IMG/VR virus record: IMGVR_UViG_3300041964_000083
Location: 64,001-128,000 of that record
Length of the DNA: 64,000 bases
DNA from: a virus
Reading direction: 5' to 3' (one strand)
In this document: in pieces, positions 1-64,000 of the stretch
Layout: each line of letters starts with the position of its first letter
How positions within the stretch are numbered: position 1 is the stretch's first letter
Translations under genes and position numbers: made by a program
Notes under the pieces: generated by a model
Seen by the model: only the letters and a program-made list of their open reading frames with translations
Told to the model about the DNA's origin: nothing
Database searches by the model: none

Positions 1-2724
1 TTTGGGGAACTGGCTCAACTAAGAACTACGGCTGCTCAAGTTGGTGGTGGAACTGCACCAACACCCGTAGCCGATCAAGACACATATGAAACGAACCCAG
101 ATACTGGACAACCCTACACTATTCGAGAGCTAAAGAAAAAAGCATCAGAAAAAGGAGTATATCGTTACTCTGAAATGACAAGTGATCAGCTTAAAGAGGC
201 GTTAAGGGCAACAGATAAAGACCCTGACCAACAAGAAAGGCTAGGGAAAACTCTAACTAGAGAGCGATCACTTACTGGGCGTGCCCAACGCGCTGGTTTA
301 ATTGGCAAAACTAAACCTGAAAAGCAATTTGTTCAATGGACGCGGGAATGGAACAAGATTTCTAAGTTTGCTGATTATGTCGGCAAAGCGCCACTAGGTT
401 GGGGGATGACAGCAACTGCTGCATTCTTGGCGGGTACAGCAGTTCGTACTTATGAGCAAGCTAAAGACCACTATCGACAAGGTTTGAATGACTCAGCACG
501 AGCCGCTGAAGCGCGTGCCGTTGGAATGGATACGAGTCGCGTTAGCAAAGAAAATATTGCATTTGTGGTTGGCGGTTTTAATGGGTTAGGGCATTCATCT
601 CAGAAGATGCGCGAACTATTGGAAGAAGACCCTCAGCTAACTGATAAAAATCATTATGTGCAATTTGATTTAAAAGAAACCGATGTTCCTCCTTACGACG
701 GTAACAAGCGTAACCCCGATGGTTCTTATAGTTTGGGTTATTTAGGGTATGTTGCAACTAGAGGTGTAGGGCAATTTGCTAAAGATTTGACCAGACAGCG
801 TAACGATGATGCTGTAGAACTAGCCGCCCAAATTTATGCTCATGCGGTACGACGCAATGCGACCAATTATCAGATGGCGCATAAAGACAAAAGCTTCAAC
901 ATCGTGTCGCATTCGGTAGGTGGCGAAGTCGTGAACCAAGCAATGGATATCCTATCCAAAATGAAAGCGGTAGGGGGGAAGAGTTCACCTACAGGGAAGG
1001 AGGTACTAGAGCGAGTTAATATTGTTCACCTATCCGCTCCCGATACGGGGTTTACTGAAAACCTTCCAGGTAACTACCGCAATATTACTTCTGGGCAAGA
1101 CCCTTTTTCTTGGATGCCCAAACGTCGAGAAAAGTGGGTAAGTACGGTTAAAGGGAATGAGCCTGAAGATTATATTCGTGACCCAGAGGTGCGAGAACAG
1201 ATTCGTCAAGGGTTTGGCTATTACGATATCAGTGCTAAACAACGGGAACGTAGCGAGAAGACGCGATCGCGCAAGAAGAAAGAACCGAGTGCAGCTAAAT
1301 CAAAACCGAAGCCTAAACCTAAAGCAAAATCTCAAGGCACAGAACAGAAAACAGATGCTTACTGGGAAGCATTTAATGCGGTTCGCTTAGATGCAGCTCG
1401 AAAAAAAGCTAAATGTAAAACAGGTAAACCTTGTAAGGATGTCTGCATACCCAAAAACGCTATTTGCCGCGATGACGTGATTAAACGGGTAAAAATAGGT
1501 GCGGAAATTACAGGTAAAGGGTTATTGGCTGCTGCTGGTGTAGGACTAGCGGTAGGTGCTGCTAGTATTTTGTCACCTGGAGGTGGACTCCCCATGCCAG
1601 GGAAACCACCCAAAATTGATATTAAAGCACCTGTAGTTGATAAACAAGCTCAGAAAGAAAGATCAGAGCAAATACGTAAACAAGGCGAAGAAATTGGGCA
1701 GCAGGTTAAAGAAGGGTTAGAGAAAACACGACAGCGTTTTGAAGATGAGCGCAAAGCAAGACGAGAAGAGGAAAAAGTGGAACGGGAACGCAAAAAAACC
1801 GAAAGTAGAGCGCAACGACAAAAGGAACAAGAAGAAGCTTGGAACAAAATTCAAGCTAAAAGAAGACAAGCCATTGCCACCAACAAACAGGTAATTGATG
1901 AAAATTTCGATGATTGGGTTGATCGAGCTTCAGCTAATACACTGGATTTAACACCCGAAGAACGCGCAAAAAAAAGTGAAGCTGGCGATCGTTTCCTTAA
2001 TGGAAAAGGTATGGGGGCTATCGCTGGTGGTAGTTATAGCGAATTTTTGTTACTACAAAACCATGTAGCTAAATCTAGTCCAGAAGAAGCTTACAAAGCG
2101 TGGAAGCAAGAAATGGGGTTAACCAAAGAACAACTACAAGAAAAAGTTATTTCTAGGTATGCTCCTGATGACGAACTTGAAATGCAGCACGATGATATTG
2201 ACAAGGGAGAAGGCACAAAAGAAGAAAAAACGTTTTCTAAGCAGCTTGCTACAACACGTCACAACAACAAAGTAGCAGCATACAAAAAAATTGCCGAAAA
2301 AATGGCTAATGATGTTGACTTAGTAAACCCAAGGCAACGCAAGTCCGAATTTGAAATGTCAGCAAAAATGGCAGGTGCAGCTAAAGATTTAGTTGGTGGA
2401 ATGAATAAGACATTGCGGGATATTGAAGACTGGGATATAGGCAAAGATTTTGATAAGGTATTTAACCAATTTAAAGATAGATTTAAATCTAACTTTGGTG
2501 AAGGTAATACCCGATCACGTAGTACCAAAACATTTGCTGGTAATGATTGGTGGGATGCACTAGAAGTTAAGCAAGCTTCTACGGAACCAGAAGTTAAACA
2601 AGCATTTAAGAAAAAAGCTAGACAATACCATCCAGATATTAATAAAGCGCCAGAAGCTGAAGAACAAATGAAAGAAATTGTCAACGCTTACGAACTTTGG
2701 CAGCACCATAACAAGCGCAAATAG
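1..2724 (+). CDS. Large multidomain phage protein, 5' truncated by window edge: Rho-N/SAP-like HeH, alpha/beta-hydrolase-like domain, Cys4 motif + hydrophobic helix, C-terminal DnaJ J-domain
   Basis: Frame open from base 1 (TIRELKKKASEKGVYRYSEMTSDQLKEAL); GGFNG and SHSVGG hydrolase motifs; CKTGKPCKDVCIPKNAIC; WWDALEV...AFKKKARQYHPD...IVNAYELW J-domain with HPD. Confidence 0.75.
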   Translation, partial: FGELAQLRTTAAQVGGGTAPTPVADQDTYETNPDTGQPYTIRELKKKASEKGVYRYSEMTSDQLKEALRATDKDPDQQERLGKTLTRERSLTGRAQRAGLIGKTKPEKQFVQWTREWNKISKFADYVGKAPLGWGMTATAAFLAGTAVRTYEQAKDHYRQGLNDSARAAEARAVGMDTSRVSKENIAFVVGGFNGLGHSSQKMRELLEEDPQLTDKNHYVQFDLKETDVPPYDGNKRNPDGSYSLGYLGYVATRGVGQFAKDLTRQRNDDAVELAAQIYAHAVRRNATNYQMAHKDKSFNIVSHSVGGEVVNQAMDILSKMKAVGGKSSPTGKEVLERVNIVHLSAPDTGFTENLPGNYRNITSGQDPFSWMPKRREKWVSTVKGNEPEDYIRDPEVREQIRQGFGYYDISAKQRERSEKTRSRKKKEPSAAKSKPKPKPKAKSQGTEQKTDAYWEAFNAVRLDAARKKAKCKTGKPCKDVCIPKNAICRDDVIKRVKIGAEITGKGLLAAAGVGLAVGAASILSPGGGLPMPGKPPKIDIKAPVVDKQAQKERSEQIRKQGEEIGQQVKEGLEKTRQRFEDERKARREEEKVERERKKTESRAQRQKEQEEAWNKIQAKRRQAIATNKQVIDENFDDWVDRASANTLDLTPEERAKKSEAGDRFLNGKGMGAIAGGSYSEFLLLQNHVAKSSPEEAYKAWKQEMGLTKEQLQEKVISRYAPDDELEMQHDDIDKGEGTKEEKTFSKQLATTRHNNKVAAYKKIAEKMANDVDLVNPRQRKSEFEMSAKMAGAAKDLVGGMNKTLRDIEDWDIGKDFDKVFNQFKDRFKSNFGEGNTRSRSTKTFAGNDWWDALEVKQASTEPEVKQAFKKKARQYHPDINKAPEAEEQMKEIVNAYELWQHHNKRK

Positions 2725-5700
2725 ATGCCAGCAACTAACAACGCGGTTCAAATTGTCATTAGTGCCACCGACAACGCCAGTGGTGTTATTTCCAACATTC
2801 AATCAAGCCTGAGTGGTTTATCAAAGCTTGTTTCTCAACCACTACAGACGGCATTATTAAATCTTAACCGTGTTACCAACTCTGTTTCTCAAGATATTGT
2901 CGATAAAGTTGGCGCAATTGGCAAATCATTCAACCAAGTTTTTAGCAATATAGCCAGCCCAGTCTCCTTTCCTCTGAGTGGGTTGACGCGATCGCTTGAT
3001 GAAATTCCGGGTTTATTCACATCAGCCTTCACTCGTGGTAGTCAAGCTGCAACCATAGCAATTCAGGATATTGGTGGAGTAGACACAAGGGATTTAAATC
3101 AGTCTCTTGGTGAAGTACCTAAACTATTTAACTCCACATTCACTCGTGGTGCTCAAGCTGCAAACAATGCGCTTAAAGAGATTGGTGGATTAGATGTAGG
3201 TGAGCTAAATCAATCTTTAGCAGGTGTACCACAACTATTCAACTCTACATTTATTCGCGGTAGTCAGGCAGCTAATAGCGCACTCCAGAATATTGGCGGT
3301 ATTGATACAGGCAAATTAACTCAATCCCTTGATAGAGTTCCACAACTATTCAACTCGACTTTCATTCGCAGCACTCAATCAGCTCAAAACGCGCTTAAAA
3401 GTATTGGTAGTGTTAATACCAGTGGATTGAGCCAGTCTTTAGGTGAAGTTCCAGCTTTGTTCGCTTCGGCATTTAATCGTAGCGGTCAGGTGGCAAACAA
3501 TGCTCTCCAGAATATTGGCAAATTAAATACTGGTGAACTATCTCAATCATTAGCCGAAGTTCCCAAACTATTTAACTCAACATTTACGCGCAGCAGTCAA
3601 GTAGCTCAGAATGCGCTACGGGATATTGGTGGAATAGAGACTGATGGATTGACGCGATCGCTAAATGAAATTCCAACCTTATTTGCAGCAACATTTACTC
3701 GCAGCGCTCAGTCGGCGCAAAAAGTCATTCAATCGATTGGTGGTGTAGAAACAAACCAGATAACACAGTCTTTAGCTGAAGTTCCAGGTTTATTCACATC
3801 AGCATTTACTCGTGGTACTAACGCTGCAACAAATGCTCTCCAATCGATGGGAGAATTAAATACTGAGGGACTAACTCAATCTCTGGATGAAGTACCGCAG
3901 CTTTTCAATTCAGCGTTTACCCGTGGAAGTCAGGCTGCAACTACAGCTCTTGGGTCAATTAATGGAATTGATACAGACAAACTAGACCAATCACTAAGTG
4001 AAGTACCAAGTTTATTTGCTAGGGTATTTAACCAAAGCAATCAGATTGCTCAAAACAATCTTGAATCGATTGGTGGAGTGGACACAAGGGAAATAACCCA
4101 ATCATTAGCTGAAGTTCCAACCTTATTCACATCAGCATTTAGTCGTGGAGAGCAGGTAGCACAAAATGCTTTTAAAGGTATTGGAAATATTAATACGGGT
4201 GAATTAAAGCAATCCTTAAACGAGATACCGAGTTTATTTAATTCAACATTTACTCGTAGCGCACAATTAGCACAGAACAAACTCAAAGATTTCGATGGTA
4301 TAAATACTGGCAAATTAACGCAATCGCTAAGTGAGGTTCCACAGCTTTTTAGTTCAACTTTTAATCGAAGTAGCCAAGTTGCCCAAAATGCTCTCCAGAA
4401 CATTGGCGACGTTAATACTGACGGATTAGCTCAATCATTGGGTGAAGTGCCGCGTTTATTTACTTCATTTTTTACCCGTGGTACTCAAACTGCTCAGAAT
4501 GCGCTTCAAAACATTGGTGATATTGATGCTAGTGAGCTAACGCGATCGCTAGACAAGATTCCAAGTTTATTCACAACCACATTCACCCGTAGTAGCCAAG
4601 TAGCAAAAAATGCGCTTCAAAACATTGGAGAAATAGATACGGGTAAATTAATCCAATCAATTGATGAGGTACCAAGCTTACTCGTATCAACATTTACTCG
4701 TGGTAGTCAAGCGGTTAACAACGCACTTCAAAATATTGATGGAATCGATACCGACAAACTAACTCAGTCTTTGTCAGAAGTACCAGCTTTGTTTACTTCA
4801 ACATTCAATCAGGGGAGTCGTGCAGCTACTAATGCTCTTCAGGCGATTGGTGGCATAGACACTGGAGGGTTAACTGAATCTCTTGGTGAAGTACCTCAAT
4901 TGTTTAATTCGGCATTTACTCGTGGTAAGCAATCGGCAAATAATGCCATTCAGGGTATTGGTGAATTAAGCACGGATAAACTTAATCAATCACTAGAAGA
5001 AATACCGCGACTATTTGGCACAACATTTACTCGTAGTAGGCAAGTTGCGGACAATGCTTTTCAAAATATTGATGGGATAAACACTGGTAAATTAGATCAG
5101 TCTTTAAATCAAATACTTAAACTTTTCACATCAACATTTAATCAAAGCAGTCAGGCTGCAACCAATGCTTTACAGAAAATTGGTGGAGTAGATACCGACA
5201 AACTAACTCAATCAATCAACGAAGTTCCCCAATTATTAGGCTCTTCATTTACTCGTGGCAGTCAAGCGGCAACTACGGCACTTCAGAATATTGGTAAGCT
5301 TGACACAGGCAGACTTACTCAATCTTTAGGCGAAATACCCGCTTTATTTAATTCAGCGTTTACTCGTGGTGGTCAAGTAGCACAAAATGCACTTGCAAGT
5401 GTTGATGGTATTGACACGAGTAGATTAACCCAATCATTGAGTGGTGTTCCACAACTATTCAACTCAGCATTTGATCGTAGCAGTCAAGCCGCAACCACCG
5501 CGCTTCAGAATATCGGTGAATTAAATACAAGCGGTTTAACCCAATCTCTTGGTGAGATTCCGACACTTTTTAATTCAGCGTTCACCCGTGGTTCGCAATC
5601 AGCTCAAAATGCTCTTCAGGACATTGGTGGTGTTGTCGATACAAGCGAACTTACTCAATCGCTGAGTGAAGTTCCACAAATTTTTAACTCAACATTCGCT

Positions 5701-8700
5701 CGTAGTAGTCAAGTTGCACAGAACGCCATACAGTCAATCGGGGAAGTCGATACGGGTGCGCTAAGTCAATCTTTGGGTGAAATACCGAGTTTATTTGCAT
5801 CAACATTTAATCGTAGTCGCCAAACGGCTTCAGATGCGCTTAAAGATATTGGAGGAGTAAACACCGACGAATTAAATCAATCGCTAGGCAAAATTCCGCA
5901 ACTCTTTAACTCGGCATTTAGTCGAGGTAGTCAGGTTGCCACAGATTCACTTCAAACCGTGGGTGAATTGAACACCGACGAATTAACGCGATCGCTAGCC
6001 GAAATACCTGATTTATTTAACTCGACCTTCACCCGTAGTCGTCAGTCAGCTCAAACTGCCTTACAGTCAATTGGTGGTATTGATACTGGAGAACTAAGCC
6101 AGTCTGTCAATAGTATCCCACCGCTCTTTACTTCAGCGTTTGATAAAGGCAGTCAAGCCGCAGAAAATGCACTTCAAGATATTGGTGGGGTAGATGCCCG
6201 TAAGTTGACACAATCTTTAGAAGATGTTCCGGGTTTATTCGCCTCGACATTTAATCGGAGCGCTCAAGCAGCACAGAACGCTCTCCAGAGCATCGGTGAA
6301 TTAAATACAAGTGGTTTAACTCAATCATTGAGTGAGGTTCCAGTTTTATTTAATTTGGCATTCACCCGTAGTAGTCAGGCTGCAAGCAACGCTCTTCAGG
6401 GTATCGACAAACTTGACACAAAGCGTTTAAGCCAATCACTAGACGAGATTCCTCAACTATTTACATCGACATTTACTCGTGGTAATCAAGTTGCTCAAGA
6501 TGCACTTCAGAATATTGATGGCGTCAATACAGATAACCTAAAGCAGTCGCTAAATGAAGTCCCAAGTTTATTTACATCAGTATTTAATCGTAGCCGTTCA
6601 GTTGCCACCAATACCCTTCGATCAATTGGTGGAGTAGATACTAGTGAATTAACGCGATCGCTAAGTGGAATACCTCAATTCTTCACTTCAGCATTTACCC
6701 GTGGTGTTCAGATAGCACAAAATACCTTTCAGAGTATTGGCGAACTTGACACTGGTGAATTGAATCAGTCTCTGAGTGAGATTCCTCAATTATTTAACTC
6801 CGCATTCACCCGTGGTAACCAATCTGCTACCAACGCTCTTCAGAATATTGGTAATGTAGACACTAGCGGACTGACTCAATCACTGACTGAAGTCCCGCAG
6901 ATTCTCAACTCAGCATTCACTCGCGGCAGTCAATCAGCAAACAGCGCACTCCAAGATATTGGTGGTGTTAATACAGATGAACTAACGCAATCGCTGAATG
7001 AAGTACCTCAACTCTTTAGCTCTACGTTTAATCGCGGCACTCAAGCCGCAACTAATGCTCTTCAAAACATTGGTGAACTCAATACAAGTGGTTTAACTCA
7101 AGCGCTAGGCGAGGTTCTAACTTTATTTAATTCAGCTTTCACTCGTGGTAGTCAGGCGGCAAACAGCGCACTTCAGTCCATTGATGATATCGACACGGGT
7201 AACTTAAATCGGTCTTTGGCTGAAATCCCTCAGTTATTCACTTCAACATTTAATCGGGGTACTCAAGCTGCGCGGAATGCTCTACAGTCAATTGATGGAG
7301 TAGATACAAATCAGCTGGGTCAATCTCTAAGTGAGGTTCCTCAGCTATTTACGTCGGCATTTACCCGTGGGGGTCAAGCAGCACAAGATACGATCGCGTC
7401 CGTGTTTTCAGATATCCCCGCAGATGTATCAACGCTGTTTAGTGATATATCGAATCGCGCTAAAACTTCGGTTGATAGTTTATTTCAAGGAATTGCACCA
7501 GATACTGGAAAACTTAATGCCGCAATTAAGCCTATTGGCAATGCTATACCAGATTCGCTAAAACCTGGAATTGCATCTGCACGGCAAACTTTTGCAAGCT
7601 TTTTTCAATCAATCCCTAATCAAGTTGATGATTGGCTTGCAGCACTACCTACATCATTAGGTAATGCTGTTAACAGTGCAGTTGACAGCATTGCATTAAA
7701 TTTTGATGGATTGACGCGATCGCTTACCGATGGTCTATCCGATGCCTTTGGTGGTGCGGCTCTAGGGATTGGTGATATTGGTGCTGGATTAAACCCTTTT
7801 GCAGGATTAGCATCTGGGATTAGCGGTGCTGCCACTGGATTAGATAAAGTCGGAACATCTATTAGTAGCGCGATCACATCTGGCTTTACCAAAGCCAATA
7901 CTCAAGTAGATGGATTTTTCACTGGAATTACAAACCGAGTACCCAATCTTCTATCGGGTTTACCCCAAGCTATTTTAGCTCAATTAGATACGTCTGTTAA
8001 AGCACTCACTCCTGATTTAAGCGGTATTCAAGCATCGTTTGGTCGAATTAGCGATGCATTTGCCATCGGATTTGAACCAGGAATCGCCGCAGCACAAGAA
8101 GAAGTTGAAACATTTTTCCGAGAAATTGCTCAAAATGCACCCGAATGGATGCGGGATTTACCGCAGTCAATTACAAATACATTCGATAGTGCATTTAATT
8201 CAATAAACCTTGGACAAGCCTCGTCAAACTTTTTAGAGTTTGGTGAAAATGTATTTTCTGTATTTGACAGTATTGGAGACGCAATCAATGATACTGGTAA
8301 TTTAATCCGAAATCTTGACACTATTTTCCAGACAACTCTAGGCACTAGTCTGGGTGACTTGGTTAAGAAACAAATTGAAGACCTTAACGATGATATGGGT
8401 AAGGTTTTTGATGACGGACAAATATTAATACCATTGTCAACAACATTAGGTGAGCTTGCTAAAACAGGTACACCCGCAGGTGCTAGCTTCTTCTCTGGGT
8501 TTTTTGGAGCTTTTGGTGAAGAATTTGCTAGTTTCTTTCCTACATTCACAAGTCTTATTTCAAAAGGAATAAGCAGTGTTACAGGGCTGATTCCATCTTT
8601 ATTCGGTTCAATTTCGTCGTTAATACCTAGTACCCTTAAAACGGCATTTTCTTCTGTAACAGCAACCGCAGGGTCAGCTTTCACTTCCATTTCGGCATTA

Positions 8701-11700
8701 ATACCCACCACGTTTACATCAGCCTTTAGTTCAGCTGCGGGCAGTATCAGTACAACTATAAGCTCTGCATTTTCGTCTGTAACAACAACCGCAGCATCTA
8801 TATTCACCTCAATTTCAGCAAGAATACCCAGTTGGCTTGCTGGCGCACCAGCGGCAATAATTGATACATTTGATCGTGCTTGGTTTGGCGTTGCCGATTC
8901 ATTTGAAACTACGTTTAGTTCTATAGACTTTGCAGGAAATGTTGGCGCTAATTTAGCTAGTATCGGCACAGGTGCAGACGATTATGCTAGAGTATTTGAT
9001 TTACTGAAAAATTCTGTTGGTGGGGTAACCGACGCAATTGGAACTGTTACCCAGCAGGCGTTCTTCTTCACCGAAGGATTCAGTGCTTTACAAGGATTAG
9101 TACAAAACGGTCCTTATCAACTACTTGTTCAGCAGAACGTAGAATTGCAGCAGCAACTATTAGAAACACAAGCAAGTCTAGTTGCTACAAACAAAATCAT
9201 GCAGTCAGGGCAGCAAATTGTTGATCCTACTGCGGCAATTCAAGCATTAAATGCGCCAATTCGTTCCGCGATCGCGCAACTTAGACAAGATAGTTTAGAG
9301 CTTGTTGGTGTTACTTCTAAAGACTTAGTTGGTGTGTTTCAAGTTGTGGCACAACAAGCTTCTGGGATTGGAATTAACATTCAAGAAGCTCAAAAACTTA
9401 CAGTTTCATTCTCGGCTGCACTTGGAACAATGGGTGTGCCGCTCCACCAAGCGTCGCAAGAGATAACATCAATTTTGACAAGTCAAATTGACCAAAATAG
9501 CGTCGTAGCAAAGAATCTAGGACTAAATAATGATTTAATTCAACGCTTATCTACACAAGGTAAGTTGTATGATTTCTTGCAACAAAAACTGGGCGCTTTC
9601 CGAGAAGGAAATAAATTACAGTCTCAAACAATTGAAGGTATAACTTCAAACATTCAAGAACTGGTAGACACAGTTGGACTTGCTGCGGGAGAACAATTAA
9701 TTAAACCAATTGTTGATAATTTAAATCAGGTTTATTCATATTTACAAAATAACTTTAAGACTATTTCTGATTATGCCACATCATTAGTTGGAAAACTTAG
9801 TACCGCAGGTCAATATGTAGCAGAAGCTGTTGGATTAGTATTGAACAGTATTGCTGGTGTTTTAGGCGCAACAACCAATTCGCTATTTGATTTTCTAATT
9901 ATTGGCGCAAAAGGATTTAAAGACGCGGTAGCTACAATGCTTCCGATATTTCAACCTTTTATTGATTCGCTGGCAATACTAATAACAGTTGCAGGTAATT
10001 TGTCCGAGGCAATAGGTGAATTGCCATTTACCCAGCTTTTCTTCCAATTCAAAATTCTTACAACAGGTGCTGGATTATTAAAAGAATCATTCAGCGCATT
10101 TGCGGGTGTTACGCCAATACTTGGCGAAGCCATGTTCTTAATGGGTGGTCGTGCTAACGGGTTAGTTGGTACATTTACTAATCTCACCCAAGCGTTGGGT
10201 AATAGCAGTGCAGCAATGGGGTTGCTGGCTGGCAAGCATATGAACGATATCCCAATACTTGCTGGGCTTGTTCAAAATAAAGTCACGGGTATGCTTGGAC
10301 CATTCAGTGCATTTGGTCCCGTAATTAGCGGTTTAGTTCCACAGTTATCAACCGGTGCGATCGCGTTAGTTGGTTTAACTAAGCAATTCCCAGTACTTGG
10401 AAGCACAATCACAAGCGCAGCAGGTATGATACCTGGGCTTTTGAGTAGTACTGGCGCTTTAGCGGGATCTAAAGGATTTGGAGCGTTAGGTGCAAGCCTA
10501 ACAGCAGCTTCGGGTAACCTCAGTACATTTTTGAGCGGTACGGATTTAGCTACTTTTGCCAGTGAGAAGTTAACAGAAGTAACCAAGCAAGTTAGAGCAG
10601 AGTTCATCAAAACAATTACAACTACAGGGCTTGTGATTGCTGGTCTTGCTGCACTAGCCATAATTGTGGTTGAAGTCACTAAGCGAATGCAAGATGGTGG
10701 CGCACCGATTAAGCAACTAGCCAAAGACACACAGAATACAGCCAACTTAATTCGAGATACTTGGGACAAAACACGCGCTACAACCAGTAAAAAGTTATTT
10801 GAAGACCAGCAAGTTCCAGCAACCGATTGGATTGACACGATGATTCTCAAGACCCGTGAGCTTGAGAAGGGAACTCTGCAAATCACAGACGCTATGAGCG
10901 CTGTTCAAGCGGTAGGTGCAATTTTAGCTAAGGGATTTGATTTTGTTGCCAAGGCTGTACAGTCTGTTGTTGTTTTGGTATATGAAGGAGTGCAAGGGAT
11001 TGTTGCAGGGGCACAGTTAGCATTTAATGTGCTAAAAAACCCACTAGATACTAAAGCTATTGAAGCTTCAATGCAGAAATTGGTAAGTGTTGGAGATAAC
11101 GCTTCAGATGGATTGCAAGAAACTTGGTCACGTAGCTTTGGCGATATTCAGACCAAAGGCGAAAAATCGATGACTGACATTGGTGACGCCTTAAAGTCGG
11201 GGGGGTTGCAGCGTGGTGTCAAAGACATGGTTGACCAAGTTAATAGTTTAATTGCTAGCGGACTCCAACCCGGTAAATTATTTGAAAAAGAATTAGAACC
11301 AGTTAGCACGGCTATAGAAAATCTCAAAAACAAAACAGGTTCAGTAAAAGATGTACGAGACGCGATCGCAACACTCCCAGATTCAATACCGGCTGATCGC
11401 AAACGAGAATTCCTGGATTTGGTTAACAAGGAATTCCCAAACGGTGTAGCTGAGTCGGGTGAATCTACAGAAGCATTCCAAGAGCGCTTAAAAAACCTTA
11501 GCAAACAGCTAGGCGTAACAGGTTCAGATGCATCTAATATTAGGCTTGAAGAAATTCGTGAAAAGCTTGAAGGTAATATTCAATCAATCAACCAACAGAT
11601 TGATGCTCTGAAGCGTTCTGGACAAGGGTACAGTGGTAACGCCCGTGAGCTTCGGAGTTTGGAGGGACAACTAAAGACAGCTAAAGATGCGTTTGATAAA

Positions 11701-14190
11701 TTTAACCAATCAACCAAAATTGAACAAGATTCGGTACAAAAGCTAGAAAAAGCTCTTGCTGCGGGTGAAGGAAAGATTAAACAAGTAGCATCAGCAGCAA
11801 CCGCAGACGAGAAAGAGCGATTGGCAAAATCTACAGAAGCATTTGCTAAACATCAATCTGATAAAGAGTCTCTTGAGTTAGATCAAATCAACACATCTCA
11901 AGCGTCACAGAAGAAGCAATACGCAGAAACACAAAAGCAGCTAAGTTTAGCTCAAGAACAATACAGTAAGCTCACTAAAGAAGAAAAGGAACGTGCTAGC
12001 CCGCAACTTGAAAAAATTAATGCATTGCGATCGCAGGCAGCAGAACAGCGCACTACGATCGCTAAAGCTGAAACTGAACGGGAAGAAAAACTCAGAAGCA
12101 CAGCAACCGAAAAATCTAGCATCGCTCAACAAAAAGCGTTAGATGTTGCTAAGGCTGCGGAAAATGATCGCCTAAAGAACATTCAAGAGCTTGTAAACAA
12201 AGGTGTTCTAAGTCAAGCAGATGCGGATGAACAACGCGCCAACCTTACAGTTGGTAGCTTAAAAAACCAGCTAAGTGCCGAGCAAGCACACTTAGCCAAT
12301 ATGGTTGACATTGCTAAAAAATACCCCAAAACAGGGCTAGAAGGGCAAAAGCAAGAGGAAGAGATTCGCAAAGCTCGAATCAAGACTCAAGAAATCACAA
12401 CACAAATACTGGAACAAGAAAAAGCAGCGTATGAGGCACACATCGCATCGATTACCGCCGCACTAGACCGCGAAAGCAACTTGAGTCAAGCTAAAGATGA
12501 GCAACTTGTTCGAGATGGATTGGAGATTCAGGAAGGTGCTGATCGCAAGAAGGCTGATTCTACAGTTAACCGTTTACAGAAGTTACTAGCACTCGAAACC
12601 AAAGATAAAGATAAACGCGCTCAATTAGAACTACAGCTACAAGAAGCACTGTCGGCACAAGACGATGCGCGGGTAAAAGAAAAATTAAAACATATTGATA
12701 ATGTCAATACCCAAGAACTGGCAAGAGATGAAGAACTATATCGTACAGGCAAACTTAAGAAAGAACAGTACGAAATAGAAAAAGCTCAATCAACATTAAG
12801 TCGTTTAGAACAAGAGCTTGCTTTAGAACAAGACGATGTAAGTAAGCGAATTGCTCTAGAACTTCAGGTACAGCAAGCGCGTACCAGTTTGCAAGAGGCA
12901 CAGCTAAGTCAACGCAAAGCTCAAATTGAAAGTGAGAACCAAGAATACCAAAACCAATTAGAGCGACAGCTCGAACCTCTCAAAGCACAGCAGTCTGTAT
13001 TTGACCTCCTCAATAAAGCATTAGAGAACCGCAATAAACTTCTCAGTGCTAGCCAAGACTTAATGCGGGCAGGTGCTAATTACTTGACTGGGCAGCTAGA
13101 AGCTATCTCATCTGTAGAGACATCAGAATATCGCCGTAAGCAGCTAGCTCAAGGTATTGCGGCAATCAAATTGGATGCGGCTAAAAAAGAAGCTGAAATG
13201 ACCGCAGCTTCCCTTGAAGCAGAGCAACAGATGCAACGATTTGCCCTGATGAGAGAGCAAATTGAAAATAGAGTTGCACTAGCGCGTCAGGTTGGGGAAA
13301 CAGCTAAACTCCAAGGGCAAATTGCAGTAGCCGAAGCTGACCCCCGTACCAGCAAAGCCCAGAAAGATGCGTTGTATATCCAACTTGATGCCGCCAAACA
13401 ACAGCAAGCACAGCTAAAGGGTATTGGTGTTCTATTGGCACAACAAGCACCTGCTCAAGAAAAAGTATTTGCTTTGCAGAAGCGCTCTAAACAGCTAGAA
13501 GCTGAAGGAACGGTTACTCAAGCGCAAGCGGCATTGATTAATACGCTTGGACCCGGCTCTAAAGAGCGTGCCGCTCGTGCTTTCCAAGAGCAACAATCCC
13601 AAAAAGTGTTTGGAACGAGTTATCAAGATGTAAGATCTGGTTCTCGTGCGTTAGCGCGTGAAACAGTTGATCGGGAAATACCGGGCGCAAACTTAGGGAC
13701 AGGGGCTGGAATGTCGGGGTTTGCACCTTATTTAGAGGAAGTGAGTGGTTCTGTTGCAGCTATGGCTCAAGCTAATACAGATTTGGCAAGAACAATGGGA
13801 CCTGCGGCAACAGCAGGAGTTGGCTTAGTCGGTGCTGGTGCTGCATCGTTAAGACTTCCGGATGTAGTTGGAAAGATACCGGGGTTAGATGAAATTAATC
13901 GCGGTTCACAAGATGCGATCGCGCAATCACTTCAGGCTTATCAACAAGAAGGGTTAAAGCTACCCACAGGACTCGCAGGACAACAGTTACAACTACCTAA
14001 AGTTTCAACGGATGGAATGGCGAAAAGTAGTTCCACGTTTGAAAAAGCTGTTTCTCAGTTTGCCAAAGCGGTACAATCGAGTCAGCAAACGAAAAAAACT
14101 AGTAGCGGCAATAATGTAACACTCAACGTTAATCAGTCGCAGTCATCAGATATCGGTAACATCTTAACCCTTGCAAAACAACTAAGCTAA
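2725..14190 (+). CDS. Giant tail tape measure protein (3821 aa)
   Basis: Typical TMP N-terminus VQIVISATDNAS; amphipathic repeats, TMP core, hydrophobic segments and long coiled-coil C-terminus. Confidence 0.85.
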   Translation: MPATNNAVQIVISATDNASGVISNIQSSLSGLSKLVSQPLQTALLNLNRVTNSVSQDIVDKVGAIGKSFNQVFSNIASPVSFPLSGLTRSLDEIPGLFTSAFTRGSQAATIAIQDIGGVDTRDLNQSLGEVPKLFNSTFTRGAQAANNALKEIGGLDVGELNQSLAGVPQLFNSTFIRGSQAANSALQNIGGIDTGKLTQSLDRVPQLFNSTFIRSTQSAQNALKSIGSVNTSGLSQSLGEVPALFASAFNRSGQVANNALQNIGKLNTGELSQSLAEVPKLFNSTFTRSSQVAQNALRDIGGIETDGLTRSLNEIPTLFAATFTRSAQSAQKVIQSIGGVETNQITQSLAEVPGLFTSAFTRGTNAATNALQSMGELNTEGLTQSLDEVPQLFNSAFTRGSQAATTALGSINGIDTDKLDQSLSEVPSLFARVFNQSNQIAQNNLESIGGVDTREITQSLAEVPTLFTSAFSRGEQVAQNAFKGIGNINTGELKQSLNEIPSLFNSTFTRSAQLAQNKLKDFDGINTGKLTQSLSEVPQLFSSTFNRSSQVAQNALQNIGDVNTDGLAQSLGEVPRLFTSFFTRGTQTAQNALQNIGDIDASELTRSLDKIPSLFTTTFTRSSQVAKNALQNIGEIDTGKLIQSIDEVPSLLVSTFTRGSQAVNNALQNIDGIDTDKLTQSLSEVPALFTSTFNQGSRAATNALQAIGGIDTGGLTESLGEVPQLFNSAFTRGKQSANNAIQGIGELSTDKLNQSLEEIPRLFGTTFTRSRQVADNAFQNIDGINTGKLDQSLNQILKLFTSTFNQSSQAATNALQKIGGVDTDKLTQSINEVPQLLGSSFTRGSQAATTALQNIGKLDTGRLTQSLGEIPALFNSAFTRGGQVAQNALASVDGIDTSRLTQSLSGVPQLFNSAFDRSSQAATTALQNIGELNTSGLTQSLGEIPTLFNSAFTRGSQSAQNALQDIGGVVDTSELTQSLSEVPQIFNSTFARSSQVAQNAIQSIGEVDTGALSQSLGEIPSLFASTFNRSRQTASDALKDIGGVNTDELNQSLGKIPQLFNSAFSRGSQVATDSLQTVGELNTDELTRSLAEIPDLFNSTFTRSRQSAQTALQSIGGIDTGELSQSVNSIPPLFTSAFDKGSQAAENALQDIGGVDARKLTQSLEDVPGLFASTFNRSAQAAQNALQSIGELNTSGLTQSLSEVPVLFNLAFTRSSQAASNALQGIDKLDTKRLSQSLDEIPQLFTSTFTRGNQVAQDALQNIDGVNTDNLKQSLNEVPSLFTSVFNRSRSVATNTLRSIGGVDTSELTRSLSGIPQFFTSAFTRGVQIAQNTFQSIGELDTGELNQSLSEIPQLFNSAFTRGNQSATNALQNIGNVDTSGLTQSLTEVPQILNSAFTRGSQSANSALQDIGGVNTDELTQSLNEVPQLFSSTFNRGTQAATNALQNIGELNTSGLTQALGEVLTLFNSAFTRGSQAANSALQSIDDIDTGNLNRSLAEIPQLFTSTFNRGTQAARNALQSIDGVDTNQLGQSLSEVPQLFTSAFTRGGQAAQDTIASVFSDIPADVSTLFSDISNRAKTSVDSLFQGIAPDTGKLNAAIKPIGNAIPDSLKPGIASARQTFASFFQSIPNQVDDWLAALPTSLGNAVNSAVDSIALNFDGLTRSLTDGLSDAFGGAALGIGDIGAGLNPFAGLASGISGAATGLDKVGTSISSAITSGFTKANTQVDGFFTGITNRVPNLLSGLPQAILAQLDTSVKALTPDLSGIQASFGRISDAFAIGFEPGIAAAQEEVETFFREIAQNAPEWMRDLPQSITNTFDSAFNSINLGQASSNFLEFGENVFSVFDSIGDAINDTGNLIRNLDTIFQTTLGTSLGDLVKKQIEDLNDDMGKVFDDGQILIPLSTTLGELAKTGTPAGASFFSGFFGAFGEEFASFFPTFTSLISKGISSVTGLIPSLFGSISSLIPSTLKTAFSSVTATAGSAFTSISALIPTTFTSAFSSAAGSISTTISSAFSSVTTTAASIFTSISARIPSWLAGAPAAIIDTFDRAWFGVADSFETTFSSIDFAGNVGANLASIGTGADDYARVFDLLKNSVGGVTDAIGTVTQQAFFFTEGFSALQGLVQNGPYQLLVQQNVELQQQLLETQASLVATNKIMQSGQQIVDPTAAIQALNAPIRSAIAQLRQDSLELVGVTSKDLVGVFQVVAQQASGIGINIQEAQKLTVSFSAALGTMGVPLHQASQEITSILTSQIDQNSVVAKNLGLNNDLIQRLSTQGKLYDFLQQKLGAFREGNKLQSQTIEGITSNIQELVDTVGLAAGEQLIKPIVDNLNQVYSYLQNNFKTISDYATSLVGKLSTAGQYVAEAVGLVLNSIAGVLGATTNSLFDFLIIGAKGFKDAVATMLPIFQPFIDSLAILITVAGNLSEAIGELPFTQLFFQFKILTTGAGLLKESFSAFAGVTPILGEAMFLMGGRANGLVGTFTNLTQALGNSSAAMGLLAGKHMNDIPILAGLVQNKVTGMLGPFSAFGPVISGLVPQLSTGAIALVGLTKQFPVLGSTITSAAGMIPGLLSSTGALAGSKGFGALGASLTAASGNLSTFLSGTDLATFASEKLTEVTKQVRAEFIKTITTTGLVIAGLAALAIIVVEVTKRMQDGGAPIKQLAKDTQNTANLIRDTWDKTRATTSKKLFEDQQVPATDWIDTMILKTRELEKGTLQITDAMSAVQAVGAILAKGFDFVAKAVQSVVVLVYEGVQGIVAGAQLAFNVLKNPLDTKAIEASMQKLVSVGDNASDGLQETWSRSFGDIQTKGEKSMTDIGDALKSGGLQRGVKDMVDQVNSLIASGLQPGKLFEKELEPVSTAIENLKNKTGSVKDVRDAIATLPDSIPADRKREFLDLVNKEFPNGVAESGESTEAFQERLKNLSKQLGVTGSDASNIRLEEIREKLEGNIQSINQQIDALKRSGQGYSGNARELRSLEGQLKTAKDAFDKFNQSTKIEQDSVQKLEKALAAGEGKIKQVASAATADEKERLAKSTEAFAKHQSDKESLELDQINTSQASQKKQYAETQKQLSLAQEQYSKLTKEEKERASPQLEKINALRSQAAEQRTTIAKAETEREEKLRSTATEKSSIAQQKALDVAKAAENDRLKNIQELVNKGVLSQADADEQRANLTVGSLKNQLSAEQAHLANMVDIAKKYPKTGLEGQKQEEEIRKARIKTQEITTQILEQEKAAYEAHIASITAALDRESNLSQAKDEQLVRDGLEIQEGADRKKADSTVNRLQKLLALETKDKDKRAQLELQLQEALSAQDDARVKEKLKHIDNVNTQELARDEELYRTGKLKKEQYEIEKAQSTLSRLEQELALEQDDVSKRIALELQVQQARTSLQEAQLSQRKAQIESENQEYQNQLERQLEPLKAQQSVFDLLNKALENRNKLLSASQDLMRAGANYLTGQLEAISSVETSEYRRKQLAQGIAAIKLDAAKKEAEMTAASLEAEQQMQRFALMREQIENRVALARQVGETAKLQGQIAVAEADPRTSKAQKDALYIQLDAAKQQQAQLKGIGVLLAQQAPAQEKVFALQKRSKQLEAEGTVTQAQAALINTLGPGSKERAARAFQEQQSQKVFGTSYQDVRSGSRALARETVDREIPGANLGTGAGMSGFAPYLEEVSGSVAAMAQANTDLARTMGPAATAGVGLVGAGAASLRLPDVVGKIPGLDEINRGSQDAIAQSLQAYQQEGLKLPTGLAGQQLQLPKVSTDGMAKSSSTFEKAVSQFAKAVQSSQQTKKTSSGNNVTLNVNQSQSSDIGNILTLAKQLS
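2980..7400 (+). repeat. 40 tandem 37-aa (111-bp) repeats inside the tape measure
   Basis: Unit approx GGVDTxxLTQSLxEVPQLFNSAFTRGSQAAxNALQNI; F-T-R anchors at 3031, 3142 ... 7363 = 39 x 111 bp + one extra codon. Confidence 0.9.
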
Positions 14191-14195
14191 ATATT

Positions 14196-14504
14196 ATGAG
14201 TGGTGGACTGAATTACATACAAAACCAAGACTTACAACTTGTGGGCGAAGTTAAAGCTGTAGCAAAACCTGACCGCACTCTGTTTAAATTAATTGCTCAA
14301 AACACCGAAAACCTTCATGAACTTGGAAAAGAGTTGAGATTAGCTGAAGGTGCGAACAATATTCAAAAACTAGCTGCTGCGATCGCGAGTTTAGCTGATG
14401 CTCAAAGTAAATTGGTTGTAATTGCGCTAACACAAGAACCCAACTATACACGAATTCTCGACTATGCCGAGCATTTAACCAATGATCAAGAGTCCACACT
14501 TTGA
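14196..14504 (+). CDS. Hypothetical phage protein
   Basis: ORF directly after TMP in same operon. Confidence 0.6.
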   Translation: MSGGLNYIQNQDLQLVGEVKAVAKPDRTLFKLIAQNTENLHELGKELRLAEGANNIQKLAAAIASLADAQSKLVVIALTQEPNYTRILDYAEHLTNDQESTL

Positions 14505-15069
14505 TACAGGTCGAGCGCTTGCAACCCAAATCAACAATGTTTTTGTGCGATCGTTTGGGTTAAAGACACCATTTCGTTACGATGATGTGCTTCCCGGTGA
14601 GCAGTACGGGCTGATTAACTTCCGGTATTTGCGCCAAGGCAACTATCTAGCCCACAATGCGGTAGCGCAGCACCCGTTGGTTATGGATGCAATAATTGTA
14701 ATCGGCTGCAAGGATATGCAAGAGGCAAGTGAGATGGAACTTGCGTGGATGCTCAATGCCGACCATGTTAGCAACGCCATCAAAACACTTGATGAATTTG
14801 ATGGCGCAGACTTACTCCATGATTTAGAAATTAGTGGTGACATAACGGCTGTACCACGACAAAGCGTTAAACCATTAGAGGATAGCCAAGATTCTAATCC
14901 CAAAATAAGGAATGGGCGTAACGCTAGACCCATCCACCCTTGGATGGTAGATATAAGCTGGGAACTCAAGGGTATGCTGCATATACCTAAAGGGTATGAT
15001 GGACAACATATTCAATTTCCTCAAATTGAAACTGGCTCAAGCAATTCTTTAGCAATTACCAACAGATAA
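14482..15069 (+). CDS. Hypothetical protein, possibly tail completion/terminator
   Basis: Size and position in structural operon; function inferred only. Confidence 0.4.
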   Translation: MIKSPHFDTGRALATQINNVFVRSFGLKTPFRYDDVLPGEQYGLINFRYLRQGNYLAHNAVAQHPLVMDAIIVIGCKDMQEASEMELAWMLNADHVSNAIKTLDEFDGADLLHDLEISGDITAVPRQSVKPLEDSQDSNPKIRNGRNARPIHPWMVDISWELKGMLHIPKGYDGQHIQFPQIETGSSNSLAITNR

Positions 15070-15087
15070 ATATCGAGATTTACTAAT

Positions 15088-15819
15088 ATGGCAGATTACG
15101 CAGCGATTGAAGTTGAACTTAAGGGCATCAAGTACACTACCGAAGGAACCGACTCTACGGGTTTGTTGTTTCTCTCTATCCTCTTTAGTGAAGAAGAAAC
15201 AGCGTTAATTAAGCAGGGGCGCATAAAAGATGTGATTACGATGTATGGCGATCGCAGCACATCGAGGATGAAGCAGAAACTCGAAAGCGCTACAACTCCT
15301 GAAGAGAAAGAGAAAGTAGAAAAGCAGCTCAACGATGAAATTATGCTCGCGTTGTGGCAGCGAATGGAGCGCGACTGGGAGATTCGGTTATTAGTGGCTG
15401 AACGGATTGTTGAATTATTCCGATTTGCCGAGCCGCACGCTATTCCTAAAAAGCTTGTAATGTTTGAAGCTTACAAAGAAGGGGACAAGCTCAAGTATGA
15501 ATTTGGCATCAACTTGTCATCAACCGATCTGCTAGCTTTGTTTGGCGCGATCATTGGACCCACCTTGGCTGACATCAGCGAGAGGCAGAAGAAATCTAGT
15601 GAGCCAGCATCAGAACCCACAACAGCTATCGAACAGGTAAGTGTTACAGAAGAAACACCAACCTCATCAGCACTTGTACTTACAGACACAAGTCGTCGGG
15701 ATGAACTAACACAGCAGCGTGTTGCGATCACAAAGCTACTTGAATCAAATCCAAGTGAAGATATGCGGCTAGGTTTAGAGAAACAGTTGAAGGATGTTGA
15801 TGCTCAATTGGTGAGTTGA
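15088..15819 (+). CDS. Hypothetical protein, possibly tail assembly chaperone
   Basis: Acidic helical ORF in tail operon. Confidence 0.4.
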   Translation: MADYAAIEVELKGIKYTTEGTDSTGLLFLSILFSEEETALIKQGRIKDVITMYGDRSTSRMKQKLESATTPEEKEKVEKQLNDEIMLALWQRMERDWEIRLLVAERIVELFRFAEPHAIPKKLVMFEAYKEGDKLKYEFGINLSSTDLLALFGAIIGPTLADISERQKKSSEPASEPTTAIEQVSVTEETPTSSALVLTDTSRRDELTQQRVAITKLLESNPSEDMRLGLEKQLKDVDAQLVS

Positions 15820-16361
15820 CATCGATTCGATGTCAGCGCGATCACACAACCTTTGAATATATGACAGTAAAAACACCCCTTCCTCTTGAATACTTGTTTC
15901 CGATTGAAGCAAGTACTGATTTTAATCCAGAATCATATCGGCATAGAATTCTGTTTGGTGAGCCTAAGTTCAACATTCCGGGTATATTCAATCATCCTGA
16001 GATACCACGCTTCTTTGCTTGCTACACCAACGATATTCCTGATCGGGAGGTCGCATGGCACAAGATTATTTCTACGAGCTTAAACTCGCTAGAAACACTA
16101 ACAATGTGTATGGAGCAACCCGACTCTTTGTTGTTACCCTACTGGTTAAACCCTAGCGTAAGTTTGTTAACTGCATTGCAGGGGATGAATATCAAAAGTA
16201 TAGGAGTGCTACCTGAACTCGGCAAAGCCTTTATGCCACATGGTGATACAGCATTAATTTACACAAAAAATAAGTGTAAGTTTGAAATCTTCGTAGACCA
16301 TAACAAGTGTGAAGTGGCGCTGTACCGACCACATTCATTGGCTTTTATTTTGGGTATTTGA
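15816..16361 (+). CDS. Hypothetical protein
   Basis: 181-aa ORF overlapping upstream stop. Confidence 0.55.
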   Translation: MTSIRCQRDHTTFEYMTVKTPLPLEYLFPIEASTDFNPESYRHRILFGEPKFNIPGIFNHPEIPRFFACYTNDIPDREVAWHKIISTSLNSLETLTMCMEQPDSLLLPYWLNPSVSLLTALQGMNIKSIGVLPELGKAFMPHGDTALIYTKNKCKFEIFVDHNKCEVALYRPHSLAFILGI

Positions 16362-16896
16362 TACGCATACGCGATCGCACCCCTAACCCAAAACAATCAC
16401 ATAAGAATCACAATATCCATGTTGTTCGTCAGCAGTATGACGGATAGCCCAGTCGGTATGCGATCGCGGGATGTATCCAGCATCCTCCGATTCGCGACTG
16501 GTGATTACTCCTAAATTGTAATATAAATAATTACTATCTTTTGTCGTTTTGCTAACATTTGAAAGTTCTGTTTTATGAACCAACTAAAACCAGTTTGTGT
16601 TTATCATGTATGCTTTTGCATAAATAATCCTAACTGGGTAATAACATATGTTAAACCAAAAGATAAATCGGCTTATTACGTTGTAGTTGTTCCCAAACAT
16701 TGTGATATTGAGAAACGTGGCAATATGCATTCAGAAGAAATGCTAGGGCTTCTTGAATATTTGGGATGCGGATACCTGAATTGCCGCTAAGGTACAATGA
16801 GAACTAGCGATCGCGTAATTGATTTCCAGTCATGAGTACGCGATCACTTGTGTTTGTTGATATAATTATACAGCGAATACAATGTATAATATAGAT

Positions 16897-17037
16897 ATGG
16901 CAAGAACCCACAGGTTTCAGATTCTCTTCACAGATGAAGAGGCGGCACGGTTAAAAGCTGAGTCAATACGACGAGGAATACCGATGGCTGAAATTATTAG
17001 AGATTATGTGAAAAATTTGCCAGCACCAAACGAATAG
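16897..17037 (+). CDS. Small ribbon-helix-helix (CopG-like) regulator, not in ORF track
   Basis: MARTHRFQILFTDEEAARLKAESIRRGIPMAEIIRDYVKNLPAPNE; paralogue at 20832..20984. Confidence 0.75.
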   Translation: MARTHRFQILFTDEEAARLKAESIRRGIPMAEIIRDYVKNLPAPNE

Positions 17038-17051
17038 GAGCGCGATCATAC

Positions 17052-17988
17052 ATGACTTACATTGGTTTGCCTTTGTTTAATATTTCAGACGAACAGTTTC
17101 AGCAACTAATTGAATTTGCTATTTTTGACGGCGCAATTACTAAATGCAACTGTTTTGAAGAGAATGGAACTCAGATTTGTTTGATAACCACTTTTGAATT
17201 AAACCCATCAAAACTTGAATCACCGCAAAAGCTTAAGGACGAATTGTTTTCTATTGATTCCGCTAAAGCATATTTAACGGGGTTGCTACGAGGAAGAATT
17301 AACGGACGTGTATCTACCAGGATGGCTTTTGACCTTAACTCAGGATGGCATAGGGTTGATTTTGACCAAGATAATGCAAATTCTCAAGGCGATCGCGCAT
17401 GAATCTATTGAACCAATTTCTTGAAGATTTTTGTAAACCCGTAGGTATAACATCTGATGGAGGTTTAACTTATTCTTTGAATTCCCCAAAAGAAACCGTA
17501 AACCTAGGAAAAAACTGGAGCAAAATTCATGAAGATTTATATGTTTTGATTGTGATCACAGAAAGCCAGCTAAAAATCGAAGTTTGGCATGTGGGTAGTG
17601 ATGAGGAACTAGAAAATCAAAAAAGCTTGCCTATTAACACATCGTTTAAAGAAATCACAGAAACAATCGTAGAGCTTTTGTTTGCAGCGTCTTCTTTTTA
17701 TATCGCAATAGATATTGTTGTTTAGTGCGATCGCGCAACATCATTCACAAAAACCAAAAGAATACCGTGTCAGAATTAAATCTCAGCCTACAAGCATCAG
17801 AAAACAGCACACCTGTAACCTTCCGTTATTCCGGAGAAACGTCTGAATCTGGTATAGGAGAAATTCAAATTGGAGAAACCAAAGCAGAAATAAGTATTGT
17901 TGTGCTGTGCAAAATAGCCGAACTGTTAAAAACATTAGACACAGTTGATTATCTAAAAAAGAGCAGCGTGTCAGACAAACGTAAATGA
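17052..17988 (+). CDS. Three small hypothetical genes (17052-17402, 17399-17725, ~17725-17988)
   Basis: Tightly coupled ORFs with HIP1 or near-HIP1 sites at each junction. Confidence 0.55.
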
Positions 17989-18004
17989 CAACTAATAGTT
18001 GTCA
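17986..18004. repeat. 19-bp palindrome copy 1 (TGACAACTAATAGTTGTCA)
   Basis: Overlaps TGA stop of 17725..17988; followed by terminator. Confidence 0.9.
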
Positions 18005-18007
18005 TTT

Positions 18008-18044
18008 CAACACCGCGTCATGTACTGATGCGGTGTTGTTTTTT
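18008..18044 (+). terminator. Rho-independent terminator
   Basis: CAACACCGCGTCA-tgtac-TGATGCGGTGTTG + T-run. Confidence 0.8.
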
Positions 18045-18084
18045 CGTATCAGGGTAGAATTGACATGAGAACTAGCGATCGCGT

Positions 18085-20139
18085 GTGGCAACTCAACAAG
18101 ATTTAGATAAAACCTACCTCACTATCCTTCGTCGCATAATCGAGGAGCAGTTAGGCGATCGCGTAAATCGTTTTCTTTCGCTCAAATTCACTCCACAAGG
18201 CGTAACTGGTACATTCCTAAGTGAAGCTCGACGATTTAACTTCTCTGTTAATCCAACTGAAATCAAATATGGACTCGCTACAGAAAAGTTTGATAGTTAC
18301 GCCGTTGGTTCAGCCTCGAACCGTCTAGGGCTATCCCACTTACCACTAGGAACCGATGCGTACTCCTTAGCGTTCATGCAGGTATATGAACGGTTAGACG
18401 CGGGCAAAAAGAAGTGTGTGGTTGGTATTGGTTGTGGTGGAACCTGTATTAACAACAAGAAAATGTGTCGGTTGTTGGTTAAATCCCCTGAAACTAAAAA
18501 ACTGATACGAAAGCTAGGGGAGGTGCAGGATTATGTGCAGCGTAAACCTGGAAATGCCATACTTGCGCTACTTGGAGTCGCCGCAGTTGGAGCCGCAGCA
18601 TTTACCGCAGCCGCTTACTTTGCAGGAAAACCTAACTACAATGCAAAACCGTTAGAACCTCGATATCAGGGCAAGAAACCTACGGGTAAATTACCCAACA
18701 CAACGCCAAGAGCAGCGCGATCGTTTAAAACCCCTGCGTCAGAACCCGCACCACCCCCAGAACCACCTACTGTAGTTGTTGCGCCAGCCCAACCAACCGT
18801 AAACAAGCCACCAGTATCTGTAAAACGTACTCGTAAACCATCGACAAGCGTTCCAGAAGGTCAACTAGAGATTGATATGAATACTCGGTACGTAGAGACA
18901 GTGCGGGAGGTTAAGACCGTACCTGAAGATGTATCTGGGATAAAAGAATTGCCTATTGATCAAGTTAAAGTAGCACCGCGTTTGTTTCAGTACAAAATGC
19001 CAGAAGGGGTAGGCAAGCAAGCACAAAAAGATTTTAAAGAGAAAGGTGTAACAGGCGCATTAGCTGATGCTAAGGTATGGAACCCCAATTTGGCAGGAAG
19101 CTTGATGGTATGGCGCGTACCTAAAGGTGGGGTAAAAGATGGTGAAGGGAATCAGTTTGAAGAAGGTGAATCATTGTTGGTGCATGGACACCACCGATTA
19201 GCATTGGCTCAACGCGCGGAAGGTGTATTTGAGGGAGATCCGAGTACGGGTAAGGTTGTTCCCGGTAAGCCTGATAAGGTGCGCGTCGAGTTTATCAACG
19301 CACCTACTCCCAAAGAAGCACGGGTAGTGGGAGCGCTCCAGAATATTGCCCAAGGTGCGGGAACATCCAAGGATGCAGCGAATGTATTCCGAGAGCTTAA
19401 CGTCAATGACTCCAATCAACTAAAACAGTGGGGCATTTCACTTAAAGGGAAGGTTGCTGATGAAGGATTGGGGTTAGCTGGGCTTAACGATCATCTGTGG
19501 CGCAAGGTATCAGACCCTAGTTATCAGAAACAATCAGGGGAACGGAAACTTACGACAACGAGAGCTAGTGAAATTGGTAAGATTCGCAATCCTGACTTAC
19601 AGAATGAAGTTTGGGATGTGGTGCGTACCAGCGATGATGTAGACGATGATTTTGTGAAGTCGTTGAGCGATCGCGTACAGCGTCGATATGAGCGGGGTGA
19701 AATCGCATTCCAATCACCAGAAGCGGGTAACCAAATGTCGCTATTCGACCAAGCCAAGATTGCAGTGGCTGGTGAGAAAGAGCGGGCTGAAGCTGATTCA
19801 CATATCGAGCGACAGATTACGGATAATGATAAATTCTGGTCGGGTAAGCGGATGGGCGCGATTGCAGACCGATTAAAGTCAGAAAATGTTGGAGACTTGG
19901 ATTTAGACCGCGCTGGAGAAGTATCAGAACAGACCGCTAAAGTGCGTTGGCTCTACCGCAAGGCTAAATCCCTTCCCAATGACCCCAATGCTCAAGCAGT
20001 GGAATCTGCACTCAATAAGTTTGGAAACGAGATTCAGGCTGCGCGATCACAAGGGGCGGATAAAGCTGAAATCAAGAAGATTAAGGAGGCGCAATGGAAC
20101 GAAATGCAAAAACTTCTTACCGCGTTCTTAAACGGTTAA
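18085..20139 (+). CDS. Large phage protein: Cys4 motif + hydrophobic helix, Pro-rich linker, ParB/Srx-like domain
   Basis: CVVGIGCGGTCINNKKMC; LPIDQVKVAPRLFQYK...WNPNLAGSLMVW...LLVHGHHRLALA ParB-type motif. Confidence 0.7.
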   Translation: MATQQDLDKTYLTILRRIIEEQLGDRVNRFLSLKFTPQGVTGTFLSEARRFNFSVNPTEIKYGLATEKFDSYAVGSASNRLGLSHLPLGTDAYSLAFMQVYERLDAGKKKCVVGIGCGGTCINNKKMCRLLVKSPETKKLIRKLGEVQDYVQRKPGNAILALLGVAAVGAAAFTAAAYFAGKPNYNAKPLEPRYQGKKPTGKLPNTTPRAARSFKTPASEPAPPPEPPTVVVAPAQPTVNKPPVSVKRTRKPSTSVPEGQLEIDMNTRYVETVREVKTVPEDVSGIKELPIDQVKVAPRLFQYKMPEGVGKQAQKDFKEKGVTGALADAKVWNPNLAGSLMVWRVPKGGVKDGEGNQFEEGESLLVHGHHRLALAQRAEGVFEGDPSTGKVVPGKPDKVRVEFINAPTPKEARVVGALQNIAQGAGTSKDAANVFRELNVNDSNQLKQWGISLKGKVADEGLGLAGLNDHLWRKVSDPSYQKQSGERKLTTTRASEIGKIRNPDLQNEVWDVVRTSDDVDDDFVKSLSDRVQRRYERGEIAFQSPEAGNQMSLFDQAKIAVAGEKERAEADSHIERQITDNDKFWSGKRMGAIADRLKSENVGDLDLDRAGEVSEQTAKVRWLYRKAKSLPNDPNAQAVESALNKFGNEIQAARSQGADKAEIKKIKEAQWNEMQKLLTAFLNG

Positions 20140-20478
20140 GTGAAGAGGAGCGCGATCGCGTATTGAAAGAATTTGTTCGCTTACAAGAGTTATCCCTTTC
20201 AGTTACCAAGGAAGACAGCGATATACCAGAGGCACATCCTGACACTTCTGCCTATATCGCCCCAATTTCGTGAACAAATGGCTTATTTGTATGGATGGGG
20301 GTTGTTAGTCAAGATTGGTGCAATCAAAAATGAAGTAATAGACAAAACCCTCTACAAAAAGTATGGGATAGCACCTGAATTCAGAAAAGGTAGAACGCGA
20401 TCACGTAAGCTTTGTTTCAATGTTTTCTAAAGGTTGGGTGGATGTTGATGTGCGATCGCGTATGGCATATAGCGTAAG

Positions 20479-20835
20479 TCAATCAAGTGGAACAAACTGA
20501 GAAAAGAATTTAGCTCCACCAAAAACCCCATTGGGATAGCTAGCATCAATTGTTATCCTACAATCATCTAATTTGGAATCGATGTACCAAACCCAGTAAT
20601 AGCGGTCTAACATATTGCCTGCACCAAACTGCCAATCCTTGATTCGGATAATCTCGTTACGAAACCGATACTCGCCATCTCGTACCAAATTGTTGCCATT
20701 AGTATCTACCACAGGGCACTCATCAGTATTAAAAACACTGCCAGTGTCTAAAACTCGATCAAACGCTTCAGTTAGTCTTGGGTCTTGGTTTAGCAGAAAA
20801 AGGTTTTGACGAATATTCTTGTGATTGTCGTTCAT
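20479..20835 (-). CDS. Hypothetical protein
   Basis: 118-aa ORF, ATGA-coupled to upstream RHH gene. Confidence 0.6.
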   Translation of the reverse strand: MNDNHKNIRQNLFLLNQDPRLTEAFDRVLDTGSVFNTDECPVVDTNGNNLVRDGEYRFRNEIIRIKDWQFGAGNMLDRYYWVWYIDSKLDDCRITIDASYPNGVFGGAKFFSQFVPLD

Positions 20836-20984
20836 GATTTTACTGTTGTTTTTGGGTTAGGTAGTCTGTGGATGTACTGCCGAATGATTTCAGCCATCGG
20901 TTCGCCTTTAGCATCAGCCTTAGCTTTCAACTTTAAAAACTCATTTTCACTGAGCCTGATTTGAAGTCTGTGGGTCTTTGTCAT
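20832..20984 (-). CDS. Small RHH regulator, not in ORF track
   Basis: MTKTHRLQIRLSENEFLKLKAKADAKGEPMAEIIRQYIHRLPNPKTTVKS; upstream palindrome TTGTACAT-N8-ATGTACAA. Confidence 0.75.
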   Translation of the reverse strand: MTKTHRLQIRLSENEFLKLKAKADAKGEPMAEIIRQYIHRLPNPKTTVKS

Positions 20985-21169
20985 GAACTTATTGTACATT
21001 CAAGTAGATGTACAATGTCAAATAAGCAAAAAATAACCGCCTACTAAGAGACGGTAAATTGAAGAATAACTATGCACGATGCCATGCACACACTGTCGAA
21101 GTGTAGAGCAAAACAGAAGTGCTGATTTTATTTTACCTGTTTGCGATCGCGTAACACCTTTCCTCTAAA

Positions 21170-21188
21170 TGACAACGAATCGTTGTCA
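21170..21188. repeat. 19-bp palindrome copy 2 (consensus TGACAACGAATCGTTGTCA)
   Basis: Adjacent to minus-strand terminator 21193-21220. Confidence 0.9.
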
Positions 21189-21269
21189 AACCAAAAAAAT
21201 AACCGCCTTATCAGGGCGGTGTATATAAGAAAAAAATGAAGAAACCCGATGAAGGGTTGCATTTATATT

Positions 21270-22043
21270 TTACCGACTAGCGAGCGCTTCCGCTTTATCC
21301 TTCTTGCTAATTTTCAAGAATCTAGGTGCAGTTTCAGATGGCATATTGAGTAGCGTGGAGAATTCAAATAAATCGTTGTCAGGCAAGAATTTCGTTGTCA
21401 TTTGGATGAATGCAGGTTGACCTTGGGCTTCTCTATCAAGTTTGGGGTTGAATCGGTACGGTTTGATGATTGGTCTATCCCAGCTGATGGGAACATGAGA
21501 AGCTTTCAAAGTTTTTAGTTTATCAGCAGGTGGCAACTCTTTAATGCGCGATCGCCTATCATCACTAAAATTCCGCAGCACCGTAACAACCGGATACTTG
21601 CAGACAGGGATATGCTGCCACAGTCCGCAGAGTCGAAATTCAAAATCCTGCAACTCTTTAGTAATGCTATCTTCTCGCGGTTTGTTGCCTTCAAACCCCA
21701 GTAAATTGAATGTTAGTTGGTGGGGAACATCGCGTCCGGGTAAGTGAATGACGCGAGGGTAAACGACAAGTCGCTGTTTCTTGCCTGTTCGTGCGATCGC
21801 GTACTTCAATGCCCGGAATGTCTGACGATTGATAGCATCCCCACCAAGCCGATATATGCTATCGCCTTGGTTTTCCATCACATAGCCAAGTCGATAGGAT
21901 TTATCACCAATTACAACAGACGCTTTACCTTCGTCTAGTTCAACATCAGCATAGAGTACACCAATGGCTTGAAATATCGAATCGGGTTGTGGGGTTTTGA
22001 GTAGCTGCGGCTTGGGTTTGGGAACGGGTTTGGTGATTACCAT
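21270..22043 (-). CDS. Hypothetical protein
   Basis: 257-aa ORF ending before a terminator. Confidence 0.6.
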   Translation of the reverse strand: MVITKPVPKPKPQLLKTPQPDSIFQAIGVLYADVELDEGKASVVIGDKSYRLGYVMENQGDSIYRLGGDAINRQTFRALKYAIARTGKKQRLVVYPRVIHLPGRDVPHQLTFNLLGFEGNKPREDSITKELQDFEFRLCGLWQHIPVCKYPVVTVLRNFSDDRRSRIKELPPADKLKTLKASHVPISWDRPIIKPYRFNPKLDREAQGQPAFIQMTTKFLPDNDLFEFSTLLNMPSETAPRFLKISKKDKAEALASR

Positions 22044-22086
22044 CAGTATTTTTTCAAATTCCTGTTACATATGATATGCGATCGCG

Positions 22087-22581
22087 TTACTTTTCTGACG
22101 GTAATTTAATGTGCCCCAACTTAGTCAATTCACTCAAGACTTCACTCAACTGAGCTGCATAATCCGTTTCGAGAGCACGGAGTTGTTGTTCAAACTCCAC
22201 TTGTAACTGACGTTTTGCGTACTCATGCCGAGTTTCTAGTAATTTAATAGCTATTTGGCGCTCGGAAACAATGCGTTTTCTTAATTCCAAAAGACTCTGG
22301 ATTTGAATGCTCCATCCGGAAGTTGGTCGGCGTAACTCAACGCTACGGTTTTCTTGTCTGTTTACAACTATTTCCCAACAGGGAAAATTTAAAACGTAGT
22401 CTATCAAGTGTCTTTTGCACCCCAAAGAATACAGGTTAGCCGATAACAAATCGTCAGTTAATGTGTAATCACCTTCATCAGGAAAGTTATATTCCGACTG
22501 AAAGAATTGATTCGTTGGTTTGTATTTTAGAAGCAGCATATTTTTGTCTGTTTTTTGAAGATTCAATCGCCGCTTGCTCAA
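22087..22581 (-). CDS. Hypothetical protein (true start uncertain)
   Basis: ORF with coiled-coil C-terminus. Confidence 0.5.
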   Translation of the reverse strand: MSKRRLNLQKTDKNMLLLKYKPTNQFFQSEYNFPDEGDYTLTDDLLSANLYSLGCKRHLIDYVLNFPCWEIVVNRQENRSVELRRPTSGWSIQIQSLLELRKRIVSERQIAIKLLETRHEYAKRQLQVEFEQQLRALETDYAAQLSEVLSELTKLGHIKLPSEK

Positions 22582-22756
22582 ACTCAGCCAAAGTACATCG
22601 ATACACTTCCAAAGCCAACCGTGTCTCCGTGGGCGTTAATGTTGGCACAAAGCGACCTGTTTCCCAATTGCTGATAGTTGTGTGACTTTTGCCGAGCGTA
22701 GCCGCAACCTGTTCTCGACGTAACCCAGTTTTTTCCCGTAACTCACGTAAGTCCAA
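22487..22756 (-). CDS. XRE-family HTH regulator
   Basis: LRELREKTGLRREQVAATLGKSHTTISNWETG. Confidence 0.85.
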   Translation of the reverse strand: MDLRELREKTGLRREQVAATLGKSHTTISNWETGRFVPTLTPTETRLALEVYRCTLAEFEQAAIESSKNRQKYAASKIQTNESILSVGI

Positions 22757-22897
22757 TGTACTAACAGTCTCTAATTTGTATTGTTTTCTTGTTCAGTATA
22801 CAATATTTACAGAAAATTAAAAGCGATCGCGTTTCTCGACTGGACATCTGGAATTACGCGATCGCCTTACCCCACACACATGAAGGGCTAACAGCAT

Positions 22898-23614
22898 ATG
22901 CTAACAGTCAATGAGCGCAATGGTTTACTTGTTGTTGATTCTCGATTGATCGCCAAGCGGCTAGGGATTCAGCACAAGAACTTCTTAGGAACTATCGACA
23001 AATATTCAGCCAAAATGGCTGAAAGCCTCATTGTTAAAGCACCCGCGTTTGAAACGCGCCTGGTTAAGCGCCAACAAGGTGGTAGTTTTGAAGACCGATG
23101 GGCGTGGCTAACAGAACCACAAGCTAACTTCTTGATGACGTTATCGCGAAATACCGATGAAGTTGTTCAATGTAAACTTGAGTTGGTTGAAGCGTTTGAA
23201 AAAGCTAAGAATAAACTGCGATCGCGCACAGATGTTTCTCAAGCCTCCCTTGTAGGTCATTGGGCAGAACGTCAGCGCCTGTTTATCCAGCGCACGACTA
23301 TCCCTAGCGGTTGGTTCTGTATTTTCCAAGAGCTGGCACAGTTAATGTGGCAATTAGAAAATTTGGGGTATGTTATCCCTGACTATAGTCCTGTGGATAA
23401 CTCGCGGATAATCCCGGATATCTCAATTGGGCGAATGTTCTGTAGTAATATGCGGTCAAAAGGGTATGCGGTGGGTGCAAAAACCCAGAAGTACCCGCAC
23501 TGGTATCCGGGCTGGAAGTTGCCAGTCAAAGCCAATATCTATCCCAATGCTTGGTTAGAGGAGTTCCGAGCTTGGTTTGATAACCAATGGAAACCGAATA
23601 ATTTGTTACGGTAA
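22898..23614 (+). CDS. Rha-family N-terminal domain fused to BstA-like C-terminal domain (C-terminus shorter than paralogue)
   Basis: VVDSRLIAKRLGIQHKNFL...LTEPQANFLMTLSRNT (Rha); IPSGWFCIFQE...IIPDISIG...YPHWYP...IYPNAWLEEFRAWF. Confidence 0.7.
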   Translation: MLTVNERNGLLVVDSRLIAKRLGIQHKNFLGTIDKYSAKMAESLIVKAPAFETRLVKRQQGGSFEDRWAWLTEPQANFLMTLSRNTDEVVQCKLELVEAFEKAKNKLRSRTDVSQASLVGHWAERQRLFIQRTTIPSGWFCIFQELAQLMWQLENLGYVIPDYSPVDNSRIIPDISIGRMFCSNMRSKGYAVGAKTQKYPHWYPGWKLPVKANIYPNAWLEEFRAWFDNQWKPNNLLR

Positions 23615-23621
23615 ACCGAAT

Positions 23622-25541
23622 CTAAAGGTCGTCTATCCAGTCAGCAGACTCTGGCGCTTTTACGAGCTGGATGTAGAATGCTGCTACAGAAAACATGGTG
23701 GCATAGAACAAGTCATCTATGTTGTTTTGCCCTCGACTCCACCGACCTGTAGCGGAATCATAACTAGGTCCTGTGAAGTGGACAAGGGGCGATCGCTCAC
23801 TTGGGTTACCAAACCATTGCTCCCACTCTGGAGGGAGACGGTACAAAGGAAGGTCATCAAACCCAGGTTTTAAGAATCCCACCAATACTTGTTTGAGAAA
23901 CATCTCGTTGCGTATTGCCCAACATGGGTATTCAATCCCTCCATCAAATACCGTTGTCTCTTTCACAGCATCTTTAAGTCCTGGCTTTTGGTCTGCCATC
24001 TCAAGGCAAGTGGTGCGGCATAGTTCCGATGCATCAGCACGGTCTGGTTCGTTATCAATAATTCCGTAGGTTACGTTATATTCCCTGAGCTTATCGGGTA
24101 TCGCGTTGCGCTGTACGTCTCCACCAAATAAGATCACTCGCGTACTTTGCTCCATGATTTCAGATATAGACAAACGGCTGTAAAGAGGTGGGTAGTAAAA
24201 GCCTGTAATAACTAACCAATCCTCGCCACGTCCTTGGTCTACTCCAGCTACTACAACATCCGGGCGAATCATTGGACGAGGAGCCGCGATCGCACTCCTC
24301 AGCATATCCAACGTAATATTTCCAAGCTCAGATTCAGATGGATGTCCTAAACGCTGCTGCTGCCAATCTCGATTGTTATAAGTGTCTATTCCTTCCCGAA
24401 TAATCTCAGCCGCTAAGTTATATTCGGTTAGGCGTAGTAGTGGGCTAAGGTTAATCCCTACCTTCCATCGTCGCTTAGGAATACCTTCTGGCAATTCATC
24501 TAAAAACTGACGTAATGGTTTTCCAGTCTTGCGACATTGAAACCAAGCGTTTTGACGTTTCTTGTCTGCTATAGGCTGCCCACATTCAGAACACGCAAAC
24601 CACGCCGTATTTACTGCATCCCCTTTATTTTCGCAATGCCATTCAACTGGACGACCAATCTCAGATAGATAGGATATCTTCTCTTCCCCTACCGAATCAG
24701 TTCGTTTTATTGGTTTGAGTAAACATCCCTTAGGGTCAAGCGCGATCGTTGTGCCGCAGTTATCGCAAGAGCAGTGCGGGTAGAAGTAGTGGTCTGCACT
24801 CTCAATAGATAGCTCAATACCATTTCCTGCTCCAGGTGTTCCTAGTTCTCGAATTGGTTGTGATGGTAAGCGTGATGCATCAAGACGGCGAACTAAAGGG
24901 TCGCCCGCACCCATTGGATACTGGCTACGCTCTTCTTGAAATAAGATGTCGCGACTAGTTCCTACAGCAATACCACCCGCTGCTGCACCGCCTTCATTCT
25001 TTGCCTTGGCGCTAGTGCTGACATAAGTAAACTGTGCTGACACACTCCCCAATTGGTAGAGCGTATTGTTTCGCACTCCTTCACTAGAACGCCCAACTTT
25101 AATATTTCGAGATGCTAACCATTGGCGAATAACTGGACGAAAGTTACTGGGTACTTGTAAATCCAAAGTCCGCTCTTGATCATAAGACCAGAGTGTATTG
25201 AGTCGTCCTTCGGTAAGACAAAAACAAACCAGTAACGTGTGGAGTAGCGTTTTCCCAACTTGGGCACAACCCGATGCAAGTGTAATTTTCACCCGGAAAT
25301 CGCCAATCATTTCGGCATACTCTTCGTGCCACGGGTAAAGCGTTAGGCGATCGCCCCTTTCGTTTACGCCCCATTTCTTCACTGCCGCAACAAACGGTTT
25401 ACCACCCAATATGTAGCACTGCTCGATAAAGCGATCGCGTGCCATAGGGTCATAAGGTAAGACCTGATTCTTAGATTTCCCTGCCTCCGCCATCATCTTC
25501 TTGTTGGCGTGTGTCAGCTGGGAGATTGGTTGTATCTGCAT
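23622..25541 (-). CDS. terL: Terminase large subunit (GpA-like)
   Basis: Walker A GCAQVGKT, CxxC zinc-finger pairs, AGVDQG nuclease motif; directly downstream of TerS. Confidence 0.85.
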   Translation of the reverse strand: MQIQPISQLTHANKKMMAEAGKSKNQVLPYDPMARDRFIEQCYILGGKPFVAAVKKWGVNERGDRLTLYPWHEEYAEMIGDFRVKITLASGCAQVGKTLLHTLLVCFCLTEGRLNTLWSYDQERTLDLQVPSNFRPVIRQWLASRNIKVGRSSEGVRNNTLYQLGSVSAQFTYVSTSAKAKNEGGAAAGGIAVGTSRDILFQEERSQYPMGAGDPLVRRLDASRLPSQPIRELGTPGAGNGIELSIESADHYFYPHCSCDNCGTTIALDPKGCLLKPIKRTDSVGEEKISYLSEIGRPVEWHCENKGDAVNTAWFACSECGQPIADKKRQNAWFQCRKTGKPLRQFLDELPEGIPKRRWKVGINLSPLLRLTEYNLAAEIIREGIDTYNNRDWQQQRLGHPSESELGNITLDMLRSAIAAPRPMIRPDVVVAGVDQGRGEDWLVITGFYYPPLYSRLSISEIMEQSTRVILFGGDVQRNAIPDKLREYNVTYGIIDNEPDRADASELCRTTCLEMADQKPGLKDAVKETTVFDGGIEYPCWAIRNEMFLKQVLVGFLKPGFDDLPLYRLPPEWEQWFGNPSERSPLVHFTGPSYDSATGRWSRGQNNIDDLFYATMFSVAAFYIQLVKAPESADWIDDL

Positions 25542-26061
25542 CGAGTGGTGTTACTTCCCATGCGCCAGAGTCACTTTGTCGTAGCACTAAACCGTATTTG
25601 CGAAGCGTCGCGATCGCACGGTTGAAATCGTTATCCAATCCCAAGTGCTGCATTACAAGTTTGAGTGCAGTTTTCTTGTCATGTAACTTGGCATAAGTCT
25701 TGGTACTTTTGCCAGCTTCAATCTGTCCTACTTCCTGGATTGCCGCGATCGCCCAATCAGGTAAGACATCACTATTCTTGAGTGAGAAATTACTATTCGA
25801 GAATGAAGTTACATCGGTAATTCTGGAGAAGGCAATATAAGATAATTCTTCTAAGACGCGATCGGCTGTTATCTGGGTTCTACGCGATCGCTCCGCCTGG
25901 AGTCTAGCTATCTCAAATTGTATGTCATGTTTTGACATATTTAGATCTGCGACTTGGCGTGCAGATCTCGCGCTATACCCAGCCCGTATAGCCGCCTGAG
26001 TCCCATTCAGGTCAACAATGTACTCTATACAGAACTGGCGTTGTTTGTTTGTTAAAGACAA
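25471..26061 (-). CDS. terS: Terminase small subunit
   Basis: LTNKQRQFCIEYIVDLNGTQAAIRAGYS...ITADRVLEELSYIAF. Confidence 0.95.
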   Translation of the reverse strand: MSLTNKQRQFCIEYIVDLNGTQAAIRAGYSARSARQVADLNMSKHDIQFEIARLQAERSRRTQITADRVLEELSYIAFSRITDVTSFSNSNFSLKNSDVLPDWAIAAIQEVGQIEAGKSTKTYAKLHDKKTALKLVMQHLGLDNDFNRAIATLRKYGLVLRQSDSGAWEVTPLDADTTNLPADTRQQEDDGGGREI

Positions 26062-26231
26062 TTCTCGTGGGAGATAGACTATTACTAGTTTACGTTATGC
26101 GATCGCACACCAAAGACATATGGAAAAAAATAGAAGTTAGCTTCTATAGCAAACGATCGCGCACACAAACATTGATGATAACGGGGAAGCGATCGCACAC
26201 ATCTGCCAAAATTACTTAACCAAGCGTTGAA

Positions 26232-26471
26232 ATGCTGTTATCGGAACTATGCGATCGCGCAAAAATCAAATATTCAACCGCGATCGCAGTAGTACTCGGC
26301 TGCAAGAAGCTCAAACCGTCACTGGCAATATTCCACACCTGCCAGCCAAAACCTGTCCAACTTAAGAAATTCGGCACAGGTTTCCCCAACACCCCATACC
26401 GTTGCCCTTGCTGTGATGTGTTGGTTAGAAACCCAAATGAGTTGAATTACGATGTTTTAGTGAGCAAATGA
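26232..26471 (+). CDS. Small Cys-containing hypothetical protein
   Basis: HTC...CPCC; stop overlaps palindrome. Confidence 0.5.
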   Translation: MLLSELCDRAKIKYSTAIAVVLGCKKLKPSLAIFHTCQPKPVQLKKFGTGFPNTPYRCPCCDVLVRNPNELNYDVLVSK

Positions 26472-26487
26472 CAACGCATCGTTGTCA
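26469..26487. repeat. 19-bp palindrome copy 3 (TGACAACGCATCGTTGTCA)
   Basis: Overlaps TGA stop; followed by terminator 26491-26518. Confidence 0.9.
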
Positions 26488-26625
26488 AACAAAAACACCC
26501 CGTCACAACGACGGGGTGTGTCGCCCAAGACAAGCGACGATAAGAAAATTGTTCCAGAATTCTATTCTACTGCCTTGTAAACGTGAACGTTATTTCTTAA
26601 CTAATGCGATCGCGTCTCCCTTTGT

Positions 26626-27015
26626 TCAATTTTTGAACCCGTACACGTAATATTCGTAACCGTTAGATAAGTTGCATCCACCCATAACGCAAATAAGTTT
26701 CAACTTGGGGTTATCAAAATACGCTCTCAAAAACGCTTCTGCGTATCGGGCTGTTCTTGGTGATGCGCCTGAATCCTTTGCTTTCTCGCTTGCCGCTTCT
26801 GCTTTCGTCCTATCCCATTGCCAGATGCGATCGCTATACTCCCATGTCAAACCATCTTCTTGATGACCATAAATAACTTGAGGCTTTTTCCAGATTTTTT
26901 GCTGATAACTTGGGTACTGAAGGCGTTGATCTGGGTCTAATGTTGGAATAATTGCTGGTAGCTGATATTCTTTGGCAATGCCATGCGCCATTTCAAACCA
27001 TTCTTCGTCCATCAT
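26626..27015 (-). CDS. Hypothetical phage protein
   Basis: 129-aa ORF. Confidence 0.6.
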   Translation of the reverse strand: MMDEEWFEMAHGIAKEYQLPAIIPTLDPDQRLQYPSYQQKIWKKPQVIYGHQEDGLTWEYSDRIWQWDRTKAEAASEKAKDSGASPRTARYAEAFLRAYFDNPKLKLICVMGGCNLSNGYEYYVYGFKN

Positions 27016-27084
27016 CGCTTTATCCTTGCAATTTGTTGAGTAGACGCAAGTCCTAATAATGTACGGTGCGATCGCGTCTCCCCT

Positions 27085-28242
27085 TTAGTCTCTAATCTGT
27101 ACGGGCATATCAGGTAAGTCATCTTCAACTCACCTAGGGGTACGAGTATGACCGGAGTATCAGCGGTATTAATCAACATCTGAATCTCTGTAGTCGCAAG
27201 CGTCTTTAAGCCATCAATTAAGTATTTAACATTGAAGGCTATAAGTAAGTCATCACCTGATACCTGAATAGGCATTGACTCTTGTCCACTACCAACATCT
27301 TGAGCATCAACCGATAAAGTAAGCTGCTGGTTAATGCTGTCAATGCTGAACTTAACCGTATTGTTTTTCTGGTCAGCTAGTACGCCGATGCGCTCCACTG
27401 CACCAAGTAACTGCCGTCGATCAATTGTGACTTGCCGCTGGAACTGAACTGGAATCAACTGCCGATAGGCTGGGTATGTTCCTTCTAGTGTGCGACTCGT
27501 TAAGCGCTGCTCTCCCTCCTGAAAGACAAGCTGACCTTGCTCAAAATGAAGCATAACCGTATCTACTGGTTGCTTGGTGGCAATCATCCGTTCAAGCTCT
27601 TTTAGCGCTCTAGTGGGCACGGTGACTTGAAATGGCTCAACACTTTCTTGATTGTCTTCGCTCTGATTTTTTGTTTCTACAACGGCAAGGCGATGCCCAT
27701 CTGTGGCAGCAAACTCTAAGCCATCTTGCTGAACAGTTAAGTGAACACCAGTTAGTACCTGTTTGGTTTCATCGGGACTAGTGGCAAACAGCGTGCTACC
27801 CAACCCTTGCTTTAGCGCTTCAACGGGGTAGGCTAATTGCCGTCTCTGATTGCACCTGTGGAAGTGCTGGGAATTCATCAGCACTCATCCCGCGCATTTG
27901 ATAGCGCCCAGATGCTGAAGTTAGCGTGACGATATGGCTACCTTCAGCATCGCCTTCTCCTGATTTCTCAGATAACGTGATTTCCCCTTCAGATAGACGA
28001 GAAACAATATCACTAAGTAGTTTTGCCGGAATGGTTAGTTTTCCGCTCGTTTCTACCGTAGCGGCAAAACTGGTCTGAATGCCAAGACTCAGATCAAATG
28101 CGGTAAGCGTCACCTTCTGTGCTTCGGCATCAGCCACGAGCAGCACATTACCCAATATTGGGTGGGTAGGACGAGAGGGAACCGCTCGACTTACTAGAGA
28201 GAGGTTTGTGTTGAGTTCGCTTTGGATGCAGGTTAGTTTCAT
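27085..28242 (-). pseudogene. dnaN: DNA polymerase III beta clamp, cyanobacterial type, with two frameshifts
   Basis: MKLTCIQSELNTNLSLVSRAVPSRPTHPIL...FAATDGHRL...; extra base in G-run 27825-27828; missing base near 27108 (alternative frame gives expected end MPVQIRD*). Confidence 0.9.
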
Positions 28243-28277
28243 GGTTTTGTCCAATGTTGGTTGTTGTGTGCGATCGC

Positions 28278-29459
28278 CTAATAACTGTCAGTGCCTAAAA
28301 TCTTAGATTTTGGTTTGGGTTTGTTTACCCGCCACTTTTTAAAGCTACGTTCGCTATACCATTGAGGAGGACTACCATTCCAAGAAGCAAATACTTTTTG
28401 GTTGTCGATATCAACCTCAATTATTTTGAGCGTGTAGAGCGCGCCGTATGAAATCTTGACCACACCCATCTGCTGACGACGCACTTCATAGACGATTTGC
28501 TCTGGCTTAAGTCGATTAATTGATGCCATGTTTATGCCTCATTAATGAAAGTTAGTTGCAAATAAATTATGTGCGATCGCGCTCCTCTTTATCTGGAAAA
28601 GTTGCCCAAACAGGAACTTCGCCTAAACAAATCCAAATAAACAAGTCTTCCCAGTACCCAGATTGAGCCTGAAGAGTTATTGATTCTGTTAACAAAGAAA
28701 GCGATCGTGCATTACGAAATGAGCAAGCGTGCGATCGCTTTACAACTTTAAAAGGTATATGTGCCGTACCCTTAAAATTGTTGTGTATAGAATCTGAATC
28801 CACAAAAACGCTCATTGGATGTACGTTTAATTGTTGTGCTGATTCATACATTTGCCGAGTGATGTCAAACAGCAGTACAACTTCATCACCAATCATAAAA
28901 CTGGCAAATGAAGATAAATCGTTACCGTCGTATAGATTGAAACTACAGTCTATTGCAGTTTCGTATTTGCGAGATTGAAAATATACCATGTGCGATCGCG
29001 TCCTGTTTAAAACAAATTTAACTGTCCTGGAACTTCTGCTAAACATCGCTCCACTTCATCAATCACAGCTTTAGCGAAGTCTCTGATAAGTGTGTCGTGA
29101 TAGTAGCCAAACTCTTCATCCGTAGGGCGACCCCACCAACCCGACTCGTGGATGATATCAACAGCAAGAATACCCCCATTGGGAATATCGAGGTAAATAC
29201 CCCATCCTCTGTACGGTTGGATTTCGTTCTCAGGATAGTCACACTCCTCACCCATATGAATAAAACCAAATTGGTCTACAAGCTGATCAATCCTGCCAGC
29301 TAATCCAGTCAAATGAGAGGCTCTTAGCTTGTTGGTGTCAATTTTGAAAACTTCAGGCAACTCTAACAAGACACCACCACAGTCTTCATGCTCCATCTCA
29401 CTTAAGTTTTCGAGGCTATCGATGATTTCGTCACAGCGGGAACAACGGTACTTAGTCAT
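28278..29459 (-). CDS. Three small hypothetical genes (28278-28529, 28567-~28989, 29007-29459)
   Basis: Co-directional ORFs separated by HIP1 junctions; the last has a CxxC...HxxC zinc-ribbon start. Confidence 0.55.
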
Positions 29460-29620
29460 GTGCGATCGCGTCCTCCAATCTTTTCGTAAATAAACTCTCT
29501 AACTGCATCCGCCATAGTGGTTTTGTTTTTTTGACACCACTCAGCAAATGCCTCTTTGTCGGATTTCTCCAAATGAACATGGATATCCGCAGGCTCTTTA
29601 TATCTCTTAGGTCGTGGCAT
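29456..29620 (-). CDS. Small RHH regulator, not in ORF track
   Basis: MPRPKRYKEPADIHVHLEKSDKEAFAEWCQKNKTTMADAVREFIYEKIGGRDRT; divergent from BstA-like gene. Confidence 0.7.
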   Translation of the reverse strand: MPRPKRYKEPADIHVHLEKSDKEAFAEWCQKNKTTMADAVREFIYEKIGGRDRT

Positions 29621-29752
29621 TTCTTTAATTCGGTCTATGGGTTATACTATATACCATAAACCAATAATTGCAAAGCAAAAGCGATCGCGCACCTCGGACT
29701 GGAAATCTGGTTACGCGATCGCCTAGCACTACCCAACTACTTAGGAGCACCA

Positions 29753-30657
29753 ATGGAAATCATACGTCGCGTTGACAACAACGTCGAGTTTTACACAGTA
29801 ACTGCTACCGGAAAATCTGGAATGAGTCAAAGTGGTTTATCAATTCTTTCTGGAGTTACCCGCCAAGCTATTATCAAAATCGAAAAGACCCTTGTAACCG
29901 AAGCACCATCTAAAACGCTGGAAAGGTTTGTGGGTAAGGATTTTACCCTTGTAACCGAAAATGCAATGATTGATGGTAAACCAACCGGAAACCTCAATGT
30001 TTACGCTTCGCCGTTTTGCGGAGCAGTGATTCGTCACTATGCATACAAAGGTAACGATACGGCACAATATAGCCTTGAACAGTTCTCTGATATGGGGATA
30101 GAGAAGTGGATTCAAGAGATTACTGGATGGACTAAACCCAATCAACCGTCTCAAGCATCAATGGTTGGGTACTGGGCAGAGCGGCAGCGGCTATTCATCC
30201 AGAAGACTACAATCCCTAGTGGGTGGTTCTGTGTCTTTGAGGAATTGGCTAAGTTGATGTGGCAGCTTGAGAACTTGGGTATGTTATCCCCGACTACAGT
30301 CCAGTAACCAACAAACGGATTATGCCCGATATATCGATTGGTAAAATATTCTGCAAATATATGCGGAAGAATGGCTACGCTGTTGACTCTACTGTTCGCA
30401 GCTACCCGCATTATTATCCCGGATGGGCGTTACCCGTAAACGCTAACATTTACCCCAATGCTTGGTTAGAAGTGTTTCGAGCTTGGTTTGATGAGCAGTG
30501 GAAGCCGCAACGGTTGGTTAAGTATTTAGGAAAGCGCGACCCCGATAGTATGCCTTCAATCTGCAAATTGTTAGGTTTACCTGAAGCGCCAGTGCAACTT
30601 GAACTACTTACTGTTAAAAATGGCGAGATTCTAGTACTCAAAGATTGCAACAGCTAA
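29753..30657 (+). pseudogene. BstA-like protein (KilA-N-like N-domain + BstA-like C-domain), one frameshift
   Basis: GMSQSGLSILSGV...FCGAVIRHYAY...GIEKWIQEITGW then IPSGWFCVFEE / MPDISIG...YPNAWLEVFRAWF; one G missing at 30277-30279 relative to paralogue at 22898. Confidence 0.7.
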
Positions 30658-30672
30658 CTCAATTATCTAGAC

Positions 30673-30691
30673 TGACAACGTTTCGTTGTCA
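30673..30691. repeat. 19-bp palindrome copy 4, extended to 29 bp (TAGAC...GTCTA)
   Basis: TAGAC-TGACAACGTTTCGTTGTCA-GTCTA. Confidence 0.9.
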
Positions 30692-30721
30692 GTCTACCAC
30701 TAGAACCAATACCCAAACCTT

Positions 30722-31275
30722 ATGTCAACCTACACAGAACTCCGACAAGAACTAGATCGCATTGAGAAGTATATTCAAGACGCGATCGCGCAATTAGTCA
30801 ACGCTAAAGAACCAAAGGACAAATTGCGAGAAGAATTAAATCGTGTGATGGGCGAACAAATCAGAGTGCGAGTTGAGCTATCCAGTTTGCTAGAGCGTGA
30901 AGCAAAGGAAATTGCTGCATCATCCGACCTTGACGATATTAAATTCTTGTACCGGGGGAGACGATATTCGGCAAGTGGTTGGTGGCACGTCTACTACGAG
31001 AAGTGCCAAGTCATCGAACGTAAGCCCAATTATCTCACTGTGGTGTCTCAAGATATGGATATCCCAGGCTTTTATAAAGGTGGAAAGTTTCGGGTTAAGC
31101 GTGATGAGCTTCAGTCTGAGGCAAAGCCTACCATAGCCGACATGGAGAATTCTTTTACATCGAACCCCTTAGCGACAGTTCACCCCTCCCCGGTAGTGCG
31201 GTCATTGGCTCAAACCTTACGGCTACTCCAGAGCAAGGCGCAATGGTGCTAGGTACACCCCATCAATTACGTTGA
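30722..31275 (+). CDS. Hypothetical protein, probable 1-nt frameshift near 31120
   Basis: Alternative frame GKAYHSRHGEFFYIEP...PHQLR* ends on the TGA of palindrome copy 5. Confidence 0.55.
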
Positions 31276-31291
31276 CAACGAATAGTTGTCA
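31273..31291. repeat. 19-bp palindrome copy 5 (TGACAACGAATAGTTGTCA)
   Basis: Followed by terminator 31301-31326. Confidence 0.9.
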
Positions 31292-31709
31292 TTTGAAAGC
31301 CCACCCTCAGCGATAGGGTGGTTTTTGTTTGGAGATGGTGCGATCGCGCAATATTAAATAGTTGGTGCTGCTTATTCCAGAATGATTGCTGTGTCTAAGC
31401 TTCGATGGAACCGTTACACCTACTCCTCAAATCAGAGACGGTTCAAGCTCCAAATCTAGGTAGTGTATTAATTGTATGCGATCATTCTAATATGGCTGGA
31501 ATTTGCTCAAAACACCAACACCACGAGGTTGGATGCCCGCTTTGTGAGGCGTCACCAACAGATTTGTTCCCTGATTGGCACGAGAAGAAAGCTGCTGCTA
31601 TACTGGCTGGAACTCAGGTGTGTGCGTATTGTGGTTTTGAATCATACAAAACAACTTCATCTTGCCCAAAATGTCGGGCGCATTTTCCTGAAGATAAAAG
31701 TTTGCTGAA

Positions 31710-32498
31710 TTAGATTTGGTGTGATCGCGTATCAATCCACTCCGGCGACACATCCGCAGATTCCTCAGTATCTAAGCAAACTCCGCCAAAGATGTTGTAG
31801 GAAATACCATTTTCCCAGTACACAGCAACGTGTTTGGGGTCTACTTCTGGTTTGCCAACGCTGTCAGTCTTGCGACGGAATCGGGTTACCCCTTCAAAAA
31901 CAGCGTTGAAGAGCAGCCGGACGATCGCGCCTCTATGTTTAGGTAAATCGTGCAAATCACTATGCCAGCGCCAGCAGAAGAACTCTTCTAAGCTTTCGTA
32001 GAGTATCAGTGCCTTTACCATATCGAAGTTTTCAATGTCGGGTGCTGTGCCGCGCTTTTTCTCACCAGGGTTGAAACTCTGCTTTTGGTAGCGGAAAATC
32101 CCAAACACATCAGCAAGCATATCCCGCATTTTCCACATAGTTGTTCGTCCAGAGGCAGCACCCGTCCAATGCTCTTTGAGGTAAGTGCAGATGGCTTGCT
32201 GTGTGATGTTGAAGCACTCAACGCCTTGTCGTGCGATCGCAGTGAGTCTATTGGTTACGTGGTGGCGTGTACCTTTCTTCTTCAGGCTTAGGGTATCCAT
32301 TGCGGCACGGTATAGGTAAGCGTTGAGTACGCCCATTGCCGTTAGCACCTGCTTCTTAGTCCAGTTGGCGACGATACCGAAGATGTCTTGTCGAATGCTA
32401 TGGAGTTGCGATCGCGTCGGTAAGGTTAAGCCAAACCCTGTGCGAACACTTGTACTCTGTTGATTTGCGGGAAATTGCATTATACTTTCCATATTCAC
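31710..32498 (-). CDS. Winged-helix, Rep-initiator-like protein, paralogue A
   Basis: Shares WxKxxxLTxMGxLN..YRAA, YLKxxWxGAxxGRTTxWK, KALxLYExLE, LPxHxGAI..FxGVxRxRRK with 39810..40745. Confidence 0.5.
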   Translation of the reverse strand: MNMESIMQFPANQQSTSVRTGFGLTLPTRSQLHSIRQDIFGIVANWTKKQVLTAMGVLNAYLYRAAMDTLSLKKKGTRHHVTNRLTAIARQGVECFNITQQAICTYLKEHWTGAASGRTTMWKMRDMLADVFGIFRYQKQSFNPGEKKRGTAPDIENFDMVKALILYESLEEFFCWRWHSDLHDLPKHRGAIVRLLFNAVFEGVTRFRRKTDSVGKPEVDPKHVAVYWENGISYNIFGGVCLDTEESADVSPEWIDTRSHQI

Positions 32499-32604
32499 GG
32501 ATGGGAAACCGAGAATTTATTGAAAGCCGTCGAGGGGTAAGAATGCTCGGCGGCTTTCGCTATTGGTTGAAATTATCGCACAAAACTCCGTCGAAAACCA
32601 AAGA

Positions 32605-32740
32605 TGAACGCTTAAGCCTCTTTATTAATTTTGAGTGAAGATTTTCTTCTTTCCAACGAAGTTTTGTCTTTCTAGCAGGGTTTGTCTTGTTAAAAAAAAT
32701 CAATTCAGACAAACTCCTCATCCCAAAGCTTAAGCGTTCA
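32605..32740. repeat. 13-bp perfect inverted repeat (TGAACGCTTAAGC) around 110-bp AT-rich spacer
   Basis: 32605-32617 and 32728-32740. Confidence 0.85.
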
Positions 32741-32771
32741 CACCTTGTTAAAATAAGCTTTCTGCAAAATT

Positions 32772-32790
32772 TGACATCGTTTCGTTGTCA
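32772..32790. repeat. 19-bp palindrome copy 6 (TGACATCGTTTCGTTGTCA)
   Basis: Sequence match; end of recombinase operon. Confidence 0.85.
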
Positions 32791-33296
32791 GCATTAATTT
32801 TAATCGTCTGCCATCTCATATCCTTTCAAGCTTCTAACAATGCGATAAATAACCCCACAATTTTCGTATTCAACATACTTGTTAGATAAGTTTTCAAGTA
32901 TTGCCCACCCTAATCGCTCTGTTCCCATAGTCCAATTAGGATTACTGACAACCGTCCACTGACTTTTATCAACCTGCCGACAAATTAAATATTGAATCGG
33001 TTTTTTCATATTTCGTCAAACTAAATCAGAAGCGATCGCGTCTAATCGTCTCTCAAATTTCCATTCTCTAGGGCACGCTCAACAAGTAAGTCGGCTGCCT
33101 CTAAAATACTTGTACCAGTTGCCCAGCAGGGGTTGGCATTCAAAGAGCACCAGTCGGTTAAAGCTATTGCTAGAGCTTCTTCTAGTTCACCGCTTCGTTC
33201 TAACTCTCCCTCAAATTGCACTGGGGTACTAACACAAGTACAAATTAACTCAACACCCATATCTTTTAGTGTTATCAGCAATTCATCAGTGTCCAT

Positions 33297-34262
33297 CTAA
33301 ATTAATCCTGAAACAATTTCCGACATCTCTCCCTGAGCATTCTTCCGATTGTCATCATAGATCAGTAAGGTGTCAGACTTACTATGGCGAGAGAGCTTCT
33401 GCACCCGCCTCACGTCTCCATTCGTCGCATCCAGTGCCGCTGTTAAGGTCGAGTGCCGGATGCGGTGAGGTGAGAATATCTTTTTAATACCAGCTTGAGT
33501 CGCAATTTCTCGAACAATCCGATACACACCATCACCCGTGAGAGGATGCCCGTAGTGGGCATTATTGAGTGCGATAAATAACGGGTCGCCTTCCTCCACC
33601 TCGCCTCGGCAATCCAACCATTCCTGAATTGCCACTACGGTTGTAGGTGGCAATTCAACCCGCTCCACCTGAGTCCCCCGACCTTTTCCTAAAATACTGA
33701 GCGTTCGTTTTCTCGCATCAAAATCCCCAACCTTTACCAGCGCCTCACTGCGCCGCAGAGCATTGGACCAGAATAATCGAAGCAGTGCATAATCTCGCTT
33801 CCCTTTCAACGTTGCGCGATCGCACACTTCAAGCATCGCCTTAAATTCATCAACGCTCACCCCAGAGGTATCCCGATACGTCCGGCATCGTTCACCCTTA
33901 ATTTCCTCAAGGGTAAATTTACATTTATCAAGTTTACGTGCATAAGCCGTCAACGACTTAATCGCTGCTAGCCGTCGATTAACCGTCGCCTCTTTCAACC
34001 CCTGCGCCAACAACTGAGCTTTATACTTCAGCACCACCTTAATCGCATCTGCCCGCGCCAACCCCAAAAACTGTCCAACAGCTTCTGGGGTTGGTTTGGT
34101 TTTAGTCAAGAACTCGAAGAAGTACCCCAAGTCTTTCTCATATGCACGACGGGTGTTACGCGATCGCTTATCAGCCAGCAAGTCACGAATTAAGTCATCA
34201 TCTTCAATGTGTTCAGCAAGCCAAGATGGTTGCTGAGTTGCGAGGTTACTCACGCTCAACAC
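33297..34262 (-). CDS. Tyrosine recombinase/integrase (XerC-like, plasmid resolvase type)
   Basis: RDYALLRL...LRRSE, GKG, PHRIRHS, SRHSK..TLLIY catalytic residues; SAM-like N-domain TRRAY..TVNRRLAAIKS. Confidence 0.92.
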   Translation of the reverse strand: MLSVSNLATQQPSWLAEHIEDDDLIRDLLADKRSRNTRRAYEKDLGYFFEFLTKTKPTPEAVGQFLGLARADAIKVVLKYKAQLLAQGLKEATVNRRLAAIKSLTAYARKLDKCKFTLEEIKGERCRTYRDTSGVSVDEFKAMLEVCDRATLKGKRDYALLRLFWSNALRRSEALVKVGDFDARKRTLSILGKGRGTQVERVELPPTTVVAIQEWLDCRGEVEEGDPLFIALNNAHYGHPLTGDGVYRIVREIATQAGIKKIFSPHRIRHSTLTAALDATNGDVRRVQKLSRHSKSDTLLIYDDNRKNAQGEMSEIVSGLI

Positions 34263-34638
34263 CTGGTGTCAATGAGTATGAGTATTGTTCACTTGATAAT
34301 GGTTCTGGATCTAGATAGATTTCAACACTATCTTTATCCATATCCTCTCCTAGTGTTAATGCCCAATCATTACCCAACGCGGCTACTTCAACGTTAATCC
34401 GCAATACATTAAATTCAGAAAAATAAGAAAGTAACCCTTTGTAAATCTTTGAACTACCATCGCGCCATGTTCGCTTCATGAGAATGGGTGTGTTAGCAGG
34501 GAGCGATCGCGCTTCGATAAAACTAAGCGATTGTTGAGTTATGCGGTTACTCAGCAATACATCGCTGTCAAGGGTATGTATAGTACACACACCCTTTTCA
34601 TCATGAATTAGCGATTCAAGCTGTTCTTGGGGCTGCAT
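34246..34638 (-). CDS. Hypothetical protein
   Basis: ORF upstream of recombinase. Confidence 0.5.
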   Translation of the reverse strand: MQPQEQLESLIHDEKGVCTIHTLDSDVLLSNRITQQSLSFIEARSLPANTPILMKRTWRDGSSKIYKGLLSYFSEFNVLRINVEVAALGNDWALTLGEDMDKDSVEIYLDPEPLSSEQYSYSLTPGVERE

Positions 34639-34755
34639 AAGAGCTTTTAGGCTATATAAATATCTGACTAGTATACCCTCAACTCATGATAATGAGCGTT
34701 TACAAGAGTTAGGTAGGGTTGGGTAGAATTTAAGAGTAGCGTTACGCGATCGCAC

Positions 34756-35668
34756 ATGAGCAAATGGTGGCTATTATCAGACGAAGACTTTTGCAGCATT
34801 GCAAAGAATCTTACCCAAGCAATTGAAGAATGCTGCGATGCCGATAAGAAAAGGTTGCTAGAAGATACGCGGCATACATTGGAAACGGGACTGCACGTTA
34901 CGGATGCCGTGCCGAGTGACTTCAAGAACAAAGAGCATCGATCAGCACCAGAGTACCCACCAGCAACACCAAAGCACCTTCGCACAAACAGTCGTGAATT
35001 ATGAGTAATCTACAGCAGTATTTTGAAGAACTCCTTTCATCATTGTTGACTCAAGAAGCCCATTTTCACAAACGCTTTGCCAATCCAAAAGCAACTGATA
35101 TCCTCAACAGCAAATATACACTAGCAAGATTTTGTACCTACCTCAGAAACTTGCAAGAATTAGAACCAGCGCAAGCCGCAAAATCACTCGTTGATAAAAT
35201 AAATTGTTCCCCTCAGTACTGGTATACAAGAGAGCAAGATGGTGCATTATTGCGGAAGGTTGAAACGCTTGAACCAATGATAGCTTGTGCAATGAGAGAC
35301 GCGATCACGCAAGTTGATTGGGTAGAGTTGTGGAACTCGCTACAACCACACATTGAACCATTTCTGATTAGGTATGAGTATGAAGGATTAGTAATTAGCA
35401 AAATACAAAATAATCGCACATGACCTTATCAACAAGCTGCCCTCGCTGCTATGGAGAGTCAACGCTATTTCACAAAAGCCAGTACAAGGGCGACATCTTC
35501 AAGTGCAAATCTTGTTTGATTCCTCATCCAACAAAAGAGGAAAAGATACCGCTGTTGTGGTTTTGGGAGAGCGATCGCTTATGGGAAGGATTAGATCAAC
35601 CGGAAGGTGAAAATAAGCCGGAACTTGTCAAGGTAATCTTAGGAACCGAGCCAGAGAAAATTGTTTGA
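34756..35668 (+). CDS. Three small hypothetical genes (34756-35004, 35001-35423, 35420-35668); last has CxxC zinc ribbon
   Basis: ATGA-coupled ORFs. Confidence 0.6.
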
Positions 35669-35684
35669 CATCTAATCGTTGTCA
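35666..35684. repeat. 19-bp palindrome copy 7 (TGACATCTAATCGTTGTCA)
   Basis: Overlaps TGA stop at a convergent junction. Confidence 0.85.
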
Positions 35685-35693
35685 GTTAAAAAT

Positions 35694-36056
35694 TTAGATT
35701 GCGATCGCGTATCCTTGTTCAGCTTGTGCAGCAAGTTCTTTGAGGCGTTCCCAGCAATAAGGGTCACGATTTATTGGTTTAATTTCAAATTTGGGAAATA
35801 GCTGATTAATCTGGTTCTCAGTTATGGATTCAGGTAACGCCATAAGAATTCGGGTAACTGTTGCCAAGAGAATAAGTGCAAATTCTCTATCCGCACCTGC
35901 ACAATAATCAAGCGTCACCCAATCTCTACCAACTAATCCTACCCTAACTCGAACTCCATACATAACTGGAAGAAAACCAATTTCCCAAATCTGGTTTTCA
36001 GACACCCAACGACCTGCGGGGAAGTTTTGGTTTGATTCTACTTTGGTGAAGTTCAT
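35694..36056 (-). CDS. Hypothetical protein
   Basis: 120-aa ORF. Confidence 0.55.
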   Translation of the reverse strand: MNFTKVESNQNFPAGRWVSENQIWEIGFLPVMYGVRVRVGLVGRDWVTLDYCAGADREFALILLATVTRILMALPESITENQINQLFPKFEIKPINRDPYCWERLKELAAQAEQGYAIAI

Positions 36057-36061
36057 TTTGC

Positions 36062-36544
36062 TTATGCAACCTCATCATCCAACACCCAATACTTAAAGGT
36101 TACACCCAATGCTGGTGTAGGCTTTACCGCAATACCAACAGCTAGCAAACTCGCTACACAAATTGCCAGTGTAGGTGTATCAGCCGTAGCATCACAAAAC
36201 CCCATGTGACAGTGCCAAGCACGGATAGGGTGTTTAAGCCATCCTTTTTCAAGCGTAAATTCATGATTTGGGTACATCTTTTCTGCTACAGCCCAAGCCA
36301 AAGCCATAGAGCGACTTGGATTCCAAGATGTACCACGCAATCCAATACTATCTACTTGATAGAGCGCCCAACCATTACATTCTTTTGGCTCGAATATCTC
36401 GTAGATTAGGATTTCCCCTTCTTCGGGAACGGTTTCATCCCAATCGATTACTCGCCAACCCATCACCTTCTCGGCAACTAATCGATCTAAAGCGTTGTAA
36501 GAGTCAACTGACAACGTTTCGATGTCATTACGGTTTCTTCTCAT
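36062..36544 (-). CDS. Phage ABA-sandwich / NinX-like protein
   Basis: LDRLVAEKVMGW...WNPSRSMALAWAVAEKM...TPTLAICVASL. Confidence 0.7.
   Translation of the reverse strand: MRRNRNDIETLSVDSYNALDRLVAEKVMGWRVIDWDETVPEEGEILIYEIFEPKECNGWALYQVDSIGLRGTSWNPSRSMALAWAVAEKMYPNHEFTLEKGWLKHPIRAWHCHMGFCDATADTPTLAICVASLLAVGIAVKPTPALGVTFKYWVLDDEVA
36509..36527. repeat. 19-bp palindrome copy 8 (TGACAACGTTTCGATGTCA), inside the 5' end of an ORF
   Basis: Sequence match. Confidence 0.8.
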
Positions 36545-38740
36545 GATTTGCCTTCAATGCGTCGTTGTTCTTGCTCTATCATGCTTAGAAATTTCTCTCG
36601 AACTTCCCATGCTCGCTGGAGTTTCGGAACATCAGCTGAATTTGCTTCTTTAGCTTGGGATAGTGCGATCGCGTATGCATGACGTTCTAGATAAATCTGG
36701 TGCAGCGATATCTCCGTAGAGATGATCGCAATTGGTAACTTTTTCAGGTCACTTGTCATGTACACAAATGGCTGACCCTTCACCTCGACATAACAATCAC
36801 CCAATGGGTTAACCAGCATAACGATGCCGCGCTCTCCGGTTGGTAACTCCGCGCAGCTACCTTGACTGATTTTTTGTTCTTTCTCAACTTTGACCAGCTT
36901 TTCGAGTTTTACGGGTTCGATGCGGTTTTCTACTTCGGTGTTGGGAACCAAATCCGGAAATAGAGATGGTTGGATTGGTTGGTTGTTCATACGCGATCGC
37001 CTCCTCTACGAGTTTCCCTTAACTGCTGAAACTCTTCAATTGTCGATTCAACATCAAACAGACTATCAGCAGGTTTGCCACTTGACTCTTTAACCTTCTC
37101 AAAAAAGTCTTTTAGAAATTCATCGCTTTCCATTGTTTCTGCCGCCCTTAAGATATCTAGCGCCTGCCCTCGCCATGCCGTAAAACGACTAGGATTCTCC
37201 TCCCTAAACTTCCTAAATTCTAAGAGTAGCGCACCAGCAATTTCCAGCTCCACGCCTATAACACGAGTCATCCATTCAATAAGTAGGCTATCAGTTTCAG
37301 CTGCAATCGCGCACTGCATTATCCCTAGGGCAAACTCGAAAGCTTCGGTGGGTGTGAATTCTGTCCTGTTTTTGTCCCAAGCCACATCAACCATTGGCTT
37401 TTTGTCGCGACTATTTACCCGTGAGTGAACATAAATTTCACCAGCACTGTATTCAGTCAATACCCCAATTTTCTTTTTCTCAGATGGAGGTAAGCGCTTG
37501 AGTTCCGCAAACGTTGTTTTCCTGGCGGTTTTACCAAATCCTTTCATCAGTTATCTATAATCTCCAATCCTGTCTCTCTTGCAACTTGCTGGGTAAATGA
37601 TTCCCAGTTCTCACCGCCATACTTTAAACGGGTGCGTTGAACGCTACTGATAGCATTATCAATCGCTTCAACGACTAAATCATCCCAAGGCGTATCGAGG
37701 TTCGTTGTAGATGCGCCCGTACCAAATAGCGCATCGTCACCGCAGTCATAAGAATTCTCGCCCTTTCCTGGCATGGGAATCCCACCCACAATTTCAAGCC
37801 CAACATCTTTTCGGGTTCGCTTGAGGAAAGGGAAACGCGATCGCGTCCATGTTCTGATTTCTAGCTTGGCATTGGCTTTGTAGATTCGGTTATCGAAATG
37901 AATATCAACAGGTCGTTCGCCCTCAACTTGTGTAGTGCAACGCTCCCGTCCAAGTAGTAAATCGGTTGGATGAATAACGATTCGTCGCCAATCATTATTC
38001 CTCCAGCAGTCAACTTCCGCAAATAGATAAATCCAAATAATGCCGTGATGAATTCTAAAGCTGAGTTCTCGTTCGTCTTCAGATAACCAGCTTACCCAAT
38101 GGTGAGGCAGTTTTTCAATGGATAGAAAAACACTAAATAGAAGTAACCCAACATGGAAAGTTACTACATTCTCAATCCCGCCCACATTAATACTGAGAGC
38201 TAAACTATCCCATTGTGGAATAGTCCAGCTGCCATGCAATGCCCACACATCTTGCGCAGGTTCATTTTTGGAATTGAGTTTCCAATAAGTGAGGGTTCGA
38301 CTTCCTGCAATCCATGCTCTACCTCTATCATCTCGATTATTGTCTACAGACCAGAAAGTGTAATGTAGCTTCCATTTGAGAAACAAATGCCAATTAATTC
38401 GCGCTAAACCGTTAACTAACCCGATGATGGGGTTATCTAATAGTCGATAAAATTCATCCGCGCAAGGCTCAATTAGCGTCAACATATCCATGTAGTTGTC
38501 AGCTAGCCAGTTTCTTTCAGTGTCACTAGCAGCACGCCTAAACAACGTTGATATGTATTCACCCAACTTAGCTAAATTAAAATCTGGGAAACTTAGTATT
38601 TCCTGAACAAATACGCGATCGCACCCGTTCTCTACCATGTAAGCCTCTATCCATTTGAGTTCGCGCCACTCGTCTCCATGCACGTTAGCAATTAGTTCCC
38701 AGTCCCGCATTAGCATAAGTGCCACTCTTCCTGATAACAA
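36541..38740 (-). CDS. Three hypothetical genes (36541-36990, 36987-37547, 37547-38740)
   Basis: Coupled minus-strand ORFs; no recognisable family. Confidence 0.6.
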
Positions 38741-38947
38741 TAGTGATAGAACCTTTAGGTAAGCCTCACACTAAATCTACCTCAATATGCCTTGGTTTGT
38801 TATTGTTCAGTCTGCTACAGAAAAACCAGACCATCTGACTGTTTGGACTCGATTTCCCGTAGGAACAGAACGATACGCTTATGTGGGTAGCGTATCTCAC
38901 GAAGATTTTGCAGAATTAAAGGAACAACACCGAGTAGTTGTCGCAAA

Positions 38948-39220
38948 GTGGCTAAAAAAGTACGTACTGCAACCAAAACAGTAAAAGTGAAGGTAAAGCG
39001 TAAACCAATTCCTCCGGGTATTCGTTATGACGCACTCTCTAAAGCTAATTTTCGCTGCCAGTCTTGCGGTGTGCTATCTCGAAATGCACGGCTGGAAATC
39101 GATCACAAAATACCCGTGGCGAAAGGTGGGACTAATGCGATCGCGAACCTACAAGTTTTATGCGTTGCCTGTAATCGCGGGAAAGGTGCAAAGCTCAAGC
39201 GCAAGAGAAAACAGATATGA
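38948..39220 (+). CDS. HNH endonuclease
   Basis: CQSCG...LEIDHKIPVAKGGTNAIANLQVLCVACNRGK. Confidence 0.92.
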   Translation: MAKKVRTATKTVKVKVKRKPIPPGIRYDALSKANFRCQSCGVLSRNARLEIDHKIPVAKGGTNAIANLQVLCVACNRGKGAKLKRKRKQI

Positions 39221-39549
39221 AAAAGAATAAGGGTTTTGGTACTCCACAGGAGAAATGTCAACCTTTGCTACTTTTGGTAGGTGATGGCGTTTCACCAGAT
39301 GTTTTGGCAAAAGATCCAAACATTCAAAAAACTTACCCTGGTATCACCGCAAAGGAATTCATATGGATAAAAGCAACCAGAATGGAAGAGTTTGGGTCTT
39401 TTCCTAAAACAATAGAATTACAAACTGACGACGGAAAGATTCAACGTATTTACAAAATACCAAAAGACACAGCAACGCAACTCAAGAAAACAAGACGAGT
39501 TTATATCGAATCTGACATAAACTGGAGTAAGTTTGACGGCTTATCCTAG
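39217..39549 (+). CDS. Hypothetical protein with N-terminal KGFG motif
   Basis: MKKNKGFG. Confidence 0.55.
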   Translation: MKKNKGFGTPQEKCQPLLLLVGDGVSPDVLAKDPNIQKTYPGITAKEFIWIKATRMEEFGSFPKTIELQTDDGKIQRIYKIPKDTATQLKKTRRVYIESDINWSKFDGLS

Positions 39550-39809
39550 AGCTACATTTGAATGTGCGATTATTCTTGCGATCGCGTGTTAACCACAGCG
39601 GCTTGACCCCTCTCCCCTATCTGCAAACCAAGTCGAGAGAGATAGTTATCGCCATAATCAACTCTCCATGCGTCCGATGGTGAAGTGGCTTCTACTTTGA
39701 CAACTACTCCGGTATCCCCGTCTGGGTGTCTAATCGTGTCGCCTTCATGGATTGGTTTTTCTGCGAAGTCACTCCACGGTGCTTTTTCAGGTTGTTTAGT
39801 CATGCGTTT

Positions 39810-40745
39810 TTAATATGGAAGTTCGTTCTCAGGGAACGGTGTGTCAACTTGAAGACTGGGTTCAGCTTCGTGTCGAGTGAATCGTTGTCGCCACAATTCA
39901 TGAGCTTTCTTTGCGCTCATGACACACCCATCTTCACAAACAATTAAAACAGCTAATGGTAATCCTCCATCTTTTAAAATGTACTCGCAATCATGCTCAA
40001 AGGTAAAGTTACGGGGTTTTACGTACTGGTTAGACTCAACCTGTGATGCTCTATCTAGTACTTCTTCGCGAGGGTCGGGCAGAGCAAGTTCTTTGCGACG
40101 GTAGCGAACAACGCCCGCAAAGAACTTGTTAAATACAAGAGAGATAATCGCACCCTTATGCTCTGGTAATCCATCAAACCCATCCTTCTCTTCGCCGTAA
40201 TGCTGACGCAGCAGATTCTCTAGGTGTTCGTAGAGCAGAAGTGCTTTGGCAAAATTAAAGTTTTGAATAACTGTTGCTTGCCCCCATTGACCCGCTTTGA
40301 ACTTACGCTCTTCACAGGTGAATAAGTTAAAGGTATCCGAAAGCATTTTCTTGGTTTTCCAAAGCGTCGTGCGTCCGGTGTTGGCTCCTTTCCAATAAGT
40401 TTTGAGGTATAGTGCAACCGTTTGCATCCCACACCGGAACTTTCTAACACCACGGGATAGAGCTTGTCCAATATTCTCGACAACTCGGTGGAAGCCTGAT
40501 TGTTTATAGGTTTTGGTTCTAAATGCTTTCTTGACTTGCACCAACACCTTCATCTCTCTTGCAGCGCGATAGATGAGGATGTTGAGAAGTCCCATCGTGG
40601 TTAAAATCTTTTCTTTACTCCATACCCTCGTGGCTGTGGCGATGTTGCCAGAGGTAATGGCAGTAAATTCAGTGACGCAATCGGTTATCTGCTGGGCAGT
40701 TAGGGGTTTTGGAGCGAAGCCTTTGGGAAATGTAGGGATAACCAT
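39810..40745 (-). CDS. Winged-helix, Rep-initiator-like protein, paralogue B
   Basis: Clear paralogy to 31710..32498; HTH-like GRTTLWK helix followed by wing. Confidence 0.5.
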   Translation of the reverse strand: MVIPTFPKGFAPKPLTAQQITDCVTEFTAITSGNIATATRVWSKEKILTTMGLLNILIYRAAREMKVLVQVKKAFRTKTYKQSGFHRVVENIGQALSRGVRKFRCGMQTVALYLKTYWKGANTGRTTLWKTKKMLSDTFNLFTCEERKFKAGQWGQATVIQNFNFAKALLLYEHLENLLRQHYGEEKDGFDGLPEHKGAIISLVFNKFFAGVVRYRRKELALPDPREEVLDRASQVESNQYVKPRNFTFEHDCEYILKDGGLPLAVLIVCEDGCVMSAKKAHELWRQRFTRHEAEPSLQVDTPFPENELPY

Positions 40746-40841
40746 GTTACGATGGGGATGCTTTTTTGATAAATTGGTAAGCCGCTCGTTGTTGAAGCAA
40801 CTGGCGGCTATTTTTTTGTATTATGCCACGGAAAGCTAGTT

Positions 40842-41000
40842 AAACGCACCGTGAACGTATAAGCATTTTTGTTAATCTTGTAAGTCTATTTGTTAACCCA
40901 AAGTGGTAGGAAGGGATCAATGGACTAGAGCGAACAAGCAAAAGTGAAAAATAAAACTCTTTAACTTTAAGACTGATGCTTATACGTTCACGGTGCGTTT
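40842..41000. repeat. 25-bp perfect inverted repeat (AAACGCACCGTGAACGTATAAGCAT) around 109-bp AT-rich spacer
   Basis: 40842-40866 and 40976-41000. Confidence 0.92.
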
Positions 41001-41022
41001 TGTGTAAAGATATGTAACAAGC

Positions 41023-41041
41023 TGACAACGAATCGTTGTCA
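41023..41041. repeat. 19-bp palindrome copy 9 (consensus; extended AAGC...GCTT)
   Basis: AAGC-TGACAACGAATCGTTGTCA-GCTT. Confidence 0.92.
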
Positions 41042-41113
41042 GCTTGGGGCGTGGTTGTAGCTTAAAATGAATAGTGAGATCGCACTATTCGAGTTAAAGC
41101 AAATAGCCCAACT

Positions 41114-41845
41114 ATGTCAATCACTAATCAACCTGTTGCATTCCCAAAGGCAATATGTGAAAACGAAATGATAGCTTGGTTGCTGGATCAGTTTGTATGT
41201 GAAGCCGACATAGACAAAACTCCTTTTTCTTTAATGGCATGGGCTGATTTAATGAAACAAGGACTTGTTGATGTTTTTAAAACTCCAGCAGGTTATAAAG
41301 ACCCGTCAGGAGATCTTGTTTTGCGAGGTATAGTTAGAATCAAAACTGACGCATCGCCTGAGTCTTTAACTATCTTTGGAGAAAGAGCAAAGGTTGATTT
41401 TTTCGACAATATTAGTGTTTCTGAAATTGCGCCATCCCCCGCTGTTTTAGATAACCCAACAATCAATCAAGGACGGGGTGCTGTAATTAAATGGAAATAT
41501 TTATCTTTCCGCTCTGAGCATGAGGTCGTAATCGCGTCTTCTTTTGATGCCCTCGGCGTGATGTTCTTTCCCAATGCTGCCGTAAGATTGACTGAGAATG
41601 GCAAACGAGTCACCAAAGAAGTAGATTTTCTTGTTTGCAAAAATGGACGTTGGGGAATTCTAGAAGTTGACGGCTCCCAGCATAGAGAAAGTAGAGCAGA
41701 AGATATGATGCGAGATGATGCTTTTACTGATGCAGGCGTTTGGTTTATTCGTCGCTACCCCGCAAGTGTTTGTATACAAAAATCAGAATGGGTAGTACAA
41801 GACTTCATCTCACGTCTAGACGCTTACTACTTGCGATTGAAATAA
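41114..41845 (+). CDS. PD-(D/E)xK endonuclease, DUF559/Vsr-like C-domain
   Basis: FRSEHE...EVDFLV...GILEVDGSQH...DMMRD. Confidence 0.75.
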   Translation: MSITNQPVAFPKAICENEMIAWLLDQFVCEADIDKTPFSLMAWADLMKQGLVDVFKTPAGYKDPSGDLVLRGIVRIKTDASPESLTIFGERAKVDFFDNISVSEIAPSPAVLDNPTINQGRGAVIKWKYLSFRSEHEVVIASSFDALGVMFFPNAAVRLTENGKRVTKEVDFLVCKNGRWGILEVDGSQHRESRAEDMMRDDAFTDAGVWFIRRYPASVCIQKSEWVVQDFISRLDAYYLRLK

Positions 41846-41898
41846 CTTAATTATTATTAAAGCGGGGATTCTATGATTTTCGGCTGTTCGTTCCATAT

Positions 41899-42621
41899 TC
41901 ACCATCCCTCCGGTAACTCCACACCGATCGCGCACAAACTTCTGGTAATCCTTTCCTTATTCTCCTCGAACAGTGGGTGGTCGGGTACATCGCCACCAAT
42001 AGAGGCTAGCGGGATACTGAGGGTTTCTTTGTTCTCGTCTTCCTTATCGGGTGGCGTAAGGCGATGATTAGCTTGGACGAGCATCTTGGCTAGGTCTTGA
42101 GTACCGAACTGCTGAAATAGGTCTTTGGCACGAAGCTTGAATATCAGGAGAGTGTCTACCCAAATATCAAGCTCACTATCCCCCGTGGTGTGTTTGGGTG
42201 GAGTGTCGTCCCCTGTTGAGTAGGTGTACCCCATAAGTTGGGATAGCTTTGATAAGCCCACAACGAGTTCGTTTGTGACGGGGTGAGTAACGGGGTCGGT
42301 GCAGATGAAGAATTTGTGGCGGCAAAGGGAGGTGATGCGATCGCAGTTCACTACCCACCCACTACTTACTTGCTTTAAATTCTCGCTCAATTCTTGTACC
42401 CCTGCAAGGGGGAGTTGATTGGCAATCTTCTGGTAGTAGCGCTTAAGAGTTTCGTAGATTTGGTACTCGACTACTTCGTTGTAGGGATAGATTTCATAGC
42501 CCTCAAGCTGGGTGAGGAGCGCTAGATGATATTGGCGGATGAGGGAAGAGTGCGCGATCGCAGGCGTCTTGATAAACGCAAAATCACCGTCGATAAAATC
42601 AATCTGCTCCCAGTTCGGCAT
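41899..42621 (-). CDS. Hypothetical tail-region protein
   Basis: Last gene of minus-strand structural operon. Confidence 0.5.
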   Translation of the reverse strand: MPNWEQIDFIDGDFAFIKTPAIAHSSLIRQYHLALLTQLEGYEIYPYNEVVEYQIYETLKRYYQKIANQLPLAGVQELSENLKQVSSGWVVNCDRITSLCRHKFFICTDPVTHPVTNELVVGLSKLSQLMGYTYSTGDDTPPKHTTGDSELDIWVDTLLIFKLRAKDLFQQFGTQDLAKMLVQANHRLTPPDKEDENKETLSIPLASIGGDVPDHPLFEENKERITRSLCAIGVELPEGW

Positions 42622-44096
42622 CAGGCGTAATAACTCGCAGCGATAACCACAGCCCCTATTGATAACGGATAAAATTTATTTACTTTAATATCTTCTTCTA
42701 CTTCAATCGTATTGTTTATGAGATTGATAACTGCTTTCCATACAGGAATATCTTTTAATTCCGCGTTTGGTGTTTTATAAATGTTTGAACTATTTTGATA
42801 AAGAGCTAATGTTTTGGTCTGCCATAACCCCTGCTGAAATTGTCCAGAATTAGCTGGGGGAAGAACTAGATAATAATTGTTATCAATTAAACTTGCACCA
42901 CGCTGCGAATTTAATGATTGAAATTTATCAATGTTATAAGGAATATCAATTTTATCTTTGTTATTAGGTTTTTCATTAACAAAAACCAAGTTATTTTCTT
43001 GAGTTTCAGTTCGATCTCCATTAACCGTATTAGAAACATTCTCCTCTTGTTGGTAAATGTAAGCATTTTTCCCTGATATCTGTGGTGTAACGGTTAAAGA
43101 TCGTGTTCCTGATATAACAGGTCCTGTAACACCTGTATCTGTTTGTACCGTATCCTCATTTAAACTATATTGATATTCGGTGTTGATAATTTTTTTTGAT
43201 AAACTCTTTGAATATAAAACATAAGTTGGTGTGATAGACGATTGATTTCTAATGTCTTTAATTTTAGTTATAAAACTAGAAGAAACATTAGAAATTTGCA
43301 CAGAAATTATTTCGTGAGTACGATTCATCTCATAAGATAATGCGCCTATCGTTACGTCTACCGTTTTATTAAACGCAAAACCAATATTCCCAACAGAATA
43401 AATATTATTTGTTTGTTGAAAATTATCACTTTGAGTGTAGTTAAAACTTCCTGATCCAAAAACCAAAGGACTTGTGCTTTCGTAGCTCCAGGAAGATGAG
43501 GTATCTGTGTATGTTTGCCCAATAGCTCTAACGCTCCCTTGAAATGTCCCTACCCAATTTCCAAATCCGATCCAATTCAACAAGTATGTCCACGGCTCGG
43601 TACAGGTGTAAATTTTGTTGTTATAAACATTAACAACGCGATCACTAAACTTAAACCCAGCGACCCAATCATTCTTCCCTCGTCCCGTATTTGAAAACTG
43701 GACTACAGGAAGTGTAGTTGTAGTGTAAATTTGAACAGGTTTTTTGCGATCACCGCCAACATACCAATCGTATCCTTGAGCGGTTCTGATATAGAAAAGA
43801 ACTTTGATGGGTCCTGTGTCCACCTGAATATTGTTAGGACGCGATCGCCTAGAGATTAACGTGTTGTCAGATATAGTTTGGTTAGGAGACTGGAAGGCAT
43901 ACCAGGTACCATTAGCGCGTTGCAGCAAGGTAGGTTGAGTTGTACAGGGGGTAGCTGCGATCGCGTTAACACTACCATTTTCGCCCTGCACATTTACCGT
44001 ACCATCAGCATTCATCCCCGTCGCTAACCCAATCGCTTCGTCTGGGTCATTGGTAAGAAAGTCGTGAAGCTCTTTGGAGGTGTCTTGGTCGCTCAA
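42621..44096 (-). CDS. Putative tail fibre / receptor-binding protein
   Basis: Beta-rich Asn/Thr/Ser C-terminal part encoded by AT-rich DNA; tail operon context. Confidence 0.55.
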   Translation of the reverse strand: MSDQDTSKELHDFLTNDPDEAIGLATGMNADGTVNVQGENGSVNAIAATPCTTQPTLLQRANGTWYAFQSPNQTISDNTLISRRSRPNNIQVDTGPIKVLFYIRTAQGYDWYVGGDRKKPVQIYTTTTLPVVQFSNTGRGKNDWVAGFKFSDRVVNVYNNKIYTCTEPWTYLLNWIGFGNWVGTFQGSVRAIGQTYTDTSSSWSYESTSPLVFGSGSFNYTQSDNFQQTNNIYSVGNIGFAFNKTVDVTIGALSYEMNRTHEIISVQISNVSSSFITKIKDIRNQSSITPTYVLYSKSLSKKIINTEYQYSLNEDTVQTDTGVTGPVISGTRSLTVTPQISGKNAYIYQQEENVSNTVNGDRTETQENNLVFVNEKPNNKDKIDIPYNIDKFQSLNSQRGASLIDNNYYLVLPPANSGQFQQGLWQTKTLALYQNSSNIYKTPNAELKDIPVWKAVINLINNTIEVEEDIKVNKFYPLSIGAVVIAASYYA

Positions 44097-45413
44097 AGTA
44101 AATGAAATGTTGTGCGATCGTGTAAATAAACTAACTCAATTCTACGACGTTCCTGCTCGATGTGCTGAGAGCTACGGATAAGGTCTACAAAGCTTGAAGC
44201 TAAATAGAATTCGTTGTTGTCAGCAAAAACTATCTTTGCTTCGAGGTGTTTAAATTGTTCTTGGGAGATGGATACAGCAGGCGGTTGAATAACGGGAAAT
44301 TTGGCAAACTTGATGTGCTTGCCAGCGAGATCAGGGGATACTTCGATAATGCCGCCCTCGGCAATTGTAAGTTGTCCAGTTCCCGTGATTTGGGAGACTA
44401 TACTCACACCCTGAGCTTCGCCTTTGGCTGGGAGATACGCGATCGCAGGTGTAGTTTCATCCTGAGCCATAATTCGCCCGGTTTTACCCAGTAGATGTAA
44501 TTGCCCTTTTGTCCCATGTAGGTAGGTTTCAGCTTCAGCGTACATGGCTGGTGTTTCATCAACCTTGTACTTGCTGCCAATACTAATTGCATACAATTCA
44601 GCTCCCCCACCTAAAAAGGAGAGGGAGATGCGATCCGATGTAATCGTAATGTCGGGAGGTTTGGCGATCGCGGGTACTACTGCACCATCAGCAACAAGCC
44701 AAGCGCGAAGCGGTGTAGTATCTTCAAGCGGGGCGGGGAATACCATTGTCTATCTGAATGGTGTCTAGGGAACGCGGACCTTTAGCGGCATACTTCACCG
44801 GCGCTTGAAATTCAACGCTAGTTGCAGCACCCGTAAACCACTGTACCGTGATATCACATAGCGGTAGACCGGTGGGGTCAACTGAGTAAATAAGGTTAGC
44901 CTCCATGATTTTCACATGGCGCACACTACCAGATGCTGGGGTTGTCGTCGCGATCGTCACGTTTCCAACAGCGGTACTACCCGCGTTGTCGAGCGTGAAA
45001 GCCAAGCCCGCTACAGCACCGGTTATCGTGATTGTGCCGTTACTGGCTTTGGCGTTTACCCTAGGGTCTTCGTTGAGCTGTTTAGCGAGGTTTTGGGCAA
45101 TGATTGTCACCGTGTCAGCATTCTTTTGGCGATAGAGTGCTGTTCCTGGTGCTAGCGTCACGTTGGACGTACCACTGGTTGGTGGGGCATCACCTGCGAT
45201 CGCAAGAGAATAAACGTCACCCGTTGCACCGGCTGTAATAGTAACGGTAGATGTTTGGATTGCCGCTGCGGGGTCGAGGGAGATGTATTGCTCGACTTTG
45301 ACTTGATTTTCGTTTGGCGTAGCTACCCGGCACTCTGAAACAACAGACGCTGGTGCAGTTTGAGATAGTTTTGGTCGATTAAAAGTAAGTGTTCCAGTAG
45401 CTTGATCTGGCAT
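44093..45413 (-). CDS. Two putative virion structural proteins (44093-44746, 44724-45413)
   Basis: Thr/Ala/Gly-rich beta proteins (TVTITAGATGDVYSLAI...ASNGTITITG). Confidence 0.55.
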
Positions 45414-45500
45414 AGCTGGTATAGGTTTTGAGTTGCAACTACTTCAACTTCTAACCTATGTAGTAGTTCAATCGACTGAATCACTCGAAATTGCATCGGC

Positions 45501-45519
45501 TGACAACGATTCGTTGTCA
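45501..45519. repeat. 19-bp palindrome copy 10 (TGACAACGATTCGTTGTCA)
   Basis: Overlaps stop of minus-strand RHH gene. Confidence 0.92.
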
Positions 45520-45732
45520 GTCATCGGCTGTTGGGTTGTTTAGCGATCGCGCATACCTCTCTACTAACTCGCTCCGACTAATCCCCAACCTTGTAGCTTC
45601 GGCATCAAGATTGGTGCGTGCCGTAGGCGTAAGCGATAAGTTGACATTTACCTTAGCTTCGCCATGTTCTGTTCTAGCCTCCCCTTTCTTCGGTTTTGTT
45701 TTAGTGAATCTTGTTTTTCCCATTATTGACAA
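45517..45732 (-). CDS. CopG-like RHH regulator
   Basis: VNLSLTPTARTNLDAEATRLGISRSELVERYAR. Confidence 0.8.
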   Translation of the reverse strand: MSIMGKTRFTKTKPKKGEARTEHGEAKVNVNLSLTPTARTNLDAEATRLGISRSELVERYARSLNNPTADD

Positions 45733-45754
45733 CGTTTTGAATATTGCGTATTAT
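45726..45754 (+). promoter_or_regulatory. Sigma70-type promoter
   Basis: TTGACA-17 bp-TATTAT upstream of 45770 ORF. Confidence 0.7.
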
Positions 45755-45769
45755 TAAGTTATCAACTTT

Positions 45770-46531
45770 ATGAGAAAAGGTCAAATGACTCAATTTAAAG
45801 GATTTGGTTCAGCCCCAAAACTAATAAAAGGATGGCTGCTCCCAGAGTTGCAAGAGAATTACACCGACAACGCATACAACATGGCGTCATTAAAAACAAC
45901 GATAAACCTATGGACTGGTTATCTTTGTTACCGAAAAGTAGACAAAAGTGATTGTTTTGAGCGTCGAGTTGAAGTGGCGTCATCTTGTTTTGCTTTGTTA
46001 TGCCAAATAGATTCCGAGCTTGACAAACTAACAGCCGATGAAACAAACTTTAAGTCTTTGATTAATCGATTGAAAAATGATGATGACTTTTATATTTCGT
46101 TTATCAACAAAAGGTACGAATTAGTCAAAGCTCGGACACTTGCAGGAGATACCGAAGATTTGAATGTACTGATCAAAGAGTCATACGACTACAAGGATTG
46201 GCTTAAAGAATCTGGTGTTTTGTCTGCTGGTATTGAGTTAGTTGATGGCTGGGGGCATCCATTATCAGCAGCAGGTAAGGTAATTGACGGCGAAGAAACA
46301 ATGAATACTTGGGCATTTGCCAGCATGATTTGCGCTACAGCCACAAAACGACTAGAAGGTGGAAATCAAGAAAAAGCCGTTTCTATGTTGATTACATTTG
46401 GCGTACTTGAACCTGAAACATGGCAAACAAAAGTTGAAATATGTCGGCAAATAGACGCTGAGTACATTCAAATAATCAATCGCTGCCACGCTGAACTTGA
46501 AAACAAGCTGGAAAAAGCTTTTGAGAAGTAG
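45770..46531 (+). CDS. Hypothetical protein with KGFG motif
   Basis: 253-aa ORF behind consensus promoter. Confidence 0.6.
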   Translation: MRKGQMTQFKGFGSAPKLIKGWLLPELQENYTDNAYNMASLKTTINLWTGYLCYRKVDKSDCFERRVEVASSCFALLCQIDSELDKLTADETNFKSLINRLKNDDDFYISFINKRYELVKARTLAGDTEDLNVLIKESYDYKDWLKESGVLSAGIELVDGWGHPLSAAGKVIDGEETMNTWAFASMICATATKRLEGGNQEKAVSMLITFGVLEPETWQTKVEICRQIDAEYIQIINRCHAELENKLEKAFEK

Positions 46532-46615
46532 TGTAGCCTTCTAGGTAAACACTGTATGCGATCGCGTCTTGTCTGGAAAACTTACGCGATCGCACGTCCA
46601 CTAACCCACAAGCTA

Positions 46616-47512
46616 ATGGAGCAACTATCCATCATGACACAAATTGAGCAAGTTGTTAAACAAATTCAATCAGAGTTCCGCGTAAACCCCAATGGGCAAG
46701 TATTTACCAGTATTCGCGGTGCAGCAAGGTTAGCCGATATTGATGAATCGTCAATTAGAACAGCTCTCCATAGTGCGGGACAAAAACCATCGCGTTTAGC
46801 TGAATTCCTTATCCAACAAGGATTTGAAAGTGCGGAGCTAATTTCGTGGGTAACTACAAGGATACCCGATATTGCACTTGCGTTGATTCTTGAGTACTAC
46901 GCTTACGAGTGCCAAGAACGCTATCGCTCAGAGCAAGCCAAGCTTTGTTGTCGCGCATTTAATTCCGTAGGTATCAGGGATTGGGTTAAAAAATCAATAG
47001 GGTGGGAGGTACAACTAGCAAGCGGGATAACCAAAACCGAAAGCCGTATAGAAGAAATACTGGCTCAAAACCAGCAAATGATGCAGCAAAGTCAGCAAAT
47101 GATGATGGCAATCGCGATGATGTGTCAGCAGCAAGGAATCCAAATGGAATCACTTGCATCACAGGTTTCTTCTGTTGATACCCGACTAACGCGCATCGAA
47201 TCAGACCGCGATGATGCAATTGCAGAACTCGATGAAGCCGAACCCCCATCTGTTGAAGCAGAAGACCTAACCACCCGTGCCAAACTTAATCGCTTGGTTC
47301 GCGATTATAGTGCGGCTACCGCTATTCCGTTTAGCGAAGTGTGGAAGCGAGTATATCGAGAATTCCGCGATCGATATCATGTTGATCTCAAGCGGCGGTC
47401 TAAAAATATCCAAGAAAGTGGCGGCAAAAAGCTAAGTTCTTTAGATGTTTGCGAACACCTCGGCATGATAGAACAGCTATACGCTGTAGCATTTGCGCTA
47501 TTAAAAGCTTAA
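46616..47512 (+). CDS. Antirepressor-like protein: BstA/KilA-N-like N-domain, coiled coil, ORF6C-like C-domain
   Basis: TSIRGAARLADID...ALILEYYAYE...GIRDWVKKSIGW; VWKRVYREFRDRYHVDL. Confidence 0.65.
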   Translation: MEQLSIMTQIEQVVKQIQSEFRVNPNGQVFTSIRGAARLADIDESSIRTALHSAGQKPSRLAEFLIQQGFESAELISWVTTRIPDIALALILEYYAYECQERYRSEQAKLCCRAFNSVGIRDWVKKSIGWEVQLASGITKTESRIEEILAQNQQMMQQSQQMMMAIAMMCQQQGIQMESLASQVSSVDTRLTRIESDRDDAIAELDEAEPPSVEAEDLTTRAKLNRLVRDYSAATAIPFSEVWKRVYREFRDRYHVDLKRRSKNIQESGGKKLSSLDVCEHLGMIEQLYAVAFALLKA

Positions 47513-48204
47513 TTCGCTTAGGCTTTTGTCAACCTGCCATTCTCTTTGTAGTTGGCAGGTTGGGCAAATCGCCCTTGTCAACACACAACACCCAACAAGT
47601 AAAATGGCTGAATCAATCAAGGTAACTGTCAAGAAAGAATTAGAAATTGACTTAGACACTCTTCAAAACCATTGCTCTGATGATGCTGAAAAAATGGAAA
47701 AGATGCTTAATTTATTTCAAAGCATTGAGAAAGAAGACGATTTGTTTAAGCGTGAAAACGAAGACTTGCTTATCTTATTAGGGGAAATTACCGAAGAAGA
47801 CGGGGATTCAGACACAAGGTTTGAAATTTACGTTTAAGTTTATTTGCGATCGCGTACTGCTTCCCTTAAAGATTAGGAATACGCGATCGCGCAACTACAT
47901 CAACAATCAAAGGAGCAAAACAATGGTAGAATACACAGTTCGATTTAGAGTTGAAATCAAATACCTCACAGAGGAAGAACAAGAAGAAGCGATTTTGTTA
48001 GAAAAAATGAATGTTTATGAAAACAAACTTGTATCTTTAACACCCGAACAGGTTTTTCAAGAGGATGCCGTGTATATTTGGGATACGTATATTTGGTTTG
48101 AGCAAAGCTTAAATTTTGTGCCTCAAATTGGAATGGAGTTCCCCGATGTTTTTGATAACTTGAAATGGTGGAAACCTGATGACATACCAATCGTGTCACA
48201 TATA

Positions 48205-49345
48205 TAGCCAGTCTAAATGATTCGTGAAAGCGAATGCCGCGAATAAGTGATAAAGTAGAAAGTTATTTTAGGGAAATAATAATGATATCTGAGTCGAGAG
48301 AGAAAGAAATTAAGACTTTAACAGACTTCATCACTAGTAATCCAGACCCCAGAGAGTTGAAGAGAGCCTTGGCGATAAAATTAGCACTAGAAGGCTATGC
48401 TTATCGAGCTATTAAACAAAGTTTAGGAGTGTCTTATGGATTTATAAGTAAATGGAAAACAAGTTTTGAAGCCTGGGGAATATCCGGAATTAAATTAGCT
48501 CATAAAGGGAGCCAAAGTTTCTTGACTGAAGAACAAATAGAACAAGTAATAACTTGGCTATTTTCCCAAAATCATTGGGATATATCCGAATTAGAAGTTT
48601 ATCTAATAGACCATTATGACGTGGTCTTTCAATCACCGCAGAGTTATTATGCGCTGCTGAAGAAAGCTCGGATAAGTTGGCAAAAAGCTCAACAAGTCAA
48701 TCCTCGCCAAAACCCGGAATTGGTAAAAAAAAGAACTCAAGAACTCGCCAATCTCCTGGAAAATAGACGCCAAGAGATAGAAGCGGGAAGCCTTGTCGTC
48801 TATCTTATAGACGAATGTCATCTGCTGTGGAATGATATTTGTGGTTACCTATGGAATTTCATTAAAAATCCTCGAAAAGTTCCCCTGCTCAATCCTAAAG
48901 AAAGACAAACTTACTATGGAGCCTTAAATTTAATGTCTCCGGACTTTGTTCTATCAGCTTATCAGGCTGGAAATGGGGAATGTACGGTAGATTTTGTCAA
49001 GAAATTACTGGAAAGAAATAAACGGGCGAAACTTTTGCTGATTTGGGATGGAGCCATCTATCATCGTGGTCAAGAAATGCAGGAATTTTTAGCTCAACAC
49101 AATGATGGTTTATCTCCCGATGAATGGCGAATTACTTGTGAGTTATTTCCTGCCTATGCTCCCGAAGAAAATCCGGTTGAAGCCATTTGGTTACAATTAA
49201 AAAGTTTACTGAGAAGATTTTATAGATTTGGGAAGAATTTTAACATAGTTAAACGTCTTTTCAAAATGTTTGCTGACCTAAAACTTTTCAATTTTCCTAA
49301 TCTTGAAAGGTATCAGGCATTTTCACAATTCATTTAGACTAGCTA
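48205..49345 (+). mobile_element. IS630-family insertion sequence
   Basis: TIRs TAGCCAGTCTAAATGA / TCATTTAGACTAGCTA; TA duplication at 48203-48204 and 49346-49347; no HIP1 inside. Confidence 0.93.
48234..49337 (+). CDS. IS630 DDE transposase
   Basis: YLIDE...IWDGAIYH...YAPEENPVEAIW. Confidence 0.95.
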   Translation: MPRISDKVESYFREIIMISESREKEIKTLTDFITSNPDPRELKRALAIKLALEGYAYRAIKQSLGVSYGFISKWKTSFEAWGISGIKLAHKGSQSFLTEEQIEQVITWLFSQNHWDISELEVYLIDHYDVVFQSPQSYYALLKKARISWQKAQQVNPRQNPELVKKRTQELANLLENRRQEIEAGSLVVYLIDECHLLWNDICGYLWNFIKNPRKVPLLNPKERQTYYGALNLMSPDFVLSAYQAGNGECTVDFVKKLLERNKRAKLLLIWDGAIYHRGQEMQEFLAQHNDGLSPDEWRITCELFPAYAPEENPVEAIWLQLKSLLRRFYRFGKNFNIVKRLFKMFADLKLFNFPNLERYQAFSQFI

Positions 49346-49483
49346 TAGCTTATTACTTTAAACACAGTGTCTTCATTGTTGATTTAGATTATGGGTGTAA
49401 CTACCTAGATACAATCAGACGAATAGCAGTAAGACAGATTCAAAGTTTATAATCGCACAATTCAATTAACAATCAAAAAAACA

Positions 49484-49816
49484 ATGAGTTACTTGGACGA
49501 TCTAATAGTAATCAAATACATAGGGACAATTTTTTACGTTAGTCCTGATAAAAACAAACAGTTTTACACCGTTGAAAGCAAAGTTCCTCTAATAACAACA
49601 GAGAATGTACCTTTTGATAAAATCCAGGAAGCTGTACAAAAGCAATGTTTGCTTAAGGATGCGTATTACAAAGCAACAAAATCAACGTGTGGTTATGAAA
49701 CTGTGGCTGAATTAGAAGCAATGCATCCTTTCGCGTCGTGGGCAGAAATCTCTGCGGGTAATAAAGAACTGGAAAATGTCTTGATAAATCAACTCAATCT
49801 CAATAACACAGATTGA
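49484..49816 (+). CDS. Hypothetical protein
   Basis: 110-aa ORF. Confidence 0.55.
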   Translation: MSYLDDLIVIKYIGTIFYVSPDKNKQFYTVESKVPLITTENVPFDKIQEAVQKQCLLKDAYYKATKSTCGYETVAELEAMHPFASWAEISAGNKELENVLINQLNLNNTD

Positions 49817-49831
49817 GTAAGACTACCCAAC

Positions 49832-49850
49832 TAACAACTAATCGATGTTA
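49832..49850. repeat. 19-bp palindrome copy 11, with symmetric G>A / C>T change (TAACAACTAATCGATGTTA)
   Basis: Degenerate match immediately before terminator 49851-49875. Confidence 0.7.
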
Positions 49851-49876
49851 AACCCCACTAAACGTGGGGTTTTTTG

Positions 49877-52231
49877 TTAGAACTGTCTGCGGCTCTGCCC
49901 TTTGGTGGCAATCATACCGAGTGTGTTACTCGTTCCACCTCCGGTGGTTTCAAGTTTGGGTTCACCGGATGCACCGTCACCTGCACCAGCATCCTCGACT
50001 TCCTCTATTCGATAGTCAACAGCGCGGTTATGGTCGATACCTAACGTTAAACTTGTGCCATCACAGAGGCAGATAGGAGATAGTCCGTGATTGGTGCTAA
50101 CACCTGAATAATTTAATGTCCACGACACGCCCAACACACGCTCTCTGCCGAATTTAGCGAAGCGATCGCTGCCAACACTCACTACATCGCCATCTCTGAC
50201 ATTGGGGTAGTACCAAGAAACTTTCTTCGAGGATTGGCACGCTTGCAGGTCTTTGATGCGTAAATCCAATATGGCGGCATTGAGCGCTTGTTGGAATGTG
50301 GCGGCTTCTGGGTAAGACTTGGATGATTCAATTGCAGTGAATTCGGTGAGTAGATCGGAGGTGAGGAGGTATTTCTTAGTTTTGCCCGCTTTGGGTTTAC
50401 CAAAAGTCACCCAACGATCCGGTGGAACTTCCTGCTTCTCCCATTGGGTATCGCGAGTCGAGGCTTCGGGTGGGCGTCCAATCACTTCTTTAAAGTTTGC
50501 GTGTTCGGCACTGGTAAGAAAGCCCGAATCCTGGAATGATGAGTTGGTAACCCGCTCCCGATACTTATTGGCAGAACCAATTGTGCGATCAACTTGATAG
50601 TAACTCTCTTCTCCCGTCGTTAGTGGCGCTTTGTAGTCGTCTGGGGGAGCTGAATTTGGGTTTGCTGCCCAGAGGAAGGTGTTGACTACCTTAGATTCAG
50701 TTTTAATGAACATCGGTTCTTTAAACGCTGGATCTGGGGTAAGAATCCCCACCATGCCGCTTGACGTAATATTTTGCGTAGCTACAAGGCGTTTGAAGCG
50801 TTCCTCAAGCTCGTCGTATTTGCGCCACTCTACAGAGAAGGGGGAACCAACATCTGTACCGTATTCTTTGCGTGTAGATTTAAGTAGGTAGGCTTGGATT
50901 TGCTGTCCTGTAACTTTTTTGTACCGAACCAAGTTGTAGTAAGGATTTTCTTCATCAATAGACGCATAACCCACTTCACCCCCTTCAGCTTCCTTAGCCA
51001 AACGAACCAATTTAGTTGTTGTGGTTTGAATTTGAGTTAAATATTGCGTCGTGTTTTGAAACGTAACCGTCCCACCCAACGCTGAACCTGAAACTAAATG
51101 GGCATAATCGGGGTGAATAATTAGGTTAACAAAGCCCGCCACACTACTTTGTGCATATTTGGGGTTAGGGTCTTTAGCACGAACGGTAAAAGTAGTTGCA
51201 GGTAGGGATTCGTAGATATGTTGCGTTTCCTGGCGCTCAACTAACTTCCAAAATTGACCTGGGTTTGAAGAAAACAACATATCCCCAGTCCAGATATCGG
51301 ATGCAATGTAGCAAAACTTGTAAATCTCTATTATTTCGCGTTCTGGCGTACCGTTTATGGTCGTAGTTTTTTTTACGGTCTTGGGTGGGCTACTCTCATC
51401 ACAAGTTGAGGAGAGGTCTTTTAAAATAAACGTGTTGGGTGGAGGACTTGCGTAGTCTTCATCCCCTTCCACAATCGTCTCAATTTGCGGCTCTTTTCGT
51501 ACCAGTTGTGTGCCATTAGTCGGAGTTGTAGATTCAGGACTATCTTTGGATTTCCCCCAAGTCAGTTCAGTATCACGATACCCGTTCCACCCCGATCGCG
51601 TATTTTGCCCATCTACAATCACATCGGGTGTCGCAAACGTCCAGTTTGCTGCGCCAGAGTCAAAGTTTTTAAAGTGACAGCCATTCGTCCAGCTTACATA
51701 ACACCCATTAATCCGAAGGTGGGCATTAACGGCATCTTGAACACTGATTGTTAGGTTGGCATCAGAGTTGGGCGGAATGGGAATGTTGATGTTGGGTCCT
51801 ATGTAGGGAATTTGAGCAGCCCGACATAACGCCGATAAGGAAACGTATGGAGAATTACGGCTTGCAACACTAAATACCTTAATGGGTTTAGCTGACCGCA
51901 ACTCATAAAGAGATTTTAGAGCGATGCTGACTTTATAAGTTGCAAACGGCTGCTGCTTACTGGGGTGGCGTTCGCGATCAAAACCAAACGACATTACAAC
52001 AAAGGGTGTAATGTTATTGTTTAGTACAACTTGAGTAACGTTTGGTACATACGTATTTTCATATCGCGCAATGTCTACTTCCCGCACCCCTTCATAGCTA
52101 AAACTTGCTGATGGATGCCCTTCAAAGCTTAAGCCAAGATTCAAGCTCCCAAAGTAAATAGGGATAGTCGGCTGGGGTGGGTTGCGGACAATACTTGGTT
52201 TAGTTTTATTAATGCGTCCCGTTACTGGCAT
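49877..52231 (-). CDS. Putative tail tip/baseplate hub protein
   Basis: 784 aa; C-terminal PNVRDGDVVSV...RVLGVSWT hub-like motif; tail operon. Confidence 0.55.
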   Translation of the reverse strand: MPVTGRINKTKPSIVRNPPQPTIPIYFGSLNLGLSFEGHPSASFSYEGVREVDIARYENTYVPNVTQVVLNNNITPFVVMSFGFDRERHPSKQQPFATYKVSIALKSLYELRSAKPIKVFSVASRNSPYVSLSALCRAAQIPYIGPNINIPIPPNSDANLTISVQDAVNAHLRINGCYVSWTNGCHFKNFDSGAANWTFATPDVIVDGQNTRSGWNGYRDTELTWGKSKDSPESTTPTNGTQLVRKEPQIETIVEGDEDYASPPPNTFILKDLSSTCDESSPPKTVKKTTTINGTPEREIIEIYKFCYIASDIWTGDMLFSSNPGQFWKLVERQETQHIYESLPATTFTVRAKDPNPKYAQSSVAGFVNLIIHPDYAHLVSGSALGGTVTFQNTTQYLTQIQTTTTKLVRLAKEAEGGEVGYASIDEENPYYNLVRYKKVTGQQIQAYLLKSTRKEYGTDVGSPFSVEWRKYDELEERFKRLVATQNITSSGMVGILTPDPAFKEPMFIKTESKVVNTFLWAANPNSAPPDDYKAPLTTGEESYYQVDRTIGSANKYRERVTNSSFQDSGFLTSAEHANFKEVIGRPPEASTRDTQWEKQEVPPDRWVTFGKPKAGKTKKYLLTSDLLTEFTAIESSKSYPEAATFQQALNAAILDLRIKDLQACQSSKKVSWYYPNVRDGDVVSVGSDRFAKFGRERVLGVSWTLNYSGVSTNHGLSPICLCDGTSLTLGIDHNRAVDYRIEEVEDAGAGDGASGEPKLETTGGGTSNTLGMIATKGQSRRQF

Positions 52232-52249
52232 TACGTTTCCCTAATACCG

Positions 52250-52936
52250 CTATACATCAACCTTTATCTGTCTTAGCGTAAATCCTCGTGTTGCCCCTTG
52301 TGCGATCGTCTGGGTTGCCGGTAATTGACCTGCACTCGGACCTGTAGGTGGCTCAAACTGATCAATTGTACCCGTTGTTGCCTGGTATACGGCTGTACCA
52401 CCTCTAATTAACACTAGATAGTTATAGGTAATATTTCCCGTGGTTGGGGTAAAAGTGACAGTCACAGGTGGTGTGGCAGCACGGTTATTGGCAGCATCTT
52501 GTACGGCTGCTCCAGGGGCGTAAGGTTGCCTTGCCGAACCAAAATACTGGGATTCATAACGCGCCCATATTGTTAAGTCGTCGGTTTGATCCGGTACTTG
52601 TTCTGTTGCTGTGTGCGCTCCCGTTCCTACATCCGTAATAACTACGGCTGTGCCACCTCTTGTTAAGGATAACTGGAACGTTGTAGCAGTTCGGTTGATA
52701 ACAAAGTAAGTGGTGTTGGTATTGAGTCCTGCCGGTAGCGTACCTGCTGATGAGACTCTGATTCGGTTACCATTTACAAAGTTATGTCCGCCCGCAACCG
52801 TAAAAGTACTTGGTGTAGCAGCGGTAAACGTTGGTGTTGCTATCTGATAATTGACAAGCAACACAAAAAAACCAGTTTGGCTGTTGTAGCAAAAGTCAAT
52901 TTGGTTAGCAAGTGTTTGTAAACTATGAACTGGCAC
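52250..52936 (-). CDS. Tail-associated protein with small beta-barrel virion domain
   Basis: HNFVNGNRIRVSSAGTLPAGLNTNTTYFVINRTATTFQLSLT. Confidence 0.6.
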   Translation of the reverse strand: MPVHSLQTLANQIDFCYNSQTGFFVLLVNYQIATPTFTAATPSTFTVAGGHNFVNGNRIRVSSAGTLPAGLNTNTTYFVINRTATTFQLSLTRGGTAVVITDVGTGAHTATEQVPDQTDDLTIWARYESQYFGSARQPYAPGAAVQDAANNRAATPPVTVTFTPTTGNITYNYLVLIRGGTAVYQATTGTIDQFEPPTGPSAGQLPATQTIAQGATRGFTLRQIKVDV

Positions 52937-52946
52937 GAATTAACTC

Positions 52947-54416
52947 CTAAGACATTATAGATGTTGCGTTAACAATGGACACAATGGGTACTGCGTTTTG
53001 AGTTACTGATTGCCACTGTGTTGTCAGTGAAAAATTGGCTGCCGGATTAACAAACGATAACCAACCACTGGTTAGCGGCAGTGATACCCCTGGTGTCTCT
53101 TGTACTGCGATCGCGCTTATTACCCAACCCGTAGTTGAAGGGAAAGTAGTGAAATCGTCGGTAGACGTGAACCCTATTTGATTGCCGACTGTACTAAAAA
53201 CATTTGTTGGTAACGTAACTGTACTTTGCCAACCAGTTGTTGCTTGAATAAGTGTTGTCGCTGCTTCTTCTGCAATAACTGAACTTGCCCAGCCACTTGT
53301 TAATGAGACAAGATCTGGATTTACTACAGAAAATCCAAACCCATTACCTACAACACCAGCAACTGCCGTTACAACAGTTGGCAAAAACGTGCTTTGCCAA
53401 GCTGCTGTTAATGAAAGTTGTATTGTCGGCGTATCTGCTATCTGGATAGGATTATCAACCCAACCACCGCTTGCTGTGAGTGTTACGTAGTCAGTTTGAG
53501 TGAAAACAACTCCAGTGCAAGCGGTAGTAAGGTATATTTCACCACCAAAGTCTTCTGTAATCGCTATTTCACTCGACCAAGAGCTAATAGCGATCGCGTC
53601 TTTAGTTTTGCTCTGGGTACTACTTCCTGATACGTTGCTTAATTGCGAAGTGCGCTTCGAGTAATTCCATAGTGCGGGTGTAGGCGCATCGATAAGGATT
53701 GGGCTAAATACGGTGCAGAGTTTTGAAACTTCATTCCATATAAATTGCCCAACTTGGGGATTATTGGCATCCGGTGCAGGTGCAAAACTTACCCCCATCC
53801 AATCAAATCGATCTATATGATCGATTCCAGGAAACTTGAATGTCGCCGCATAAGCAACAAATTCCGTTGACGCGCTGTACGTGCCACTAATTTCTAATTC
53901 CTCCCCAACTGCGATCGCGTAATCAGTCGAGATTGTTAGCGTTTGCTCTTGCTGAGTAAAAGATAACCGTAACCCTCTGTACTCAACACTTTTCACCGTC
54001 AACCCAGAAGCAATCGCGATCGCTTGTCCTGGAATCGGTGCACCCGTTAATAGGACGACATAAAAAAGAGCCGGGATAGCAAGCGCTGGGGAGTAGAGGT
54101 TAACTGCCTCATCTCCTAACCAAAGCGTTTTGATTAATGGATTAGTCGGATCGGGTAATAGCGCAAAACCTTCAAGGCTTGGTGACCTGAAGGTAAACGG
54201 TAATAGAAACTTGAGGAGATAACCTGTCGCGATCGGAGGAGGGATGTCAACTTCTTCTACCCCAAACCCTGGTGTGTCGTAATTGGCGTAAGTATTGATA
54301 CGCGCAAGCACACCCAATCCTCTACTTTCCCCCTGCCAAACACGAAAAGTAGGAGGAATAGTATTGGCTGATGCGGACTTACTGGTCGGTAGATCTGCTC
54401 CAGTGAGCCGAAACAT
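52947..54416 (-). CDS. Putative tail protein with Trp-containing repeats
   Basis: Repeated (T/S)(T/S/G/A)xW motifs in C-terminal half. Confidence 0.55.
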   Translation of the reverse strand: MFRLTGADLPTSKSASANTIPPTFRVWQGESRGLGVLARINTYANYDTPGFGVEEVDIPPPIATGYLLKFLLPFTFRSPSLEGFALLPDPTNPLIKTLWLGDEAVNLYSPALAIPALFYVVLLTGAPIPGQAIAIASGLTVKSVEYRGLRLSFTQQEQTLTISTDYAIAVGEELEISGTYSASTEFVAYAATFKFPGIDHIDRFDWMGVSFAPAPDANNPQVGQFIWNEVSKLCTVFSPILIDAPTPALWNYSKRTSQLSNVSGSSTQSKTKDAIAISSWSSEIAITEDFGGEIYLTTACTGVVFTQTDYVTLTASGGWVDNPIQIADTPTIQLSLTAAWQSTFLPTVVTAVAGVVGNGFGFSVVNPDLVSLTSGWASSVIAEEAATTLIQATTGWQSTVTLPTNVFSTVGNQIGFTSTDDFTTFPSTTGWVISAIAVQETPGVSLPLTSGWLSFVNPAANFSLTTQWQSVTQNAVPIVSIVNATSIMS

Positions 54417-54862
54417 TACACGTAATCCAAACTGATATACGTAAGCTTCAGTTCGCTGAACACGATTCGACCATTGATGTTGATAGCTCCGCTCTGGGTC
54501 ACGTCATCAAGGTAAGCGTTGGTGATGGTTTGACCAAACAGGGTGATGTCTTCCCCTGTTAGCTGCCCATTAATAGCTGAAAGGGTGTTGTTGTAGCGCT
54601 CTGTCTCGAATTCATCGAAGCGACTGCCAACGGGACCTTTAAACGTGAATTCAACCTGCTTCTTCTTGAGCTTGACGTTGATAATCCCACCTTCGCCTAG
54701 GTTGATGGGGACATCCTTCGTCTCTGCATCGGAAACTGAGATGCCGTCCGGCTCAACGGCTAAATCTTTGAAAACAAATCTAATGTAAGGAATCGGCATC
54801 TTTCGCGATCGCGTACTACTCCTTAAAGTTAGGAGAAGATATTGTGCGATCGGCTGAAACAC
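54416..54862 (-). CDS. Putative tail structural protein (start probably MPIPY)
   Basis: First gene of minus-strand tail block. Confidence 0.5.
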   Translation of the reverse strand: MFQPIAQYLLLTLRSSTRSRKMPIPYIRFVFKDLAVEPDGISVSDAETKDVPINLGEGGIINVKLKKKQVEFTFKGPVGSRFDEFETERYNNTLSAINGQLTGEDITLFGQTITNAYLDDVTQSGAININGRIVFSELKLTYISLDYV

Positions 54863-54878
54863 TCACTATTGCATCATC

Positions 54879-54897
54879 CGACAACTATTCGTTGTCA
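54879..54897. repeat. 19-bp palindrome copy 12 (CGACAACTATTCGTTGTCA)
   Basis: Adjacent to terminator 54901-54930. Confidence 0.85.
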
Positions 54898-54965
54898 AAC
54901 AAAAACCCTTTTGATTTAATCAAGAGGGTTGTATACGAATTATTCAGATGCGGTGTTTATGTGAC

Positions 54966-55673
54966 TTAGCTTGCTTTTAGAACTGACGCGATCGCTTCTG
55001 CCAATACATCATCAGGATAGCTATTGACAGTTCCGTGTCGTTCATCAGGCACTTGCCCCATCGGATAACCCTTGGCTCGACAAATCTTACCCGCAACAGT
55101 TCCAACTCGGCGTGCCATTGCTTCACCAATCCGAATTCGCTTTACTCGGCAGTATGCCCGCACAGTAGAGTAGTTAGATGCACCGTTAAGTGCTGCAACC
55201 TTTTCCTCCACAACCTCAGTACGACACTCTAGTTGATGTTGTTTCGATTCGATTTCAGCTTGGCGACGTTCTTGTTCTAGCATCTGATGACCAATCATAA
55301 CGATGGTTTCAGCAAGAGATTTGGGTTGAGGTTGAACCGCCTCTGATGTGACTTTATACCCAGCTAACTTATGCAGAAAGACTCGAACACCAGCTTTGAG
55401 CAGTTGTTTTGCCATCATTGGGTTATCATCGACAATCCAGTCTGTAATCAGATCTTCATTCACCAATACAACACCTTGTATTCCTCCTGGGGTAAGGATT
55501 TCATCTGTTTTTGCTTCGTTTGATGCAACGGCTTTTAATCGTCGAGAAATAGTTCCTTTGTCTTTTCCGCTCATCCGAGCATAGCCAGACACAGAGCAAA
55601 AACTTTCGCCTGTCTGCTGATTGATAATAATTTCGATTCCGTTATCCGACTTAAAAGCTGATAAATTAGACAT
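54966..55673 (-). CDS. Antirepressor-like protein (KilA-N-like N-domain, coiled coil, variable C-domain)
   Basis: TGESFCSVSGYARMSG...LLKAGVRVFLHKLAGY; VPDERHGTVNSYP. Confidence 0.65.
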   Translation of the reverse strand: MSNLSAFKSDNGIEIIINQQTGESFCSVSGYARMSGKDKGTISRRLKAVASNEAKTDEILTPGGIQGVVLVNEDLITDWIVDDNPMMAKQLLKAGVRVFLHKLAGYKVTSEAVQPQPKSLAETIVMIGHQMLEQERRQAEIESKQHQLECRTEVVEEKVAALNGASNYSTVRAYCRVKRIRIGEAMARRVGTVAGKICRAKGYPMGQVPDERHGTVNSYPDDVLAEAIASVLKAS

Positions 55674-55806
55674 TGCTCATTTCCTTTTGTAGGTTAGTGG
55701 GCAGCAGCCACCCTGCGTGTGTTCAATTCGACAGGGTGGCTGCGTTTACTTGCTAAGTGAATTCAGTACATCTATAATTATGGATGTACATAACATAATA
55801 AGTCAA

Positions 55807-56067
55807 ATGGTTAGACCTACATATTGGGATGAAACAAAAGAGCGACATCAAATTAGACTTACGCCAACGTGTTGGCAACATTTAGATGATATAGCAGCAG
55901 CAAATGCCCTACCTAGTAGAGCAGAAGCGATTGAATACTTGTCTCGGTTTGCAGCTAGGAATTACATCATATTCAAAAAAGATAGTAGAGCGATCGCACA
56001 TGACTCAACACAGACTTTACGGACTGCGGGGAAAAGCATACGTCACTCGCTACAAACAAATCTTTGA
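55807..56067 (+). CDS. RHH-like regulator
   Basis: KERHQIRLTPTCWQHLDDIA...SRAEAIEYL. Confidence 0.6.
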   Translation: MVRPTYWDETKERHQIRLTPTCWQHLDDIAAANALPSRAEAIEYLSRFAARNYIIFKKDSRAIAHDSTQTLRTAGKSIRHSLQTNL

Positions 56068-57264
56068 AAGCGATCACGCCGCCATTCTTGCTGCATTCAA
56101 CGGCTTGGTTGAACGTGATGGGAAGTTTACGCCTGTGCATTTAGGACAACTTTGCAACGAGTTCCAGCTGCCTGTAAAGGTAATGGACGATTTCTTGCCA
56201 GAGATCACTAACCGCAGGTATTCTGCTGGAACATGGGAGCGACTGCAAGATAGAGGGTGCAAGGCAAAAGATATTGGTGTTACTTGGGAGCGCGATCGCA
56301 CATGACAAATCAACCAACCAACACAGACGCCGTACTAGGCGGTAACAATCAAACAACTGCTGCGGTGCTTGGAGGTATCGAAGGAGCAAAGCGAAGATTT
56401 CATCAAGCCAAAGAATTCCAGCAGCGATACGCCGCATGGCTGGAGATAGCCAAATATGACCCAGCAGAAGCAGAGCGATTGAGCAACCAGTTGATTAGGT
56501 TAAATATCGAAATTGATGAAGCTGGGGTGCAGAAGCTTCGTGATGCGATCGCGTCAGCACAACAAGCCATTGCAAATATGGCAACCACAATCGCACCAAC
56601 ATTTAAAAATGTTATTGATACATATCAGTATTTGGAGCAATTACGGAGAAATGGCGTTATTAGCGACTACGAATATGTAAGTAGTTTGCGAGAACTTCAA
56701 AATATGAATACGCCTTCATTTCCAGAAAAGAAAGCTGAAAGTAAAGGAATACTTCTTCAGATATGGGATGCTAAGGATGAAGCTGAGTGGAGAAAAGAGA
56801 AAGAACTGGAGAAAAAACATATAGCCAAGTTAAAACAATCTTCTTATCTAGATGGGGTTGAGCGCATTATTGGGAAACGCAAGCGGAAATATTAAGCGTA
56901 TTTAATTCACATGATAGATCAATCAACACAACACAAAGATTTCCAATTTACAATTGCTGGTAAAGTTTACACTGTACCTGCTGCGGTATTCGTAGAAGCC
57001 ACAAAAGATGTTACTGCTACTAAATGGCATGACAAAGACAAAAATTGTTTATTTGCAGCAAAAGAGGCTTTCTTTAAATCTATTAACGCAATTTACTATC
57101 TTGATGACTCGCGTAGTTTTCGCCACACGCTTCATATCGATGGTGTTTTGGTTTGGGTAGATTATTGGAAAGATAGGGCAAAAGAGAATTTAATGGCAAA
57201 TCTGTTTGAATCACTAGCAGACTACATCTACGAGATTGGAATAATCTCTAAACCTCTAAATTAA
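56000..57264 (+). CDS. Three hypothetical genes (~56000-56305, ~56301-56895, 56911-57264)
   Basis: First two start right after HIP1 (GCGATCGCACATG); second begins with DAVLGG..AVLGGIEG. Confidence 0.55.
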
Positions 57265-57317
57265 TTGCGCGATCGCACATAACAAACCCCTCGGCTCACA
57301 CTGAGGGGTTTTTGATT

Positions 57318-57336
57318 TGACAACGAAACGATGTCA
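57318..57336. repeat. 19-bp palindrome copy 13 (TGACAACGAAACGATGTCA)
   Basis: Overlaps stop of 57334..57588; next to terminator 57284-57313. Confidence 0.85.
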
Positions 57337-57588
57337 AGGCTTAGGCGATTCGTTTGAGATTTCATCGGAGAGAATGTGCAATCCTGTGCCTTCTTGTAAA
57401 ATTACAGTGTTGGTTAGTCCAGTTGAGTAGTGGCGCAGGAACTCCTCTTTCGTCTTACCAGAAGCTTCCTGATCCATCAGGTACGTTGCGATCGCGTCTT
57501 CACTCCCCTCCAGTAGTTCAACCTCATTATCTGTAACTTTGAACTTGGCGAGTATTTCGCCTCCGCTAAGAATTTGTGCGTTGAACAT
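57334..57588 (-). CDS. Small hypothetical protein downstream of portal
   Basis: 84-aa ORF. Confidence 0.5.
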   Translation of the reverse strand: MFNAQILSGGEILAKFKVTDNEVELLEGSEDAIATYLMDQEASGKTKEEFLRHYSTGLTNTVILQEGTGLHILSDEISNESPKP

Positions 57589-59315
57589 TTAGCAACTCCT
57601 TGTATCGCTTTGCAATCCACACCTCAGCCCAACGACTAGGGTAAACTTTGAATTTCTTTTTGGCTTCCGCGATCGCCTGATTATGTAGCTTCGCATCAGC
57701 AAATCCTTGGGAAAGAGAATCTGTTTGTACTACCGCTTCTTCCGGTGCTGGTGTTGTCTCTTCTGGCGCAGCAACCGCTTCCTCCTCAGGTACTGCTGCC
57801 TCATCCGTTGGAGCAGCTTCTGCACCCCCACCAAAGTCACCATAGCTGCCATACCCCCCTAATGCTTCCTGTTCAGCTTGGGCTTTCTTCTTATCCCATT
57901 CTTTCTTATCGAGTGTGATGTCAATACTGAACTGACTGCCACCAAATAAGCTATCTCTGACCTCTTCTTTAGTTAACACCTTCTTGTTGAACGCAGCTAA
58001 GATACGCATTAATTGCCGCTGCCCGCAGCTCTACTTTCTCTGAGGGTGATTCTAAGATTAAAGGTCTAAAGTGAAGATCCCAGCCATCCGGTTCCTTCCC
58101 TTTAGTTGGTCCATCTTTGGCAAGGAAAATTAACTGGTAAAGTCGGCGTAGTTTGGATTTAAGTGTGCTGGATTGGTACTGTCCAACTAACTTCGCCCAC
58201 ACTCGTTCCTCGGCATCCCCCGTCCCTTGCGCCGCCATTCCCAACGGACCACGCCCCAGGATTACGGTAGTTGGTAATCCACTAACAGCAACGAGTAAGT
58301 AGAGGAATTTATCGGCTAAAGTGTCGAGTCCCGCAAAGGTACGGGTAACGAACTCGATCCGCTCTTTCTTGGCGTCAAGTGCCACACCACCAAGCATATT
58401 CCCACCTTTGCGTAGGAGTCGCAGGCGGTTTTTGATCTTATCCTCTGCACCATCGGATATCTTGTCAGAAAGTCCGTCAAGGAAATATACAAACAAGCTG
58501 TAGTCGGCAATGATTGCGCCAATCTCAGCCATGATTTCGCCAAATTGCTTAAACTCTGTCCAAATTGCATCGAGCAAGCTTTGTCCCCAGCCAGGGCATT
58601 CGCGATTGTCCCTCATGGCATCGGAGGGTAAAGCAATGCCATCAAATCGAATTATTCGCGATCTGTGAATCTTGTAGCTATATTTGTTTTTTCCTTTAAT
58701 CGCTTTTTCGCCAAACATATTCTGTAGGCGATCGCCATGCTGCATCCCCCCTAACAATAAGTCGTAGTGCATGGGACGATTAGCACTCCAACTTGTTGTT
58801 AAGTCAGGTTGCAATTGGTACGAGTGCAGCATCTCAACCGAGCGGACGGTTTTAATAAAGTTTTTGCGAATCGGCTCATCGGGTGGTGCGCCATCATCAA
58901 CATCAAGCACGAGCGCAGCACCACCATACGTATTGGCATGAATGCCCGCGCTTTGAACTAAGTCGTAGTCAGAAATACCTTCTTCGTCATCAAGCAGATT
59001 GGGATCTTTGATTGATGCGCCTACTTGCGATCGGTAGTTGTTGAGTTCTTGGAGGATGCCATTATCTTGATCGTCTCCGCCGAATGTAATGTCCCACCCT
59101 TCTCTCGTCGCTTCTAATGGGTAGGCATGACAAATCCGCCGAGGTATCTCACGACGAATCAGTTCTTCTTTTTGAATTTTGCTGAGTTGGGGTACGTAGC
59201 CAAGTTGTGTTTGCTCGGTTTTGTCTAATTCTGTACCAATTCCAATCAGCGCGTTGGCAAACGCACCGTCGTTGCGGATCTCTGAGCTATGCCCGTTATC
59301 ACTGGTTGCAACCAA
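57566..59315 (-). CDS. Portal protein (DUF1073-type), one frameshift near 57985
   Basis: RNDG N-terminus, YGGAALVL, IHRSRIIRFDG, WGQSLL, SGLPTTVILG, WDLHFRPL; continues as VLTKEEVR in second ORF. Confidence 0.85.
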
Positions 59316-59445
59316 AATTTATGCATAAAAACAACCCCAGCACGATTGTATGCACTGGAATTGGGTATCAATGATTCAATTTTGAGTAACGTGTTGAGCG
59401 GATAGCTTGATTTGTAACAAATGAGTCATTACTACATTTCATTAG

Positions 59446-61434
59446 TTACATCTCAGTGAACTTAATTTCGCAAGAGTGACACAAGGGCATCGAGAACAAA
59501 TTTAATTGACCTTGTTCCTCCAGCTGAAGCATTTTGCATTTTTTCACCCACCACGCAGGGGGTTGCTCTTCCCACCCCCACGGAAACCCTTGAGCCTTTA
59601 CGTCAGCTTCTAATGACTTGATTCTTGCGGCTATTTCTGGGTAGAAAAACTCTAGCTGCTCTAACTCATTAGGTTGAGCGTATGCTCCGCAGTTATGAAC
59701 CAATCCACCATGAGTAAGATAATTGGGTTCGCCAGCAATAGTAAGATTCTATGTTTGCTGAATTTCACTTTCGCTAACTGACTGAACAGTAGCCCACAAC
59801 CATCCATCCTCAAGAAAAGCGTATCGAGTTCTTTCGTTAGAGCGACCCACTTGATACATATGGCGAAATCCAGCAGAAATTGAGCTAGTTGATTTCTCTC
59901 TGGGCTTGGTTGTGCGAATACCATAAACTTTTCCTTGCCTTAAAAGCATTTCGTGAACTTGAAGCGCCAAAACTTTTGAAGTGGTGCAGTAAACCGAGTT
60001 CTTCTCTGTTTTCCCTTCTCTGTGTCGGGTATATTCAGATCCATCTCCAGTCCACATTGCTTCTAGTATTTTTGACTGCATGGCAACAGGCGCTAGCATT
60101 ATTGATTGGTTGAACGACTTCTCCCAACAGTATCGACCATCGATAAAACAAGAAACCCAGTCAGATGAACGCTTTCCGCAGTTCCTGACGGTAATAAATC
60201 TCCTACCCGTTCTGTCATCTACCCAATCTCTCCAGTGTGTTGGCAGTCCAAGCCCTTTTTCTATACAGAGCTTGATATCTAATGCCATTGTTTCGCTTTT
60301 AACAGAAACCGTAAAAATTATGCCGCCTTTACTGTTACGGTATTTATCTCTTCTCCAGTTGTAAGCCCCCTCTGCCATGAAATAGCCAAGCAATCTAAGT
60401 TGCTCATCTGTTAAGTTAATTGGTATTTCTTCTGTTCTAAATGGATAGCCCACGTAAAACTTTTGTTGGTTCCATACTGTTTGAGTTTTTCCTTGTGCAA
60501 ACTTCTGTTCGATTTCTCCAGCTTCTATGTAAATTGGTGCATCTATTTGAGCGCGACTGGTTCTTACTCCTTCTATTTTGGTTGTTTTATGTTGATATGG
60601 TCTGACATAAATAGGATGATTGCGTGTGATGTCTATTGCTGGTAAAAAATACGCTTTTAATGAAATCATTGGTTTTGGATCGTTACAATGAACTTTATAA
60701 ATGGGTTGAGGTGTAATACAACCTTCAATTGAACTGTGGATAACGTCACCGACTTCTAGATTGGCTATTTCAATCCATCCATTCGGTATTGAGATTAATG
60801 TGTCACCAGCAATACATAAACATTCTCCACTCATGCACAAGTTGTCTTTAACTGGGTTGCGGGGTAGGTTGTAAGACTTCATATAGCTTTGACAATCATC
60901 ATCACTAAACAACAAGGTAGGCGCAATCCAAACCCGGCTACCTTCTCGACGGTGAATTTCAGCTCCTTGTTTAAAATTACGCTTACGTCGATCGCTTTCA
61001 GCAATCCTTGCTCCCGTAACCAAACCAATTCGTTTTGCGCCTAATGTTTTGCGATCGCGCATAAACCTAGCAATTTACCGTTCTTTTAACCGCGTATACA
61101 TAAACTGATGCAAGTTTGCTCCTGGAAACCCCCAACGAAGAACTAAGTCTCGATAAATCATTGGATCTGGCGTACCGTCAGCGCGGGTATTTTCAACAGC
61201 TCGATAAATCTCTAAATGCCAGTTGTAGCGATTACAGGTATCTACGACGTATTGCTGTGTATCTGGAATACCTGTTCCGGTGTCTATATGCAAGATGCCT
61301 TTAAATTGGGGAGCTAAACTTGCAATGTGTGAAGAGACTAAAGAATCGTGACCCCCACTAAACATTCCCCAAATCTCGTCAACTTTATGTGTAGCAACAG
61401 CATCTTGAATTATTTCTACTGGCGTTAATTTCAT
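59446..61434 (-). pseudogene. PAPS-reductase-family protein with intein; two in-frame nonsense codons
   Basis: FSGGHDS PP-loop, DTG, TGARIAES, SGECL|CGAYA; in-frame TAA at 61075-61077 and TAG at 59749-59751. Confidence 0.88.
59692..60816 (-). mobile_element. Intein with LAGLIDADG homing endonuclease (375 codons)
   Basis: Starts CIAGDTLI, block B TRNHP, LLGYFMAEG and LEAMWTGDG, ends GLVHN followed by Cys +1. Confidence 0.9.
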
Positions 61435-61532
61435 TTTTGTGGCGATCCAAAAAACTTTAAGATGTTATTGCGAAAACCCTATTCGCGATATTTATAAGGT
61501 AACATAAACATCAATAATCATAAATTTACACT

Positions 61533-61766
61533 ATGCGATCGCGTATTCAAATTGATATGGAATACCTCAAGCAAGTCTACGCCGAGGAAAACTCGATTCC
61601 AAAAACAGCTGCACGATCTGGGTTGTCGTATGGAACTGTGCGATCGCGCTTGCTTGAAGCTGGAGTAACACTCAAGTCTCGTGGTGGGCAGTGCGTTGGA
61701 GACGAGAAAATGACCAATGCAGAGCGAACTTACAAACACCGTAAGCAGAAAAAGAAGGCGATCTGA
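61533..61766 (+). CDS. Small HTH DNA-binding protein
   Basis: SIPKTAARSGLSYGTVRSRLLEAGV. Confidence 0.7.
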   Translation: MRSRIQIDMEYLKQVYAEENSIPKTAARSGLSYGTVRSRLLEAGVTLKSRGGQCVGDEKMTNAERTYKHRKQKKKAI

Positions 61767-62018
61767 TCTGCAAAAAGCCGATCTGATCCTCGATCTACAA
61801 TACCCTAATTTACGTCATAGCAGTATAAGATCAGATCATAATTAATGTTATTTGCTTAATTTTTGTTATGTTGATCGTTTGCTAACACACTAAGTATTTA
61901 TACTCACCTAATAAAATATTTCTGACATTCATGTTGCATTAGTTGATATTTGCGTTACTATAAAGAGGTGATGCAAAAGCAAGCGATTTCAATCAACAAA
62001 CACACACGAGTAATTAAA

Positions 62019-63970
62019 ATGAACTTCCATAAAATCGAAGCAGGACAATATAAATCAGAAGAGGGTAGATTCCTAATCAAGAACACATACCACTCAAGAT
62101 GTCCGTGGATTGTGCAAGACGAGAAAGACGCAGAACCATTTAATACTGATAGATACGAAACGTTAACCGAAGCAAAAGCAGCAATTGTATTTCTCTGTCA
62201 GGTAGAAGTTAAACACCAACAGCTTTTAGATGCTGGGTACATCTTTGTACCTAATGAAAAGTTACCAGGCTTATGCTGGAAGTCACCATTCTCTAATCAA
62301 CTGTTTACTCGCGATGTTGCATTAGATGAGTTAGCCGCGAATCAATACTTACAAAGTTTAGCGTAATTGTCTTTTATAGTTCATAGCGATCGCGTGTAAT
62401 TAAGCACCTAGCTAGTGGCAGAGACTGGCGATCGCATGGGGTAACTCCAATGCACAAACTCAACACAAACAAAGTAATGAACAATTCACAGCGATTTACA
62501 CTAGCTAATGTTATCTCTAAGAGAATATACGACGACAAGAAAGGCTGGATTGATTTTGAGATTAACTTAACCGATGAACACAAAGCAGCGTTTGTAGATT
62601 TGTTTGGAAAACGCTGCCACGAGAAAACCAAAAGACGCTTACAGTCATTTATAAATTATCCTAGCGGTGCTGAAAATCACGGTATCTATGAGCGTGTAGT
62701 GTTTAATCATTATGGACAACCATGCCATTATGTTGCAGGGCAAAGCTATCCTGATGAGTTAAGAATAGTTCGTAATCTAATTTGCAATAGATAAAACAGC
62801 AGCGATCGCGGGTACTCAAACCCCTAGCCAGATGGTAGTGACTGGCGATCGCATGGGGCAACCCAACAAACCAACACAAAGGAATCAAGATGCTTACAGA
62901 CGAAATGAAAGACGCTGCATTAGTTGCTAAACTTCTTCAGGAGATGCACGAGCTATTGATACTGATTCAAGATGTATATGATCCAAAAGTTGGCTTAATG
63001 ATTTATGCCAATCTTACAGGAAAGCTTATCAGCGAAGAATACGAAAAGCCTTATACGTTGTTTGAATTCAGCTCTTATGAAGATGCTGTAGAGAAGCTAA
63101 AAGATTTTTACAATAGTTATACAACAGCAACTACAGTGACTTGGGATTGTCCTAAAACCAAAATACTTTACTATCATTGCGGATTACCAATTATAAGCAT
63201 TGATGGTAATGATTACGCAGTTGCTATCAATAGGGCAAAGTCACTAGAAGCGGCTACAGAACTAATTGAAGCAGAGATTGAAGATTACGACGAAGCTTTG
63301 GAAGAAAGCTGGGATAAAGACTTGTTAGATGAGTATCAGAAAATTGGTGCTGAAGCATTTTTTAAGAAACATGGCTACAGTTTCCTTGCAACTTACGACG
63401 AAGAAGAGATCACATTTGATAAATTAACATTTGAGCAACAATCGCAAGTGTTAGAAATTCTACCTAACGCTACGCAGTCTTTGTTGTATCGATTGTAGAA
63501 AGTGCGATCGCGTAGTCGTGATGAATGAGATCGAATCTCTCGCGATCACATGGGATTATTCCCAACAAACAAACACTTAGAGAATCATGAAATTTACTCG
63601 TACATTCATAGGTAGCGCTAAATCGGAAGCCGATCAAGAAGTTTTTAAGGTGATGTCAAAGTCTGCTTATTTTGGCAGATCTAATCAAATCACAACATCA
63701 TCGATTAATCACTTTATTAATCAGGTTTTACTTTCTGGGTATTTCAATTTTGAGGTTAAGCTTCTTGATGGAGGCTCAGAAACTTTTGAAGTTATCGGCT
63801 GGGTAGGAGACAAAGCAGACGGTATTGATTGGCAAGTGTTTGTTACATCCTCTGATAGTTTGGGCTGTATGTGTGATAACGGCTTCAAACCTTGCGGGAA
63901 GCAATGCATACCTATCGGAACATACTGTGATCCAGAATACGTAAGAGAAGAAGAAGCTTGTTTTAGTTAA
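62019..63970 (+). CDS. Array of four small early-type hypothetical genes (~62019-62366, ~62477-62794, 62890-63498, 63587-63970)
   Basis: Co-directional ORFs separated by related structured intergenic units. Confidence 0.6.
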
Positions 63971-64000
63971 TTGAATTACGCGATCGCACCTATCGGAGGT

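Follow-up and report, generated by a model that had tools for sequence, protein, structure and literature searches.

Cluster A mycobacteriophages carry stoperators, the sites of L5/Bxb1-type immunity repressors, which occur in tens of copies in short intergenic regions and are thought to halt elongating RNA polymerase, not merely to occlude promoters (PMC9283540, PMC6550527). The cyanophage IMGVR_UViG_3300041964_000083 (153,952 bp) likewise has many copies of one short site, a predicted binding site, across its whole genome: a genome-wide motif scan finds ∼29 copies of the 19-base palindrome TGACAWCK-N3-MGWTGTCA, 25 of 29 in the 6.9% of positions that are non-coding. The window analyzed here is the 64,000-nt stretch at positions 64,001–128,000 of this record. 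Judged from sequence patterns, the palindrome, which gathers at gene ends, most likely serves for the docking of a hitherto undescribed DNA-binding domain, X. This domain makes up the C-terminal ∼300 aa of a 905-aa phage protein in which a C5-methylase fragment and a Dam-type methyltransferase are also present. Stoperators differ in being 13–14 bp long, asymmetric, read by a monomeric repressor and set in one orientation relative to transcription, whereas the sites here are 19-bp dyads without orientation bias that are densest at convergent gene ends, and their presumed binder, encoded in the replication module, is a methyltransferase fusion rather than an identified immunity repressor.

KorB-OB of the IncP plasmid RK2 and ParB-parS combine a palindrome dispersed over a mobile replicon with a dimeric HTH reader and global effects, as the phage system would (PMC11790492). 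The N-terminal fold of X appears weakly similar to their DNA-binding domains: in structure comparison, its AlphaFold model (mean pLDDT 86) aligns to those of ParB-parS, SopB-DNA, KorB, and Spo0J at Z 5.4–6.9, which is modest for a helical domain, and the best match is the unrelated Raf1 helical domain (Z 9.7). The B. subtilis gene spo0J contains parS, and here, too, a site lies inside the presumed binder's own gene. However, X lacks the ParB_N CTPase domain, and in place of the ParB dimerization domain it has a KOW/Tudor-like barrel and a helical C-terminus. The palindromes avoid promoter gaps, whereas most KorB sites are found at promoters or upstream of them. Neither ParB_N nor a ParA-type ATPase was found in the whole record (98% complete by CheckV), so parS-type partition would be without its machinery.

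In phage lambda, the ori-lambda repeats lie within the O gene. X genes resemble it in encoding 19-bp dyads in the linker between N-terminal DNA-binding and C-terminal domains, and in a DNA-binding part that co-varies with the sites, but they lack an AT-rich unwinding element and a Phage_rep_O domain and usually hold one repeat; lambda has no counterpart to 25–29 copies dispersed genome-wide. REP elements, with their RAYT transposases, and DNA uptake sequences, which occur in terminators, are also short palindromic repeats that gather in extragenic 3′ positions beside terminators, and a RAYT gene, like that of X, has repeats of its own type within it or at its flanks. X has no HUH/Y1 transposase domain, though, the arms here are not kept complementary, and the palindromes have not expanded in host chromosomes. 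C5 methyltransferases of the SsoII/EcoRII type have an N-terminal regulatory HTH and bind one operator, in their own promoter. They share with the phage protein a methyltransferase–HTH fusion and a palindromic operator (here a predicted site) distinct from the methylation target, but the HTH here is C-terminal and of an unrelated family, with 25–29 sites per genome.

Placement and variation of the palindrome

The preliminary description had listed 13 copies in the window, and the motif is present at all 13 starts (Table 1). Twelve have at most two mismatches to TGACAACG-N3-CGTTGTCA, for which shuffled sequence is expected to yield 0.03–0.25 copies, and a 14th copy, at 15817, was absent from that list. 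Copies are dispersed irrespective of module, both in the phage and in a 130-kb relative contig.

Table 1. Copies of the 19-base palindrome in the window (window coordinates)
Copy	Position	Setting
Palindrome TGACATCGATTCGATGTCA	15817–15835	Own TGA is stop of ORF 15088–15819
Palindrome TGACAACTAATAGTTGTCA	17986–18004	TGA is stop of ORF 17725–17988; terminator hairpin 6 bp downstream
Perfect palindrome	21170–21188	Tandem minus-strand gap; adjoins terminator
Perfect palindrome	26469–26487	Abuts terminator; TGA is stop of 79-aa ORF 26232–26471
Perfect palindrome	30673–30691	30 bp upstream of ORF 30722–31252
Palindrome	31273–31291	20 bp past stop of ORF 30722–31252, then terminator
Palindrome	32772–32790	Upstream of Rep-like paralogue 31710–32498 (minus); 9 bp past stop of ORF 32800–33009
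Palindrome	35666–35684	Convergent gap; TGA is stop of ORF 35420–35668; minus-strand gene 35694–36056 ends 9 bp off
Palindrome	36509–36527	13 bp past stop of minus-strand ORF 36541–36990; overlies annotated start region of ORF 36062–36544
Perfect palindrome	41023–41041	Divergent gap: Rep-like paralogue 39810–40745 (minus) / ORF 41114–41845 (plus)
Perfect palindrome	45501–45519	Divergent gap: 44724–45413 (minus) / 45770–46531 (plus)
Degenerate palindrome TAACAACTAATCGATGTTA	49832–49850	Four mismatches to consensus; convergent gap; abuts terminator
Palindrome CGACAACTATTCGTTGTCA	54879–54897	Between two minus-strand genes; adjoins hairpin with T-run
Palindrome	57318–57336	Convergent gap; TCA 57334–57336 is stop of minus-strand ORF 57334–57588; terminator abuts on left

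Transcript ends rather than promoters had been proposed as the usual setting, and gap counts bear this out. In the phage, sites occupy 9 of 24 convergent, 11 of 132 tandem, and 2 of 23 divergent gaps (41023 and 45501 being the only divergent-gap copies genome-wide), and the relative repeats the pattern (8/18, 13/113, and 1/18, respectively). Genome-wide, 13 of 29 copies are terminator-adjacent, against 5.95 ± 2.1 for 25 random intergenic positions. Seven copies in the window had been said to abut a terminator; a scan for a hairpin and T-run within 45 bp finds six such copies there, and a seventh (54879) is recognizable by eye. Five of the 13 copies were also said to supply the stop codon of an ORF; four do so (17986, 26469, 35666, and 57318), as does the additional copy at 15817. 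Among intergenic copies, ∼8 of 25 in the phage and 13 of 23 in the relative supply a flanking gene's stop. In both phages the preferred places are convergent gene ends, stop codons, and terminators, whereas divergent promoter gaps are avoided; this 3′-end bias could simply mark where sites are tolerated.

The relative contig encodes the same X fusion (69% amino acid identity, identical recognition helix) and has 25 copies, against two one-mismatch matches in the other 8.3 Mb of its assembly. Five sites are orthologous between the two phages despite diverged flanks, and the relative's orthologue of ORF 30722–31252 has its stop codon within a site. Five other cyanobacterial genomes contain 1–5 copies each. 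The preliminary description had named frequency in the host, absence from relatives, and loss of spacer alternation as outcomes that would speak against it; the motif is rare in hosts and present in relatives, and only the alternation fails.

This alternation of A and T at the spacer center is seen within the window but breaks down in the remaining genome (six consecutive A-centered copies, genome positions 21284–44490) and in the relative (T-centered runs of three and of six copies), and is therefore treated as chance. Adjacent T-centered pairs number zero genome-wide (p ∼0.009 by our own, post hoc combinatorial count), and the center is always A or T. A symmetric double change, previously read as selection on symmetry, is confined to one copy (49832); elsewhere, the arms change independently. 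Position-2 changes in the relative are one-armed in 3/3 cases, and the phage copies show 11 one-arm and three two-arm changes at position 6 (2.5 two-arm changes expected) and nine and one at position 8 (1.2 expected).

Domain X and the palindromes in its genes

The gene for the X fusion (genome 19465–22182) lies outside the window, 42–45 kb upstream of it, where it follows DnaB and a Pol III alpha-like ORF in the replication module, and contains three palindrome copies. In a 16-kb syntenic relative the X fusion has lost both internal copies, which are thus dispensable there. X has no match in Pfam or NCBIfam and represents a large uncharacterized cyanobacterial family, multi-copy and often found on plasmid records or small contigs.

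When the motif alone was searched against public genomes, it led to loci from Crocosphaera, a Chroococcopsis plasmid, Stigonema, and metagenomes. In these, the exact palindrome lies within an X homologue at the position matching phage copy 21521. X is encoded by each element in which this palindrome was found and is the only family common to all. Of 30 X loci drawn from a set of 401 cyanobacterial genomes, nearly all have a perfect or one-mismatch 8-3-8 palindrome at the same position of the linker-coding region (1–3 copies per gene), with the general form TGnnnnnn-AAT-nnnnnnCA and twelve different inner sequences, including TGTCCACA, TGGGAACC, TGCCGACC, and TGTGATCG. These palindromes are read in two different translation frames and in both spacer orientations, indicating conservation as DNA, not as peptide.

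Where two X proteins with different palindromes have C-domains that are 71–75% identical, their HTH regions are only 37–40% identical; where two with the same palindrome have C-domains that are 35–48% identical, their HTH regions reach 57–73%. By this comparison, the HTH region appears to follow palindrome type more closely than does the rest of X, a co-variation partly confounded by shared descent. Together with the independent arms and the A/T center, the co-varying HTH family supports the earlier proposal of a phage-wide cis system, probably read by a dimeric protein.

None of the partners named with that proposal fits. ORF 18085–20139, described as ParB-like, contains no ParB domain: it has no Pfam match, and its PHROG match is confined to the C-terminal part of a portal family. 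On the relative contig, with its 25 sites, no homologue of the tyrosine recombinase is detectable, and elsewhere the motif is not accompanied by the Rep-like paralogues.

Possible roles of the sites

We consider it rather likely that the palindromes are cognate sites of the X HTH domain and that bound X acts as a roadblock or insulator, possibly also as a methyltransferase tether. X would bind each site as a dimer, one TGACAWCK half-site per subunit, with the A/T-centered 3-bp spacer between them. At ∼29 sites placed past stop codons, in convergent gaps, beside intrinsic terminators, and away from divergent promoter regions, bound X would obstruct RNA polymerase, and the array may thereby reinforce terminators and insulate opposed transcription units. 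Copies within the X gene could exert negative feedback on X, and the array could tether the fused methyltransferases to the phage genome itself, in line with X being joined to different DNA methyltransferases in several independent proteins. A roadblock role leaves the repeated X–methyltransferase fusion unexplained, and a tether role leaves the stand-alone majority of the X family unexplained.

Alternatively, the sites would be address tags for self-methylation, recruiting the methyltransferase–X protein to incoming or replicating phage genomes so that methylation outpaces host restriction, with no transcription control and with gene ends being where bound protein is harmless. At least six independent protein clusters combine X with C5 and Dam-type methylases, and in 3/3 phage-like elements examined X is fused, each time to a different methylase module; homology between the two phages starts exactly at the first palindrome, and the sites are spread regardless of module while avoiding promoter gaps. 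We nevertheless regard this account as unlikely, given ∼2000 stand-alone X clusters without a methylase versus 45 long forms, many host genomes whose single site lies inside the X gene, and sites without general relation to GATC or CGATCG targets.

Less probable still is a role as cassette boundaries, with the palindromes serving as crossover points (for the phage tyrosine recombinase, or as 19-bp shared microhomology) that shuffle modules, loosely comparable to attC, which marks the 3′ end of an integron cassette. The supplied stop codons fit this idea, as do ORF 8202–8663, which stays with its site although its neighbors are arranged differently in the two phages, an extra gene between RNR-beta and its site in the phage, the methylase/X junction exactly at a site, and a 50%-identical recombinase adjoining X in Crocosphaera. 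On metagenome contigs, one joint (17988) and one loose end (30673) fall on sites, but both coincidences are near chance. Tyrosine-recombinase cores have overlap regions of 6–8 bp, unlike the 3-bp spacer and 8-bp arms here, and the relative has its sites without a detectable recombinase homologue. Only 1 of 24 ends of DNA homology blocks between the two phages lies within 30 bp of a phage site, at the X junction, and protein binding could itself give rise to passive mosaicism at shared sites as a side effect.

We give little credence to X as a lambda-O-like initiator with origin repeats in its own linker and dispersed copies as auxiliary initiator sites for copy control or handcuffing. Its layout (N-terminal DNA-binding domain, 1–3 dyads, separately evolving C-terminal domain), its place in the replication module, and its multi-copy, often plasmid-borne occurrence agree with such a role, but neither an AT-rich unwinding region beside the palindromes of 13 X genes nor a GC-skew extremum at 21–22 kb was found, a single palindrome is the rule among X genes, an initiator-like ORF (12104–13258) is present separately in the phage, and 29 gene-end sites do not match any known logic of an origin. 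Those cyanobacterial Reps that have been defined by experiment, CyRepA and CyRepX, are helicase-like and of another kind than X (PMC10899382).

It is slightly less credible again that the sites are read by a transcription factor of the host instead of a phage protein. In Calothrix chromosomes, TTGACAACG-AGT-CGTTGTCAA occupies conserved intergenic positions of the host, so some cyanobacteria may have a cellular factor whose site is nearly identical, but the motif is scarce in the relative's assembly beyond the phage contig and in the five other genomes, and it co-occurs with X rather than with any host gene set.

Least probable are REP-like RNA hairpins that would act in transcripts by stabilizing 3′ ends, serving as processing sites, or forming part of terminators: perfect copies have folding energies of −9 to −11 kcal/mol (z ∼−5), many copies adjoin terminators in 3′ untranslated positions, and genome copies 45024 and 54626 themselves run into T-runs, but 18 of 29 copies have uncompensated arm mismatches, variant copies are weak (−1.5 to −5.9 kcal/mol, z −1.0 to −2.6), orientation is random relative to transcription, terminating ribosomes would presumably melt stop-overlapping copies, an Rfam search gave no match, and X, in which Pfam finds no family, has no accompanying RAYT-type transposase.

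Another phage regulator shared with the relative may be a second binder of the sites, for example the repressor-like ORF 1189–2073, whose orthologue there is 38% identical.

Sequence and placement of the palindrome

The pattern TGACAACG-N3-CGTTGTCA was matched 13 times in the window with at most two mismatches, against 0.03 expected from shuffles, and a scan of the full virus record (153,952 bp, of which the window takes up bases 64,001–128,000; 98% complete by CheckV) gave ∼29 copies. Twelve of the 13 copies listed in the preliminary description lie within two mismatches of the pattern and the one at 49832 carries four; an additional copy occupies 15817–15835. Each half-site of this 19-bp dyad reads T-G-A-C-A-[A/T]-C-[G/T], with no variation at positions 3–5 among the 58 half-sites. 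Four spacers occur (AAT, AAA, CAT and GAT), every copy has A or T in the middle, and the base flanking the site is never G. The strict alternation of A- and T-centred copies described for the window breaks down elsewhere, with six A-centred copies in a row outside it and runs of three and six T-centred copies in C295, a related 130-kb contig. Nor does the centre base follow the strand of the gene that takes its stop codon from the site (four A, four T).

Twenty-five of the 29 copies are non-coding, in a genome where a simple ORF call leaves 6.9% of positions non-coding. The earlier view that the copies mark transcript ends rather than promoters is borne out by an excess in convergent gaps and a scarcity in divergent ones: 9 of 24 convergent gaps are occupied, compared with 11 of 132 tandem and 2 of 23 divergent gaps (Fisher p = 0.036 for convergent vs divergent and 0.0006 for convergent vs tandem), and divergent gaps are the longest gap class in the phage, yet hold few sites. 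This placement is repeated in C295, where 8 of 18 convergent, 13 of 113 tandem and 1 of 18 divergent gaps are occupied. Thirteen of the 29 copies have a hairpin plus T-run no more than 45 bp away (5.95 ± 2.1 for 25 random intergenic positions). Five copies had been said to supply the TGA stop of a flanking ORF; we recover this at 17986, 26469, 35666 and 57318, and also at the additional copy 15817. Both Rep-like paralogues have a copy upstream.

Two simple readings of the site itself were rejected. As the −35 element of an outward promoter, it often makes TTGACA with the flanking base, but TAnnnT follows at 16–18 bp in just 4 of 58 orientations. As an intrinsic terminator it also fails, since terminators adjoin the sites rather than being inside them; two copies only (genome 45024 and 54626) are directly continued by a T-run.

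Probably a protein dimer reads a degenerate half-site twice here, rather than the palindrome being a conserved stem, because changes in the two arms are independent, variant copies fold weakly and Rfam returned no family over the window. At least one arm position is unpaired in 18 of 29 copies. At position 6, one-arm changes number 11 and two-arm changes 3 (2.5 expected if independent), and at position 8 the corresponding counts are 9 and 1 (1.2 expected). Perfect copies fold as RNA at about −9 to −11 kcal/mol; for variant copies the energies are −1.5 to −5.9 kcal/mol and the z-scores −1.0 to −2.6. The symmetric double change previously taken as a sign of selection on symmetry is present at 49832, but it is a single case, and the arms vary independently at both variable positions.

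Database searches for the phage and its motif gave little: the exact motif had 14 single matches across IMG/VR, approximately chance level, and none in relatives; 23 kb of the phage had no megablast match in a phage collection; probing IMG/VR with the major capsid protein found no relatives; and a literature search with six palindrome strings found no publication.

Several observations concern the genes around the sites (see table for coordinates). A 25-kb palindrome-free stretch holds giant genes, among them a 1549-aa ORF followed by a single ORF of 3821 aa, and other tightly packed plus-strand genes. Among the small genes flanked by palindromes are one for a Rha-type regulatory protein and a fragment that resembles the C-terminal part of BstA, an abortive-infection protein.

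A protein family with its own embedded palindrome

A bare-motif search over 185,579 species genomes yielded single matches at about chance level plus clusters in cyanobacteria. When all phage ORFs were compared with these cyanobacterial loci by tblastn, one family proved common to them, namely the C-terminal 300 residues (hereafter X) of the methyltransferase fusion encoded by ORF 19465–22182. The exact palindrome occurs within stand-alone X homologues of Crocosphaera, Chroococcopsis-plasmid, Stigonema and metagenomic loci, at a position matching phage copy 21521.

Coordinates of the fusion gene, its palindromes and other features described in the text
Feature	Location	Remarks
905-aa fusion	G000 (phage record) 19465–22182 (L123:465–3179)	Outside the window; C5-methylase fragment + Dam-type methyltransferase + X
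Palindrome in fusion gene	genome 21284	X start
Palindrome in fusion gene	genome 21521	Within X
Palindrome in fusion gene	genome 22180	Stop codon
Palindrome-free stretch	genome 54626–79817	
1549-aa ORF	genome 62075–66724	
3821-aa ORF	window 2725–14190	
Rha-type regulatory protein	window 22898–23614	
BstA-like fragment	window 30322–30657	
Multiple palindromes in X genes	L146:1391–1526, L135:1739–1796, L136:1721–1778, L144:2021–2123	
Tyrosine recombinase genes adjoining X	L043:3967–4920, L126:158–1291	
Palindromes upstream of parA	L054:3131–3420	Chroococcopsis gigantea plasmid unnamed4
Palindromes stopping two genes	C295 53084–53102 and 66118–66136 (L158, L159)	

Nearly all of 30 fetched X loci carry a perfect or one-mismatch TGnnnnnn-(AAT/ATT/TTC)-nnnnnnCA at the same gene position, with one to three copies per gene and 12 distinct inner sequences; types other than that of the phage include TGGGAACC and TGTCCACA. 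In the X alignment the palindrome falls in a variable linker right after the conserved helical N-domain. It is read there in two frames and in both spacer orientations (the spacer is flipped even between near-identical X genes), and its translations, among them LTTNRCQ, CPQIVDI and GTNGSQ, are unrelated, so it is the DNA, not the peptide, that is conserved. Some X genes have two or three palindromes 39–84 bp apart, producing a repeated linker peptide (GTNGSQI...).

The palindrome type is tracked by an HTH-like segment of X, TFEEYC.DRFG-x-recognition helix. Pairs with different palindromes and C-domains 71–75% identical share just 37–40% identity in this segment, whereas pairs with the same palindrome and C-domains 35–48% identical share 57–73%. 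This contrast between domains runs in the direction expected of a specificity determinant, as the sequence comparisons suggest, although shared descent inflates them.

Of 401 sampled cyanobacterial genomes, 47 encode X homologues, often several per genome, and the family comprises more than 2000 sequence clusters, chiefly from Nostocales and frequently on plasmids. No informative family was found in Pfam, NCBIfam or PHROGs, and X appears to be an undescribed family without a curated entry. Long X forms are fused to a C5 or Dam-type methylase in at least six clusters, and in relatives X is joined to different methylase modules with the junction at a palindrome. In Crocosphaera-type loci, tyrosine recombinase genes directly adjoin stand-alone X genes, and one of them (in L043) encodes a protein 50% identical to that of window ORF 33297–34262.

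The AlphaFold model of X (mean pLDDT 86) consists of a helical N-terminal domain, a KOW/Tudor-like barrel and a helical C-terminus. Aligned to the DNA-binding domains of ParB–parS, SopB–DNA, KorB and Spo0J structures, the N-domain scored Z 5.4–6.9 (VIA-align, residues ∼25–145: 6s6h 6.9, 3mkw 6.6, 8qa8 5.6, 1vz0 5.4). On this model, X would resemble ParB-type DNA-binding domains rather than belong to them, because the unrelated helical domain of Raf1 scores 9.7. A ParB-type HTH reads a palindrome of 13–18 bp; X had no sequence-level match to such a domain, its profile had no match among PDB sequences, and Foldseek against the PDB returned the KOW-like barrel alone, at E above 0.01. ESM Atlas leads scored low (0.84; DUF3102 in a minority of the members of a single cluster) and were given no evidential weight, and the homodimer prediction, scoring 0.30 against a mark of 0.42, counts neither way on dimerisation.

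Relatives, host and environment

Two relatives carry the system. The 16-kb syntenic locus L155 has the phage's gene order, in which methylase/RNase HII/Dam/X follows DnaB and Pol III alpha, and two TGACAACT-N3-AGTTGTCA copies, both overlapping stop codons, while both internal X-gene copies have decayed. C295 (130,130 bp), binned within an Allocoleopsis assembly, has thymidylate synthase, ribonucleotide reductase, DnaB and X in common with the phage (66–86% amino acid identity), few other phage genes and none of the capsid-region ORFs. Their X domains are 69% identical with the same recognition helix, and the first palindrome of the fusion gene is the precise point where DNA homology between the two begins. 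C295 holds 25 motif copies, mostly with T at position 8, and the other 8.3 Mb of the assembly only two one-mismatch matches. Five sites are orthologous between phage and C295 amid diverged intergenic flanks. Of the 23 C295 sites that are not in the X gene, 13 provide a stop codon. At two gaps of C295, each 13 bp long, one palindrome ends the two convergent genes, through TGA in one arm and TCA in the second.

The preliminary description had proposed looking for the motif in the host chromosome and in relatives: host chromosomes contain one to five copies, and C295 has the array. The site system appears to be conserved, to travel with X and to be no host regulon, since C295 shares both sites and X while host chromosomes hold so few copies. 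A 21-bp dyad nearly identical to the phage site, TTGACAACG-AGT-CGTTGTCAA, is found repeatedly in intergenic regions of Calothrix/Dulcicalothrix chromosomes (including L026, L042, L075, L081, L086 and L114) at conserved positions, one of which closely follows an ORF that ends in ...GFGGTNAVIALGS; its sequence suggests an operator read by a host regulator whose half-site is almost the same.

Phage DNA was found only in contigs from metagenomes of biocrust and soil, a distribution that suggests a terrestrial filamentous cyanobacterium as host; the RNA runs searched listed none. The cyanobacterial HIP1 octamer GCGATCGC is abundant in both replicons, with 247 copies in the 154-kb phage (∼2 expected) and 210 in the 130-kb C295. 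A filamentous biocrust cyanobacterium, Allocoleopsis for example, is the likely host.

Metagenome contigs covering window 17001–37000 show many strain differences, and 2 of the ∼54 listed endpoints fall on sites, a number too small for a conclusion. One joint skipping 940 bp (window 17047–17988) ends on the first base of copy 17986, and two contigs leave the phage sequence exactly at copy 30673. These sparse cases may represent mosaic variation bounded by the sites.

Candidate functions of the site array

From the site array and the co-varying protein family, both of which are observed, we infer that X binds the site as a dimer. The function we favour is that an X-bound site would be an obstacle to transcription, because a site lying within its own coding region throughout the family could regulate solely via an elongation block or nucleation, because the phage sites shun promoter gaps, suggesting harm from binding there, and because they gather where halting polymerase would help, that is, after stops, beside terminators and between convergent units. 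A second role, compatible with the first, could be to tether methylases to the phage's own DNA, given that X is repeatedly fused to different methylases. We think it improbable that the 25–29 sites per genome are address tags at which methyltransferase-fused HTH domains focus protective methylation on their own DNA while bound proteins also insulate gene ends; if true, such tags would constitute cis-targeted anti-restriction.

To our knowledge, genome-wide arrays of a single site are known from only a few phages and plasmids, namely L5-type stoperators, P1 C1 operators, phiC31 repeats and RK2 KorB sites. In function, the nearest analogues are parS inside spo0J, the lambda O/ori arrangement, the stoperators of cluster A mycobacteriophages (PMC9283540, PMC6550527) and the RK2 network of KorB operators (PMC11790492). 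As in stoperator arrays, a single site is repeated many times in short intergenic stretches of the phage genome (∼29 copies, of which 25 are intergenic; 25 in C295). Stoperators, however, are asymmetric with an orientation fixed to transcription, whereas here the site is a dyad whose centre base is unrelated to gene strand. The stoperator binder is a prophage immunity repressor that blocks elongation; here the presumed binder is the methyltransferase fusion. The phage system departs from each of its closest analogues (stoperators, KorB/RK2, parS in spo0J and lambda O/ori) in a defining feature. We regard it as a predicted array of dispersed protein-binding sites on a mobile replicon, in which the protein family and its unusual self-embedded site appear to be new.

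The array adds a cyanophage example of genome-wide sites, built on an undescribed protein family with at least 12 natural protein–site specificities that co-vary with one short helix, each member's gene carrying its own putative cognate palindrome. If binding is confirmed, the family would supply cyanobacterial genetics with ready-made orthogonal DNA-binding modules, and would provide a large-phage case in which transcription insulation or targeted self-methylation can be tested. It would also give a simple sequence marker by which related phages and plasmids could be recognised in metagenomes from biocrust and soil.

Among the alternatives to a transcription obstacle, recombination at the sites draws some support from boundary coincidences between sites and homology or contig ends, from the homologous recombinase adjoining X in Crocosphaera, and from integron-like features (3′-end placement and stop-codon overlap). 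Against it, C295 has 25 sites and no detectable homologue of the phage recombinase, the site is not built like known recombinase cores, and its 19-bp length is far below that of the attC sites of integrons (57–141 bp). A lambda-O-like initiator with an intragenic origin would mirror the family architecture, since nearly all X loci examined have their palindromes in a variable linker after the HTH domain, as in lambda-O-type genes; yet mean AT content around the palindrome is 0.48–0.62 in 13 X genes, not above the rest of the genes, and cumulative GC skew has no extremum near 21–22 kb. CyRepX plasmid initiators were considered as relatives of X and rejected as a different, helicase-like family.

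That a host factor reads the sites is unlikely because the motif is so rare in the likely host assembly, even with the near-identical 21-bp dyad at conserved positions in Calothrix chromosomes. Nor do the sites behave as REP/RAYT repeats, whose hairpins are complementary, whereas here one-arm changes far exceed two-arm ones; Pfam found no Y1_Tnp (the Y1 HUH transposase of REP/RAYT), and no family at all, in X and the fusion protein. A ParABS-type partition system lacks its parts: ParB_N was absent from the 905-aa protein and 22 X homologues by Pfam, with a library that did detect it in a neighbouring plasmid gene, the whole phage record has no match to PF02195 or to PF13614 (ParA/Walker ATPase), and ORF 18085, initially proposed as ParB-like, matched just the C-terminal part of a portal family.

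Among the X loci with neighbours examined, parA–parB adjoins X on the Chroococcopsis plasmid alone. Two exact phage palindromes lie there between the X gene and the divergent parA–parB, 164 and 435 bp upstream of parA, and X may regulate the partition genes of this plasmid.

What the first reader, a model, noticed from the sequence alone, without database searches (positions are those of the whole stretch)
22823..30657. Two BstA-like proteins with shuffled N-domains behind a conserved leader hairpin (candidate anti-phage module with cis element)
Seen: 22898 and 29753 share a near-identical C-domain (IPSGWFCxFxE..PDISIG..YPHxYP..IYPNAWLExFRAWF) but have unrelated N-domains (Rha versus KilA-N-like). 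Both are preceded by GCGATCGCG..GACTGGAxATCTGG..TTACGCGATCGC (22823-22865, 29681-29722) and a divergent HTH/RHH gene. Established: Salmonella prophage BTP1 BstA is an abortive-infection protein with a KilA-N-like N-domain, neutralised in cis by the aba element at its 5' end. The match to BstA is from motif recall. Inference: cyanobacterial BstA-type defence genes whose leader may be an aba analogue or an attenuator.
Basis: partly seen in the sequence, partly recalled or inferred. Interest (0 to 1): 0.7.

Follow-up and report, generated by a model that had tools for sequence, protein, structure and literature searches.

The report
Cyanophage BstA-like genes with hairpin leader
A 154-kb virus of cyanobacteria carries two genes of the known BstA phage-defence family (one shortened, one broken by a one-base shift) whose DNA-binding front halves have been swapped, and both sit behind the same small conserved DNA hairpin, which is real and under selection but does not look like the family's known self-immunity element.

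Summary
Gene A (22898-23614) and gene B (29753-30307 plus 30322-30657) share a C-terminal domain, have unrelated N-domains, and follow homologous HIP1-flanked hairpins next to divergent Xre and RHH-like genes.

The BstA recall is confirmed:
- PADLOC BstA and phrog_6287 profiles match at E 1e-14 to 1e-23.
- tblastn hits BstA of Salmonella phage BTP1 itself (33% identity, 1e-10).

- The DNA is a near-complete 154-kb cyanophage record with a tyrosine recombinase, not a cyanobacterial chromosome.
- Gene A lacks about 44 conserved C-terminal residues.
- Gene B has a one-base loss in a G-run. This may be an assembly error, because DnaN nearby is split the same way.
- N-domain swapping is family-wide: Bro-N, Rha, KilA-N and AntA fronts occur among 118 representatives.

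The hairpin loop (GACTGGA-N-ATCTGG) is 13/14 identical between A and B, although synonymous sites of the two C-domains are saturated. It exists only here and in one related phage.

It lacks the signature I found for aba in BTP1 and ten other KilA-N-type BstA loci: direct repeats 56-57 bp apart straddling the start codon. It is also not a plus-strand attenuator. I read it as a shared cis-control element of the BstA transcription unit. An aba-like role remains possible at about 15-20%.

Earlier notes of this scan concern BstA genes on other DNA, not this leader.

The parts
22487..22756 (-). Xre-type HTH regulator, divergent from gene A; first gene of a leftward gene run
   Evidence: Pfam HTH_31 1.3e-11, HTH_3 6.9e-10. 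About 91% identical to the Xre gene that sits in the same position next to the BstA-like gene of another phage record (L007 2223-2453; identity by eye).
22779..22805 (.). Operator-like inverted repeat (TATTGTTTTCT / AGTATACAATA) overlapping -10-like hexamers of both divergent promoters (inferred)
   Evidence: The same repeat is conserved in L007 2480-2506. The promoter reading is by eye; the strict scan found none.
22819..22868 (+). Leader hairpin A: AAAA + GCGATCGCG ... GACTGGACATCTGG ... CGCGATCGC; ends 32 nt before the ATG
22898..23614 (+). Gene A, 238 aa: Rha N-domain + BstA C-domain, lacking about 44 C-terminal residues found in relatives; its end abuts the 3' end of the large terminase gene (23622-25541, minus strand)
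   Evidence: Relative P0002 is 97% identical over the C-domain region searched (residues 112-238) but 282 aa long. The missing tail YxKxKDPxxLPxxxxLGLP is conserved across the family.
29456..29620 (-). Small RHH/repressor-like gene, divergent from gene B; heads a leftward gene run through DnaN to the terminase genes
   Evidence: DUF6290 4.5e-4 (below cut-off), phrog_876 7e-4. ORF order.
29638..29663 (.). Imperfect 26-bp palindrome, candidate operator specific to locus B; a leftward sigma70-like promoter lies at 29674-29646
29677..29725 (+). Leader hairpin B: AAAA + GCGATCGCG ... GACTGGAAATCTGG ... CGCGATCGC; ends 30 nt before the ATG
29753..30657 (+). Gene B: full-length BstA-like gene (KilA-N-like N-domain of 'type N2' + BstA C-domain), split by loss of one base in a G-run at about 30274-30277. 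Frame 1 is 29753-30307; frame 2 is open from 30280 to 30657.
   Evidence: The pieces match BstA profile positions 28-185 and 192-269 of 292. Piece 1 is 76% identical to intact P0005. Frame 2 is 100% identical over 125 aa to the C-terminus of P0009.
30668..30696 (.). Perfect 13-bp-arm palindrome after gene B (bidirectional terminator-like; member of a dispersed palindrome family noted by the scan)
46557..46594 (+). Related HIP1 hairpin (GCGATCGCG TCTTGTCTGGAAAACTTA CGCGATCGC) before the third gene; lacks the 14-nt loop motif
46616..47512 (+). Third family member: BstA-N-like ('type N4') domain + anti-repressor-type C-domain. The same N4 domain is joined to a BstA C-domain in relative P0003.
   Evidence: phrog_6287 2.7e-8 (res 3-130) and phrog_373 2.2e-9 (res 144-266). 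PADLOC BstA 4.8e-8. 56% identity to the P0003 N-domain, ending at the linker.
33342..33854 (-). Tyrosine recombinase (context: the phage is probably temperate or plasmid-like)
   Evidence: PF00589 3.3e-19, over the cut-off.

Best explanation
These are two copies of a small mobile cassette of a temperate-type cyanophage. Each has a short repressor-like gene (Xre or RHH) reading left and a BstA-family gene reading right. The BstA-family protein joins a swappable N-terminal DNA-binding head (Rha in A; KilA-N-like in B) to a conserved C-terminal domain. By homology with BTP1 BstA, I infer that this C-terminal domain carries the inhibitory (effector) activity; Owen et al. did not assign the activity to either domain. 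BTP1 BstA blocks replication of competing phages (abortive infection or exclusion). The head is exchanged by recombination between two constant flanks, the leader and the QPSQAS linker, and probably sets which DNA is recognised. The shared HIP1-flanked hairpin belongs to the BstA transcription unit. It lies downstream of locus-specific operator-like palindromes and about 31 nt before the start codon. It is most likely a cis-control element: a 5'-proximal stem-loop of the mRNA, or a DNA site, read sequence-specifically through its GACTGGA-N-ATCTGG loop. Shown here: family membership, domain architecture, head swapping, and leader conservation beyond neutral expectation. Inferred: the defence function, the regulators' role, and what binds the loop. 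In this record gene A is truncated and gene B is frameshifted, so activity may be reduced or lost, unless the frameshift is an assembly error.
For: - BstA homology. Intact relatives of gene B's type align to positions 26-270 of the 292-position BstA profile at E about 1e-32 to 1e-40.
- Phage origin and recombinase.
- Head swapping: close relatives carry the same C-domain behind four different heads. Gene B's C-terminal 125 aa are 100% identical to a Rha-headed protein from another contig.
- The same pattern holds family-wide: Bro-N in 31, Rha in 29, KilA-N in 22 and AntA in 7 of 118 representatives.
- The Xre + leader + BstA cassette recurs in a different phage (G001/L007) with a third head type, while its flanking genes look unrelated by eye.
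- Leader under constraint: the loop is 13/14 identical between A and B, although 4-fold sites of the C-domains are 30% identical. The geometry is constant: 60-70 nt from the regulator start, a 42-43 nt hairpin, then 30-32 nt to the ATG.
- Each locus has its own palindrome between the regulator and the hairpin.
Against: - There are only three leader copies, two of them in one genome, and no covariation to show an RNA or DNA structure.
- HIP1 hairpins are common in this phage, and eight others are simply intercistronic, so part of the resemblance is generic.
- No sigma70-type promoter passed the strict scan upstream of either BstA gene.
- Both genes look damaged.
- No experiment links Rha-headed or cyanophage BstA-like proteins to defence.
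Confidence: 0.5

Rival explanations
1. The hairpin is the cyanophage counterpart of aba. It would be a DNA 'password' carried next to the gene that neutralises the phage's own BstA-like proteins during its lytic replication. One password would serve both paralogues because it is read by the shared C-domain.
For: - It sits at the 5' end of the locus, as aba does (PMC8585504).
- It is conserved beyond neutral expectation.
- It tracks the close C-domain clade and not the head (Rha, N2, N3) or the regulator (Xre, RHH).
- It is unique to these loci in every collection searched.
Against: - Its architecture differs from aba. BTP1 and ten other KilA-N-type loci have direct repeats 56-57 bp apart straddling the ATG. 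Here there is an inverted repeat lying wholly upstream (-75 to -31), and A and L007 have no straddling repeat.
- aba elements are cognate and differ between BstA variants, whereas here two proteins that are 73% identical share one loop.
- Which BstA domain reads aba is unknown.
Confidence: 0.17
2. The proteins are ordinary phage regulators of the Rha / anti-repressor class rather than defence proteins. The 'BstA C-domain' would be just one more C-terminal module of that combinatorial family, used for the phage's own lysis-lysogeny or replication control.
For: - The C-domain is joined to Bro-N, Rha, KilA-N, AntA and ORF6N heads, the classic anti-repressor set.
- The third gene couples the same head type to an anti-repressor C-domain.
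- The genes lie at operon switch points beside repressor-like genes.
- The C-domain model is confident (pLDDT above 93) but has no solved structural relative to suggest an activity.
Against: The only tested members of the C-domain family (BstA of BTP1, and the E. coli and Klebsiella homologues) are abortive-infection proteins (PMC8585504). Full-length relatives align end to end with the BstA profile.
Confidence: 0.18
3. The hairpin is a minus-strand intrinsic terminator or insulator. It would stop antisense transcription, for example read-through from the leftward terminase operon across gene A, before it reaches the regulator's promoter. The loop similarity would be leftover common ancestry.
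For: All three copies have an invariant AAAA on the 5' side, which gives CGCGATCGC-UUUU on the minus strand. The minus-strand fold is stronger, at -24 and -26 kcal/mol. The terminase gene ends 8 nt from gene A and points at it.
Against: - Terminator loops are not normally conserved at 13/14 when synonymous sites are saturated.
- Loci B and L007 have no convergent gene directly downstream.
- The strict terminator scan did not call it, because the loop is longer than 8 nt.
Confidence: 0.1
4. The loci are decaying relics, and the leader has no function of its own. It would be a recombination boundary (HIP1 sites) carried along with the cassette.
For: - Gene A is truncated and gene B is frameshifted.
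- Another relative, P0011, appears to be cut about ten codons downstream of that point (by eye).
- N-domain exchange needs constant flanks.
Against: - The frame after the shift is 100% identical to an intact relative, so there has been no decay.
- DnaN in the same window is split at a homopolymer too, which points to sequencing error.
- The loop is conserved while the flanking non-coding DNA between A and B is not.
Confidence: 0.05

Closest known systems
BstA of Salmonella prophage BTP1 and its tested homologues BstA-Ec and BstA-Kp (Owen et al. 2021, Cell Host Microbe; PMC8585504)
   Same: - The C-terminal domain is homologous: 33% identity to BTP1 BstA over 92% of the domain, E 1e-10, plus PADLOC and PHROG BstA profile matches.
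- Gene B and its intact relatives align over nearly the whole BstA profile, including the KilA-N-like head.
- The genes are phage-borne and sit beside repressor-like genes.
- A short conserved non-coding element lies at the 5' end of the locus.
   Different: - The host range differs: a cyanophage rather than a proteobacterial prophage.
- The gene is divergent from a small Xre or RHH gene, rather than downstream of cI in the same operon.
- Gene A has a Rha head.
- The 5' element is a HIP1-flanked hairpin lying wholly upstream, not a 63-bp segment with terminal direct repeats across the start codon.
- Two paralogues share one element, whereas BstA variants have distinct cognate aba elements.
- There are no functional data.
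Combinatorial KilA-N / Bro-N / Rha / AntA 'anti-repressor' proteins of DNA viruses (Iyer, Koonin and Aravind 2002, Genome Biology; cited from my own knowledge, not read here)
   Same: The same set of N-terminal DNA-binding heads is freely recombined with different C-terminal modules. Here that is seen within one phage (genes A, B and 46616-47512) and across 118 family representatives.
   Different: The C-terminal partner here is specifically the BstA C-domain. The exchange is bounded by a conserved leader on one side and the QPSQAS linker on the other.
PeSL (promoter-early stem-loop) cassettes of T4-type phages (Arbiol et al. 2010, Genome Biol Evol; cited from my own knowledge, not read here)
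   Same: Short conserved stem-loop-containing regulatory units recur in front of accessory genes. They can serve as constant flanks for modular gene exchange.
   Different: - The stems here are built from the host-type HIP1 palindrome.
- No promoter follows the stem-loop.
- Eight of the ten copies that precede a plus-strand gene are intercistronic.
- The two BstA copies lie in divergent control regions and share a specific loop.

Membership tests
BstA protein family (PADLOC PDLC02356 / phrog_6287) | Significant match to the BstA C-terminal domain (about positions 153-270 of the profile) | tested here: met
   Gene A 1.5e-18 (153-261). Gene B piece 1 extends to position 185 and piece 2 covers 192-269 (1e-13). 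phrog_6287 1.3e-23 and 6.8e-18. tblastn to BTP1 BstA 1e-10.
BstA protein family (PADLOC PDLC02356 / phrog_6287) | KilA-N-like N-terminal domain (BTP1 residues 32-147) | tested here: inconclusive
   Gene B: met at profile level (positions 28-185, 1.3e-14; intact relatives 26-270), although Pfam KilA-N itself does not hit. Gene A: not met, as its head is Rha (PF09669). Owen et al. note homologues that match only the C-terminal region.
BstA protein family (PADLOC PDLC02356 / phrog_6287) | Intact full-length open reading frame | tested here: not met
   Gene A stops about 44 aa before relatives, losing a family-conserved tail. Gene B is split by a one-base loss in a G-run. That loss may be an assembly error, since DnaN is also split at a CCCC run.
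BstA protein family (PADLOC PDLC02356 / phrog_6287) | Abortive infection / inhibition of phage DNA replication | not testable with these tools
   Needs expression and phage challenge.
BstA locus architecture (Owen et al. 2021) | Prophage-borne, downstream of and co-oriented with the prophage repressor | tested here: not met
   The genes are phage-borne and a tyrosine recombinase is present. However, both genes are divergent from small Xre or RHH-like genes and not downstream of a cI-type repressor.
aba (anti-BstA) self-immunity element | About 63-bp element spanning the start codon (-29 to +34 in BTP1) | tested here: not met
   The hairpins lie at -75 to -33 (A) and -72 to -31 (B), wholly upstream. 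aba coordinates are from PMC8585504.
aba (anti-BstA) self-immunity element | Terminal direct repeats required for function. I find a 56-57 bp spacing in BTP1 and ten other KilA-N-type loci. | tested here: not met
   Gene A's best run at any spacing of 40-74 is 5 nt. L007 has 8 nt at spacing 66. Gene B has TGGAAATC at spacing 54; an 8-mer is reached in 23 of 300 shuffles. BTP1, L061, L062/65, L068, L070, L071, L074, L075, L076 and L082 peak at 56-57.
aba (anti-BstA) self-immunity element | Cognate specificity: each BstA variant has its own element | tested here: inconclusive
   Three loci whose C-domains are 73-91% identical share one loop. More distant cyanophage relatives (L047, L050) have hairpins without it. 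This fits clade-level specificity, but n = 3.
aba (anti-BstA) self-immunity element | Suppresses BstA when present on replicating DNA | not testable with these tools
   Needs genetics.
Intrinsic attenuator / terminator in the leader (plus strand) | GC-rich stem followed by a U-run on the transcribed strand | tested here: not met
   The stem is followed by CUUACCCC or CUAGCACU on the plus strand. No terminator was called. The T-run is on the minus strand.
Known RNA families (Rfam 15) | Covariance-model match | tested here: not met
   No match at E <= 1 in 22000-31000, both strands.

The most novel reading that the evidence does not exclude
The HIP1-flanked hairpin with the GACTGGA-N-ATCTGG loop is a second, structurally different kind of self-recognition ('password') element for BstA-type proteins. 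It would be read by the conserved C-domain rather than by the swappable head. One element could then protect a phage that carries several head variants, and heads could be exchanged without losing self-immunity.
Probability: 0.15. Interest if true: 0.75.

Novelty: new variant of a known kind. Interest (0 to 1): 0.45.

Why it matters
BstA is one of the few defence systems with a DNA-encoded self-immunity element, and how that element is read is not known. These cyanophage loci extend the family to viruses of cyanobacteria. I found no paper on this in the held library.

The loci show very recent, precise exchange of the DNA-binding head. One case has 100% identical C-terminal halves behind different heads.

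They also show a short non-coding element that stays constant while the head and the neighbouring regulator change. That makes one question directly testable: which half of a BstA-type protein recognises its cis element?

The side observation may be more useful to people working on BstA than the cyanophage genes themselves. Proteobacterial BstA loci share direct repeats of variable sequence at a fixed 56-57 bp spacing across the start codon. This gives a simple rule for finding aba elements.

Tried and rejected
1. More leader copies. Pattern scans of IMG/VR, JGI metagenomes and 185,579 species genomes gave only the own record, one related phage, and chance hits in high-GC DNA.

The leaders of P0002-P0011 therefore could not be read.

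3. Structure.
- The AF2 model of intact relative P0002 has a confident C-domain (pLDDT above 93).
- Foldseek against PDB, VIA-align wide (best Z 4.0) and BFVD gave nothing significant.
- An HMM search against PDB sequences found none.
- The head was poorly modelled because the alignment mixes head types. No conclusion about the fold is drawn.

4. RNA structure support. There is no covariation (3 sequences) and no Rfam match.

5. Embedded 22-bp palindrome, reported by earlier scan notes for KilA-N/BstA genes. None is present in these three genes.

6. aba-type straddling repeats. Absent.

7. Programmed frameshift in gene B. A -1 slip on G_GGU would restore the frame, but there is no canonical slippery heptamer or evident stimulator. 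I judge it unlikely (about 10%).

8. The genome search 'relatives' is not available for virus records. PF26567, listed for the relatives, is not in the local Pfam copy.

Full report
**What is there**

The window is bases 64001-128000 of a 153,952-bp IMG/VR virus record (CheckV 98% complete, 43% G+C). The cyanobacterial HIP1 octamer GCGATCGC occurs 247 times in the record and 104 times in the window, against 0.6 expected. So this is a cyanophage, not a cyanobacterial chromosome. It encodes a tyrosine recombinase about 3 kb from gene B (window 33342-33854, PF00589 3.3e-19). A temperate or plasmid-like lifestyle is therefore plausible.

**The observation**

Gene A (22898-23614, 238 aa) and gene B (29753-30307 plus 30322-30657) are as described.
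- Their C-terminal parts are 81% identical over 48 aa and 67% over 67 aa. BLASTP finds nothing between the N-terminal parts.
- 'Near-identical' is too strong. Over 113 aligned codons, amino-acid identity is 73% and DNA identity 69%. Only 10 of 33 four-fold synonymous sites agree, which means saturation.
- Both genes are preceded by GCGATCGCG...CGCGATCGC hairpins (22823-22865 and 29681-29722). These fold at about -20 kcal/mol, better than shuffles. They share the loop GACTGGA[C/A]ATCTGG.
- The divergent genes are an Xre-type HTH (HTH_31 1.3e-11) and a weakly RHH/repressor-like 54-aa protein.

**BstA homology**

- The PADLOC BstA profile matches gene A at 1.5e-18 (profile positions 153-261 of 292). 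It matches the two pieces of gene B at positions 28-185 and 192-269.
- PHROG 6287, annotated as the BstA replication inhibitor, gives 1.3e-23, 3.9e-12 and 6.8e-18.
- A tblastn of gene A's C-domain against GenBank phages hits the BstA gene of Salmonella phage BTP1 itself (32.8% identity over 92% of the query, E 1e-10). It also hits homologues in Escherichia, Klebsiella, Proteus and Pseudomonas phages and one Synechococcus phage.

Gene A's head is Pfam Rha (1.4e-10). Gene B is therefore a full-length BstA-type gene, and gene A is a Rha-headed protein with a BstA C-domain.

**State of the two genes**

Close relatives from metagenomes show what intact versions look like.
- P0002 is 97% identical to gene A over the C-domain region searched but is 282 aa long. 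Gene A stops 44 residues early, exactly where it meets the 3' end of the convergent large terminase gene.
- The lost segment includes the motif YxKxKDPxxLPxxxxLGLP, which is conserved across the family. It lies in confidently modelled helices.
- Gene B has lost one base of a G-run (TTGGGTATG here; TTGGGGTATG in gene A).
- The frame after the shift, open from 30280, is 100% identical over 125 aa to the C-terminus of P0009. The first frame is 76% identical to intact P0005. There has been no decay after the break.
- DnaN in the same window is split by an extra C in a CCCC run. I therefore rate an assembly error as at least as likely as a real mutation. A -1 slip on G_GGU would also restore the frame, but nothing else suggests programmed frameshifting.

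**Head swapping**

Among the ten closest relatives, the same C-domain follows four different heads:
- Rha;
- gene B's type (N2);
- a related type N3;
- a type N4.

Types N2-N4 all align with the KilA-N-like part of the BstA profile.
- N4 is also the head of a third gene in the window (46616-47512). Its C-terminal half is anti-repressor-like (phrog_373).
- P0009 joins a Rha head to a C-domain identical to gene B's, with the junction at the QPSQAS linker. Exchange is therefore recent and precise.

This is not peculiar to cyanophages.
- An exhaustive search found 193 cluster representatives of the C-domain.
- Among 118 of them, Pfam finds Bro-N in 31, Rha in 29, KilA-N in 22, AntA in 7 and ORF6N in 4.
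- Owen et al. already noted homologues matching only the C-terminal or only the N-terminal region.
- The shuffling is thus a known property of this protein class. Rha + BstA-C is a common but untested architecture.

**The leader**

Points that lower its significance:
- HIP1-HIP1 hairpins are frequent in this phage: there are 14, and 10 of them lie 14-45 nt before a plus-strand start codon.
- Eight of those ten are simply intercistronic. They sit 6-27 nt after the stop of the preceding gene and are followed by an A/C-rich spacer.

Points that raise it:
- The two BstA leaders are the only ones in divergent control regions, and the only ones sharing a loop.
- That loop is 13/14 identical, although neutral sites of the adjacent coding regions are saturated and the flanking non-coding DNA does not align.
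- A third copy lies in another phage record (G001, IMGVR_UViG_3300034027_000008). It sits before a BstA-like gene with an N3 head and beside an Xre gene that is about 91% identical by eye. The genes that flank that cassette look unrelated by eye.
- The geometry is constant: 60-70 nt from the regulator's start, a 42-43 nt hairpin, then 30-32 nt to the ATG.
- The motif was found nowhere else in IMG/VR, JGI metagenomes or 185,579 species genomes. It has no further copy in the record.
- It follows the close C-domain clade, not the head (Rha, N2, N3) and not the regulator (Xre, RHH).
- Each locus has its own operator-like palindrome between the regulator and the hairpin. That palindrome is conserved between A and G001 and different in B.
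- More distant cyanophage relatives (L047, L050; 41% and 40% C-domain identity) also have a HIP1-like hairpin ending about 30 nt before the ATG, but without this loop.

**Is it aba?**

Owen et al. define aba as 63 bp from -29 to +34. It has terminal CCCGCC direct repeats that are essential, it acts as DNA, and it is cognate to each BstA variant.

I looked for that architecture in 37 family loci from IMG/VR plus BTP1.
- In BTP1 and ten KilA-N-type loci, the strongest direct repeat around the start codon has a spacing of 56 or 57 bp.
- The first copy lies at -15 to -54 and the second copy lies inside the first codons.
- The repeat sequence differs from locus to locus. Examples are CCCGCCA, AGCACCAC, TTTGGGTACCACCC, AACAAAAATATCGCGGG and AAGCCCGCCGCCCC.
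- Gene A and the G001 locus have nothing of the kind. Gene B has only TGGAAATC twice at spacing 54, which is at chance level.

The cyanophage element is an inverted repeat lying wholly upstream. It therefore fails the two structural features of aba that can be tested here.

It is also not a plus-strand attenuator, because no U-run follows it. The invariant AAAA on its 5' side gives a U-run on the minus strand, so a role as an antisense terminator is a rival reading. There is no Rfam family match and no covariation.

**Mechanism proposed**

I read the loci as mobile two-gene cassettes: a small repressor plus a BstA-type gene, carried by a temperate-type cyanophage.
- By homology, the protein would interfere with replication of competing phages.
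- The swappable head would set DNA or target recognition.
- The hairpin would be a cis-control element of the BstA transcription unit, read through its loop by an unknown factor. That factor could be the BstA C-domain itself.
- I give this reading 0.5.
- The rivals are: an aba-like role 0.17; ordinary anti-repressor-type regulators 0.18; an antisense terminator 0.10; functionless relics 0.05.

**Structure**

An AlphaFold2 model of P0002 built on the 118-sequence alignment has a confident C-domain (pLDDT above 93 for residues about 120-260). It has no significant match in PDB by Foldseek or VIA-align (best Z 4.0) or in BFVD, and no PDB sequence relative. This neither supports nor contradicts the BstA assignment, which rests on sequence.

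**Novelty and score**

- Family membership is established and the shuffling is a known pattern. On those counts these are new members in a new host group.
- The constant hairpin leader in place of the aba-type repeats is a variant not described in the BstA paper, nor in the papers I could find.
- It rests on three copies, and the two genes in this record look impaired.
- I rate the finding as a new variant of a known kind, with interest 0.45.

**Limits**

- Earlier notes of this scan describe BstA-type genes with an embedded palindrome on other DNA, and describe this record as a 154-kb cyanophage. None concerns this leader.

Noticed in passing
L083 (BTP1) 640-860; L061, L062, L065, L068, L070, L071, L074, L075, L076, L082 around their start codons: In KilA-N-type BstA loci the best direct repeat around the start codon has a fixed spacing of 56-57 bp. 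The first copy is at -15 to -54 and the second lies in the first codons. The repeat sequence differs between loci and is 7-17 nt long. This generalises the CCCGCC terminal repeats of BTP1 aba and fits 'cognate' aba elements. The main text of Owen et al. 2021 mentions only the BTP1 repeat.
   Followed up: partly
window 46558, 47846, 62386, 62802, 63980; genome 131842, 132768, 133607 (L044): Eight HIP1-HIP1 hairpins sit 6-27 nt after a plus-strand stop codon and 14-45 nt before the next ATG. Each is followed by an A/C-rich, G-poor spacer (A 43%, C 26%) and an SD-like GGAG/AAGGA. They precede small ORFan genes and a 1209-aa DarB-like antirestriction gene. They look like phage-wide intercistronic punctuation built from the host-type palindrome. 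Three of them (62386, 62802, 63980) share ...GAGACTGGCGATCGCATGGGGCAACCCAAC.
   Followed up: partly
window 27012-28254 (-): The DNA polymerase III beta clamp (DnaN) is split into 144-aa and 290-aa ORFs by an extra C in a CCCC run near 27835. Together with the G-run loss in gene B, this suggests homopolymer errors in the assembly.
   Followed up: partly
window 29753-30160 (N-domain of gene B); P0003-P0005: The KilA-N-like heads of types N2-N4 also match PADLOC model PDLC01151 (up to 1e-33). That model is described as an HTH protein whose C-terminal domain is often fused to Cas6. The head type therefore seems shared with a CRISPR-associated protein family.
   Followed up: no
model of P0002, residues about 120-260: The BstA C-domain is modelled with pLDDT above 93. 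It finds no solved structural relative (best VIA-align Z 4.0; Foldseek E above 0.1), so its fold is uncharacterised by these tools.
   Followed up: partly
window 23037-23065: A short palindrome (CGCGTTT-G-AAACGCG) lies inside the Rha-domain coding region of gene A. It is probably chance.
   Followed up: no
P0011 (181 aa, from a 98-kb contig): Another relative of gene B's type appears to be cut off in the same inter-subdomain stretch (after DYSPID). That is about ten codons downstream of gene B's break point, so disruption of these genes may be recurrent.
   Followed up: no

Follow-up and report, generated by a model that had tools for sequence, protein, structure and literature searches.

Paralogous genes behind private split inverted repeats in a cyanophage: a candidate family of autoregulated winged-helix DNA-binding proteins

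Regulators that bridge separated DNA sites by looping are exemplified by AraC (O2-I1) and GalR (OE-OI), which join distant half-sites or operators, while the controller (C) proteins of restriction-modification systems are encoded by autoregulated genes at the head of operons. In archaea, the cdc6 gene lies downstream of an unwinding element flanked by the inverted ORB elements of the Orc1/Cdc6 system, and in phage lambda the winged-helix protein gpNu1 binds, beside its own gene, the R elements repeated in cosB, between which IHF bends the DNA. TrfA is a winged-helix initiator of the iteron type that recruits the beta clamp through the short motif QLSLF (PMC8034659), and the C-terminal DDDIPF of bacterial SSB is a motif that serves as a hub for primase and further replication proteins (PMC5872125).

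The loci compared here with these systems lie in a 154-kb cyanophage record (IMGVR_UViG_3300041964_000083; 43% GC), within a stretch of 64,000 nucleotides (positions 64,001 to 128,000 of the record), hereafter the window. Two minus-strand open reading frames at 31710..32498 (P0001, 262 amino acids) and 39810..40745 (P0002, 311 amino acids, ending in ...ENELPY) are clear paralogues, as the original prediction had it, with 72 of 186 residues identical in a protein comparison (39%, E 1e-40). P0001 matches PHROG 34986 (E 4e-15) and returned no match in a Pfam search. Both proteins belong to an uncharacterised family of virus proteins comprising about 112 clusters, for which no match was found in Pfam or NCBIfam. 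P0002 is followed by a 77-aa gene and has an HNH gene close by, as has the related locus L016. A minus-strand tyrosine recombinase/integrase gene (33297..34262; Pfam Phage_integrase 9.6e-18, Phage_int_SAM_1 4.8e-10) lies 560 bp from the elements upstream of P0001 and is a neighbour with no evident link to the repeats described below. The record encodes DnaB, DnaE and a DnaN-like gene, those for DnaB and DnaE at a distance of 80-90 kb from the paralogues; neither a recognised replication initiator nor ParB was found in it.

All the elements predicted upstream of the two genes were recomputed from the sequence and found at their predicted positions. In module 1, upstream of P0001, a minus-strand leader hairpin with 13-nt arms (AGCCGCCGAG...CTCGACGGCT; 32522..32558; RNA fold -17.4 kcal/mol, z -4.4) is followed by an extended -10-like element, TGcGATAAT (32572..32580, minus strand), read from the sequence as the inferred promoter, and by a perfect 13-bp inverted repeat whose promoter-proximal arm (TGAACGCTTAAGC, 32605..32617) and distal arm (GCTTAAGCGTTCA, 32728..32740) enclose a 110-bp spacer of 32% GC (32618..32727). 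Module 2, upstream of P0002, consists of a minus-strand hairpin (AGCCGC...GCGGCT; 40780..40809; -15.3 kcal/mol, z -5.0), the equivalent element TGgCATAAT (40820..40828, minus strand) and a perfect inverted repeat with 25 of 25 bases complementary, its proximal arm (core GTGAACGTATAAGCAT) at 40842..40866 and its distal arm at 40976..41000, around a 109-bp spacer of 33% GC (40867..40975). An equivalent TGnxATAAT is also present at the related loci L003 and L012. The inferred promoters of modules 1 and 2 were not called by a consensus promoter scan, in module 1 because a -35 element is lacking. The two spacers fall in the lowest 2-4% of the 110-bp windows of the record by GC content; they are not conserved in sequence, do not resemble other spacers in the forward or the inverted orientation, and contain neither a conserved small open reading frame nor an Rfam family.

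The repeats exceed chance controls: no spaced inverted repeat in the other 15 intergenic regions of at least 200 bp has more than 10 matched bases, 1 of 153 control windows of 400 bp exceeds 12 matched bases, and 3 of 200 shuffles reach 12. Each arm motif is unique in the 154-kb record, and no iterons or tandem repeats were found. Two further elements had been assigned to the modules. A 19-bp palindrome is present past the distal arm both in module 1 (32772..32790, one mismatch, 31 bp from the arm and 10 bp after the stop codon of an upstream 69-aa open reading frame) and in module 2 (41023..41041, perfect, 22 bp from the arm, extending to 41018-41046 as 14+1+14); however, TGACAWCG-N3-CGWTGTCA occurs in 28 copies in the record against about one expected and is therefore no private part of either module. 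The GC hairpin is a real feature of both and is found at the equivalent position in relatives, but hairpins of its type also precede unrelated genes.

The order arm, spacer, arm, sigma-70-type promoter, leader hairpin and start codon was observed at 11 of the 13 family loci with enough upstream sequence, among them both copies in phage vB_AphaS-CL131. The identical build proposed for the two modules holds for the order of the parts; the 110/109-bp spacing is not kept, the unconserved spacers of relatives ranging from 53 to 173 nt without helical phasing of the arms, and the -10 element likewise lies anywhere from 16 to 56 nt from the proximal arm. The AT-richness of the spacer, evident here, does not extend to every relative: GC content is 49% at L015 and 39-40%, equal to the surroundings, at L004 and L007. 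The family gene comes after a non-coding region of 300-480 bp and heads a run of co-directional genes, as at L015 and at P0002 with the 77-aa gene after it, and at half of the loci the upstream gene is divergent. The genomes are those of 40-150-kb phages, the contigs are phage-sized, and a PLSDB search gave no match.

The arms differ between lineages, match within each locus and are unique in the genome. The predicted recognition helix tracks the arm, RTTLWKTKK occurring with GTGAACGTATAAGCAT, RTTMWKMRD with TGAACGCTTAAGC, and unrelated arms being found where the helices are distant; the orthologous locus L003 keeps a 16-bp core of the module 2 arm, and one near relative has had gene and repeat swapped jointly as a cassette. 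The cognate pairing of gene and repeat in the original prediction is borne out by these observations, and the repeats are probably the docking sites of the proteins encoded beside them.

The same layout is found at both family genes of the cultured, virulent phage CL131, from which an integrase is absent and in which no initiator or primase is identified (PMC6293099). Clear promoters, TTGACA-17-TAGAAT and TTGCTA-17-TAGAAT, lie downstream of its arms, and the family genes head the runs gp018 to gp013, which includes the IHF/HU-like gp015, and gp052 to the terminase genes gp058/059, gp058 being a separately annotated small terminase. A search of CL131 for more copies of the arms gave none beyond a chance-level match in a tandem repeat.

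The structure model of P0002 (mean pLDDT 78.6) resembles the winged helices of PadR, CRP and the Cdc6 winged-helix domain with modest scores (Z up to 7.1), in agreement with the predicted uncharacterised winged-helix family, and both paralogues are assigned to this fold class. The scores are too low to tell true kinship from a merely similar arrangement. The top matches, the CRP/FNR DNA-binding domain and PadR (Z 6.2-7.1) together with Anabaena Pex (Foldseek probability 0.96), cover the helix 44-64, the helix-turn-helix 107-137, the wing and the long helix that follows. What sets the family apart from these proteins is an insertion of 40 residues, an additional helix at the N-terminus, a segment with conserved LPxHxG, a variable C-terminal domain whose tip is conserved, and the absence of a Pfam match to PadR or CRP. 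Weak look-alikes include the Cdc6/ORC lid and winged-helix domain (Z about 6, TM 0.3-0.56, low), RepA_N, P1 RepL, IncFII RepA and HTH_36, while no match to Rep, AAA+ or HUH families was obtained and no terminase small-subunit family or structure is present among the sequence and structure matches. The tip, acidic-[LIV]-P-[FY]-COOH (for example ...CDDADIPF), is present in 31 of 115 representatives if defined strictly and in about half if defined more loosely, is kept across distant members and follows a low-confidence, probably disordered tail; it is absent from P0001 and its near relatives.

The explanation that we favour, though tentatively and at less than an even chance, is that each paralogue is a sequence-specific winged-helix DNA-binding protein acting as an autoregulated operon-head regulator, with a private site in two parts that co-evolves with it upstream. 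Each inverted arm, with its conserved core of about 13-16 bp, would be occupied by one subunit or domain set, and a protein bridging both arms would loop out the freely evolving, usually AT-rich spacer just upstream of the sigma-70-type promoter, with feedback on how the protein's own gene and those following it are transcribed. Sites upstream of the protein's own transcription unit, two separated sites near a promoter and a gene at the operon head are shared with AraC, GalR and the C proteins, from which the family differs in having no sequence or fold-family relation to them, no recognisable effector domain, unconserved spacing and phasing, and sites that together make up a single split inverted repeat, not a pair of complete palindromes. 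The regulator-like top structural matches, the order of parts ahead of the gene, its place at the start of a gene run, the co-variation of arm and recognition helix, the absence of conserved content from the spacers and the location of the genes away from replication genes are consistent with this explanation, as is the presence of two paralogues with distinct arms in each of two unrelated phages, which is ordinary for regulators. Against it count the promoters missed by the consensus scan, arm and -10 distances that are less strict than in classical operators, arm lengths of up to 25 perfect bp, beyond the need of a single winged helix, an SSB-like tip that is no known feature of transcription factors, and the uniqueness of the arms in the record, which would restrict each regulon to its own transcription unit.

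The origin role in the original prediction, of two initiator/origin pairs, is a credible alternative and only somewhat less probable. The winged-helix protein on its inverted arms would open or wrap an AT-rich spacer as Orc1/Cdc6 does on ORB elements, the SSB-like tip may recruit host or phage replisome parts, and the protein may, like plasmid Rep proteins, repress the promoter of its gene. Inverted non-palindromic sites around an AT-rich spacer of about 100 bp, immediately ahead of the gene that encodes the binding protein, recall Orc1/Cdc6, as does the weak structural likeness, but the family has no AAA+ ATPase domain and belongs to phages of a bacterial host. With the iteron-type initiators RepA, RepE, pi and TrfA the family shares a winged-helix protein encoded beside a private DNA site, inverted copies of that site close to the promoter of the gene, as known from Rep autoregulation, and an AT-rich stretch alongside; unlike them, it has no direct-repeat iterons, Rep sequence match or demonstrated tandem WH1-WH2 architecture, its arms are 53-173 bp apart rather than adjacent, and its genes reside on phage genomes, not plasmids. 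The tip, which resembles the SSB C-terminus and could serve as the motif of TrfA does, hints at a replication link in about half of the family, although it is borne by a predicted double-strand DNA-binding winged-helix protein instead of an OB-fold and is missing from one paralogue. The joint exchange of the gene and the private site beside it, the low GC of the present spacers, the weak look-alikes among Rep and Cdc6/ORC proteins, the absence of a recognised initiator from both this phage and CL131, and the cumulative GC skew of the window, with its minimum at 39.5-40.5 kb beside module 2 and positive values maintained over the minus-strand genes at 41.9-45.4 kb, add to the case; however, the skew does not change at module 1, the spacer is not AT-rich throughout the family, DnaB and DnaE are distant, the fold scores are low, and it would be unusual for each of two phages to have a pair of initiators with an origin apiece. 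The dual-replicon phage-plasmid proposed with this role is not supported, the record being a 154-kb phage that carries replisome genes of its own but no ParB, and the two-copy layout recurring in virulent, integrase-less CL131.

It is improbable that the proteins are recognition factors for another cis-acting process near packaging genes, in the manner of gpNu1. The private, single-copy site would suit this role, and the family gene is convergent with a Terminase_6C gene at L003, lies 3.5 kb from the large terminase in genome G001 and heads the CL131 run that ends in small and large terminase genes, with HNH genes near P0002 and at L016 and the IHF/HU-like gp015 in the other CL131 run; however, CL131 already has its small terminase, the family gene is never directly upstream of the large terminase at the loci examined, two copies occur per phage in two phages, and no small-subunit likeness emerged. 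Still less probable is a structured RNA or single-strand DNA element in which the arms form a long stem closing a large loop. Base pairing would explain arms wholly different between lineages yet complementary within a locus, and the L014 stem has two segments (17 + 16 bp), but the inferred promoter lies downstream of both arms, the divergent upstream gene at half of the loci means that no read-through transcript is expected, the spacers are unconserved without an Rfam match, the few arm mismatches would give G-U pairs on the sense strand at some loci but on the antisense strand at others, and the complementarity limited to the 16-bp core at L003, against 25 bp in module 2, fits concerted evolution of two binding sites. 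Least plausible are invertible switches, in which the tyrosine recombinase near module 1 would flip the spacer between perfect 13-25-bp inverted repeats just upstream of the gene, given that the conserved promoter elements are not within the segment between the repeats, neither a promoter nor any other sequence is conserved in the spacers, no recombinase is recorded near module 2, L003, L014, L015 or L016, CL131 has the modules without an integrase, the arms follow the winged-helix protein rather than the recombinase, and the spacer has kept one orientation at L004 and L007, the one pair of loci that are closely related.

Under the favoured explanation of autoregulated operon-head regulators, the central bases of the arms, CTT for one paralogue and TAT for the other, would be read differently by the two proteins, which are on that account proposed to form two separate control circuits within one phage.

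The genes P0001 (31710-32498, minus strand, 262 aa) and P0002 (39810-40745, minus strand, 311 aa) were confirmed to be paralogues, with 72 of 186 residues identical (E 1e-40), and each is preceded by a cis module (module 1 and module 2, respectively) comprising two inverted arms around a spacer, a predicted promoter and a leader hairpin. Module 1 carries a perfect 13-bp inverted repeat (32605-32617 and 32728-32740) with 110 bp between the arms and module 2 a perfect 25-bp inverted repeat (40842-40866 and 40976-41000) with 109 bp between them, the core common to both being TGAACG-NNN-AAGC, where NNN is CTT in module 1 and TAT in module 2. Spacer GC content is 32-33% in both modules, within the lowest 2-4% of the 110-bp windows in the record. 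GC-rich hairpins lie directly upstream of both start codons and fold far better than shuffled sequences (z -4.4 and -5.0), and a 19-bp palindrome is located beyond the distal arm, at 31 bp in module 1 and 22 bp in module 2. Spaced repeats of equal quality are present in none of the 15 other large intergenic regions and are nearly absent from control windows and shuffles. The arrangement described in the original prediction thereby stands as an observation. Direct-repeat families of more than two weak copies were found in neither of the two intergenic regions, Tandem Repeats Finder gave no report near the modules and Rfam gave no match over 31-42 kb. A promoter-like TTCCCA-17-TATAAT (32479-32507, minus strand) overlaps the annotated GTG start of P0001, the true start of which may be an in-frame ATG a few codons further downstream.

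The components of the modules differ in their specificity. The leader hairpin is present in both, but a promoter with a leader hairpin also precedes unrelated genes of the phage, such as those behind the hairpin stems at 22823-22865 and 29681-29722, which are based on the cyanobacterial HIP1 octamer (GCGATCGC, 247 copies in the record); specificity for the genes of this family therefore lies in the spaced repeat. The palindrome, which had been taken as a private part of the module, proved to be a genome-wide motif, TGACAWCG-N3-CGWTGTCA, with 28 copies in the 154-kb record where about one is expected. The copies are dispersed between 7 kb and 149.5 kb of the record; most of them sit at the ends of genes or between genes, and several overlap stop codons; those in the window are at 15817, 17986, 21170, 26469, 30673, 31273, 32772, 35666, 36509, 41023, 45501, 54879 and 57318. 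The cassette of gene and repeat begins beside one such copy. Dispersed palindromes of their own occupy the equivalent place in related loci from other contigs, namely AAAATCCAA-N6-TTGGATTTT (three copies in 12.9 kb) in L003, TGTAMACGATTCGTTTACA (two copies) in L012 and, on a stop codon in L016, the same TGACAWCG-N3-CGWTGTCA motif as in this record. Such palindromes may be bound by a global regulator or may act as junctions that facilitate the exchange of cassettes.

The record that carries the modules (153,952 bp, GC 43%, CheckV completeness 98%, the window being its bases 64001-128000) is a large cyanophage. It encodes a GpA-type large terminase (window 23622-25541, minus strand), a portal (window 57969-59315, minus strand) and, far from the modules, a bacterial-type replication set of ribonucleotide reductase, RNase HII, DnaB (record 13255-14637), DNA polymerase III alpha (record 15313-18756) and a DnaN-like gene. 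Searches of the record for ParB, PolA, Prim-Pol, SSB and HU/IHF found none of them. With phage structural and packaging genes present and ParB not found in the record, nothing points towards a plasmid, and the proposal of a phage-plasmid was not borne out. The DnaN-like protein (window 27012-27884, minus strand, 290 aa) matches the Pfam models of the central and C-terminal beta-clamp domains, with a weaker, overlapping match to the N-terminal model; the three-domain clamps of bacteria are longer, and this one could be a two-domain clamp or the product of a truncated gene. The portal and the large terminase are 34 kb apart, and the structural and packaging genes may be scattered or form two structural modules. 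A LAGLIDADG-domain protein (window 59749-61062, minus strand) adjoins the portal gene and an IS630-type DDE transposase is encoded at 48234-49337 (plus strand). The N- and C-terminal parts of the PHROG 6287 profile, a BstA-like abortive-infection protein, match the adjacent ORFs 29753-30307 and 30322-30657 (plus strand), so that the pair (29753-30657) looks like a gene broken by a frameshift or a stop; a promoter-like stretch and the HIP1-stem leader hairpin at 29681-29722 lie upstream of it. The cumulative GC skew of the window has its minimum at 39.5-40.5 kb, adjoining module 2; the skew is positive across the minus-strand genes at 41899-45413, contrary to its usual link with the direction of transcription, and the GC content falls to 34% at 42.5-43.5 kb.

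P0001 and P0002 belong to a protein family of which 112 members were recovered at E <= 0.001 by a profile search of 1.8 billion cluster representatives. Scans of the two proteins and 78 family members against Pfam revealed no credible domain, and NCBIfam gave no match for P0001 or P0002; both match PHROG 34986, a family of unknown function (E 4.3e-15 and 6.5e-08, respectively). The names of ten clusters that were looked up are 'hypothetical protein' or blank. Contigs carrying the family are 40-110 kb long and some were binned with Symploca genomes. TBLASTN with P0002 found no match in annotated plasmids or annotated phages, and that with the family member P0013 none in annotated phages; among the queries P0002, P0013 and P0015, only P0015 reached the cultured phage vB_AphaS-CL131 (MG209611.1; hereafter CL131).

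An AlphaFold model of P0002 built from 78 sequences (mean pLDDT 78.6, core >90) contains one clear winged helix at residues ~92-161, and the N-terminal helices and hairpin (17-88) could form a second. In the structure searches the matches were throughout winged-helix DNA-binding domains; their scores were modest. Those of the CRP/FNR and PadR types reached Z 6.2-7.1, the PadR-like structures 5zhc (Z 6.8), 1xma (Z 6.6) and 7wjp (Z 6.5) each spanning model residues 43-187, and Anabaena Pex had a Foldseek probability of 0.93-0.96 but an E-value of 0.2-0.3. The winged helices of Cdc6/ORC proteins (1fnn Z 6.2, 1w5s Z 6.0, human ORC subunits Z 6.0-6.2) and the Cdc6-type look-alikes in the structure atlas (TM 0.44-0.56 by the match) score too low to demonstrate kinship, and Rep structures do not appear among the matches listed by the structure searches. 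The one significant viral match (E 4e-11) is an unnamed BFVD model of 293 aa, the same length as the CL131 protein gp052. Look-alikes from the language-model and atlas searches, all below the reliable level (Rep-type language-model score 0.89), are a mixture of regulators (HTH_24, MarR, PadR) and initiators (Cdc6, RepA_N, P1 RepL, IncFII RepA, HTH_36). A homodimer prediction for P0002 residues 12-228 with a 78-row alignment, run without controls, scored 0.00 and counts neither for nor against a dimer. In the original prediction the two proteins were assigned to an uncharacterised winged-helix, Rep-like family; the modelled fold supports the winged-helix class, but kinship to any Rep family is unsupported.

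Many members end in an acidic-[LIV]-P-[FY]-COOH tip; a strict rule finds it in 31 of 115 members and a looser one in about half (e.g. ...CDDADIPF). Its variants among P0002 and P0003-P0107 include ELPY, DIPF, DLPY and EVPF and follow a tail of low model confidence; the tip of P0002 is encoded at window 39810-39830 (minus strand), and P0001 and its near relatives do not carry it.

Upstream DNA of the homologues was collected from Logan, ENA, NCBI, IMG/VR and JGI contigs and from phage CL131. The repeat is not peculiar to the window, a strong spaced inverted repeat being present in 11 of the 13 loci with enough upstream sequence, so that homologues do carry the module; L005 and L013 have no strong spaced repeat, that of L006 is degenerate and the upstream region of L008 is cut off. 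When viral, metagenome and genome contigs were scanned with a profile as guide, L004 and L012 were the only additions, and an exact inverted-repeat pattern scan of viral contigs yielded nothing. The order of the parts is constant, running from the distal arm through an unconserved spacer to the proximal arm, followed after 16-56 nt by a predicted -10 element (often TGnxATAAT), a stable hairpin and, 20-35 nt further, the start codon. The spacing of 110 and 109 bp is not shared across the family, in which the spacers measure 53-173 nt and the centre-to-centre distances show no helical phasing. Comparison of the spacers in both orientations detected no similarity except in the near-identical pair L004/L007, and small ORFs common to the spacers of different loci were not found.

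The arms fall into types that accompany the protein. Module 2 and L003 have the core GTGAACGTAYAAGCAT in common, module 1 and L012 the core TGAACGCTTAAGC, and L004 and L007 the core GTGAACGTAGAAG; the distant members L014, L015, L016 and CL131 have unrelated arms, yet arms that are complementary within each locus, and AAGCAT/ATGCTT at the inner arm ends is kept in many distant members. Arm type follows the predicted recognition helix. The complementary length is a 16-bp core in L003 as against 25 bp in module 2, which suggests that the extra length arises from concerted evolution of the two copies and not from a need for a long stem. Further copies of either arm motif do not rise above background in the 154-kb record. 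An apparent exchange can be seen in L016 (860-3373), which was compared with window 38787-41000: its HNH and 65-aa proteins are 99-100% identical to those of window 38787-39220, whereas its family gene is 28-31% identical to the window's, lies in the opposite orientation and has a different inverted repeat. Near-identity of the flank beside a divergent gene and repeat indicates that gene and repeat were exchanged together, in what looks like a recent swap of a gene plus its site.

CL131, a cultured virulent phage without an integrase (PMC6293099), likewise encodes two paralogues, which are separated by 40 kb and have different arm variants; the loci are MG209611.1 15103-16500 (gp018) and 55584-56878 (gp052), and the annotation calls both proteins hypothetical. 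The intergenic region of 410-480 bp in front of either gene holds a spaced inverted repeat, a hairpin and a near-consensus sigma-70 promoter, the predicted promoters being TTGACA-17-TAGAAT and TTGCTA-17-TAGAAT. The run of genes headed by gp052 ends with the two terminase genes, small and large, and the one headed by gp018 contains the IHF/HU-like gp015. G001, a 103-kb relative of 88% completeness, has one family copy. The CL131 arm motifs are confined to its two modules, except for a chance-level 11-mer in a 33-bp tandem repeat (MG209611.1 1-110 and 112640-112793; at least 7 copies, with no gene annotated there). This repeat, ACAAAATCATCCT every 33 bp at both record ends, was considered as an iteron array; its reverse strand, translated by eye, would give an acidic repeat of 11 residues (about DDFVVADDTEE), and the iteron reading was set aside because the 11-mer in common with the gp052 arm is expected by chance and the repeat reads as coding.

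Taken together, these comparisons establish that the winged-helix protein goes with a cognate inverted repeat, split in two and located immediately before the predicted promoter of its own gene. The protein would bind both arms and may bridge them across the spacer. Two outputs would fit such binding. In one, a tentative reading that is nonetheless a real contender, the protein is an autoregulated regulator at the head of an operon. Its fold class is that of transcription factors, the predicted promoter lies downstream of the arms, the family gene heads a co-directional run, two paralogues in a genome are ordinary for regulators and the replication genes are far from the family genes; the regulon would, however, be limited to the protein's own unit, the site geometry is loose and the C-terminal tip is left unexplained.

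The tip is accommodated more readily if protein and repeat form an initiator/origin pair, which we regard as possible though somewhat unlikely. The private site adjoins its own gene, the spacers are AT-rich in this phage, no other initiator is recognisable and there is a local GC-skew minimum at module 2. Against these stand the absence of iterons and of a Rep signature, spacers that are not AT-rich in L015 or L004/L007, the two copies per genome and the missing tip of P0001. The acidic-[LIV]-P-[FY]-COOH tip is similar to DDDIPF, the tip through which SSB docks primase and further proteins of replication (PMC5872125), and recruitment of the replisome through a short motif is known in winged-helix initiators, e.g. 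TrfA QLSLF (PMC8034659). In its fullest form, which appears unlikely, this origin reading would describe a new class of phage origin recognition, with a single-chain winged helix on two inverted sites around an unwinding spacer, an SSB-mimic tip recruiting the host primosome/replisome or the phage clamp, and two non-cross-reacting pairs in large cyanophages. In phage T4, late transcription is linked to the sliding clamp via a clamp-binding tail, and by analogy the family tip could also be such a tail; a DnaN-like protein is encoded by both this phage and CL131.

A packaging-type recognition factor is a minor rival, suggested by terminase and HNH genes near the family genes; it is weakened by the separate annotated small terminase (gp058) of CL131. 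In the loci examined the family genes are not immediately upstream of the large terminase (that of L003 is convergent with the terminase gene), and in the present record they are 6 and 14 kb from it. The invertible promoter switch that had been offered as the alternative is disfavoured: the stretch from the proximal arm to the gene, outside the flanked segment, holds the predicted and conserved -10 or -35/-10 elements, the spacers are unconserved and a promoter scanner finds no promoter in them, a recombinase is found beside module 1 only, with none near module 2 or among the called genes of L003 and L014-L016, CL131 has no integrase and L004/L007, the sole comparable close pair, have the same spacer orientation. 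The position of the predicted promoter, the presence of divergent genes upstream and the lack of spacer conservation likewise argue against a structured RNA. Two further candidates were rejected, namely a miniature transposon (no target-site duplication is seen at the 25-bp arms, the arms lie on the same side of the gene at a conserved position and their motifs are single-copy) and a rolling-circle origin at the hairpin (the loops have no common sequence, there is no HUH-type match and like leaders precede unrelated genes).

In layout the pair is closest to a Rep/origin-operator pair or an Orc1/ORB-DUE-ORB origin and in position to an autoregulated looping regulator, and it is a member of none of these, since its proteins match no Rep or PadR profile, it has neither iterons nor an AAA+ domain and the structural likeness is at the level of the fold class only. 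Unlike iteron-type Reps (Rep_3, RepA_N, IncFII_repA, TrfA), the family proteins match no Rep profile, and the modules have none of the direct-repeat iteron arrays of such origins. Orc1/Cdc6 is an AAA+ ATPase, whereas the family has no AAA match, is of 262-311 aa and has its winged helix in the middle; as an origin, the pair would have the site plan of the archaeal ORB-DUE-ORB but no ATPase. The PadR model PF03551 was matched neither by P0001 and P0002 nor by the 78 members. What emerges is an uncharacterised family restricted to cyanophages, for which the cognate cis element has been defined and in which an SSB-like tip is conserved.

Annotation is poor in the large cyanophages that infect bloom-forming and filamentous cyanobacteria, and for CL131 neither the initiator nor the regulatory scheme is known (PMC6293099). 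The present analysis defines a protein family of ~112 clusters without database annotation together with its accompanying cis element (11 of 13 loci), and gene and element behave as an exchangeable, specificity-matched cassette. As the layout occurs twice in the cultured phage CL131, binding specificity, promoter control and origin activity are directly testable. If the pairs do not cross-react, they would lend themselves to use in cyanobacterial genetic tools, whether as regulators or replicons, and if the SSB-like tip is functional, the family would represent an unusual case of a sequence-specific dsDNA-binding protein with a hub motif of the replication machinery.
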